Under the pieces are notes generated by a model. That model had not been told where the DNA came from. It saw nothing but the letters and a program-made list of their open reading frames with translations, and ran no database searches. From a virus (taxonomy: Duplodnaviria; Caudoviricetes), in IMG/VR virus record IMGVR_UViG_3300044641_006843, positions 1 through 26,935 of that record: a DNA stretch of 26,935 nucleotides, one strand, 5' to 3'. Positions within the stretch are counted from its first letter, which is position 1. Each line of letters opens with the position of its first letter. A program made the translations under genes and the position numbers. Positions 1-26,935 of this stretch are shown here, in pieces.

Positions 1-503
1 CATTGCGAGCGATTGGGCAGGACGAACGTGGCGTCGGTGAAGCCGTTCTTCTGGGAATACTGAATGTTGGTGACCTTGGTCTTCTTGGCGTTCTTGAATT
101 CCGGAGGCATGTACTTCCAGATGACGGCCTGTTGCATCTGGATGGAGGTCTGGGACGTGGTGTGCAGGCACCAGATTCTGGAATTAGGCCTAGTGCACAG
201 CAGTTGCATAACCCTCTTGGCGGCGTACTCGGTCTTTCCGGCTCGGTTGCCGCCCATGATGAGGAGCTCGTTGCCGTTCATCAGCAGGGAGTCGGCGTCC
301 GCCCAACTCTCGGGCTCGTACCCGTGCCTGTATGGGTCTGCGATTTCGGCCTGAATCTTCTCCTCTCGGCGTTGCAGGATGTCGGCCGTTTTTTGGGCCC
401 CGATTTTGTGGGCCAGCCCTAACACTTCTTCCTCAGTAGGAAGGTGTATGATGGGATGCTTGGTCAGCCGCATCCCCGCCACGGTGACGGTATCCAAGCT
501 CAT
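1..503 (-). CDS. terL: Terminase large subunit, N-terminal ATPase part (runs off window start; absent from ORF track)
   Basis: Hand translation from ATG at 503: MSLDTVTVAGMRLTKHPII...DPYRHGYEPESWADADSLLMNGNELLIMGGNRAGKTEYAAKRV...RIWCLHTTSQTSIQMQQ. GGNRAGKT is a terminase-type Walker A. Start overlaps the upstream stop (ATGA). Confidence 0.9.
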   Translation of the reverse strand, partial: MSLDTVTVAGMRLTKHPIIHLPTEEEVLGLAHKIGAQKTADILQRREEKIQAEIADPYRHGYEPESWADADSLLMNGNELLIMGGNRAGKTEYAAKRVMQLLCTRPNSRIWCLHTTSQTSIQMQQAVIWKYMPPEFKNAKKTKVTNIQYSQKNGFTDATFVLPNRSQ

Positions 504-1066
504 GCATTACTCTGGCCGTCTTCAAGATTGATGTATGAGGCCGTCATGGCCCTGTCCCATTGCCTGAGGTTGAGCACGGGAAACGCACCCTGATAGGTGA
601 CGGGTGCGAACCGGAACGGCCCGAGCGAGATGCCCGCCACGCTCAACCCCATGGTCGGAATCATGTTCTTCATTCCGCCGACCGCGACCTGAGCGAGCCT
701 CGACTCGCTTCGGCCGAAGGCCGAACCGGAATTTTTGTAGGGCTTGATTACAGACTTCGCACCACCCCCAGAGACGTCTCTCTGTGGTGGGATACGCTCA
801 GTCTTGGTGACCTGCTGAGGACCTACGTCATAACTTTGCAGGTTGGCCATCGGGTGGTCTCCCCAATAGGACCTGCCAAGCTTCTGAACTTCCAGCTTTT
901 CTCCTGAAGGTTTGTACGGGCCCTTCTGGAGCATCTCCTCCTTCGGAGGAGCAGGCTCTCCGGATGGAGCATGAGGCATGACCCTGAACATGCCATTGCC
1001 TCGGAGCGTCGGGTCGAGGCGGGGGTTATCCCCGCTCGGTAGAATGACGTCCTTTTCTTCGGCCAT
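500..1066 (-). CDS. Hypothetical phage protein (188 aa)
   Basis: ORF abutting or overlapping both neighbours on the same strand; no recognisable motif. Confidence 0.8.
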   Translation of the reverse strand: MAEEKDVILPSGDNPRLDPTLRGNGMFRVMPHAPSGEPAPPKEEMLQKGPYKPSGEKLEVQKLGRSYWGDHPMANLQSYDVGPQQVTKTERIPPQRDVSGGGAKSVIKPYKNSGSAFGRSESRLAQVAVGGMKNMIPTMGLSVAGISLGPFRFAPVTYQGAFPVLNLRQWDRAMTASYINLEDGQSNA

Positions 1067-1177
1067 TTAACCCACGATGCTTTCCCAGATGTCGAGGAGC
1101 TTGTCGGAGTAGCGGACTCCGACGTAGACGCCTCCGAGGAAGGAGACGACCGAAGCGATGATGATGAAGGTAATCAT
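1067..1177 (-). CDS. Small single-pass membrane protein (36 aa)
   Basis: MITFIIIASVVSFLGGVYVGVRYSDKLLDIWESIVG*; ATGA overlap with upstream stop; its TAA abuts the next ATG and it fills the gap exactly. Confidence 0.75.
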   Translation of the reverse strand: MITFIIIASVVSFLGGVYVGVRYSDKLLDIWESIVG

Positions 1178-1605
1178 TTGAACGGGTTGAATTTGGAAGA
1201 TTCGCCGGGGCCGTATTTTTCGCCCATACGCCACGAGGGAATCCTGTCTTTGTTCACGTCAAGACTGCTGGTGTTGCCATACTTGTCCTTGGCGAGCTTC
1301 ACCCTCTTGTTTCGAGACATGAGTCCGTAGCCAGAGTTGATTTTACGGGCACCTTCCAAGTCGGAAAGGCTCATGCTTTCTCCGCCGGTACGGGCCTTCC
1401 ACGACTTAACATAATCAGCTCCCTTTTTCAGACTAGAAGCCTGTGCCTTCTGAGTCCTGTACTCGCTCATGTATGACGCCGTATCTTCCCTGAATGAGCC
1501 GATTCCGAGCTTAGAAGGCCTTCCCCTTTTCGAAAGAACGGATTTGCCCTCTTTAGTGAAGAGCTTGGCAGCGGCCTTGAGGAATTTTCCGGGAATCTTC
1601 ATCAC
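1174..1605 (-). CDS. Basic Lys/Ser/Gly-rich hypothetical protein (143 aa)
   Basis: Coupled ORF in the terminase operon; strongly basic composition. Confidence 0.75.
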   Translation of the reverse strand: MMKIPGKFLKAAAKLFTKEGKSVLSKRGRPSKLGIGSFREDTASYMSEYRTQKAQASSLKKGADYVKSWKARTGGESMSLSDLEGARKINSGYGLMSRNKRVKLAKDKYGNTSSLDVNKDRIPSWRMGEKYGPGESSKFNPFK

Positions 1606-2420
1606 ATTCCGCCGCGAGCGGCGTTCTTCTGCTGGCGATAGTGGTTCTGGAGGCCGTCGTTGGCCTTGTGGACTCCGTAGCCAGCGGCGATGGAGGCACC
1701 GGTGATGATGCCAGCACGACGGTTCTTGGACATGCCAGAAGGAACGTTGGAGAACTTGGGAGCGGCGAATTCAGGCATCTTGAAATTCATCGCCTTCTTG
1801 GGGTTCACAATCTTGCCGTCAGGAGTTTTTTCGTAACCGCCGACATAGACCTTATTCGGCTTCTTCATCGAGTTCATGAACTTGCCTTTGCCAGTCCCCT
1901 TACGCATGCGATTCATCAGATTGTCGGGAAGCTTGGGCTCGTCCCACTTAGGGCCACCGCCGGGCATGATGCCCGGATTCTTCGCGGGCACGGCCCAATT
2001 CTTGCCGTTGTAGCCGGGGCTAGAGGTGGACTTGCCGTAGATGTCCTTGTTGCCACGCATCTTGTCGGCCGCGGCCTTGATGCCGGGGTTTTTCTTGGCC
2101 CAGCTGTCGTAGTTCTTGGGAGAGACTCCCTTCATGGGAGACTTGCTGGCGACGTCATCGAGCGTCAGACCACCGCTACGACCGACGTTGTAACCACGAC
2201 GAGCTTCACGAGCACCAGAAGCGATGCCGCGACCAGCGGACTGAGCCGCGTCGCGAACGCCGCGAACACCCTTGATGGTGGCGGCTTGCGTGTTGCGGGT
2301 ACCGGCACCGAGCTTATCGACGGAGCTACCGAGGCCCTTGCCGATTTTACTGCCGAGCTGGGTCAGGTACCTGACGCCCTTGCCGACGGCACGACCTGCT
2401 TTGAAAGGATTGATAGGCAT
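1602..2420 (-). CDS. Basic Gly/Lys-rich low-complexity protein with C-terminal hydrophobic Gly/Ala stretch (272 aa)
   Basis: A/C-rich leader before ATG; AGIITGASIAAGYGV near C-terminus; internal W..(.)KNPGI repeat. Confidence 0.8.
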   Translation of the reverse strand: MPINPFKAGRAVGKGVRYLTQLGSKIGKGLGSSVDKLGAGTRNTQAATIKGVRGVRDAAQSAGRGIASGAREARRGYNVGRSGGLTLDDVASKSPMKGVSPKNYDSWAKKNPGIKAAADKMRGNKDIYGKSTSSPGYNGKNWAVPAKNPGIMPGGGPKWDEPKLPDNLMNRMRKGTGKGKFMNSMKKPNKVYVGGYEKTPDGKIVNPKKAMNFKMPEFAAPKFSNVPSGMSKNRRAGIITGASIAAGYGVHKANDGLQNHYRQQKNAARGGM

Positions 2421-2453
2421 GTTAGTTGTAGGCTTTTTGTTTCGCGACCGGCG

Positions 2454-2495
2454 TTAGCAACGCTTGCCGCCCTTCTTCTTGGTGTTCTTCTTCAT
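2454..2495 (-). CDS. Putative 13-aa basic peptide MKKNTKKKGGKRC
   Basis: ATG overlaps the upstream TGA (ATGA); all Lys codons are AAG as in neighbouring genes; ends in TAA. Confidence 0.45.
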   Translation of the reverse strand: MKKNTKKKGGKRC

Positions 2496-2998
2496 TGTGG
2501 AGAATTACGTTTGATGAGAGTGTTGAGTCGTAGGATGGACGTGGGGCGATGCTCGCAAAAGTACCTGCCGCCGCGATGCTTAACTACGACGGGCATACGC
2601 GGTTTGAACGGCCTTGAGTCGAAAACGTTGCAGAAGACCGACTTTCCGTTCTCTAACTTGACCAACATTACCCTTGTGTTGGGGTAATCGCATCTGAGCA
2701 CGTCAGCCTTCACCATGACCTCCGGGTCCTTCTCGGCAGGCTTCATGACGGTGACTTCGGGAGGCTTGCCAGCCTCCGTCTTGGCATGGACCTCAATCAG
2801 GCCGAAACGCTCGACGACCTTATCCCAGCCGGATTGCGTGAAAACAATAGGACACGTCCTGAGCGGCCTGCGGCCCTGAGGGAAGCGTTCCCAATGTTCG
2901 CCCTCGTTGAGCGATTTCCTGAAATTCGTCAGTTCGTCCTTAGGGACGCCGAAACGCTCCACGACGTCAGATTCCTTCCATTGGGTCACTTCGCTCAT
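2492..2998 (-). CDS. Hypothetical protein (168 aa), possible N-terminal helix-turn-helix
   Basis: Coupled to rusA by ATGA; N-terminus WKESDVVERFGVPKDELTNFRK is HTH-like. Confidence 0.75.
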   Translation of the reverse strand: MSEVTQWKESDVVERFGVPKDELTNFRKSLNEGEHWERFPQGRRPLRTCPIVFTQSGWDKVVERFGLIEVHAKTEAGKPPEVTVMKPAEKDPEVMVKADVLRCDYPNTRVMLVKLENGKSVFCNVFDSRPFKPRMPVVVKHRGGRYFCEHRPTSILRLNTLIKRNSPQ

Positions 2999-3480
2999 TT
3001 GCTCAGATGGTCGATGATGGCTCCCATTAGCGTGGAATCGATGTATTCGGCCCGCTTCACCCAGACGCCCAAAAATGGCTTCTCGGTGCGAAACTTCATG
3101 ACCTTGCCGAAAACAATCTGACAGTCGTCGTACCAGAATCCGCAGTTGGTCAAAGAGTCACACACGGCCTTCGCCAGATTGTCGAAGTCAGGACGGGTCG
3201 CCATGTGGACGGTCTTGCCCTTGTCGCTCAAAGTGTTCGGAAACCCGAAATACAGCGTCAACTCCAGCGGTCCCGTGTAGGGCTTGTCCGGAGCATGCTT
3301 CTTAGCCTTCAGCTCGAACTCCTTCATCCACGCCTTGATGGCGGACTTCGTGGTCTTGCCCACGAACATCCGGTTGTCCTTGGTCTTCAGGATTCGGAGG
3401 TCGGACTGATGCGTCGTCTTGATGGGGACGATGTCCACGACGAACTTACGCTCGAAATAGTTGGGGACATCCTCAGCCAT
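2995..3480 (-). CDS. rusA: RusA-family Holliday junction resolvase
   Basis: RPDFDNLAKAVCDSL and WYDDCQIV match the RusA D-x-D-N-x-x-K...D and DD motifs; upstream GPLELTLYFGF strand. Confidence 0.9.
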   Translation of the reverse strand: MAEDVPNYFERKFVVDIVPIKTTHQSDLRILKTKDNRMFVGKTTKSAIKAWMKEFELKAKKHAPDKPYTGPLELTLYFGFPNTLSDKGKTVHMATRPDFDNLAKAVCDSLTNCGFWYDDCQIVFGKVMKFRTEKPFLGVWVKRAEYIDSTLMGAIIDHLSK

Positions 3481-3483
3481 AGG

Positions 3484-3517
3484 TTGACAGTTGTCCGCAC
3501 TATCCCCAGCTTGTCAA
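3484..3517. promoter_or_regulatory. Overlapping divergent sigma70-type promoters, probably leaderless
   Basis: TTGACA on + (3484-3489) and on - (3517-3512) within a 39-bp gap, 36-37 nt from each ATG; + strand -10 candidate CAGCTT at a 17-nt spacer; - strand -10 is poor. Confidence 0.55.
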
Positions 3518-3519
3518 CA

Positions 3520-4152
3520 ATGGACAACGAGAGACTTGATACCAACCCATCCTCCAACCACTCGGCCAAGCGGGTCGGCAAGGAACGCCGCGACAAGGTC
3601 GAGGAACTGCTCCGGGCTGGCATGCCCGTCCTTGAGGTCGCCAAGCAGGTCAAGATGTCCCCCAACAACGTGACCGCCATCAAGAAGTCCATGCCCGAGT
3701 CCACCGGGCTACAGGACGAGTTCAAGGCTACCACCGTCCGCAACCTGAAAGCCTTCGTCCAGCGGGCCTCCCAAAAATTGGTCGATGAGCTGGACAACCT
3801 CCACGTCAGCCAAGTACCCATCGCCATGGGTATCGCCATCGACAAGATTCAGACCCTCCAAGACCAGCCTCAGGCGGTCGTAGAGCACCGTTTTAGCATC
3901 AGCCACGAAGCCCTCTCTGCCATGCTCAAGTCCAAGGGTCAGGGGGTAAAGCTCGACTCTGACGAGGCCATCGAGGTCGAACTAGCCCAGAAGAAGCCGG
4001 ATAGCACGGCCAAGTACCTGTCTTGGGCTCAGGACCCTAAGTCTTTTTTGGACAAAACGATAACGGATGACAATCCGTCACGCGAATCACCATTCCCAGA
4101 CCTTCGACCCCCCCCGCCCCCTTCAGAACCTGAGCCAGATGGTCAGGATTGA
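3520..4152 (+). CDS. Putative terminase small subunit (N-terminal HTH); start reassigned to ATG 3520
   Basis: RRDKVEELLRAGMPVLEVAKQVKMSPNNVTAIKK (HTH), helical core ending IAMGIAIDKIQTLQDQPQAVVEH, disordered tail. The longer track start overlaps rusA on the opposite strand. Confidence 0.6.
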   Translation: MDNERLDTNPSSNHSAKRVGKERRDKVEELLRAGMPVLEVAKQVKMSPNNVTAIKKSMPESTGLQDEFKATTVRNLKAFVQRASQKLVDELDNLHVSQVPIAMGIAIDKIQTLQDQPQAVVEHRFSISHEALSAMLKSKGQGVKLDSDEAIEVELAQKKPDSTAKYLSWAQDPKSFLDKTITDDNPSRESPFPDLRPPPPPSEPEPDGQD

Positions 4153-4180
4153 ACTTCGCACAACATGAATTATGTCTAGT
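4153..4180 (+). other. dif-like XerC/XerD recombination site
   Basis: ACTTCGCACAA-CATGAA-TTATGTCTAGT: 11-6-11 layout resembling E. coli dif (GGTGCGCATAA-TGTATA-TTATGTTAAAT) and B. subtilis dif (ACTTCCTAGAA-TATATA-TTATGTAAACT); intergenic. Confidence 0.65.
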
Positions 4181-4374
4181 CGGACATGATACATGACCCA
4201 ATCACACACGATTAGCGTGTCAAACCGGTAGAATGAGGCTAGGGGGCTTGACATGGGGGGTCTCTATTACAGGGTTACCATGGGTCTCGCGTCGGGTCAT
4301 CTAGGGTCATATCGATTCAGGCTCTAGGATGGCCTAGGAAGCCCGATTAGGTCATGGTCAGGGTGACGTCATGT

Positions 4375-4842
4375 TCACTTCATCATCCGGCCTTGGATGG
4401 CGAATGGTAAGGTGCGGCAGGCAATCAGCCAGAGTGATGGTATGGGCATGAGGATGACCTTGGCGGCACTATCGTCGCCGCCTGATACGAGCCGAGCCCC
4501 GAAAATGGCCGGTGTGCGTATGGCCTGACGTAGGGCCTCCTTGAGGTCTTGGACAGGCAATACGAGGCACATGGCCGGGACATCACCAAGCTTGAAGATG
4601 TGCACCCAATAGTCTGCCTCTGTGATGGCTATGCCTGAGGCCTTGCCTCTGCACTCATACTCGAACACGGCATTGCCTGTGGTGGCCCATGTGTCGCGTT
4701 CGGTCTTCACCTCTACCTTGGCTTGGTCTGTGCCTAGCCATGCGAGCCATCGCTCACCTTCCTGACCATACTGAAGGTCGATGTCGAACTTGGCTCTAGT
4801 CGAGCCAGAGGAGCGGGATGCCGAGTTGTCGGAGGGAGTCAT
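4375..4842 (-). CDS. PD-(D/E)xK restriction-endonuclease-like phage protein
   Basis: FDIDLQYGQEGE...KVEVKTERDTW..TGN...EYECRGKASGI..TEADYW; ExK motif. Confidence 0.65.
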   Translation of the reverse strand: MTPSDNSASRSSGSTRAKFDIDLQYGQEGERWLAWLGTDQAKVEVKTERDTWATTGNAVFEYECRGKASGIAITEADYWVHIFKLGDVPAMCLVLPVQDLKEALRQAIRTPAIFGARLVSGGDDSAAKVILMPIPSLWLIACRTLPFAIQGRMMK

Positions 4843-5491
4843 GGTGTGCGTGGATGAGATTCTGATAGCGTTCGCCTGTGGCCATCTTGCGTGAAGCCAT
4901 AGCCCGGGAATAGCCGATGGACGTCAGGGGCTTGGTGATGGCCTTGTCATAGGTCATGAGCGATGAGCTGTGGGCATCAAATGTCTTACGCAGGCCTTGC
5001 ATGTTGGGCACCTTGGCGATGGTGCTCGGGCCTAGCGAGTACATGGCATACAGGAGCTGAGGGCTGGGCGGTGCACCGTGGTGCTTCCGAAAACTAGCCA
5101 CTACGGCACGCAGGAACGTGATTGCATACTCTCGCGCGACTAGTGGCTTGAATGCGTCGTGATAAGGGTGCACAGGCAGGCGTAGCTTGGCTCGTATGTC
5201 GCTGATGTCCATCCACGCACTCTGGTGAATCTGGAACGCACCGATGGCCGGTCCATCCGGGTGAGTCTTGTCGCCTACGGCCGTGGGCACATTGTCAGAC
5301 TCGATGAGTGCAATGGCATGAGCTAAGGCTCGCTCATCAGCATAGACGTCAATGTGCATTGGCTTGCTCTGACTCGGTTTCCGGTCGAGTGTATGGTCTA
5401 TGGCAACGCACAAACGAAAAGGGAATAAAGCAACGAAGGCCACTAACCCGATACGAGCCAAGCTAGGCGTAAGTGGAGTTGAGGCCTTCAT
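4796..5491 (-). CDS. Lysozyme-like / lytic transglycosylase (candidate endolysin) with N-terminal hydrophobic segment; start uncertain
   Basis: AIALIESD (catalytic Glu), AVGD, AIGAFQI, and late YAMYSLGP motif; N-terminal RIGLVAFVALFPFRLCVA. Confidence 0.7.
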   Translation of the reverse strand: MKASTPLTPSLARIGLVAFVALFPFRLCVAIDHTLDRKPSQSKPMHIDVYADERALAHAIALIESDNVPTAVGDKTHPDGPAIGAFQIHQSAWMDISDIRAKLRLPVHPYHDAFKPLVAREYAITFLRAVVASFRKHHGAPPSPQLLYAMYSLGPSTIAKVPNMQGLRKTFDAHSSSLMTYDKAITKPLTSIGYSRAMASRKMATGERYQNLIHAHHDSLRQLGIPLLWLD

Positions 5492-5504
5492 CAATAAGAC
5501 CAAC

Positions 5505-5864
5505 ATGTATGACCCTCAGGCCATAGGCAAGATGGTTATGTTGGAACCACGTGATTGGTTGGACTACGCATGCATCGGCGTGGCCGAGGAGGCCAGCGGT
5601 GCACGTCGTGCCGTGTACGACCTCAACATGATTGAACATCTGTATGCGTTGCAATACGCGTATGATGAATTCAAATACAAGACGTTGGACAAGCTCGTGG
5701 TCTCGGCCACGCCTGAGCACTTCGAGATGGCTGACGAGTATGTATCCTATAATACGATACGAGGTGCGGCCTACATGGGTGAGCATGCACCGATGTTCGT
5801 GCGTTCGCACCGGTCTGACGATTGGCAGGTGGCTGATAAGTGGGAAAATGCGTGGCCGGAGTGA
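5505..5864 (+). CDS. Hypothetical phage protein (119 aa)
   Basis: MYDPQAIGKMVMLEPRDWLDYACIGVAE...RAVYD...EYVSYNTIRGAAYMGEHAPMF; pattern familiar from aquatic phage hypotheticals; start moved to ATG 5505 to avoid antisense overlap. Confidence 0.7.
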   Translation: MYDPQAIGKMVMLEPRDWLDYACIGVAEEASGARRAVYDLNMIEHLYALQYAYDEFKYKTLDKLVVSATPEHFEMADEYVSYNTIRGAAYMGEHAPMFVRSHRSDDWQVADKWENAWPE

Positions 5865-5925
5865 TTTTGATTTCGTTGTATATCAACGACTTACGTAAAT
5901 CATACAAATTCTCGACTACACATGC

Positions 5926-5953
5926 TTGACCTAGGACAAGGAGAACACATGTT
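5926..5953 (+). promoter_or_regulatory. Candidate promoter for tRNA array / early operon
   Basis: TTGACC-16 nt-CATGTT, followed by leader hairpin GTCAGCC-GATGA-GGTTGAC (5961-5979). Confidence 0.35.
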
Positions 5954-5988
5954 CGTTTGAGTCAGCCGATGAGGTTGACGTGTTCTTC

Positions 5989-6058
5989 AGCAGGCGATGC
6001 GGTTCATCAGGCGGGTTTCATAAGCCCAGCCTTCGTGGTTCGACTCCACGGCTTGCTA
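5989..6058 (+). tRNA. Non-canonical tRNA-like RNA, anticodon CAT, tRNA-Pyl-like architecture
   Basis: Acceptor AGCAGGC/GCTTGCT, no linker before D stem GATG/CATC (5-nt loop), bulged anticodon stem GC-GGGT/GCCC-A-GC, loop TTCATAA, 3-nt variable loop, T arm CGTGG-TTCGACT-CCACG. Confidence 0.75.
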
Positions 6059-6066
6059 CAATTCTA

Positions 6067-6136
6067 CGTGGGTACATTGAGCGGCAGGACTCCTACTCCC
6101 TGCCTACTGAGGTTCAAGTCCTTAGGCCCACTCCCA
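6067..6136 (+). tRNA. D-armless tRNA-like RNA, anticodon CCT
   Basis: Acceptor GTGGGT/GCCCAC, about 9 unpaired nt in place of the D arm, stem GGCA-GGA/TCC-C-TGCC, loop CTCCTAC, T arm CTGAGG-TTCAAGT-CCTTAG, ends in CCA. Confidence 0.65.
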
Positions 6137-6141
6137 CTTAA

Positions 6142-6219
6142 TGCAGGGTAGAGCAGTCCGGTTAGCTCGCCAGCTTCATACGCTGAAGGTCGTAGGTTCA
6201 AATCCTACCCCTGCACCCA
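6142..6219 (+). tRNA. tRNA-Met(CAT) on an initiator-type scaffold with altered anticodon arm
   Basis: TGCAGGG/CCCTGCA, D stem GAGC/GCTC (A11-U24), anticodon arm CCAGC-TTCATAC-GCTGA, variable AGGTC, T arm GTAGG-TTCAAAT-CCTAC, encoded CCA. Confidence 0.9.
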
Positions 6220-6222
6220 TTT

Positions 6223-6289
6223 GGGGATACTTGGAAGGCGTGACCGATTCCTAACGACACACGCACGGGTTCGATTCCCGTTATCTCCA
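6223..6289 (+). tRNA. tRNA-like RNA with alanine-type acceptor (G3-U70, A73), vestigial D arm and TTCCTAA loop
   Basis: GGGGATA/TATCTCC + A; D region only CTTGGAAG; GCGTG/CACGC stem enclosing an irregular loop containing TTCCTAA; T arm ACGGG-TTCGATT-CCCGT. Confidence 0.65.
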
Positions 6290-6407
6290 TCATCTTGGCG
6301 TCCTAACACGTGGCCTTGGCTATCATCCTCAATCACGAGGTGCCTAAACGCCCCTAGCGGGGCATCACTTTAACCCGCCCTAACGGGCACAACCACAACA
6401 CACGAAC

Positions 6408-6497
6408 ATGCACATCAGCATCAATACGCTAATCGCCATCGCGGCGGCTCTGGACCTCGCTTCCTTCATCGGAATCATCGTCCTCATCGCCCGATAA
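6408..6497 (+). CDS. Small hydrophobic peptide (29 aa)
   Basis: MHISINTLIAIAAALDLASFIGIIVLIAR*; preceded by the shared CACACGAAC-ATG leader and followed by a TTCG hairpin. Confidence 0.65.
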   Translation: MHISINTLIAIAAALDLASFIGIIVLIAR

Positions 6498-6566
6498 CGA
6501 CAGCGGGCCCTTCGGGGCCACACTTTCCCACCACACACACAAACACACACACGGAGAAATACGACA

Positions 6567-7445
6567 ATCAAGACCATCAATAACATCAACTGTAACGTGG
6601 AAATCGCGTCCTTCAACAAGGGCAACACCTACAGCAACGACACTCGCAAGGGCCTGTACGACGGCATCGAGCGTGACCTCAAGGCCATCTGGAACGAGGT
6701 CGCAGGCTTCGACCTGCACAAGGGCTACTACCTCGCCTTCCGCAAGAACGAGGACGGCAGTTGGGGCGAGGACTTCGCGGCCACCATCAAGGTGGACGAA
6801 GCCTACCTCGAAAGCCACATCCGCCGTCGCAACGAACAGATTGAGAAGTGGCTGGAAATCCCGGCCCTCAAGGCTCTCAAGAAGGAAGGCGAACTGTCCC
6901 GCTATCCCACGCACACCTGCAGTATCTTCCAGATTGAGGCCAGCCATGGCTCTCGCTGGAACGAGAAGTGCAAGCTTGTCGTCGGCCCTGACTACGGATT
7001 CGACGTGTTCACGCCCAAGGCTCTGGCCGAAGAGCCGGACCTGCACCCTGTGCACAAGGCCTACAGTTACCTGCAGGACGGCAAGTACAAGCAACTCAAG
7101 ACGGACAAGCCGTATCGCCTCTTCAAGCACTACGTCCAACTGTTCTTCGAGACGCTCAAGGACGTCGAGGCCGGATACAATAAGGCCGAAGAACTCGCCA
7201 AGCCTCACGCCGACTACCTCGCCAAGCTCGAATCGTTCGAGGCCGTGTGCGAGAAGCTCAACGACAAAATCCACAGCCAGCTGAACCCGGATGCCAAGCC
7301 CGAGCACTATCGACGCACCTACGTCGAGGCACGTGAAGACCGCATCTACCTCAGCAACTGCGTACTCAACAGCGAAGAGAACATCGACGTCGCGTCTCAG
7401 ATTCTCGAACTGATTGACAAGCTCAAGTTCGCCAAGCAAAGCTAA
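6567..7445 (+). CDS. Hypothetical early protein (282-292 aa; start GTG 6597 or in-frame ATC 6567)
   Basis: Strong C/G third-position bias; frame is open upstream of the GTG. Confidence 0.85.
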   Translation: MKTINNINCNVEIASFNKGNTYSNDTRKGLYDGIERDLKAIWNEVAGFDLHKGYYLAFRKNEDGSWGEDFAATIKVDEAYLESHIRRRNEQIEKWLEIPALKALKKEGELSRYPTHTCSIFQIEASHGSRWNEKCKLVVGPDYGFDVFTPKALAEEPDLHPVHKAYSYLQDGKYKQLKTDKPYRLFKHYVQLFFETLKDVEAGYNKAEELAKPHADYLAKLESFEAVCEKLNDKIHSQLNPDAKPEHYRRTYVEAREDRIYLSNCVLNSEENIDVASQILELIDKLKFAKQS

Positions 7446-7463
7446 CTTCCCACACACACGAAC

Positions 7464-7745
7464 ATGAAGAACCACAAGTACATCAATCTCAGCGAAATCG
7501 CTGGGGTGAAACCCAACAACAAGGTGACCAAGGTCAACAAGCCTTACATCTCGGTTGTACAAATCCAAGGCGGCGGCTCCGCCAGCGACGAGGTGACCCA
7601 GCGGGCATATGCCCTCAAGGCCCGCTTCGAAGCCGTGAAGAAGGAGTTCGCATCACGCGGAGTCCGTTTCTCGCGACACGTCTGGGCAACCGACGCCATC
7701 GATAAGGCCTTGGCCGACTTGGAAAAAACCCTCAACCTAAGCTAA
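7464..7745 (+). CDS. Hypothetical protein (93 aa)
   Basis: Leader TTCCCACACACACGAAC-ATG; early-type codon bias. Confidence 0.8.
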   Translation: MKNHKYINLSEIAGVKPNNKVTKVNKPYISVVQIQGGGSASDEVTQRAYALKARFEAVKKEFASRGVRFSRHVWATDAIDKALADLEKTLNLS

Positions 7746-7750
7746 CGACC

Positions 7751-8011
7751 ATGCATCTGTACAAGAATCCGTTGCTCGATTGGGCAATCCGCGGCGAGGG
7801 TGAAGCACCCTCGCTGTTCAAGGCCAAGCAACTCCTGCTCATCCTCAATGAGTCGGATACCGACGCCAAGAACCTGCTCATCAACCTCGAAGACCGCCAC
7901 AAGCAGGCCTTGAAAATCAAGGCCGACATCGAGAAGGGCATCGAGAACGTCACCAAGTACGTCAATGAACATCCTAAAAACAAAGAGCAAGGCCCAGCCC
8001 AAGAGTCCTGA
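7751..8011 (+). CDS. Hypothetical protein (86 aa), helical/coiled-coil
   Basis: ACGACC-ATG start context; codon bias. Confidence 0.75.
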   Translation: MHLYKNPLLDWAIRGEGEAPSLFKAKQLLLILNESDTDAKNLLINLEDRHKQALKIKADIEKGIENVTKYVNEHPKNKEQGPAQES

Positions 8012-8180
8012 GGCCCTCAAGCTTTGGCAACTCGCCCGGATTGCGTCCTACCTGCATCAGGAATACGCGTCCTCGAAAGACCCTTACGCCGAGACCCTTG
8101 CTTTGTCCGCACTCGACCTACGCAACCATAGCGTCGAGGCGGCTAAGCGGGCCACCATTTCCACCCAACACAAAGCATGA
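7965..8180 (+). CDS. Hypothetical protein (71 aa)
   Basis: Fills the gap; its TGA overlaps the next ATG. Confidence 0.6.
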   Translation: MNILKTKSKAQPKSPEALKLWQLARIASYLHQEYASSKDPYAETLALSALDLRNHSVEAAKRATISTQHKA

Positions 8181-9028
8181 AGCACTACGACATCCACGGG
8201 GACAACGTCATCAGTCTGAAGATTGAGAACGCCAAGCTCCTTAACCTCAGCGAGTCTGAGTACCGGCCGATGGCCGCGTTGAATCAGTCCTACATCAAGG
8301 ACTGCTACAACGTGTCGCCCTCCTACGCCGAGTACCGGCTCAAGAACCCGGAGATTGGCCCTGCCCTCATCTTCGGCTCAGCCCTGCACCACTACGTGCT
8401 GGAGCAAAGCACGTTCTACGGGCATTACGCAGTCGCACCACAATGCGACCGCCGCACATCGTCCGGTAAGGCTACGTGGGAGGCATTCGTCGCTGAGAGC
8501 GGTGACAAGACCGTGCTCAAGGAGGAGGACTTCCACAAGATTCACGCCATGGCCAAGGCATTGGGCACGTTGTTCCAAAGCACCGCAGTCGGTGCCAAGT
8601 ACGTCGTCGAGCAATGCATCGTGGCCGACGCCGTGGTTACCGAAGGCGAGTTCAAGGGTGCACCGCTACGCCTGAAGGCGAAGTTCGATTGGCTTAGCCT
8701 GTCGGATGACAAGCTCGTGACCAAGGACCTCAAGAGCATCGCCGACATCACGTCGGTGGTGGGAGCCTCGTACAACAACGGTTGGGCGATTCAGTCGGCG
8801 TTCTATTCGGACCTCATGACCGCCTACAAGCCGGTGCCTAACGACTTCTACTACATCCCTGTGAGCAAGGAGGAGCCGCACGACGCCCGAGTGTTCAAGG
8901 TCAGCGACGAGATGCTCATCGCCGGACGTAAGCGTTACCTGTCAGCCATCCACAAGATGCTCTGGTGGGAAGCCAACGGACGCCCGGACACCGCACAGTT
9001 CCACGGAATCGACTACCTCAATGGCTAA
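8177..9028 (+). CDS. RecE / exonuclease VIII-like PD-(D/E)xK nuclease (DUF3799-like)
   Basis: EYRPMAALNQSYIK, FGSALHHYVLE, DRRTSSGK, LKAKFDW, DLKS, QSAFYSD, VSKEEP. Confidence 0.88.
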   Translation: MKHYDIHGDNVISLKIENAKLLNLSESEYRPMAALNQSYIKDCYNVSPSYAEYRLKNPEIGPALIFGSALHHYVLEQSTFYGHYAVAPQCDRRTSSGKATWEAFVAESGDKTVLKEEDFHKIHAMAKALGTLFQSTAVGAKYVVEQCIVADAVVTEGEFKGAPLRLKAKFDWLSLSDDKLVTKDLKSIADITSVVGASYNNGWAIQSAFYSDLMTAYKPVPNDFYYIPVSKEEPHDARVFKVSDEMLIAGRKRYLSAIHKMLWWEANGRPDTAQFHGIDYLNG

Positions 9029-9689
9029 GGATTTCGAATTCAAGGGCATCTGGATTCCGTCACGGGTGTTCCTCGACGCCCGGCTGACCCAATCCGATAA
9101 GTTCCTGTTCGGGGTGATTCACATCCTGTGCAACGAGCGTGGGTGCTTCGCCACCCGCGAGAGCTTGTCCGAGTACATGGGTCAGTCCGTGCGAAACACG
9201 CAGTACAGCATCTGCCGCCTGATTGACTGTGGTTACGTCCGCAAGGACGAGGATGGCGTCCTCTGGGACATCATCAGCCATACTCTGGACCGGGGTGAAA
9301 AGCCTTTCACCGGGGGGGTGAAAGTTTCTTCACCTAAGGGGCGAAAAAATCTTCACCCAGATAGTAATAAGGATGGATACAAGGTTATAGAACAGGCGGA
9401 GGGGTCAGATGAGCCTGTCTTGGTCAATGACTCCTTCATCCGGTCCAATGCCGCCCTAGCGGCCGTCTGGGACCGTTTCCTGTCCTTCCGCCGCTCCCGT
9501 CGCTGGCCCACGAACAACGAGTACGTCGAACGCTGGAATACCTGCTTTGCGTCTTGGGGGGCCGAGAAGGCCGCTCAGGCAGTCGAGCAGAGCCTCCTGC
9601 AGGGCTGGCAGGGCATCTTTGAGCCCAAGAAGGGTTTCCCCTCGAACATTCAACCAAAGACCGACAATGACCACGCCAAAGGGTTCTGA
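9021..9689 (+). CDS. Phage replication initiator (winged-helix N-terminus)
   Basis: FKGIWIP...LTQSDKFL...GCFATRESLSEYMGQSVRN...LIDCGYV; C-terminal WDRFLSFRR...QSLLQGWQGIF; internal iterons; lies upstream of a DnaC-like gene. Confidence 0.85.
   Translation: MAKDFEFKGIWIPSRVFLDARLTQSDKFLFGVIHILCNERGCFATRESLSEYMGQSVRNTQYSICRLIDCGYVRKDEDGVLWDIISHTLDRGEKPFTGGVKVSSPKGRKNLHPDSNKDGYKVIEQAEGSDEPVLVNDSFIRSNAALAAVWDRFLSFRRSRRWPTNNEYVERWNTCFASWGAEKAAQAVEQSLLQGWQGIFEPKKGFPSNIQPKTDNDHAKGF
9292..9357 (+). repeat. Three 20-bp iterons at 23-bp period: probable replication origin
   Basis: GGGGTGAAAAGCCTTTCACC (9292), GGGGTGAAAGTTTCTTCACC (9315), GGGGCGAAAAAATCTTCACC (9338), each with internal dyad symmetry, followed by a more AT-rich tract. 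Confidence 0.8.
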
Positions 9690-10356
9690 GGCACCCCTGT
9701 GCCGTAACTTCAACTGCAACAACCCGGCCCACATCCGGGAGTATGCCGAGAACATCGCCATCTACGAGACGTTGTGCAAGCCATGCATGGTGGCTTGGGA
9801 CAAGATGGTGATGTCCTTTGGCATGCCCAAGAAGCCTAAGCCCGAGACGCCCATGCCTGAGCTCTTCGCCGACACCGACCCTAGTCGGTTGGGCGAGCTT
9901 CAGATGGTGGCTGAGCACTATCTGCCTTCGGGCAAGGGACTGCTCATCCACGGCACGACCCGTAAGGGGAAAACACGTACGGCTTGGTTCATCGCCAACC
10001 GGCTTTGGAACGAGGACAATCACAAGTACAAGTACCTGTTCTTGACCATGTTCGAGCTCGAGGCCCGCATCGCCTCGTCTTGGGGCAACAGTTCGTGGGA
10101 TAAGACGATGCTCCAGATGACCAACGTGCCGTTGTTGTTCCTTGATGACTTAGGCAAAGAGAAGATGACTGAACGCATGGCCTCATGCCTGTTTGCCCTC
10201 GTAGACCAGCGTACGATGCACAAGCGTCCTACGATTATCACTACGAACCTGACCGGAGAGACGTTGCTCGAACGATTCCACGACAAGGAAACGGGTGCGG
10301 CCTTTGTCGCACGGCTCAAGGACTGCGACCTGTTTGAACGCGTAGCCGCCCGATGA
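9667..10356 (+). CDS. DnaC/IstB-like AAA+ ATPase (helicase loader)
   Basis: Walker A GTTRKGKT, Walker B LLFLDDLGKE, PTIITTN, N-terminal Cys pairs (CRNFNC, CKPC); ATG at 9667. Confidence 0.9.
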   Translation: MTTPKGSEAPLCRNFNCNNPAHIREYAENIAIYETLCKPCMVAWDKMVMSFGMPKKPKPETPMPELFADTDPSRLGELQMVAEHYLPSGKGLLIHGTTRKGKTRTAWFIANRLWNEDNHKYKYLFLTMFELEARIASSWGNSSWDKTMLQMTNVPLLFLDDLGKEKMTERMASCLFALVDQRTMHKRPTIITTNLTGETLLERFHDKETGAAFVARLKDCDLFERVAAR

Positions 10357-10520
10357 GCCAGAAGCGTCGCCCTGAACGACTCAAGCCCGGCCTCAAATTG
10401 CTGACGCCACACGAACAAAAAATCGTGGCCAACCACGGCAAAGAGGTGCTCGAAATGTGGAAGTCGTTGTACTCCAAGAACAAATGGACGCCTCAGCCGG
10501 ACATAAAAAAGACGAAATAA
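10353..10520 (+). CDS. Small basic hypothetical protein (55 aa; below track cutoff)
   Basis: MSQKRRPERLKPGLKLLTPHEQKIVANHGKEVLEMWKSLYSKNKWTPQPDIKKTK*; ATGA-coupled to the ATPase. Confidence 0.65.
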   Translation: MSQKRRPERLKPGLKLLTPHEQKIVANHGKEVLEMWKSLYSKNKWTPQPDIKKTK

Positions 10521-10609
10521 AACTTGATTCAAACTACAAAAGCTATTGCATCATCTACCTCGACCCTGTGAAAGCAGGGTATAACCAACGACAACCAACC
10601 AGCACGACC

Positions 10610-10843
10610 ATGATTAACATTGACCACATCAATGCCCGACTCGCCGACCTCCAAAAGGAAATCGACGTCATCAAGGCCGAGAAGCAGAACATCGAGAACC
10701 CGACCATCAAAGGTCTGGGCATCAAGTTCAGCGAACTCGACCTCAGCAAGGCCTCTGCTGTCATCCACCTCCACAACGCCCTTATTGAGCGTATTGAGGA
10801 ACTGACGGCGAAGGTGCAGGCCCTCGAAGCGAAAGCCAAGTAA
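10610..10843 (+). CDS. Coiled-coil hypothetical protein (77 aa)
   Basis: CACGACC-ATG leader; heptad pattern INARLADLQKEIDVIKAEK. Confidence 0.8.
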   Translation: MINIDHINARLADLQKEIDVIKAEKQNIENPTIKGLGIKFSELDLSKASAVIHLHNALIERIEELTAKVQALEAKAK

Positions 10844-10892
10844 GCCCAAGGGGGTGCAAAGCCCCCACCAATTTCCACACACACACACGACC

Positions 10893-11090
10893 ATGAATGC
10901 CATCGAAGAAAAGAAAAACAACCTCAACAAGCACCTCTGCGAGCTTGTGAGTGAACTCAAAGACTACGTCAAAGCCAAGCGAGCCGAATACCGAAAGAAG
11001 CCGGTGTACCTGAAGAAGGACTCCGACGTCTGCGTAGACAAGCTCCGCAACGCCTTTGAGCAGTTCATCGCCGAAACCTACCGCGACTAA
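10893..11090 (+). CDS. Hypothetical protein (65 aa)
   Basis: TTTCCACACACACACACGACC-ATG leader. Confidence 0.75.
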   Translation: MNAIEEKKNNLNKHLCELVSELKDYVKAKRAEYRKKPVYLKKDSDVCVDKLRNAFEQFIAETYRD

Positions 11091-11091
11091 C

Positions 11092-11385
11092 ATGCCCGAC
11101 AAGACCGCACAGTCCTACAACGGCTACGCCAACCACGAAACGTGGGAGGTCGCCAACTACATCTCCAACGACCCGCACCTGTACGACCTGTGCAAGCAGT
11201 TCTACCAATCCGGGTACAAGACGTGGGGTAGCCTCAGCCTTAAGCTTCGCGAGTTCGGACGCCATTGGCAGTCCGTCAACAACCCGATTCGCATCGACCT
11301 GCGTGACCCGCATGTCCGGGCCGCTGAAATCACCAGCCTCCTTAACAGCCTCTTCCATGAAACCAAACAAAACCACCAACGATAA
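11092..11385 (+). CDS. Conserved phage protein with YNG(W/Y)xNxETW motif (97 aa)
   Basis: SYNGYANHETWEVANYISNDPHLY; ATG one base after the upstream TAA. Confidence 0.75.
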   Translation: MPDKTAQSYNGYANHETWEVANYISNDPHLYDLCKQFYQSGYKTWGSLSLKLREFGRHWQSVNNPIRIDLRDPHVRAAEITSLLNSLFHETKQNHQR

Positions 11386-11548
11386 CTCTTCGAAGCTCCT
11401 TTGGGTCAAAGTTCCTGAGCCCCATGCGACGAAGCTGAAGGACACGGCCGAAAAAATCGGAATCTCCCGTGCCGACTTCATGCGTCTCATCCTCATCAAC
11501 TTCGTCACCAACGACAGCAACACCTTCACCATCTCCACCCAAAAATGA
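11357..11548 (+). CDS. Ribbon-helix-helix (CopG/Arc-like) DNA-binding protein (63 aa)
   Basis: LLWVKVPEPHATKLKDTAEKIGISRADFMRLIL: strand-helix-G.S-helix pattern. Confidence 0.7.
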   Translation: MKPNKTTNDNSSKLLWVKVPEPHATKLKDTAEKIGISRADFMRLILINFVTNDSNTFTISTQK

Positions 11549-12297
11549 GTACTAACATCACACCCGAATTCGCGGCCGCATACACAGCCGCGGTAGCCCG
11601 CACCCGTGACGTCGTAGCCGACGCCACCAACCCGTTCCACAAGAACGTCTACGCCACCCTCGGTGCCCACATCGCGGCCACCAAGGCAATCTTCGCTCAG
11701 TACGAACTCGCCATCGTGCAGTTCCCTGTGTCGAACAGCGTCAACCGCGGTGAAATCGGCGTCGAGACCATGGTCATCCATTCGTCCGGCGGTTATTTCT
11801 CCCGCACCATCCTGATGCCTGTCGCTGACGGCGTAAAGGGTCAGGACGTAGGCTCGCTGGTCTCGTACTTGCGACGCTATGCCATCGCTGGCGTTGCGAA
11901 TCTGGCTACTTCTGATGACGACGCAGAGTCCGACCGCGAGGTCCGCACCATCCCTGCTCCCAAGCTCATCCAGCTTCCCAAGGAAGCACCGAAGGCTCCT
12001 GCCGCTCCTGCCCCCAAGGCTCCGGTCGCTCAGGCTCCCATCGTCGCTCCGGGTAGCAACTCCGACTTGGCCAAGGCCCTCGACTTCATCCTGCCTTTTG
12101 GCAAGAACAAGGGCTCACGCCTCGGCGACCTCGCCAAGAACTCGCTCGATTGGTACATTAAGGAGTACCAGCCCAAGCCCTACAACGGCAAGATTAGCGA
12201 CAAGGACATCGCCCTCCGGGAAGCCCTTGACCTGATTCGCGACAACCGCGAGGCCCAGCACGAAGAGGTCATCTCCTCGGACGACGTACCGTTCTAA
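11545..12297 (+). CDS. erf: ERF-family single-strand annealing protein
   Basis: NPFHKNVYATL, QDVGSLVSYLRRYAIAG...DDDA; Pro/Ala linker; LPFGKNKG domain; acidic DDVPF tail. Confidence 0.9.
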   Translation: MSTNITPEFAAAYTAAVARTRDVVADATNPFHKNVYATLGAHIAATKAIFAQYELAIVQFPVSNSVNRGEIGVETMVIHSSGGYFSRTILMPVADGVKGQDVGSLVSYLRRYAIAGVANLATSDDDAESDREVRTIPAPKLIQLPKEAPKAPAAPAPKAPVAQAPIVAPGSNSDLAKALDFILPFGKNKGSRLGDLAKNSLDWYIKEYQPKPYNGKISDKDIALREALDLIRDNREAQHEEVISSDDVPF

Positions 12298-12304
12298 ATA
12301 ACTT

Positions 12305-12376
12305 GGCCTCATCGTTCAACGGATAGGACAAGCGTTTCCTAAACGCTTAATCTAGGTTCGATTCCTAGTGGGGCCA
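12305..12376 (+). tRNA. tRNA-Arg(CCT), canonical
   Basis: GGCCTCA/TGGGGCC, D arm GTTC-AACGGATA-GGAC with A20, AGCGT-TTCCTAA-ACGCT, T arm CTAGG-TTCGATT-CCTAG, A73; CCA not encoded. Confidence 0.95.
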
Positions 12377-12400
12377 TTAACTTTCCACCCGCACACGCAC

Positions 12401-12811
12401 ATGCATAACAGCACAAACACCCAGACCGCACCGGCACCCCGCCAGCGGTATCACCGCAATGTCGGCGACCGCAAGGTCACCCACATCAACGCCGCCCTCA
12501 TCGGGTCCATCGCTGGAAACGAAGTCATCAGCACTTCCGTCGCCAAGAATGTACTCGCTGAACTCGAAGCCATCGCCGTCGCAACCGGCGTGAGCCGCTC
12601 CGAAATCATCCGCGGTGCAGTCATCCGTGAAGTCGCATTCCGGAAGTACTGCGAGGCCAGCAAGGTCAAGGACATCACAGTCCTTTGTGGATACAAGGCG
12701 AGCGACAAGCCCCGCACCAAGGGCGAGGCCACCGACGCCAAGAAGAAGGAAGCCCCGAAGCTCTCCGCCAAACAGCGGAAGTATCTGGAACGCCTTCTCG
12801 CTTCTGCCTGA
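12401..12811 (+). CDS. Hypothetical protein with RHH-like segment (136 aa)
   Basis: ISTSVAKNVLAELEAIAVATGVSRSEIIRGAV; CA-rich leader before ATG 12401. Confidence 0.7.
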   Translation: MHNSTNTQTAPAPRQRYHRNVGDRKVTHINAALIGSIAGNEVISTSVAKNVLAELEAIAVATGVSRSEIIRGAVIREVAFRKYCEASKVKDITVLCGYKASDKPRTKGEATDAKKKEAPKLSAKQRKYLERLLASA

Positions 12812-12831
12812 TACCAAGGCACAGTAACAAC

Positions 12832-12860
12832 AAGGGCCCCACTCGGGGCCCTTTCTGTTT
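12832..12860. terminator. Intrinsic terminator between convergent early and late units
   Basis: AAGGGCCCC-ACTC-GGGGCCCTT then TCTGTTT; A-rich on the left, so plausibly bidirectional. Confidence 0.75.
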
Positions 12861-12940
12861 GTGCAAGGGCGGTACGACCAGCGTACCATTAAGGCTGAGC
12901 CACCCCCACGACACACGCACGGTTTGCACCGGGTGAGACT

Positions 12941-13654
12941 CTATGCTCTCCGCCCTTTAGGGCTGAGCAAGCGGCATTTTACTTCCCTGTGGGTATGCAG
13001 GCCAGCGTACAAGCCGTACGCGATGCCTACGCCGACGCTGATGCCCAAGGCCCACCTGAACCACAACGCCTCGACCACGTCCCTTAGGACAAACGGCGTG
13101 GCGGCACACACGCCAGAAAGCAGGAACATGATGACACCGGCCCTCAGGCCTTTGCCGATGAACGTATTTGCAACCATGAATGCGGCCCCTGCGAATCCGA
13201 ATGCGAGAGCCATAAGCAAGAAAGTGTCTTGGACCTCTTTCCAAGCTTCCTCCTTCTTCATGGCCGAGATGCTGTTCCTCAGGCTTTCATTCTCCCTGTC
13301 CTTGTCTGCGATTACCTTGGCCATCTTGGTGGTCTCTGCGTCCACCTGCTTGGCCTTGGTCTGCTCGGCTTCGAGTGCCTTGGAGTTGGTTATGGTCTTG
13401 TCGAACTTGTCCACCTGTTCGGCCGTAGGCTTCTTGATGCCAGACAGCCGCGTCTCGGTGAGGTCAAGCAACGGCTTGCCCTTACCTTCAACGTTCTTCT
13501 TGGCTACGATGATGGCCGCGGCACCTTCGCTGGCCTCATGCTCAAGCCGGTCAACGTAAGCATCTTTGCTTTTGCTTGGCGGCTCAGGCTGGACGACAGG
13601 CTTGGGTGCTGACCCACAACCGCATAACAGAATGACGAGAGCTAGGTATCTCAT
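12941..13654 (-). CDS. Lipoprotein with coiled coil and C-terminal TM helices; spanin-like (237 aa)
   Basis: MRYLALVILLCGC lipobox, helical periplasmic-type region, three hydrophobic segments; ATGA-coupled to the holin-like gene. Confidence 0.6.
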   Translation of the reverse strand: MRYLALVILLCGCGSAPKPVVQPEPPSKSKDAYVDRLEHEASEGAAAIIVAKKNVEGKGKPLLDLTETRLSGIKKPTAEQVDKFDKTITNSKALEAEQTKAKQVDAETTKMAKVIADKDRENESLRNSISAMKKEEAWKEVQDTFLLMALAFGFAGAAFMVANTFIGKGLRAGVIMFLLSGVCAATPFVLRDVVEALWFRWALGISVGVGIAYGLYAGLHTHREVKCRLLSPKGRRA

Positions 13655-13932
13655 TTGATTCGAAGGACGCGACGCCGGGCCAGCTCCACCACTTCTGGTG
13701 CAAACGTACCGGCCACGGCGTAGATGACCGCCTCGTAAATGGGGGCCACCAAGCCGTGCACCGCGAAATAGCAGATGATACCGATGAGTGCACCGGCTAT
13801 GGTCCTGCGTACCCACACCAGCCAACTATGCTCTTCGTCGCTGATGAGCAGGCGAAGCAAGGCACCCATGGCACCGAGTGCGGCCATGAGCCACCCGCTG
13901 TCTTTTAGGTCATCGAGCGGGTCGGGACTCAT
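13651..13932 (-). CDS. Putative holin (93 aa)
   Basis: Three hydrophobic segments and basic C-terminus (ARRRVLRIK). Confidence 0.65.
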   Translation of the reverse strand: MSPDPLDDLKDSGWLMAALGAMGALLRLLISDEEHSWLVWVRRTIAGALIGIICYFAVHGLVAPIYEAVIYAVAGTFAPEVVELARRRVLRIK

Positions 13933-16900
13933 CGTCTCGGGTCTGCTTGGGTGTCCTGAACCAATTGTATGCGTCCTTCATGGCGGCCACCTTGGTCTGG
14001 TTGCTCTGGTCTCCGAGGGACATCAGCGTGACGCCATCGACGATTAGCTTGGCCATTTCTGAAGCGTGGCTTGCGGTCGGGAAGTTCGGCTTGATGACGA
14101 GCATCGGTCCGTTGAAAGACACGACCCTAGACATGCCAGCGGCGATTTCCTGAGAGCTGGAATTGGCATCCAGACCCATGGCATGCAACATCATAGGAAC
14201 AGGTGCGGACCATCCGATGCCTTCCGACCTGATATCGTACGGCCCAATCGCTTCTGCCTTGGAGGAACGAAGAGTCGCGAGATTCGCTTGGTCAGCGAAA
14301 TCGCTAAAAGGCTCATCAGCAACGCTGGCAGGACCGGCGAATACTTCCGAGTACCTGCCTTCATTGTAGGCTTCCTTGGTGAGGCCCTGAAGCCCGCTAC
14401 CTGCCCTTAGGTCGGTGAACTCCTTCATGCCAGCAGGGTTCCTGATGAATCCTTCCTGCTTTGCGGCGGTTGTGACTTGGTGCGAAGCACTCCTGAACGA
14501 GGATTGCATGAACGCCTCCATGACGTAGGCACCTACACGAGAGTATTGCTTCAGGAACATCGTGAGATGGGGCACGTTGCCAAGATACTTGGACGCCTGT
14601 GCCGCACGTTCTTCCGCTTCTTCCATCGTGGCAATCTTCTCAAATAGAACTTTTCCGTTAGGAGCTAGGACGACGTAGGTCTTGTCGTTGGCCATCGCGA
14701 TGGACGCTTTTTCAAACGCATCATGCGACACGGCCTCGATGGCTTTCCTCGGATTGCCAGCGTAGTAGTATTCATTGAGCCACATGGGTGCACCGTAGTT
14801 GACGGCGTATCCATGAGTCTTGTCGTAAGGCATGGCCACAAGGATGCCTTCCGGAGAAGCCGTCACCTTGGACATGCGTTTCTTCATGTCATCGGAGTCG
14901 TTGACGCCTCGGTAGGTTTCATCAAGCTTGTCCTGAGCATACCCGCCTTCTTTGAGTTCTTTGTTCTTCTTGTAGACCGATTCGATGACTGCGGTGTAAT
15001 TCCTGACCGTTTTGTCCTTGTTTTTCTCCTCTGAGAACGCATCAGGGAATTCATCGATGACCTGTTTGCCAGCGTCGATGAGCCAGCTGGATACGGACTT
15101 CTTGGTTCCTTCGATTTCCACCTCGCTGGTGAAATCTAGGTTTTCGGCCCTTACCCGGTCGATGAGCTTGTTCATCATGCCACGCTTCCTCACAAGGTCC
15201 AAAACGTAAGCGGCCTCCGGTCCGATTTTGGCCGTGTTGGAGTATCCGCTTAGCATGAAGGTTTTGCCGCCGCCTAGGTTGACACCCAAGTTGACATATC
15301 CGGACGAACTGTATCGGCTTCTGTGGTGTCGGGCGTCGGCAATGACAAGTCCCCTTTGCCTCTTTTGGAGAGCCCTCATGACGTAGAAGTTTACCATGAT
15401 GGGCCTGTAGGCGTTGTCTTCGCCGTGCGGCATGCCGTCTGGGATTACGTTAGTCACCAAGTCTCCGTCTTCGTCCAGAGTCAGGCCGGTCTTCTTGGCA
15501 ATTTCAGCCTGACGTGCCTTGAGCTTTTCGGTCTCGGAGTTCTCCTTGAAGCTTTCATGAAGCACGGCGATGGCAGGAGCCATGGATTCCATGGTCTTAC
15601 CAAGGAACGTACGTGCCCTGTGCTGGATGTATCGGGTTCCCTGAGACTCGTACAGGCCGCTGACGGAATCCATGTCGTAGTCCATGTTCTTGAACAGGGA
15701 GCCGAAATTGCTCCTGAAATTCGAAGATGCCGGGTAGTCGGATGTGTAGAAACTGTTAAACCAATCGACAGCCCTCATTTCGCCGGACTTGCCTTTGTAC
15801 ACGCCGTTGACGAAATCACGAATCATCTGTCCGGTTAGGTCGCGGTTACCAGCGGCCAGCACGTCGGTCACTTGCTCCATGTCACCGCCGGAGGCGTCCA
15901 TTAGGAAGTTGACGGTCCTAGCCATCATGGTCCTAGGGCTCATGTACTGCCTGTTTTCGAGTATGCCAGACTCACGGGCCAGACGCATGGCGTCAGCAGG
16001 CGTGGGAGCGGAAATGCTGGCACGGTTGCAGAAAGCGATGACGAAGGCCCTGAGTTCAGACTCGGACGGACCTTCGAACATGGTCTTGTGGTCTGGGAAC
16101 ATCGGGTCATCGGTAGGCAGAGGAGACTGCGAACCATGCTGGTCGGTCATGCTGATTTTCGTGTCTTGATAGGCGATGTTCTTGGCCTCTCCGGAGGACA
16201 TGTCTTCCAAAATCCGTGCCATCTTCCTCATGGCCGCGACGTCTTGGACGGTAACCATGCCACGTTCCACAAGTCCTGACGTGAACTCTTGGTTTTCCGA
16301 CAACAGCCTTACTTTTGCTGCCCAATCAGCCGCCAGCTTGTCGAAATCGATTTTGTCGAATTTAGCGATTCCTCCGGCACCATCAGCCACCTTGCACAAA
16401 TCGGAAACTTCAGCCGTGTGTGCGATGAACTCGGGAGATAGTGCCAGAAGATACTTGGCCATGCCCTGAATCCTCAGCTCCATCGAATGGCCCCCGTTAA
16501 GGAAATAACCATAGCTCATGCCTCCGAATCCGGGCATGTTTTTTTCGACTCCTAGGAAGTAAGCGTTGATTGCACCGTCGAGAAGCTGGTTAATCGGCTC
16601 GTCCACCATCCTCCGATAAAGCCTAGTAGCATTGTCCGAAAGTTCTCCGACCGGGTAAAGGTCTGGAATCTTAGCAGGCAATCCGTAGTTCTTGGTAAGG
16701 CTTTCTGGCACGGAAACGTTGCCCCTAGAAGTCCATACGCTTGGGTCGTCATCCCTAGAGATAACGAACCTGAGGAACGGACCGGAGTTCATTACATCCC
16801 TCTTGGCCATTTCCTTGTTGATGTAGGCCGTGAAGTGACGCCTGACGTACTGCCTAGCCGTGTTGCTCAGCCAAGAACGCTTCTCGTTGAGATTCATCCT

Positions 16901-19900
16901 ATTGGCAGATAACCGCTCGATGATTGCATTAATCTCCTTCTTCAATGCCGGGTTCTCTTCGATTTCCTTGAACGAAGAGTAGAGGGAAAGCCCCTCTTCC
17001 GGCCTAGCACCAAACTCCTTGCGTTGGTAGGTGTCGGATTGAAGCTCTTCGACGAAGGTGACAGGAATTTGCTTGGCGGATTCATCGCTGTTCTTTTTCA
17101 GGATGTCGTAAGCCCTGCTGACCGGACTCTGCACGGGAATGACGGAAGCGACGCTGGCATCCGTAAGCCTGAGGTGTCCAATGAGGTTGCCCAATGGAGC
17201 ACCCCTATGGGAACCGGAAGTCCTAGCGTATCCGTCGGCGATGGCCTTCTTGATTGCCATGATGTGCTTGGCCGCCTGAAGGGAGTCCAAGTATTTCTTC
17301 CTGAGCTCCGGAGGGTTTTGCCCGTCGTTGGCGTTCTGGGCAAGTGCCGCAATGTAATTCTTGAATTCCTCATCAACGGGCATGCTTTCCGTGAACAATG
17401 CCTGATAGACATGTTCGCCAAGGCCGGAAGTGTATCCGCTGTATCCGGCGTCACGATTTTTGTAAAATCCGAAATCCTTTTGGTCTTTGATGTGGGTGTC
17501 CCAATACCTTTCGGCGTTGGTCTCCCAATTCTTGAGACTGAGGTCGTATTTAGCCAGCTCGTCCACGCTGATGGTGGCCGGGTCAGGGATGTAAATTTCG
17601 ATTCCAGACAATGCGGCCAACGATTCTGCGGAAGCTTTCTTGGCGGACTCGTTGAACCCAAGCCTGTAGTACTCAAGCAGGGGTGCCGAGAATTCCATTA
17701 CCCTGTCAGGGTCGGTCGCAAGGGCCTTGAAGATTCCGCTGACGATTTCATGGGACGGCTTACCGGTAAGCCCAAGCTCCTCGACAAGCCTTACGACGGT
17801 ATCCTTGCTATAGGTCTTTTCATACGCTTCCTTGAGGCTGTTAAGATGAATGTCCTTGAGTGCCTGAAGTGCTGTCTCCATCGCAGGCCTGTTTTCATCG
17901 GAGGCCTTGGTGATTGCATGTTCGATTGCGTTAAGTTGTCCCTGCATGAGCGACAGGGTCCTGCCAGCGTAAAGCATCTTCGAGACCTGATAGTTCTCAT
18001 TGTGCGGAGACCTGATTTGCAACAGGCTCATCTGCTCGTTGAGCTTCGGCACATCGCTTTGCCACAGCTGCCTTCCCTGCCTAGGGTAGAAGACGTTGAG
18101 GTACTCCAAGATGTCTTTCTTGCTCAGGTTGTTGTCCTTGTTCGCGTAAAGGAAGTGGGCCATGCCCGTCGTACGCATCTCTCCCTTGGAAACCCTGTTA
18201 GAGGTAAGAAGGTCGAACCATTCGATGCCGGTCCTGACTTCCTTGATACGCTTGTGCTTATCCATTCCCTTGATGATGGAATTGATGAGCGTGGAGCTGA
18301 ACTGAATCGGAGAACCTCCGAGTGCGAAGTTGAGCCTAGTCCTGAGGGAGTTCTCAAGCTCTTCGACCCTATGGTCTCCGATGGACAGGGAAATCCTGTC
18401 CTGCTTTGGAGCTTCGGTGGTGATTACTTCGCCCTTCCTGATGATGTTGGAAGCCTTTCGTGCTTCTTCGGCAGTCTTGAATACCTTGGGAAGGTTGCCG
18501 ACGCCCCACACGCCATCCGCGTAGACGGGAGTGTCGGCCTGTACGACTAGGTTGAATTTGCTGGACCTCTGTACGAGGTAGGTTGCCGTGCTGGTGGCCG
18601 AAACCTCCTCAAGCTTGATGGAGTCGGGGTTTGGCGTGAGCTTGGCCACTTCCGCGTTGATTCCTCCTGCGGCAATCTTGTCCGCCAAGGCGTTGGCCTC
18701 GGATTCCGTGTCCAGATTGCGTACGATGCGTTTGACCTGCCTGCGTCCGTCCTGACCGATGGGACCGAACTCGTTCCAAGCGATGGTGTAACGCTTCTGG
18801 GCGTTCTTGAACACCGTAAGGTTGAGAGACTTGTTGGAATCCCAAGCATAGTGCTGAAGGTCTCCCCTGTCCGGGAACATCATCTCGATGATTCCTGACC
18901 TGTCGCCTGTCATGGCCAACGACCTTTCATTGTCAGGCAGGAAGTAACCGGACTCACCGGTCATGATTCGGTGGAACGCCGCGGTCATGTCGCCGTGCAT
19001 GTTCTGGTTCACGATGTTGGCAGACTTGATTGCCTCCATCATCAGGGTATCCGGTCCGACGCCTCCGCTACCGCTTCCCTTTTCCTTGCCGAGCAACTGA
19101 AGTGCCGCGTTGCCGGAGCTGGCCTTAGGCTCCTCCTTCATCATGAAGTCAACCAGCCTTGCATAGGATTCTCCCTGACCGGAGAAACGTTGGTAAATCT
19201 GTCCGAAGTTGTTTGCGGCAGTAGGGCCGTTGCCTCCCCAGACAGACCTGAGCGACCTAGACGCAGACCAAGGACTGTCGATGATTCCAGCGGAGGCATA
19301 GTTCGAGAACACGGCCGCGTTGAAGTCTTCGATTTTCGCGTCCTTCGGAAGAATGAACGTCTGGTATGCCCACTCCTGAGAAACGTCATGCATGAACTCG
19401 TCACAGCATACGAGCATGTGATAGAGGTCTTCCTTGCCGGACGGGATGTTTCCGTCGAGGAGGTTCTGCAAGGTTTCCCTAATCTTGGGAACCATTTGGC
19501 CCGGTAGAGAAGTCATTCCCGTGCCGCCTGACAGTTTGTTCTGGGTGCTACCTCCTAGGTAGATGTCGCCCGTCATCAGCTTCCTGACACCCTGAAGGTA
19601 GTCGATGATTGAAGCTTGGTCGATGGCGGCGAACTTCTTTCCTAGGGAGGAGAAGACATACTTGTTTCCAACCATGTTGGCCGGAATCGGGTTGTTGTGT
19701 GCGAAGCTGTTCAGGATAGACTTCCTGATGATGGACTGAGACACGGCGGTCTTTCCATTGGCATCCCAACCTACCGCACGAAGAAGAGGAATACCGATGG
19801 ACGGCCTCCAATTGTCGTCATGGACGGTGTCGTAGCTCGCGGCGATGTTGGTATCGGGAGAGAAGTTGACCATGATGCGTCCGTCCTCCAGACGCCTCCA

Positions 19901-22900
19901 GCTAAAGCCAATCTTTCCGTAATCCCTTCCGTGCATCATGTTGCCCATGCCGGTGGTGCCAGCCGCGGCCATCGTCTTCCACATCATGGGCCCGGCGTTC
20001 TTCATGGCGGTCTGCCTGCCTTCGGTGTTTACGATTTGGAGGAAGGACGGATTAGGAGAAGAGGATGCCGCGTAACGACCGGCAGGGAACGAAAGCTCGG
20101 TCTTGCCTAGCTGTTTCGCGATGGCGGCCAGACGGTTTGTCATCAACGACCTCTTGAAACTTTGACTGAGCACGTTTCCTAGTGCGGGAGAATTGGCCAA
20201 CGTTACTCCTCCCGTACCGATGACGTAATTTGAGGTGGTGTAGTAATCGCTTCCTCCCAAATCTTTCTGCTTGAGGACATTTCTTCCGCTTCCGGCCTCA
20301 TCTTCTCCGAAGACCATGGCATCCTCAAGAAGCCCGCGAAGGCTGACGATGGAATTCTCCATGGCTTCATGCATGCTGATTTCACGACTCGATTGCTCGA
20401 CGTAGCCTACGGGTGTGACGAAGGAGTTGATTGCGGCATCAATGCCATTGTCTCTGTCAAACGATTCCCAATTGGTCCTAGCAGAACCACGCTCATATTT
20501 GACGCCGTGAGAAGGACCAAAACTACGTTCAAGTGCGAAGGAAGCACCTTCGTACGCTTTGTTCTGGATTCCCGGAGTGTATGCAGGGTCATGCCTGAAT
20601 TTAGCAACAGGAGGAGAGTAGAACGGAAACAGGAAGCTTTGGGTGTCGTCCGTGAGCTGGATGTCATTAAGGAGCCTACGCACAGGGGTATTCTTCCTGC
20701 TTGAATAGCTTTCATGGAAGTTGGCTTTGTATCCTTTCGTACGCTTATCCTTCATCGCGGCCATGCCGGCGGCGACGCCATGCCAAAATTCATTACGTTC
20801 GTCGTGGATTGCGTTGGCGATAACTTCTCCGAGCATCGCGGCCACCTTGTTTGGCCCTAAATCGTTTAACCCCTGCAAGGCGGCATGCTGGCCCATAAGG
20901 TGGTCCATGCCGTATGCAGAGCCGAAGTTCAGGGAATCCCTGAGCGTAAACTCGACGTTATCAGGAAGCCTTTTGCCTTCTTTTTCAAACGCTACGCCGG
21001 ACATAAGACCAAGCATGGTCAGTATGCCCGAGGAGGAATGCTGAGAGGTAAGCTCGTGCACGAGGCGGTTTTTTGCCTCTGAGCCGATTCCGGCCACCCA
21101 ATCGTTGACGTATCCCTTAAACTGTTCAGGAGTGGCGTTGCCCTCTCCAATCTTCGTCTCAAGGAAGGCGAACGCATCGCTGGTGATGGCACCGAAATTG
21201 GTAAGTTCCACTAGGCCGTCTTCCGTCGCCCTTGAAAGTCCGTTCTGAAGAAGTGCAAAGAGATAGGGTGCAACAGCCGCACCGAGTGCGGAATGGCTTA
21301 GGTGAACTCCGTTTTCCACATTGAACGCGACCTTCTTGTTTTCGGAGATGGAGGCTTTTGCCATAGGACCGGTCGTGTCCGCAAAGATTGACATAATCTG
21401 CGGAAGGCTTGCCTGAATGTGATTCTGATTGTTGTCGGGTCCGCCCTCGTTCTTGAGCATGACCATGCCCATCAGGGACTGTACGGCTAGGATGTTGCCT
21501 CCGACATAGTGGGCCAAGGCGGTCTTTTCATTGGACAGACTGATAAAAGAAACCGCCTGAGGGTCGGTGAGCTTTTCAAGGTATTCTACAAACACCTTGG
21601 CACGGTCGTATCCTCCGACGGAACGCTCCATGTCCTGCTTAAACTTGGTTGGGTTTGTCAGCAATTCCTTCCACCTGAATTTCTGCGGCCTTTGCAAATT
21701 AAACAGGGAGAATCCTACATAGCTTTCAACGTTCGTGAGGGTCCTGTTGATTTTTTCGATAGCGTCTGCCGGGATGCCACGACCTTCGGACGTCATCTTG
21801 TAGGAATTAAGGCCGTCGAAGCTTACGGAGAACGGGTCAACAGAGACGATTCCCTTGCCTTCGGCCGTTACGGCACCGAAGACGCCGGTAAGCGTCTGTC
21901 CTCGCGTCATCATCAGGCCGGACGGTACGATGTACTGAAGTTCCGTGCTGAACTGAGGAGAAATCCTCTGTTCTGCCGCCGACTTGAAGATTGCATCCCT
22001 AGAACCAAGTCCGGCACGCCACACGTCCATGACCTTCATGGCAAGGGCTACCTGCGACTCGATGCTGGAGATACGCCTGCTGACGTCGCTGATGAGCGGC
22101 TGTACGAGTGCGGCCCTAGTCTCAAGAGGAAGGGCGGCAAGTTCTGCGAACGTGTACTTGCTCATGAACCCACCTAGGTCCGACTGATTCTCAAGGTAAC
22201 TGACGATGTCCGAGTCATCCTCGAAGAAGTTTTCGTCCAGCTCGTTGAGCGTGGCGATGTCATTGAGTTCACGCTTGACGGTCCCAAGCATTTCAAGGCT
22301 TTCCCTGTGGTCCTCCACGGTCTTTCCGAAGGAGTACATGATGTTATCTAGCATCTGCGAGCTTCCGGGGAGGTTCTGCTGAATCTGCCTGTAGGTTCCG
22401 GCCATCTGCTCATCGTAATGCATGAGCGAGGCTTTTGGCTCCGAGGTCGGAACATCATCAAGTCTCTCGGCTTGGAAAGCGTCGATGTTGCTTCCGTATG
22501 CACGTGTTTCGGCAACGTCCGTGGAAGCCACCGTCTGTGCGTCCTTCAGGTCATGGATGTATGCACCGAAGATTCCGGAAAGTGCCGAAGGAACGAAGCC
22601 AGAATGCCTGATAGACCTAATGCCGTGCTTTTCTCCGTAGGCGGTCGGGATTTCTGCGTTAAATCCAAGCCTCTTTTTCAGGATTGCGGAAGAGCCCTCG
22701 CCCGCACCGAAGAAAGAGCCGACGTTTTCGAACAATCCGCTGTCCAGCGTAGTAATCGGGAAATGTGCACCTGCGACAAGCTCGACAGTAGCCGCCGCCA
22801 TGTCGTCCAGAAGGAGTCCGTAAAGCCTGCGGGCAAGCTTCGGGTCTCCCTCGATGTTGGATTCAATCTTTTTGACGGCTTGCTGTACGACAGGTCCGAT

Positions 22901-25900
22901 GAGCATGGTCGCCCTGTTAATCCTGTCGTTGAGCATAACGGCGTACTCCGTTCCGACTGCCACCTTTGGCAGGTTCTTAATGAACATGCCGCTATCGACG
23001 CGTTTCCTGAACGCAGTCCAATCTTCCATGGATGCCCAGCTGGGCCTGTTCTCCATGCTGAAGCTAATCTTGGCACCGTCCCAGACATACCTTCCGAGCG
23101 TAATTTTGGAGGTCTTTTGGCTTACGGGCCGGTTGTTCCTGCCGGATACTTCATTGAACACGCCCTCAAGGTAAGAGGGGTCGTTCTTGGTAAGCCTAAG
23201 CATGTGCTCTTTGCCTAGCTTCATGCCCTTGGCGGAGGGAACCCCGCCCTTTCCGGAAACAGAGCGGGCCGTGCTGAAATTGATGTGGTTGAAGGCGAGG
23301 ATGTTCAGCAGGTCGTTCTTCGTGAAGATGTGGTCCTTCATCGCCTCGTCGATTGAGTCGAGCAGGACGGCTTTTGCGGCGTCCTCCGAGAACAGGCCAT
23401 GCTTGGAAAGCTCGGTCCTGATTTCACCGCCAAGCACCATGGCCGGGAATCGGTCGGAGTTGACGATGTCGATGACGCTATTTCCTACGGACAGGATGTC
23501 CTCGGCCTCGATGACGAATCCGGCAAGCTTGGCGAAATCCTTGATGGTATAGGTCATCGGCTGGCCGGTCTTGCCCATCTCCTTTGCGGTGGCCATGAAC
23601 GAGCCGCCCTCATAAGAAAGGTTTTCCTTTCCAAGCTGCACGGCCGCCTGAGCGGCGGCGTGGTAATCGCCCTTAACGAGGTAATGACCGCTGGTGAGGA
23701 TGAGCCTTCCGTTTTCGTCGATTTCCCATCCGCTCTGCTGGACGATGAACCTTTCGAGGTTGTCCAGCTCGGTGCTGGCCCTAGCCGCAAGGTACCTGAC
23801 CAACGCCATCTTGCCGAACATCTGTGCGGCCTTGTTGTCATCGGCCTTTTCTCCGATGCCAGCAATGGACATCAGGACCGTGGACTGACTAAGGCTTCGT
23901 CCACGCATGATGCCCTTGTTCATGGCATCGTCGATAATCTGGAGCACCGAAGTGTTCTCGGCCGCAATCCTGTCCTTCATCGCAAGCTCAAGCTGACTGA
24001 GTCCGCGGCGTTGCTGGGTCGTGAACGCTTGTCGCTCGACGGGGTCCATGACGTACTCCAGACGGGAGTAATTGGTGATGGCCTTGTGTAGCTCGGTCAT
24101 CCTTCCGAACGGAGCGGAAGTGTCTACCATGTTGGCGTAATGCGTGACCATGGCCATTGCCGCGATTGCCGCCCTGAATTCCTTGTTTTCAGCGAGGGTG
24201 GTCACATACCTAGGGCTGGCATCTCCGACCTTCTCCTTGAAAGCGTCCAGCTCCTTGTAGAGGGTATAGGCATCCGCAATGGTATCTAGGCGACCGGCCT
24301 TGTAGTGAAGGTCTCCTGCGGCCCTGTACAGTTCGTCGCTTAGGCGACCGGCGTTATGTTCTGCCGTCGCAAATTCCATCATGTTCCTCACGGCCGACCT
24401 GACGATTGGCTTCGCCGAATACTCTAAGCTGGCGATGACGGGGGGAGTGTTGGACTTGACCAGAGCGTCCACCATCCTCTGTTGCCTGATGCCATGCTTG
24501 AAGTCGAAGTATGAAGCAGGAGAGGTATCCGTGTAGTCCACACCCAAAAGTTTGGCGAAGTTTTCCTTAATAGCTTCGTTGGCTACTCCCTGAATGGCCT
24601 TTTCGTCGTCCAGCAGGTTGCCCATTTTCTGCAAAATGTGCTGTACCTCGTGGACAAACAGGCCGGTGACGTAGTTGCTACCGGAGAATTTGCTGTTGAG
24701 CGACTCGGCGTCGGCCTTGAATTTGTCAAATTCGACGGGCAAATTGAGCTCAGCGGAAGCTAGGGCACGGGCACCGATTTCAATAATGAACGTACCGTAC
24801 ATTGTGCGAATTGCCCTAGCACCATGGATGTCAACAAACCTAACCTCGACGTCTTTGAGCTGTGGGAAATACCTGTAAAGCAGGTCATGTCCGAAGACCT
24901 TTCCAAGTTTCGTGCTCCCAAGAATCTTGTCCCTGTCAATGAAGGCTGAAATGCCCGGAGTAGTCATGCGGGTTCTCACTTCGTTGGCATACGCATCGAA
25001 GGCCTTTTGCATATCAGGACTGTCGGCAAACGGAAGGAGGTGCGGAGCACCGCCGGAAGTGGTGTAATCGACGTAAGAATCCCTGTCGGAAATCTCGAAG
25101 ATTTCGGTCATGATTCCCTTGACCATGACTTTTTTGATAAGTCCGAGTTTGGTCAGCTCGTTTTTCTGGACGCTGGACAGGCCCGTGACGTCGGCCAAGG
25201 ACATGGACGGTTCAGCCTTTGACCTTTCGAAGAAGGCCTCCTGCTCCTTGTGGAACTTCCTGATTGTGTCGATGAGGGCATCAGCCCTTTTCCTTTGCTG
25301 GGGGCTGAGGCCGTGGTCGGCGTAGAATTTCCTGCCCATGACGGTGTCAAGGGCTTCGCTCATCTTGGACAAGGGGCTTCCAAGAGACCAATACTTCTGC
25401 ATCTCAAGCTCCCAGCTGGCCAATGCCTCGTCCATGAACCTGTCTGCAAGCTGTTTCTGGTATTGGCTAAGGTCGGTGGTGGTGGCCCCGGTAACGGCCC
25501 TGATTCTTTCGGACGGGTCCAATGCCTTTTCGATGCTGTGGACGGCCGTGGCCAATCCAATCAAAGCCGGGTTGGCGTTTTCAATCACTTCAGTCAACAG
25601 GAGCTCGCTGTAATTCACCCTGTCCACAGGAGAGCCTTCGGTGGCTTCGTATGCACTCCTCAGTTCCTTAAGCTTAGCATCAAGCTCGGGATTCATTGCG
25701 ATGATTGCGGCCTCAAGCATGCCAACATGGGTCATGGCTTGAACGTCCCTCTGGCTCATACGCTTCGAGTCCGGGAGCATCAAACGCCTTACCAACGCGG
25801 CATACGCATTGGAGTCGGACATCTTAAATCCATCGGCTTGGGCGTTCCTAGCGATTTCAGTACCGCCAAGGATGCTTGCGTCCATGGCGTTCCATCCCTG

Positions 25901-26935
25901 CTTCACTCCTCGGAAAGTGGCACCGATGCCTCCGTTGCCTACTAGGGTGATGTTGCCGTTGTAAAATACGATGGCTACCGGCTCCTTGATTGCCGAGTTG
26001 AGCTGGTTGAAGGTGTATTCCGCGGAGATGACTTTGGAATCATTGATGGTGTTGAACACGGACACCGTATCCGCACCGCGTAGCTCAGGGCTTACCTGCT
26101 GTACCAAGGCATGCAGGGGATTTCTGAAAAAATTAGCCATAAACGCAGACACTTTATTCTTCTTCTTAGTTTCTTCTGCTACGTTATTATCCTTAACACT
26201 TTCCTTAAAAGCGTTGAGTGCAACCAAAGCTGCGTCAATTTTCCTAGCGTCTTCGATGTTCGGGAAAGTGTATGCGTATTCCCTTCCGCCCTTGTCGCTG
26301 GCAACGTCAACCCAGTTGGATTCGTCACCGTTGAGCATTCCGTCAACGATGTTGTTAACCGCAAGAAGCCCTTCCCTGATTGTTCCGTATGACTTGTCGA
26401 AAAGCTCCCTGTTCATAGGCCTGATTGTTTCAGACAGGTTCTGGAACACGCCCTTCGCATTGCTCTCTACGGCGTACTTCTTCTTGTTGTCCAAATTGGC
26501 CTTTAGCTCAGAGCCCTTGGTAACCTCCTTGAGTAGCCTCATGCCCTCGGGTGCATCGACGAGCACGTTCTTCATGTACTCCTTGTCAGACCTTACGAGA
26601 GTGCGGCCCTTGCCGATTTCTTCTGACCTCTTCTGCCTGTACTTCTCGGGGTCCCTGTGTTTGGACATCAGGGCTTCGGCTTGACGCTTGTATCCGTCGA
26701 TTGAATCGACGTCTTTTACGATGTTAAGGGTCTCGAAATGATAGGCCAGATTGGAGCCATAAGGGCTGAATGCGGCACTCTGGGTCTCAATGGTGGACTC
26801 CATGGCGTGCATCAGCATCTTGAGCCGTCCTTCTTCCGTCTTGGCCACACGCTCGATGTAGTTCGTGTCGATGAACAGGCCGATGTTTCCGGTGCGACCG
26901 GAACGCTGTACCGTGAAGTACCTGCCGGTATGCTT
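13910..26935 (-). CDS. Giant polyvalent-type (probably virion/ejected) protein, at least 4,341 aa, 5' end outside window
   Basis: Frame stays open upstream of the track's GTG to the window edge (KHTGRYFTVQRSGR...); FEISD (25085-25099) plus HEVQH zincin motif (24638-24652); FVEELQSD (17033-17056). Confidence 0.85.
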   Translation of the reverse strand, partial: KHTGRYFTVQRSGRTGNIGLFIDTNYIERVAKTEEGRLKMLMHAMESTIETQSAAFSPYGSNLAYHFETLNIVKDVDSIDGYKRQAEALMSKHRDPEKYRQKRSEEIGKGRTLVRSDKEYMKNVLVDAPEGMRLLKEVTKGSELKANLDNKKKYAVESNAKGVFQNLSETIRPMNRELFDKSYGTIREGLLAVNNIVDGMLNGDESNWVDVASDKGGREYAYTFPNIEDARKIDAALVALNAFKESVKDNNVAEETKKKNKVSAFMANFFRNPLHALVQQVSPELRGADTVSVFNTINDSKVISAEYTFNQLNSAIKEPVAIVFYNGNITLVGNGGIGATFRGVKQGWNAMDASILGGTEIARNAQADGFKMSDSNAYAALVRRLMLPDSKRMSQRDVQAMTHVGMLEAAIIAMNPELDAKLKELRSAYEATEGSPVDRVNYSELLLTEVIENANPALIGLATAVHSIEKALDPSERIRAVTGATTTDLSQYQKQLADRFMDEALASWELEMQKYWSLGSPLSKMSEALDTVMGRKFYADHGLSPQQRKRADALIDTIRKFHKEQEAFFERSKAEPSMSLADVTGLSSVQKNELTKLGLIKKVMVKGIMTEIFEISDRDSYVDYTTSGGAPHLLPFADSPDMQKAFDAYANEVRTRMTTPGISAFIDRDKILGSTKLGKVFGHDLLYRYFPQLKDVEVRFVDIHGARAIRTMYGTFIIEIGARALASAELNLPVEFDKFKADAESLNSKFSGSNYVTGLFVHEVQHILQKMGNLLDDEKAIQGVANEAIKENFAKLLGVDYTDTSPASYFDFKHGIRQQRMVDALVKSNTPPVIASLEYSAKPIVRSAVRNMMEFATAEHNAGRLSDELYRAAGDLHYKAGRLDTIADAYTLYKELDAFKEKVGDASPRYVTTLAENKEFRAAIAAMAMVTHYANMVDTSAPFGRMTELHKAITNYSRLEYVMDPVERQAFTTQQRRGLSQLELAMKDRIAAENTSVLQIIDDAMNKGIMRGRSLSQSTVLMSIAGIGEKADDNKAAQMFGKMALVRYLAARASTELDNLERFIVQQSGWEIDENGRLILTSGHYLVKGDYHAAAQAAVQLGKENLSYEGGSFMATAKEMGKTGQPMTYTIKDFAKLAGFVIEAEDILSVGNSVIDIVNSDRFPAMVLGGEIRTELSKHGLFSEDAAKAVLLDSIDEAMKDHIFTKNDLLNILAFNHINFSTARSVSGKGGVPSAKGMKLGKEHMLRLTKNDPSYLEGVFNEVSGRNNRPVSQKTSKITLGRYVWDGAKISFSMENRPSWASMEDWTAFRKRVDSGMFIKNLPKVAVGTEYAVMLNDRINRATMLIGPVVQQAVKKIESNIEGDPKLARRLYGLLLDDMAAATVELVAGAHFPITTLDSGLFENVGSFFGAGEGSSAILKKRLGFNAEIPTAYGEKHGIRSIRHSGFVPSALSGIFGAYIHDLKDAQTVASTDVAETRAYGSNIDAFQAERLDDVPTSEPKASLMHYDEQMAGTYRQIQQNLPGSSQMLDNIMYSFGKTVEDHRESLEMLGTVKRELNDIATLNELDENFFEDDSDIVSYLENQSDLGGFMSKYTFAELAALPLETRAALVQPLISDVSRRISSIESQVALAMKVMDVWRAGLGSRDAIFKSAAEQRISPQFSTELQYIVPSGLMMTRGQTLTGVFGAVTAEGKGIVSVDPFSVSFDGLNSYKMTSEGRGIPADAIEKINRTLTNVESYVGFSLFNLQRPQKFRWKELLTNPTKFKQDMERSVGGYDRAKVFVEYLEKLTDPQAVSFISLSNEKTALAHYVGGNILAVQSLMGMVMLKNEGGPDNNQNHIQASLPQIMSIFADTTGPMAKASISENKKVAFNVENGVHLSHSALGAAVAPYLFALLQNGLSRATEDGLVELTNFGAITSDAFAFLETKIGEGNATPEQFKGYVNDWVAGIGSEAKNRLVHELTSQHSSSGILTMLGLMSGVAFEKEGKRLPDNVEFTLRDSLNFGSAYGMDHLMGQHAALQGLNDLGPNKVAAMLGEVIANAIHDERNEFWHGVAAGMAAMKDKRTKGYKANFHESYSSRKNTPVRRLLNDIQLTDDTQSFLFPFYSPPVAKFRHDPAYTPGIQNKAYEGASFALERSFGPSHGVKYERGSARTNWESFDRDNGIDAAINSFVTPVGYVEQSSREISMHEAMENSIVSLRGLLEDAMVFGEDEAGSGRNVLKQKDLGGSDYYTTSNYVIGTGGVTLANSPALGNVLSQSFKRSLMTNRLAAIAKQLGKTELSFPAGRYAASSSPNPSFLQIVNTEGRQTAMKNAGPMMWKTMAAAGTTGMGNMMHGRDYGKIGFSWRRLEDGRIMVNFSPDTNIAASYDTVHDDNWRPSIGIPLLRAVGWDANGKTAVSQSIIRKSILNSFAHNNPIPANMVGNKYVFSSLGKKFAAIDQASIIDYLQGVRKLMTGDIYLGGSTQNKLSGGTGMTSLPGQMVPKIRETLQNLLDGNIPSGKEDLYHMLVCCDEFMHDVSQEWAYQTFILPKDAKIEDFNAAVFSNYASAGIIDSPWSASRSLRSVWGGNGPTAANNFGQIYQRFSGQGESYARLVDFMMKEEPKASSGNAALQLLGKEKGSGSGGVGPDTLMMEAIKSANIVNQNMHGDMTAAFHRIMTGESGYFLPDNERSLAMTGDRSGIIEMMFPDRGDLQHYAWDSNKSLNLTVFKNAQKRYTIAWNEFGPIGQDGRRQVKRIVRNLDTESEANALADKIAAGGINAEVAKLTPNPDSIKLEEVSATSTATYLVQRSSKFNLVVQADTPVYADGVWGVGNLPKVFKTAEEARKASNIIRKGEVITTEAPKQDRISLSIGDHRVEELENSLRTRLNFALGGSPIQFSSTLINSIIKGMDKHKRIKEVRTGIEWFDLLTSNRVSKGEMRTTGMAHFLYANKDNNLSKKDILEYLNVFYPRQGRQLWQSDVPKLNEQMSLLQIRSPHNENYQVSKMLYAGRTLSLMQGQLNAIEHAITKASDENRPAMETALQALKDIHLNSLKEAYEKTYSKDTVVRLVEELGLTGKPSHEIVSGIFKALATDPDRVMEFSAPLLEYYRLGFNESAKKASAESLAALSGIEIYIPDPATISVDELAKYDLSLKNWETNAERYWDTHIKDQKDFGFYKNRDAGYSGYTSGLGEHVYQALFTESMPVDEEFKNYIAALAQNANDGQNPPELRKKYLDSLQAAKHIMAIKKAIADGYARTSGSHRGAPLGNLIGHLRLTDASVASVIPVQSPVSRAYDILKKNSDESAKQIPVTFVEELQSDTYQRKEFGARPEEGLSLYSSFKEIEENPALKKEINAIIERLSANRMNLNEKRSWLSNTARQYVRRHFTAYINKEMAKRDVMNSGPFLRFVISRDDDPSVWTSRGNVSVPESLTKNYGLPAKIPDLYPVGELSDNATRLYRRMVDEPINQLLDGAINAYFLGVEKNMPGFGGMSYGYFLNGGHSMELRIQGMAKYLLALSPEFIAHTAEVSDLCKVADGAGGIAKFDKIDFDKLAADWAAKVRLLSENQEFTSGLVERGMVTVQDVAAMRKMARILEDMSSGEAKNIAYQDTKISMTDQHGSQSPLPTDDPMFPDHKTMFEGPSESELRAFVIAFCNRASISAPTPADAMRLARESGILENRQYMSPRTMMARTVNFLMDASGGDMEQVTDVLAAGNRDLTGQMIRDFVNGVYKGKSGEMRAVDWFNSFYTSDYPASSNFRSNFGSLFKNMDYDMDSVSGLYESQGTRYIQHRARTFLGKTMESMAPAIAVLHESFKENSETEKLKARQAEIAKKTGLTLDEDGDLVTNVIPDGMPHGEDNAYRPIMVNFYVMRALQKRQRGLVIADARHHRSRYSSSGYVNLGVNLGGGKTFMLSGYSNTAKIGPEAAYVLDLVRKRGMMNKLIDRVRAENLDFTSEVEIEGTKKSVSSWLIDAGKQVIDEFPDAFSEEKNKDKTVRNYTAVIESVYKKNKELKEGGYAQDKLDETYRGVNDSDDMKKRMSKVTASPEGILVAMPYDKTHGYAVNYGAPMWLNEYYYAGNPRKAIEAVSHDAFEKASIAMANDKTYVVLAPNGKVLFEKIATMEEAEERAAQASKYLGNVPHLTMFLKQYSRVGAYVMEAFMQSSFRSASHQVTTAAKQEGFIRNPAGMKEFTDLRAGSGLQGLTKEAYNEGRYSEVFAGPASVADEPFSDFADQANLATLRSSKAEAIGPYDIRSEGIGWSAPVPMMLHAMGLDANSSSQEIAAGMSRVVSFNGPMLVIKPNFPTASHASEMAKLIVDGVTLMSLGDQSNQTKVAAMKDAYNWFRTPKQTRDDESRPAR

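Follow-up and report, generated by a model that had tools for sequence, protein, structure and literature searches.

In some phages that recode a stop codon, the recoded codon is absent from early genes, is common in late genes and is accompanied by a phage tRNA for that codon. The tRNA-ProX family of Streptomyces and Kitasatospora (Schuntermann et al. 2023, PMC10404621) is presented, in the accessible part of that article, as a set of cloverleaf tRNAs encoded on the chromosome, which have proline identity and a dedicated ProRS isoform; the main text of the article does not use the word "phage". The allo-tRNAs (Mukai et al., PMC5389517), as far as the consulted sections go, have an 8/4 or 9/3 acceptor/T branch, serine or alanine identity and diverse anticodons, cause missense insertion and growth arrest in E. 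coli, and include irregular tRNA clusters. The phage examples in those sections are 8/4 Ser and His tRNAs, and no codon purge is described there. The nuclease-resistant phage tRNAs (van den Berg et al. 2023, PMC10264068) restore decoding as normal tRNAs, and the available sections of that paper report no difference in codon frequency. The mitochondrial tRNA-Ser without a D arm and tRNA-Pyl are treated in the corresponding sections of a review (PMC7609411) as normal adaptors with adapted partners. Phages are not mentioned in the main text of that review or of another one (PMC11415595). A codon-usage preprint of 2026 (PMC13015707) describes, in its available sections, no avoidance of the kind reported below.

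The window, meaning the whole stretch of DNA analysed here, is an entire virus record of 26,935 bases, estimated to be 56% of the genome of a tailed phage. It encodes terminase, RusA, SLT, exonuclease VIII-like, RepO-like, DnaC-like, ERF and ribbon-helix-helix proteins and a giant ORF of >4,300 aa. Complete relatives are ~48 kb long and have a capsid of the SU10 type. In the host search, the closest cultured terminase was 32% identical, and the Atlas clusters examined were viral and named no host. A search with the E4 pattern across bacterial genomes returned 4 loci, three ordinary tRNA-Ala genes and one short repeat of a tmRNA end, and likewise named no host. The repeat (L160, 5001-5062) is a short GGGGGTG...CATCTCCA copy of the tmRNA 3' end and follows a Treponema tmRNA gene. 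No integrase was found among 32 proteins or protein pieces of the complete relative G003 (Pfam) or among the 28 ORFs of the window.

The preliminary description had placed four tRNA or tRNA-like RNAs close together at 5989..6289. They are present there (E1 to E4, Table 1), separated by 6, 6 and 3 nt when the three 3' bases past each discriminator are counted. The loci of relatives were anchored on the upstream ORF, on RepO and on the E4 pattern; an anchor on ATGCACATC gave a single unrelated locus, L148. In the relatives, the replication gene block opens with a cassette in which canonical tRNAs and odd RNAs are variably combined; a leader with TTGAC, a hairpin and a T-rich run bounds it on one side and the 29-aa ORF on the other. 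Judged from the gene order, the cassette and the replication block would form one early transcript. The leader run is presumably boxA-like. The hairpin has a fold z of -2.78 and was scored as terminator-like, and a scan for the sigma-70 consensus gave 0 promoters in the leader. Text similar to the structured RNA downstream of E4 (TTGGCG...AAACGCCCC...GGGGC) occurs in several relatives. The 29-aa ORF has no match in PHROG or other families and could encode a small membrane protein.

Table 1. Positions of the features discussed (window coordinates unless a relative is named)
Feature	Position	Strand	Remarks
Late-type genes	1-2998	-	keep AGG, as do those at 12941-26935
Likely promoter and leader	5926-5989	+	TTGAC box 5926-5930; 7-bp hairpin 5961-5979; run GTGTTCTTCA
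E1	5989-6061	+	odd tRNA
E2	6068-6135	+	D-armless tRNA-like RNA
E3	6142-6219	+	canonical cloverleaf tRNA(CAT)
E4	6223-6292	+	odd RNA with alanine identity; core finding
Further structured RNA	6297-6365	+	ends in a G-C hairpin; fold z only -1.46
29-aa ORF	6408-6497	+	hydrophobic with central Asp; directly 3' of the cassette in all relatives inspected (by eye)
Early/replication block	6597-12811	+	exonuclease VIII-like, RepO-like, DnaC-like, ERF, ribbon-helix-helix; without AGG and AGA
Canonical tRNA-Arg(CCT)	12305-12376	+	between ERF and the ribbon-helix-helix gene; found by ARAGORN and Rfam
Late genes	12941-26935	-	lipoprotein-like ORF, giant ORF >4,300 aa; keep AGG
TGC-type odd RNA	L176 6803-6879; L178 7631-7707; L185 7433-7509		third body type; GCA purged

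Standard tRNA finders had been expected to miss or mislabel the odd elements, and this was borne out. ARAGORN and the Rfam tRNA model recognize only E3 and the tRNA-Arg at 12305 in the window; E1, E2 and E4 lie below the RF00005 cut-off, and ARAGORN at a lowered threshold labels E1 as tRNA-Glu. The minimum-energy folds are tRNA-like for all four (z of -4.08 for E1, -1.97 for E3, -1.52 for E4 and -1.44 for E2), but E2 and E4 taken alone fold no better than shuffled sequences. An acceptor stem and a TTCRA T arm had been attributed to each element; all four have them, except that the acceptor of E2 is 6 pairs plus an A·G mismatch. Both E3 and the tRNA at 12305 are ordinary, as proposed for normal counterparts of CAT and CCT. 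The CCT reading of E2 is less sure because of its 10-nt loop. The alternation CAT-CCT-CAT-CCT is present in the window but is specific to this lineage. The relatives carry other anticodons, those of E4 varying with the lineage, so the emphasis on exactly CAT and CCT does not hold for the family.

E4 is 70 nt long in all. It has a 7/5 acceptor/T organization, an 8-nt D region without a stem and a normal T arm. The anticodon arm consists of a 5-bp stem, an internal loop and a 2-bp stem, closed by the loop TT-CCT-AA with the anticodon at 6250-6252. G3 (6225), U70 (6286) and A73 (6289) give the acceptor an alanine identity. With the model R1, built from 11 of the E4 records, E4 was found in 17 distinct records at >=65 bits among 39 sources searched. 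In the alignment of these 11 sequences, 94.7% of cells are paired, a value reached by 0/500 shuffles, and 6/12 pairs (acceptor pairs 4-7 and two T-stem pairs) show two-sided changes. G1-C72, G2-C71, G3·U70 and A73 are constant in 11/11 sequences, G4-C69 is present in 8/11, and the string CGACAC (6255-6260) is invariant. The loop has the form N-U-anticodon-A; U33 occurs in 10/11 sequences and A37 in 11/11. The anticodon itself is exchanged between lineages: CCT, TAC, TTG, TAG, TAA, CAA and CCC occur, seven anticodons, all non-alanine. In bacteria, alanine identity resides in A73, G2-C71, G3·U70, G4-C69 and G20, with no anticodon element (PMC9976931, available sections). G3·U70, A73 and G2-C71 are all present in 11/11 E4 sequences, in which G20 cannot be placed.

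Like tRNA-ProX in the sections consulted, E4 combines one acceptor identity with several foreign anticodons, and A33 occurs both in ProX and in some of the RNAs here. According to the same sections, tRNA-ProX is toxic at matching codons when expressed; E4 is presumed to be. The system described here differs from that account in its phage location, alanine identity, missing D stem and matching codon purge, and in the lack of a synthetase gene: no aminoacyl-tRNA synthetase was found among the proteins scanned. C1:G72, diagnostic of ProX together with an adjacent ProRSx, is replaced by G1-C72 in 11/11. As in the allo-tRNAs described in PMC5389517, an alanine identity is combined with foreign anticodons, seven in number, but E4 and E1 are 7/5 rather than 8/4 or 9/3, and E4 has no D stem. 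The missing or shrunken D arm (E2, E4, E1) and the longer anticodon stem recall mitochondrial tRNA-Ser and tRNA-Pyl as covered in PMC7609411. The E4 homologues score 17.7-19.1 bits against the canonical tRNA model RF00005 and are not accepted by it. E4 resembles the tRNA-like domain of tmRNA (RF00023) in its GGGG...CUCCA acceptor with G3·U70, unpaired D region and T arm. It matches the tRNA-like ends only, at 32.7 bits, below the 47-bit cut-off. Unlike tmRNA, whose full length is about 350 nt, E4 lacks both an mRNA-like domain and a tag frame; a stretch of 328 nt in the model corresponds to 31 nt in E4, and an anticodon-type loop takes the place of the rest. ARAGORN detected no tmRNA in the window. 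E4 may descend from tmRNA or from tRNA-Ala.

The codons complementary to the E4 anticodons are purged from the early genes. Codons were counted in ORFs of >=45 aa in the early block, defined as extending from the cassette to the ribbon-helix-helix gene, at 19 loci. Genes were called with the author's own script, which has no synonymous preference beyond third-position GC. Anticodons were read before codons were counted, and for ten new loci the predictions were fixed in advance. The counts do not include L131, L133 and L136, which offer too little early sequence, or the AT-rich relatives L135, L140/L184 and L141, which have no E4 and to which the gene scoring is not tuned. In the window, AGG and AGA are both 0 of 98 Arg codons in 13 early genes. 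Expressed as target over synonymous codons, the early blocks gave 0/98, 0/95 and 0/104 in the AGG lineages, 0/108, 0/100 and 0/42 in the GTA lineages, 0/152, 0/153, 0/151 and 2/80 in the CTA lineages, 0/21 for CAA, 0/136 for TTA, 0/94 for GGG, and 1/152 for TTG in two identical loci. In lineages with an odd TGC RNA, GCA stands at 0/102, 1/180 and 0/61. Over the 18 carriers, which are related and do not amount to 18 independent tests, 5 target codons were seen against 203 expected. When one genome was taken per anticodon class, the matched codon ranked first for depletion among the 8 codons tested in 8/8 rows, and the true anticodon-codon pairing was the best of 40,320 permutations. It still ranked 1/5,040 without the GCA class and 1/720 without GCA and AGG, the class that had suggested the idea. 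The link between the E4 anticodon and the codon is thus strong. At the control locus L182, which has no E4, only AGA is at zero.

The purge is synonymous: the AGG sites of L132 are CGN in the window at 10/11 aligned positions. In G011 and G012 it goes no further than the block behind the cassette: the genes immediately upstream have retained the codon. AGG is missing in the window from all genes between 2995 and 12811, so the purge also covers five genes left of the cassette. Relatives with other E4 anticodons use AGG in their early genes. Normal tRNA bodies with the same anticodons cause no purge: AGG is 0/297 with the odd CCT RNA vs 184/816 with canonical Arg(CCT) only, and GCA is 1/343 with the odd TGC RNA vs 73/348 with canonical Ala(TGC). 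The tRNA-Arg(CCT) at 12305 is found at this site also in relatives whose early genes make free use of AGG; it is therefore older than the purge, and it likely serves the AGG-rich late genes.

Some counts depart from this pattern. TTA is too rare to test (rank 18/59), and the matched codon ranks 17 in L179 and 4 in G004. AGA is also 0 in the clade of the window, although a C34 anticodon should not read it. Gaps without a matching RNA were found in L176 (CAA 0/26) and G004 (CGT 4/106). The wobble codon CAT is 0/36 and 2/44 in the early genes of loci with a canonical His(GTG) (L173, 7902-7976; L174, 7993-8067), and the giant late gene of G012 keeps CAT at 27/81. GCG is 3/139 and 4/142 in early genes of loci with Ala(TGC) and Ala(GGC) (L175, 7832-7984; L180, 7262-7414). 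These CAT and GCG losses beside normal-looking tRNAs fit a loss or out-competition of host tRNAs. At L134 (4118-4187), another odd CCA-ending RNA has an ACG loop, and CGT and CGA are both 0/41 among the early Arg codons. This RNA is possibly a second poison body; G004 is poor in CGT without it.

The anticodon of the TGC-type RNA is itself an alanine anticodon. This RNA has an alanine acceptor with G3·U70, a 3-bp D stem, a 9-bp bulged anticodon stem, A33 and no variable loop. Its body differs from that of E4, but it lies at the same site and shares the acceptor and the string CACGACAC. In G013, a canonical Ala(TGC) stands at the ERF site, parallel to the Arg(CCT) of the window. If E4 were a functional adaptor that corrupts host proteins by inserting alanine at a non-alanine codon, its alanine identity under seven non-alanine anticodons and the complete, synonymous purge would be accounted for, and natural missense tRNAs are indeed toxic in E. 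coli in the accessible accounts of allo-tRNAs (PMC5389517) and tRNA-ProX (PMC10404621). Mis-insertion alone predicts that GCA is retained beside the odd TGC RNA, and this prediction failed, as GCA stands at 1/343 where the odd RNA has both alanine identity and an alanine anticodon. Alanine is the correct residue there, and this points to a harm that does not consist in a wrong amino acid. A missense weapon is unlikely: the TGC-type RNA of three relatives would have to harm in another way, and two mechanisms would be needed for RNAs at one site with a common acceptor and string. The stall reading set out below was adopted after the failed GCA prediction.

Late genes keep the codons that early genes lack. 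AGG makes up 140/227 Arg codons in the giant ORF and 161/309 (52%) over the late-strand genes of >=150 aa in the window, where it is the main late Arg codon. In matching lineages, late genes retain TTG at 13%, GGG at 11%, CTA at 8%, GTA at 8% and GCA at 12%. The AGG share of late Arg codons is 41-63% in eight relatives or records with tRNA-Arg(CCT), and 28% (G004) and 19% (G013) without it. The major capsid gene avoids AGG. The split of AGG between early (0) and late (52%) genes resembles that of stop-codon-recoded phages, as though E4 or E2 gave AGG the meaning Ala or Met in late genes, with early genes avoiding the ambiguity. Such a recoding of AGG is very improbable and largely refuted. In the terminase of the relative G001, 3/7 AGG sites are Arg in 71/71 distant homologues, and Ala accounts for 2% overall, with no Ala or Met signal; AGG therefore still means Arg, and its reassignment is rejected. 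AGG-rich late genes together with Arg(CCT) also occur in relatives with other E4 anticodons. Unlike in stop-codon-recoded phages, the codon concerned here is a sense codon whose meaning is unchanged, it varies between lineages, and the RNA that tracks it has an odd body of alanine identity.

A three-base match can affect an mRNA in two ways only: within the ribosome, or by the loss of the host tRNA for the codon. On balance, E4 is probably charged with alanine, delivered to the ribosome and apt to stall or derail elongation at its one codon. AlaRS would read G3·U70 and no anticodon base, so that any anticodon could be fitted without losing the charging. The acceptor-T helix, which is the part bound by EF-Tu, is intact. 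The missing D stem and the long, interrupted anticodon arm would permit codon pairing but no clean passage through the ribosome, and any mRNA with the matched codon would be poorly translated. Made first in infection, E4 could throttle new host proteins, defence responses included, and the phage might further gain by delaying its late genes or hindering a co-infecting relative; early genes would escape by synonymous recoding. Later, E4 would have to decay, be switched off or be outcompeted. This assumption is needed since the codon persists in late genes, and since a canonical tRNA for it is missing from four complete relatives (G003, G010, G011 and G012); in the window and G013 one is present.

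Of the roles suggested in the preliminary description, the specialized adaptor is the nearest to this reading of E4, with the amendment that the adaptor would be harmful. The decoy is the main rival for E4 and a possible role of E2. A host anticodon nuclease would destroy one host tRNA early, the phage would drop the codon from its early genes, and E4 (and E2) would be a decoy or a nuclease-resistant stop-gap reader with the same loop. This would yield the same anticodon-codon match and explain the GCA purge without a stall. That CAT and GCG are lost where canonical His and Ala tRNAs are present hints at a disturbance of the host tRNA pools, and the E2 loop turns over among near-identical phages, in L136 equalling that of E3. 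Phage tRNAs that answer host anticodon nucleases are an argued model in the available sections of PMC10264068, although the word "decoy" is absent from that text. The tRNAs of that model, so far as those sections describe them, fit E3 and the canonical tRNAs that rotate through the cassette in relatives; they are unlike E4, whose codon is removed.

The decoy explanation of E4 is nevertheless rather unlikely. It needs eight nuclease specificities among close relatives and leaves unexplained why G3·U70 is retained under every anticodon. Canonical Arg(CCT) already supplies AGG in the window, and relatives with Arg(CCT) use AGG freely. Late genes should suffer no less than early ones when a host tRNA is lost, yet they retain the codon although no phage tRNA takes the place of the lost one. 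When a C34 tRNA disappears, a U34 isoacceptor can usually take over by wobble. GGG and TTG are purged despite this expected cover; in L180, GGG is 0 while GGA stays at 18/94, so the U34 reader of that box seems intact. Action of E4 at the codon is favoured because the codon is purged from the downstream early genes alone and only where the odd body carries the anticodon, because only an alanine identity would preserve charging while anticodons are swapped, because the purge is codon-exact in most lineages and hits C34 codons that a wobbling isoacceptor should cover, and because it occurs in the window despite the canonical Arg(CCT). The preliminary description had overlooked that E4 has alanine identity (G3·U70), that its anticodon is swapped from one lineage to another and that the matching codon is purged. 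Among 13 early ORFs scanned with PADLOC, no toxin, nuclease or defence family was found as a partner, bar one weak match (E 0.002); the 14th early ORF was scanned in PHROGs only.

More tentatively, the stalling reading of E4 may be extended to a programmable RNA weapon. The first transcript would carry an alanine-charged, ribosome-jamming tRNA whose anticodon sets the lethal codon, and early genes would be immunized by codon erasure. The resulting self/non-self code could shut down the synthesis of host defences, exclude relatives with another code and time the phage's own late genes, a translational counterpart of a restriction system with site avoidance.

E1 has a 7-bp acceptor (A1-U72, G2-C71, C3-G70, A73) with a 7/5 branch, a D hairpin of 4 bp and a 5-nt loop joined to the acceptor without a linker, a 2-nt variable region and a 7-bp bulged anticodon stem with the anticodon CAT at 6019-6021. 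Its homologues in L132, L138 and L139 keep the fold with the anticodon CAC. In the E1 alignment, which has only 5 sequences, 95.3% is paired and 8/17 pairs show two-sided changes. E1 was considered as a poison: with E1(CAT), internal ATG is 22/1,927 codons vs 436/22,160 in other lineages (p 0.005), but L176 is equally low without E1(CAT). With E1(CAC), GTG is 12/108, 21/100 and 7/42, counts confounded with the wobble of E4(TAC). E2 has no D arm, a 6-bp acceptor, U73, a 6-bp stem and a 10-nt loop with CCT at 6092-6094. It occurs only in four near-identical phages, where the body is nearly constant and the loop is CCT (window and L137), CAT (L136) or CAC (L130). E2 was also considered as a poison, and L130 shows no GTG purge (37/118). 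It may be a decoy against anticodon nucleases, as its loop turnover suggests.

The odd folds had been regarded as selected rather than decayed, and relatives indeed keep the folds of E4 and E1 with compensatory changes; ordinary cloverleafs lacking covariation, an outcome named as fatal to that view, did not appear among the homologues. Decayed tRNAs, or remnants of tmRNA integration with chance codon gaps, would suit the lack of an encoded CCA in E1, E2 and E4 of the window (ends CAA, CCC and TCA), the resemblance of E4 to tmRNA ends and the poor folding of E2 and E4 alone. In the two closest relatives, E1 and E2 have an encoded CCA. As a whole this explanation is barely conceivable: for E4 and E1 it is refuted by their covariation, the presence of both acceptor halves and the permutation result, and for E2 it may hold.

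Bacterial initiator tRNAs have three consecutive G-C pairs at the base of the anticodon stem, an unpaired 1:72 and A73. E3 has an initiator-like body and an encoded CCA and scores 61.3 bits in Rfam, but its anticodon stem base is A-U, G-C, C-G, without three consecutive G-C pairs, and it has U1-A72 and C73; it is thus not a bacterial initiator tRNA. Relatives of E3 are annotated as tRNA-Met in many cultured phages, ~230 stretches in viral contigs have its loop pattern, and 14/92 parsed matches have its stem type. E3 is an ordinary, common phage variant. In two sequencing runs, probably of DNA and available as contigs, one 231-nt contig matches 6142-6292 unchanged, which is uninformative on expression.

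No report of such an RNA or of an anticodon-matched purge was found in the literature searched, mostly the main text of openly available articles; irregular phage tRNAs are listed in the supplements of PMC5389517 and may be relevant to novelty. Within the reach of this search, E4 with its anticodon-matched purge is new in kind. Phage tRNAs are usually read as decoding helpers; here, which codon the genes nearby have lost can be predicted from a tRNA-like RNA that matches it, and the codon differs per lineage. Whatever the mechanism, an RNA invisible to tRNA finders is tied to genome-wide synonymous recoding, and a comparison of odd-RNA anticodons with zero-count early-gene codons offers a simple screen for other phages. 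If E4 does block ribosomes, it would be a natural 70-nt codon-programmable translation inhibitor and a new route of host shut-off and phage-phage exclusion, and synthetic biology could use it for codon-selective control and for genetic isolation. If it is a decoy, the cassettes would map the targets of eight uncharacterized anticodon nucleases.

The cassettes hold a rich set of uncatalogued RNAs. Those of L130, L131, L139, L173, L175, L176, L182 and L185 include further conserved odd RNAs with acceptor-like ends (GAGGT...GCCTCACCA and GGGTC...GACCCTCCA), and an odd RNA in the L135/L140 cassette has the ends ACCAGCC...GGCTGGT; none of these has a standard T loop or anticodon arm. Two unrelated phages, of 362 kb (L152, 1501-1572, minus strand) and 64 kb (L151, 1501-1568, minus strand), have tRNA-like RNAs with G3·U70 within tRNA clusters. 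ARAGORN misses both, and one has a CCC loop.

The giant ORF (13910-26935, minus strand), with >4,300 aa in the window and about 5,400-5,700 aa in relatives, has no Pfam or PHROG match. The first large early gene of the window, as in L130, L136 and L137, encodes 282 aa from the GTG at 6597 and contains zero ATG. In the 6550-6600 region, its homology to relatives that start with ATG runs upstream to an in-frame ACG/ATC behind a GGAGA box, and this gene may start at a non-ATG codon.

Follow-up and report, generated by a model that had tools for sequence, protein, structure and literature searches.

The window, by which we mean the whole 26,935 nt stretch of DNA analysed here, belongs to a virus record that is 56% complete and carries genes for a terminase, RusA, exonuclease VIII, a replication-initiator protein and ERF. 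The stretch occurs mostly in lake and freshwater metagenomes, no RNA data set being listed among its sources, and the analysis also covered two near-complete relatives, 46.5 and 48.8 kb in length. On the plus strand, a compact tRNA with the anticodon CAU that we named RNA1 (5989..6061) lies at the start of a cassette of small RNA genes. A candidate promoter for the cassette at 5926..5953 (+; TTGACC, 16 nt, CATGTT) is suggested by conservation in relatives, because TTGAC and a CATG-like hexamer recur at the corresponding place in L007, L010, L011 and L046; a scan with the promoter consensus returned no site, 5926..5953 falling below its threshold. The promoter is followed by a leader (5961..5991, +) with a computed hairpin (5961-5979) and a GTTCTT run, an arrangement that we take to resemble the boxB-boxA antitermination sites of rrn operons. 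The leader shows 0, 0 and 1 differences in 30 nt across three strains, and a boxA-like pattern matched six of nine cassette starts, the window's own not being among them.

RNA1 is followed by RNA2 (6068..6135, +), a D-armless tRNA-like RNA whose anticodon loop varies between near-identical strains, the anticodons CCU, CAU and CAC occurring among the window, L001 and L008. In two of three strains, four of the ten positions of this loop are changed, compared with no difference in RNA3 and RNA4, and RNA2 looks like a decoy under diversifying selection. The three anticodons are those found on the other tRNA genes of the lineage. RNA3 (6142..6219, +), called by ARAGORN and Rfam and compared with host-type initiators, has the canonical shape of an initiator-type tRNA-Met(CAU), but its anticodon stem-loop is altered (C31:G39, U32 and C38 versus G31:C39, C32 and A38 in the host type). 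RNA4 (6223..6292, +) is a tmRNA-like stub of ~70 nt lacking a D stem and a message part. Its Rfam tmRNA score of 32.7 bits lies below the 47-bit cut-off, and since ordinary tRNAs score as high (up to 36.8 bits), we base the name on conservation, on the absence of a D stem and on G3.U70 and A73, RNA4 being kept with CCA in L010 (3477-3546) and L011 (3565-3635), two distant relatives. A TLD-only RNA of phage DS6A that is similar to RNA4 is described as an inhibitor of tmRNA (PMC4131195, PMC11915505).

Downstream of the cassette lies a conserved non-coding element with two hairpins (6297..6360, +), which in L005 (3894-4060) and the sequence run X8 is preceded by a further structured insert of ~170-180 nt. 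At 6561-6597, the first protein gene after the cassette lacks the ATG of its homologues; by eye, GGAG precedes an in-frame ACG at 6561, which G001 also has. Relatives whose terminase is 75-90% identical carry other sets in the cassette region, namely an odd RNA with two tRNA-Ala genes, a deviant tRNA-Ala with two tRNA-Phe genes, three tRNA-Val genes, or one ordinary CAU tRNA, and the content of the cassette slot turns over quickly among close relatives. Other irregular tRNA- or tmRNA-like RNAs were noticed in the cassettes of relatives (L134, ~5168-5241; L049, 4839-4915) and in the L206 tRNA array (~1580-1720).

We infer a verrucomicrobial host. RNA3 is up to 87% identical to the initiators of a sample of 41 Verrucomicrobiota genomes, with which it shares the unusual U1:A72 and C73, and at most 83% identical to those of a sample of 26 Pseudomonadota genomes; three of seven genome contigs with a related terminase are titled Verrucomicrobiota and may be misbinned. 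No host defence gene was identified. Away from the cassette, an ordinary tRNA-Arg(CCU), called by ARAGORN and Rfam and having an anticodon that is also seen in RNA2, is located at 12305..12377 (+) and could gate late translation. In G001, AGG accounts for none of 87 Arg codons in eight genes near the cassette and replication region and for 216 of 489 in eight structural genes, including 177 of the 310 in a giant protein (13910-26935, minus strand; 27576-44696 in G001) that has 5,706 aa in G001 and is ~50% identical in G002. AGG is not recoded, because 22 of 24 AGG codons align with Arg in G002. The part of the giant protein in the window matched no Pfam or PHROG family, and neither its 2,999-aa part nor the SLT protein had a match among the phage sequences searched.

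RNA1 (5989-6058) folds into a 7 bp acceptor stem, a 4 bp D stem attached without a connector (0 nt) and closed by a 5-nt D loop, an AG linker (2 nt), an anticodon stem of 6 bp plus one unpaired A on the 3′ side around the 7-nt loop UU-CAU-AA, a 3-nt variable loop (CUU), a 5 bp T stem with the T loop UUCGACU, and the discriminator A6058. Energy minimisation yields this layout (-31 kcal/mol, z -3.5), none of 200 shuffled sequences was equally stable, and the computed pairing probability is 0.89-1.0 for every pair. The initial annotation had read the absent connector, the 5-nt D loop, the long anticodon stem with a single 3′ bulge, the 3-nt variable loop and the CAT anticodon from the letters alone, and the fold computation gave the same features. 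It had also named a standard cloverleaf or a recent deletion from an ordinary tRNA-Met as what would overturn its reading, which is not what we found: the best canonical cloverleaf with a 2-nt connector pairs only one of three D-stem positions. A seventh anticodon pair, G22:C43, is possible (-28.4 versus -25.1 kcal/mol without it) and would leave a variable loop of 2 nt; the homologues favour the reading with 6 bp and 3 nt over that with 7 bp and 2 nt. RNA1 was missed by both ARAGORN and Rfam, whose only calls are the tRNAs that begin at 6142 and 12305 and, weakly, a tmRNA at 6223. The 3′ end reads A-CAA in the window and A-CCA in the sister strains L001, L002 and L008, and position 6060 is C in both further sequence runs that cover the site, out of four runs in the set.

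The nearest homologues come from L010 and L011, two phages in which the downstream protein is 45-47% identical and an RNA sits at the same place as RNA1. Both RNAs have the layout 7/1/4/5/2/6/3, that is, a 1-nt connector and again a 5-nt D loop, and the anticodon CAC. With a model built from these two sequences alone, RNA1 was the top non-training match at 44.2 bits, the next unrelated match among 79 sources reaching 33.5 bits. In a four-sequence alignment, 97.7% of the cells are paired and 12 of 22 pairs show two-sided change, compared with at most 53.5% and at most three pairs in slid controls. Because the model guided this alignment and its four rows include a near-identical pair, the evidence is strong but not independent. 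An alignment of eight sequences, also model-fitted, gave 97.1% and 16 of 22 pairs. The syntenic homologues keep the RNA1 fold via compensatory changes. Across three strains RNA1 shows 0, 0 and 1 differences in 70 nt, versus 15-20 in 465 nt of the upstream gene, as measured on four sequence runs and three loci. RNA1 is a real, conserved, shrunken tRNA gene.

The L010 and L011 RNAs are not plain methionine initiators, because of the CAC anticodon and, in L011, the pair G1:C72; both carry the valine determinants A35, C36 and A73. By eye, their 3′ halves resemble the 3′ half of a tRNA-Glu at L210:458-526 (-), and they may be mosaics. In searches for further copies, one pattern scan gave six loci (four known, two by chance) and another 15 (four known, 11 read as unrelated), blastn with the cassette and with RNA1 revealed nothing closely similar in cultured phages, and the model R2 detected no new member in 65 related phage records, among which the RNA1 gene is therefore confined to the closest lineage.

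Several features connect RNA1 with initiator tRNAs. Its acceptor best matches host-type initiators (9 of 14 positions; 7 for the next isotype), and its anticodon is CAU. The purine11:pyrimidine24 pair, numbered with the first D-stem base as 10, is A:U in 4/4 and purine:pyrimidine in 8/8 aligned sequences. Two other marks are ambiguous. In place of a 1:72 mismatch RNA1 has an A1:U72 pair, although 9 of the 12 host-type initiators compared also pair there, as U1:A72. Bacterial initiators have three G:C pairs at 29-31; RNA1 has G:C at 28, 29 and 30 but U.G at 31, and the host-type initiators have only two. MetRS is described as reading mainly CAU, R11:Y24 and 1:72 as formyltransferase elements and A1:U72 as a context-dependent antideterminant for E. 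coli MetRS (PMC9976931).

With the models built here, the compact CAU fold with initiator marks was recovered from prophages and tRNA arrays of Verrucomicrobiota and Actinomycetota. The top match in a phylum sample of 151 genomes, L148, is a prophage RNA that has an A x A mismatch at 1:72 and a connector of 1 nt, and in which a 6-bp anticodon stem carries an initiator loop. Three of six matches in 151 genomes of one order are compact CAU RNAs (L206, L208 and L211), and a third model, R3, found such RNAs in five of 37 genomes of one family and in two of 151 Actinomycetota, whereas a sample of 151 Pseudomonadota genomes gave none at E<=1e-11, only 32 candidates being scored in each genome. Two of the genome searches drew on largely the same genomes and are not independent. 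Members are located in the portal-protease and scaffold-capsid gene gaps, in an integrase-bearing prophage and in tRNA arrays. We tabulated 13 compact members (12 distinct sequences), leaving out the ordinary tRNAs L207, L209 and L210 (the last a misaligned tRNA-Glu), the ordinary CAU tRNAs L149, L150 and L152-L155, and L151 with its near-canonical D arm and CCU anticodon; L219 and L220 were found later and stand outside this set. CAU is present in 11/13 and an encoded CCA in 11/13, 1:72 is weak or mismatched in 12/13 (A x A in L148, L217 and L218), G30:C40 occurs in 13/13 and G29:C41 in 12/13, initiator marks that are partly selected by the search, as the models hold CAU and GG in their consensus. 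An RNA annotated as tRNA-Met in the cultured phage Mwe-JY26 scored 64.7 bits and combines an initiator acceptor and loop with the AG linker, the bulge position and the CUU variable loop of RNA1. L206, L215 and Mwe-JY26 carry the compact RNA in a tRNA array that is otherwise ordinary, and no other Met gene was seen in these stretches.

Two further RNAs deserve mention here. L151:1501-1574 (-) is a prophage RNA between terminase and portal genes with an initiator acceptor (C x A mismatch), the anticodon CCU and its own promoter-like site. Pseudomonas phage Ep020 (L220, ~369-450) has an unannotated CAU RNA with A1:U72, the RNA1 anticodon loop and a long D loop, which ARAGORN mis-calls.

The initial annotation had likened RNA1 to tRNA-Pyl, which is characterised by a CUA anticodon, an anticodon stem of 6 bp and a variable arm of 3 nt together with G73 and G1:C72; in the tRNA-Pyl of Methanomethylophilus alvus the connector is absent, the D loop has 4 nt and a 3′ A is left unpaired (as described in PMC7609411). 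The proposed architecture stood as far as shape is concerned: RNA1 has the 6-bp anticodon stem and 3-nt variable loop (with the 7-bp/2-nt alternative possible in the window copy), and its connector of 0 nt and D loop of 5 nt lie within the tRNA-Pyl ranges of 0-1 and 3-5 nt. Family identity did not follow. The anticodon is CAU in RNA1, CAC in L010 and L011 and CUA in none of the 13 compact members, the universal identity elements G73 and G1:C72 are replaced by A73 and A1:U72, and the same fold occurs in initiator-derived phage tRNAs. As the initial annotation stated, no PylRS is visible in the window, and a wider search found pylS (TIGR02367) in none of five records, two of them at least 90% complete.

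The resemblance to M. alvus tRNA-Pyl that the initial annotation had pointed out was borne out by the sequences printed in a preprint (bioRxiv 10.1101/2025.08.31.673356), to which RNA1 was compared by eye, our computed alignments and trees containing no tRNA-Pyl. RNA1 is identical to M. alvus tRNA-Pyl in 43 of 68 columns, M. alvus itself having been picked as the best look-alike, and to that of 1R26 in 44 of 68. These figures exceed the computed phage-tRNA background of 36.6 +/- 2.7 matching columns (122 tRNA calls, two of which reached at least 43) and, together with the missing connector and the bulge common to both RNAs, they would fit a descent of RNA1 from a Methanomassiliicoccales-type tRNA-Pyl re-coded to CAU, or from a common ancestor, as would L206, whose D stem and CAG variable loop are as in several tRNA-Pyl of that type. 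In the core between the acceptor strands, RNA1 matches M. alvus at 38 of 53 positions by eye, compared with a maximum of 35 for 142 ordinary tRNAs (some rows mis-trimmed) and 32 and 31 for L010 and L011. The acceptor, however, matches M. alvus at 5 of 14 positions and the initiator-type members at 9-10 of 14, L011 reaches only 35 of 68 columns, and RNA1 shares 49, 45 and 45 positions with L148, L217 and L219, respectively, equalling or exceeding the M. alvus figure. The bulge, too, recurs in L219, and the identity elements and pylS are missing. From these matches and the features of the Mwe-JY26 RNA it follows that M. alvus-like traits arise in initiator-derived tRNAs, and we regard descent from tRNA-Pyl as very improbable. 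Most likely, RNA1 resembles tRNA-Pyl without being of that family and is an initiator-tRNA derivative that converged on the geometry of tRNA-Pyl and mitochondrial tRNA-Ser(UCN). Its short connector is probably offset by the sixth anticodon pair, so that the L shape is maintained, which would explain the convergence.

What such a derivative might do is suggested by its surroundings, as the D-armless RNA2, the altered initiator RNA3 and the tmRNA-like stub RNA4 beside RNA1 point to counter-defence. We propose, with confidence that is evenly balanced, that RNA1 is an initiator-derived tRNA charged with methionine by the host, serving as a stand-in start tRNA that tRNA-cutting or -modifying defences would fail to recognise. 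The cassette would be transcribed early in infection from the promoter at 5926-5953, and RNase P and 3′ trimming would cut out RNA1, for which the intact 7+5 acceptor/T helix speaks. Host MetRS would then charge it via CAU, and formylation and P-site entry could proceed via the weak 1:72 pair, purine11:pyrimidine24 and G29:C41/G30:C40. Escape would result from rebuilding the core and the edge of the anticodon loop (U31.G39, U32) and leaving in place the ends that MetRS, formyltransferase and the ribosome recognise. Translation already accepts this geometry in tRNA-Pyl and mitochondrial tRNA-Ser(UCN), and phage tRNAs are reported to defeat tRNA-targeting defences (PMC11555353, PMC12409363). Against a stand-in initiator, A1:U72 is a true pair, 31:39 is U.G instead of G:C, and phages are described as having generally avoided encoding tRNA-fMet where VapC targets tRNA-fMet (PMC10264068). 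The phage already has RNA3, a normal-shaped initiator variant that may do the job, the CAC homologues in L010 and L011 would have to do something else, and the RNA1 core appears nearer to M. alvus tRNA-Pyl than to any of the 142 ordinary tRNAs.

If RNA3 already supplies a working initiator, this would also suit a non-translating decoy, in which the initiator-like ends of RNA1 soak up nucleases or transferases that attack tRNA-fMet and the real tRNA is spared. RNA2, with its missing D arm and variable loop, and RNA4, a tmRNA stub whose DS6A form inhibits tmRNA, look like decoys themselves, and irregular tRNAs that are charged but untranslated are described in PMC5389517. Little would be gained, however, by rebuilding the core away from the target shape; RNA1 is near-invariant where RNA2 varies, and the array stretches of L206, L215 and Mwe-JY26 show no Met gene besides the compact RNA. 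We consider a decoy possible though unlikely. The true A1:U72 pair and the intact 12-bp acceptor/T helix would equally befit a working elongator, for Met here and for Val in L010 and L011, that adds decoding capacity and has no part in initiation. The valine determinants of the CAC homologues fit this reading, as does a relative in which three ordinary tRNA-Val genes lie close to the same promoter landmark. We find it improbable given that 1:72 is weak or mismatched in 12/13 members, that purine11:pyrimidine24 occurs in 8/8 aligned sequences and that GUG, with 147 of the 624 Val codons counted in 16 G001 genes, is not the principal Val codon.

The CAU anticodon and A73 are also compatible with a tRNA-Ile2 that reads AUA after conversion of C34 to lysidine, and the relatives L060, L063, L064 and L069 carry an ordinary CAU tRNA that we presume to be of the Ile2 type. 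Among the 10,574 codons of 16 G001 genes, however, AUA occurs 14 times, and the acceptor and the family marks of RNA1 are initiator-like, which leaves this assignment extremely unlikely. Least credible of all is a decaying tRNA-Met pseudogene. It would explain why ARAGORN and Rfam miss RNA1 and why the window copy ends in CAA, but all 22 of 22 pairs form, compensatory change is extensive, strain variation is near zero and the sister strains encode CCA.

RNA1 is most likely a new structural variant of phage-encoded initiator-type tRNA and not a tRNA-Pyl. No description of compact initiator-type phage tRNAs was found in the literature searched at title and abstract level; supplements such as phage tRNA tables could hold them. 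A review gives the compact geometry only for tRNA-Pyl and mitochondrial tRNA-Ser(UCN), to which the compact phage and prophage tRNAs would add a third, apparently independent set from at least two bacterial phyla that was missed here by ARAGORN and Rfam. Such a set would mean that the compact core is tolerated by the synthetases and ribosomes of bacteria, would offer phages a route to protect translation initiation by rebuilding the core and keeping the ends, and would provide natural sequences for asking why tRNA-Pyl is shaped as it is. The close analogue in the cultured phage Mwe-JY26 makes this testable, and the D-armless RNA2, whose anticodon loop can be exchanged, gives a further sign of a tRNA arms race that lends itself to testing. 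It is also conceivable, though we rate it as very doubtful, that the pool of compact initiator-type phage tRNAs shares ancestry with tRNA-Pyl, whose core would have arisen in or passed through mobile counter-defence tRNAs. If true, RNA1 with its M. alvus-like stem and bulge and L206, which has the D stem and CAG loop of delta-N tRNA-Pyl, would represent surviving intermediates and provide natural scaffolds on which to expand the genetic code.

Among known systems, the best geometric match is the type I mitochondrial tRNA-Ser(UCN), which shares with RNA1 the short connector, the small D loop, the long anticodon stem, the 3-nt variable loop, G18G19 and T-psi-C. RNA1 differs in being a phage gene for a bacterial host with Met or Val anticodons in its lineage, and a sign of descent is absent. 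The tRNA-Pyl of M. alvus (delta-N class) is likewise connector-less, with a small D loop containing GG, a UUCGA T loop, a 6-bp anticodon stem broken by one 3′ A and a 3-nt variable loop; RNA1 departs from it in CAU instead of CUA, A73 instead of G73, A1:U72 instead of G1:C72, a 5-nt D loop, a 2-nt linker, a variable loop other than CAG and its location in a phage without pylS. Bacterial tRNA-fMet of the Verrucomicrobiota type (U1:A72) has CAU, a similar acceptor, a weak 1:72, purine11:pyrimidine24 and G:C at 29:41 and 30:40 in common with RNA1, which is set apart by the shrunken D arm, the lost connector, the sixth anticodon pair, the bulge, U31.G39 and the short variable loop. The RNA4 stub parallels the TLD-only tmRNA of DS6A as it is described. 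The cassette as a whole recalls the irregular tRNA polycistrons and allo-tRNAs of Mukai et al. (PMC5389517), which are also irregular tRNA clusters on mobile DNA; RNA1 itself has an acceptor/T arrangement of 7/5 instead of the 8/4 or 9/3 of allo-tRNAs described there and lacks their long variable arm. In function, the closest parallels may be the T5 tRNA-Tyr acting against retron Eco7 and the T5 tRNA-Lys, -Thr and -Asn acting against PARIS, phage tRNA variants with their own promoter that keep translation going; as described, the T5 cases involve tRNA variants and overexpression, whereas in RNA1 the whole core is rebuilt and the role is putative.

Follow-up and report, generated by a model that had tools for sequence, protein, structure and literature searches.

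A tRNA-like RNA with alanine identity elements in tailed phages, whose variable loop usually matches the codon purged from early genes

Introduction

Allo-tRNAs, in which identity is decoupled from the anticodon, carry diverse anticodons, including those for AGA/AGG and Leu codons, and are found near toxin-antitoxin loci; some have a G3:U70 pair, and one class causes growth arrest of E. coli by misincorporation (Mukai et al., PMC5389517). Their acceptor branches are of the 8/4 or 9/3 type and are accompanied by a long variable arm, as stated in the relevant passages of that report. The mycobacteriophage DS6A encodes a small RNA consisting of only the tRNA-like domain of tmRNA, with tmRNA-like ends and no message domain (PMC4131195). 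Stop-codon recoding in phages combines a codon confined to late genes with a phage tRNA, and has been proposed to control timing (Borges et al., bioRxiv 10.1101/2021.08.26.457843). In Sf14, the late genes use the codons read by phage tRNAs (PMC12482277; Yang et al. 2021 as cited there). Finally, nuclease-resistant phage tRNAs with odd anticodon arms and lineage-specific tRNA content have been described in the setting of conflict with the host (van den Berg et al., PMC10264068).

The locus analysed here lies in a stretch of 26,935 nucleotides from a virus of the Caudoviricetes (IMG/VR record IMGVR_UViG_3300044641_006843), hereafter called the window. Like the allo-tRNAs, its 70-nt RNA belongs to a family that combines one identity (alanine) with various anticodon-like loops (CCT, TAC, CAA, CCC, TAG, TTG, TGA and TAA, with a TGC element as the exception to the mismatch). 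Unlike the allo-tRNAs, it has a 7/5 branch in place of 8/4 or 9/3 and lacks a variable arm, and it is accompanied by a matched codon purge, of which the relevant passages of PMC5389517 describe none. With the DS6A RNA it shares small size, tmRNA-like ends and the lack of a message domain with a tag frame; in contrast to the tRNA-like domain of tmRNA, which has no anticodon stem-loop (PMC4131195), it bears a variable anticodon-like loop that matches the purged codon. The late-confined codon of the window differs from the stop-codon systems (10.1101/2021.08.26.457843) in being a sense codon within an unchanged code, in sparing the capsid gene, and in that a second RNA tracks an early ban. It differs from Sf14 (PMC12482277) in that a single tRNA is involved, the contrast is all-or-none, and relatives have swapped anticodons. 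As far as their description goes, the tRNAs of van den Berg et al. (PMC10264068), in contrast to the window RNA, are cognate and come without a shift in codon frequency. The literature that we searched, largely outside subscription papers and supplements, contained no case of a phage RNA from whose loop a codon purge could be predicted. The combination of RNA and purge therefore appears to be a new kind of system, with a putative function.

Results

Layout of the window

The window covers 27 kb out of a phage of ~48 kb (Table 1), and the early, middle and late labels used here are predictions based on gene function and orientation. The early operon encodes an orphan protein of 282 residues, an exonuclease VIII-like protein, an initiator, a DnaC-like protein, ERF, an RHH protein and small ORFs. 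The giant late gene, at its full length in G001, a genome of the window lineage, encodes 5707 residues. Pfam and PHROG searches found no match for the spanin-like and holin-like genes. The major capsid gene of the relatives corresponds to phrog_1328.

Table 1. Features of the window and their coordinates
Feature	Positions	Strand	Remarks
Late block start, 2492-2998 through terminase large subunit fragment	3..2998	-	AGG 21/63
Middle block: RusA, putative small terminase, 4375-4842, SLT-domain gene, 5400-5864	2995..5864	both
Sigma70-like early promoter motif TTGAC-N17-CANNNT	5926..5953	+	upstream of RNA cluster
tRNA-like element 1, loop CAT 6019-6021	5989..6058	+	cloverleaf-like fold, z=-4.1
tRNA-like element 2, no D-stem, loop CCT 6092-6094	6068..6136	+
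tRNA-Met(CAT)	6142..6219	+	ARAGORN; Rfam 61 bits
Alanine-identity tRNA-like RNA, 70 nt, anticodon-like loop CCT 6250-6252	6223..6292	+	Rfam tmRNA ends, identity pairs
Early operon, 14 genes	6597..12811	+	AGG 0/102
tRNA-Arg(CCT), anticodon 12338-12340	12305..12376	+	directly after ERF; ARAGORN, Rfam 57 bits
Terminator-like bidirectional hairpin, separating early and late transcripts	12832..12853	.
Spanin-like (AGG 6/12) and holin-like (AGG 1/7) genes	12941..13932	-	named by sequence shape
Giant late gene	13910..26935	-	5' end beyond window; AGG 141/232, AGA 7/232

The orphan protein (6597-7445, plus strand) is 45% identical to its counterpart in the sister genome G002, with flanking genes at ~87%. 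It has seven homologues and no match in Pfam, PHROG, PADLOC, atlas or PDB sequences, and its predicted structure (pLDDT 78) has no viral fold match at E<=0.001. We rejected it as a partner nuclease of the RNA, since these searches linked it to no such family or viral fold and it is missing from most RNA-bearing relatives. Directly 3' of the RNA cluster, a hydrophobic mini-ORF of 29 residues (6408-6497, plus strand), with similar peptides across the clade, possibly encodes a membrane peptide. AC-rich runs, rather than purine-rich ribosome-binding sites, often precede the early genes (6520-6560, 10880-10892 and 12390-12400). As to the host, cultured phages match the capsid protein at just 24-30% and have mixed hosts, two genome scans were empty, and the atlas returned viral taxa only.

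AGG is confined to the late genes

Among Arg codons, the AGG contrast between the 14 early genes and the giant gene has a Fisher p of 7.5e-32, and the strongest contrast outside Arg, that of CTT, reaches 3.6e-8. Hand counts in the initial annotation (ERF 0/12, ORF 6597-7445 0/13, spanin-like gene 6/12, terminase fragment 3/9) were reproduced exactly, and full counts bore out its impressions of no AGG in the exonuclease and initiator genes (0/9 and 0/16) and of frequent AGG in the giant gene, where the codon is spread along the entire length at 8-18 per 400 codons. The gene at 1602-2420, inside the late block, has just one AGG among 17 Arg codons. The five middle genes (2995-5864) have 0/45, as compared to 9-30% in relatives. 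AGA is likewise absent from the window early genes (0/102).

Purine skew between the strands, which had been raised as a potential trivial cause, leaves the split unexplained. On the minus strand, the non-late genes (RusA, 4375-4842 and SLT) have 0/30, versus 28/82 in the other late genes (p=4e-5). The AGG:CGG ratio moves from 0:18 in the early genes to 141:6 in the giant gene, while TTG:CTG is 20:49 versus 44:71; the first-position pairs TTG:CTG and AGY:TCY differ little between early and late genes, as does base composition. AGG triplets that are off-frame or on the antisense strand occur at the level of the relatives, so the depletion is restricted to the reading frame. These controls rule out strand skew, first-position bias and motif avoidance as the cause of the split. 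Reassignment of AGG was also rejected: opposite the late-gene AGG codons of G001, Arg is the commonest residue in all four relatives compared (27, 35, 29 and 43 sites), followed by Lys (5-9 sites), and the distant relatives mostly have CGN.

The late genes follow the phage tRNA-Arg

The tRNA reading AGG that had been noticed in the early region is an intact tRNA-Arg(CCT), with a full cloverleaf, all stems paired, and both A20 and A73. A20 and A/G73 are identity elements of tRNA-Arg. The position of the gene is kept clade-wide, but in some lineages the anticodon is TCT or the gene is absent. We compared 13 related records fetched whole. In all eight genomes with tRNA-Arg(CCT), including the window, AGG makes up 55-72% and AGA 3-10% of the Arg codons in the giant gene, and early and late genes differ at p<=2e-4. 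In all four genomes with tRNA-Arg(TCT), giant-gene AGA rises to 26-71%. Two genomes carry neither tRNA, namely G005 (99% complete) and G011 (89%), with G012, 43% complete, not counted among them; in both, the split is absent, as the initial annotation had anticipated (early versus late AGG 24 versus 21% and 29 versus 27%; p=0.6 and 0.7). Their giant genes still use 31% and 43% AGG, and the early genes of G013, which has TCT and ACG tRNAs, use 38%. The AGG:AGA ratio of 141:7 in the window giant gene compares with 204:66, 127:156, 108:38 and 18:123 for other purine-ending pairs.

In G001, AGG occurs in 23 of 25 late genes and in none of the 14 early genes, with the capsid gene at 1/28. The capsid gene has 0-3 AGG among 17-28 Arg codons in each of the 12 genomes in which it was found, with zero in several relatives. 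Since the capsid gene shuns AGG in every relative, a hard timing switch is unlikely; the tRNA-Arg thus favours AGR in the lower-copy late genes, without gating the most abundant one. That the late genes follow the anticodon of the phage tRNA-Arg is supported clade-wide, and this behaviour is an extreme case of the late-gene use of phage tRNAs known from Sf14, as far as that system is described in PMC12482277. The same late-gene rule holds for other codons in distant relatives. In those with a CAT tRNA (L096, L099, L101, L103 and L105), ATA makes up 33-45% of late Ile codons versus 8-12% in non-late genes, and in two of them with tRNA-Leu(TAG) (L096 and L099), CTA is at 16% in late versus 0-1.5% in non-late genes.

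The total early ban on AGG is specific to the window lineage

The other carriers of tRNA-Arg(CCT) have 13-25% AGG in their early genes, except G014 with 5% (5/99). Outside the late genes, AGG is nearly absent only in the window lineage (G001 0/100; non-late genes of L199 1/153 and of L156 1/47). Where G002 has AGG at a conserved non-late Arg position (24 sites), G001 always has CGN (CGC 10, CGG 7, CGT 4 and CGA 3), and of 61 late conserved Arg sites with AGG in G002, 32 are also AGG in G001. Judged from these alignments, the purge is recent, synonymous and limited to non-late genes. The AGG split is made of two layers: the late genes follow the tRNA-Arg, and a lineage-specific early ban tracks the RNA at 6223-6292. 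The initial annotation had proposed that accumulating tRNA-Arg(CCU) switches on late translation, possibly tuned by two CCT mimics. Of this, the late AGG following the phage tRNA is supported, and the hard switch by accumulation is not supported, given the AGG-poor capsid gene and the early AGG in five of the six other CCT lineages. As for the mimics, the RNA at 6223-6292 looks central, with CCT in all four close relatives; the loop of 6068-6136 varies.

An alanine-type RNA lies in the cluster ahead of the early operon

The promoter-like motif upstream of the cluster, first chosen by eye, has three matches in the whole window and precedes the alanine-type RNA by 67-297 nt in 15/15 loci; a generic promoter scan did not report the one at 5926-5953. 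Homologues of the first tRNA-like element in L209/L147 have the loop CAC. The loop of the second element differs among phages that are 90-98% identical, including L199 and L156, and this element was rejected as the determinant of the AGG ban. The tRNA-Met has an initiator-like body with U1-A72, lacking the triple G-C anticodon stem typical of initiators. Internal Met amounts to 1.1% in the window early genes (6597-12811) versus 1.6-2.2% in seven other lineages, and the two CAT elements lie nearby.

The alanine-type RNA folds into a 7+5 acceptor/T helix and a single extended arm that is interrupted by an internal loop and capped by an apical one, with little or no D-stem; in some relatives, the acceptor branch is possibly 6+4 with unpaired bases. 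Pattern scans found 15 copies in the phage group. G1-C72, G2-C71, G3·U70 and A73 are invariant in all 15, and the acceptor pairs 4, 5 and 6 are altered on both sides in 4, 6 and 4 of 14 copies, respectively, which amounts to covariation. The elements G1-C72, G2-C71 and A73 contribute to recognition by alanyl-tRNA synthetase, and G3:U70 is an identity element of this enzyme (PMC5389517). A TGC-loop alanine-type element, built differently, occupies the same place in L012, L094, L268 and L277. The Rfam tmRNA model gives 6223-6292 a score of 32.7 bits, under its cut-off of 47, and ARAGORN reports no tmRNA there. With the R2 RNA model, the L070 clade, L090, L095, L080, L085 and L018 gave no member of the family, and a relaxed ARAGORN scan gave only noise. 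In other loci, a 64-nt RNA corresponds to the tRNA-like domain of tmRNA alone, with a short closing hairpin (L170:1237-1300; Rfam tmRNA 60 bits), and its like occurs in L127/L231, L173, L175, L181, L183, L189, L192, L201, L206, L213 and L219.

The loop matches the codon purged from early genes

Codon use was compared in the homologous early-operon regions of 19 lineages. With a CCT loop, the cognate AGG is at 0/102 versus 24% in the other lineages; with TAC, GTA is at 0/102 versus 11%; with CAA, TTG at 1/113 versus 8.6%; with CCC, GGG at 0/69 versus 12%; with TTG, CAA at 0/18 versus 28%; and with TGC, GCA at 0/109 versus 16%. Three lineages with a TAG loop have CTA at 0/116, 0/121 and 0/128 versus 4.4%. 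The TAA loop is uninformative (TTA 0/92 versus 1.6%), and the TGA loop is a failure (TCA 2/33 early versus 7%, and 9/116 in non-late genes). The loop thus usually matches the codon that is purged from early genes only.

The cognate codon ranks lowest in 9 of 11 lineages, with a combined rank p of 8e-5 for early and 0.62 for late genes. A purge was found in 9/11 cognate cells as compared to 21/1110 others, a background of 1.9%, and label permutation reached this match in 0 of 100000 trials (0.0004 without the window and TGC lineages). The GC outlier L019 was left out of some rank tests, and the distant loci L096-L105 stood outside the early-codon and purge-cell tests. The pattern is a mirror image in two sisters with ~80% DNA identity: the window has AGG at 0/102 and GTA at 11/109, and L209 has AGG at 20/106 and GTA at 0/102. 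The purge extends to the middle genes in some lineages (AGG, GTA and one CTA) and spares them in others (TTG 8/70 and GGG 7/44).

Strength of the match, and purges without the RNA

Most loops were read after the codon tables were already known. Eight predictions were fixed before counting, of which six were borne out, the other two failing on non-late genes; five of the six repeat known anticodons, and of the two new ones, TTG passed (CAA 2/50) and TGA failed. The other failure, L188, has CTA at 4/103 in non-late genes, yet 0/41 in the strict early set. The CAA depletion is confounded by GC content, as CAA is rare in the sister L092 too (2/29 early). A common origin of the three TAG lineages is possible. 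The loop register is ambiguous in 8 of 14 loops and was chosen on the basis of helix closure and position; the L006 loop lacks U33 and fits no register. Among alternative registers, one of six cells tested was depleted (L010, TTT 1/49; post hoc).

Purges also occur without an alanine-type RNA (ACA 0/105 in G013, CTA 0/174 in G005 and AGG 5/99 in G014). The ACA (Thr) case was observed in the early genes of L070, L072, L073, L076, L079 and L083 (G013). In L070 (6545-6625), a conserved mini-ORF of eight codons, after tRNA-Arg(ACG), has ACA as codon 3 and overlaps a folded RNA, usually with a CCA end; this mini-ORF and RNA are possibly a sensor. The early genes of L093 (G010) have zero AGG, GTA, CAA, CTA and GCA in the homologous regions, either through high GC content or because they are immune to several kinds of loop. 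Some early clusters contain real tRNAs, which go with an early purge of the codon that they read by wobble: CAT with His(GTG) in L004 and L008 (1/27 and 0/30), CGA with Arg(ACG) in L070, L076 and L079 (0/71, 0/71 and 0/66), and CCG with Pro(TGG) in L085 (1/45). The phages L171 and L174 are 90% identical with matching flanks and have different loops, CAA and TGA. This suggests recent swaps, which could explain the failed TGA case.

Discussion

How might a small RNA and a purged codon belong together? We favour, with a probability of slightly over one half, the reading that the RNA at 6223-6292 is a phage-made, alanine-charged, codon-specific inhibitor of translation, to which the early genes are immunised by the codon purge. 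Lying near the start of the early transcript, the RNA would be transcribed first and would be charged with alanine. Charging by alanyl-tRNA synthetase is independent of the anticodon, which leaves the loop free to vary. The charged RNA would then pair with its cognate codon in the ribosomal A site and stall, misread or abort translation. In this it would act much as the missense allo-tRNAs do (PMC5389517). The TGC element, with its alanine body and alanine anticodon, argues against plain misincorporation as the general mechanism, and points to stalling or abortion. The early genes would escape, having shed the one cognate codon, and the inhibition would act on genes of the host, on competing relatives and on the late genes of the phage itself, which are rich in AGG. 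Release would come by decay of the RNA or, in the window lineage, through competition from the real tRNA-Arg(CCU); both the window lineage and the TGC lineage carry, at the end of the early operon, a real tRNA that reads the respective codon. In several other lineages no matching real tRNA was found, which leaves the late-gene escape there unexplained and speaks against an inhibitor. In its favour are the purge being strongest in the RNA's own operon, the alanine identity that frees the loop, and the bans on AGG, TTG and GGG, which are hard to obtain by the loss of C34 tRNAs, as these are usually redundant.

A second reading, which we regard as unlikely but as the strongest of the rivals, makes the RNA a decoy: at the onset of infection, one tRNA species falls victim to a host toxin or anticodon nuclease, the RNA soaks up this activity, and the codon is kept out of the early genes for as long as the tRNA pool is depleted, with alanine charging merely stabilising the RNA. 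This is the simpler account of the wobble-codon purges beside real cluster tRNAs (CAT, CGA and CCG), which look as if host tRNAs were lost, and for the TGC element it requires no miscoding. However, a defence triggered by infection should strike the late genes most, yet the purge is early-only. A decoy also has no need for an invariant alanine identity and, if charged, would reach the ribosomes, and the nine different anticodons include several of the usually redundant C34 tRNAs. Phage tRNAs that counter host tRNases are published, although the phages concerned have no codon-frequency shift as far as that report describes them (PMC10264068).

It is improbable that the tRNA-Arg alone explains the data, with late and lysis translation awaiting accumulated tRNA-Arg(CCU) in a host that reads AGG poorly and the look-alikes being incidental. 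Late AGG/AGA tracks the anticodon in 12/12 tRNA-carrying genomes, the split is absent in 2/2 without the tRNA, nearly all G001 late genes contain AGG, and ATA is elevated in the late genes of distant relatives with a CAT tRNA. Against this, the capsid gene is nearly AGG-free everywhere, other CCT carriers tolerate early AGG, the tRNA-Arg itself sits within the early operon, and the bans on GTA, TTG, GGG, CTA and CAA, codons for which no real tRNA turned up in the lineages concerned, are unexplained. Such a supply effect covers only the late-gene layer.

More doubtful still is an inhibitor of trans-translation, in which the RNA would mimic the tRNA-like domain of tmRNA and titrate SmpB. The weak Rfam tmRNA matches (32.7 and 28.6 bits) and the comparable RNA of DS6A, as described in PMC4131195, are in line with it, but with the codon match as a side effect or chance, it gives no reason for 9/11 loop-codon matches against a 1.9% background. 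An ordinary expression-level or compositional bias, with highly expressed genes shunning minor codons and the giant gene drifting, is largely refuted: the capsid gene does avoid every targeted codon and shares low AGG, CTT and GGA with the early genes, but the bans are reciprocal in sister phages, and the giant-gene AGG:AGA ratio is unlike other purine-ending pairs and shifts with the anticodon.

A broader, tentative but quite conceivable picture is that of a reprogrammable phage RNA weapon: an alanine-charged mini-tRNA re-aimed at another sense codon by a few loop changes and stopping translation of any host, competitor or late gene that contains it, with synonymous purging of the early operon as immunity and, in the window lineage, tRNA-Arg(CCU) as the antidote, together forming a brake-and-release clock. 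An RNA that inhibits decoding would provide host shut-off or phage-versus-phage competition without a protein toxin, aimed at a single codon and with synonymous recoding as the means of immunity. Even as a decoy, the RNA would name, by its loop, the tRNA under attack in each lineage. The test material is compact, as a 70-nt RNA with eight natural loop variants and a second architecture makes one prediction each. It is a long-standing question what tRNAs and their look-alikes are for in phages, and this would become directly testable, even under the decoy reading. Codon use in late genes can likewise be studied in an unusual natural experiment, as relatives have swapped the anticodon of tRNA-Arg or lost the gene.
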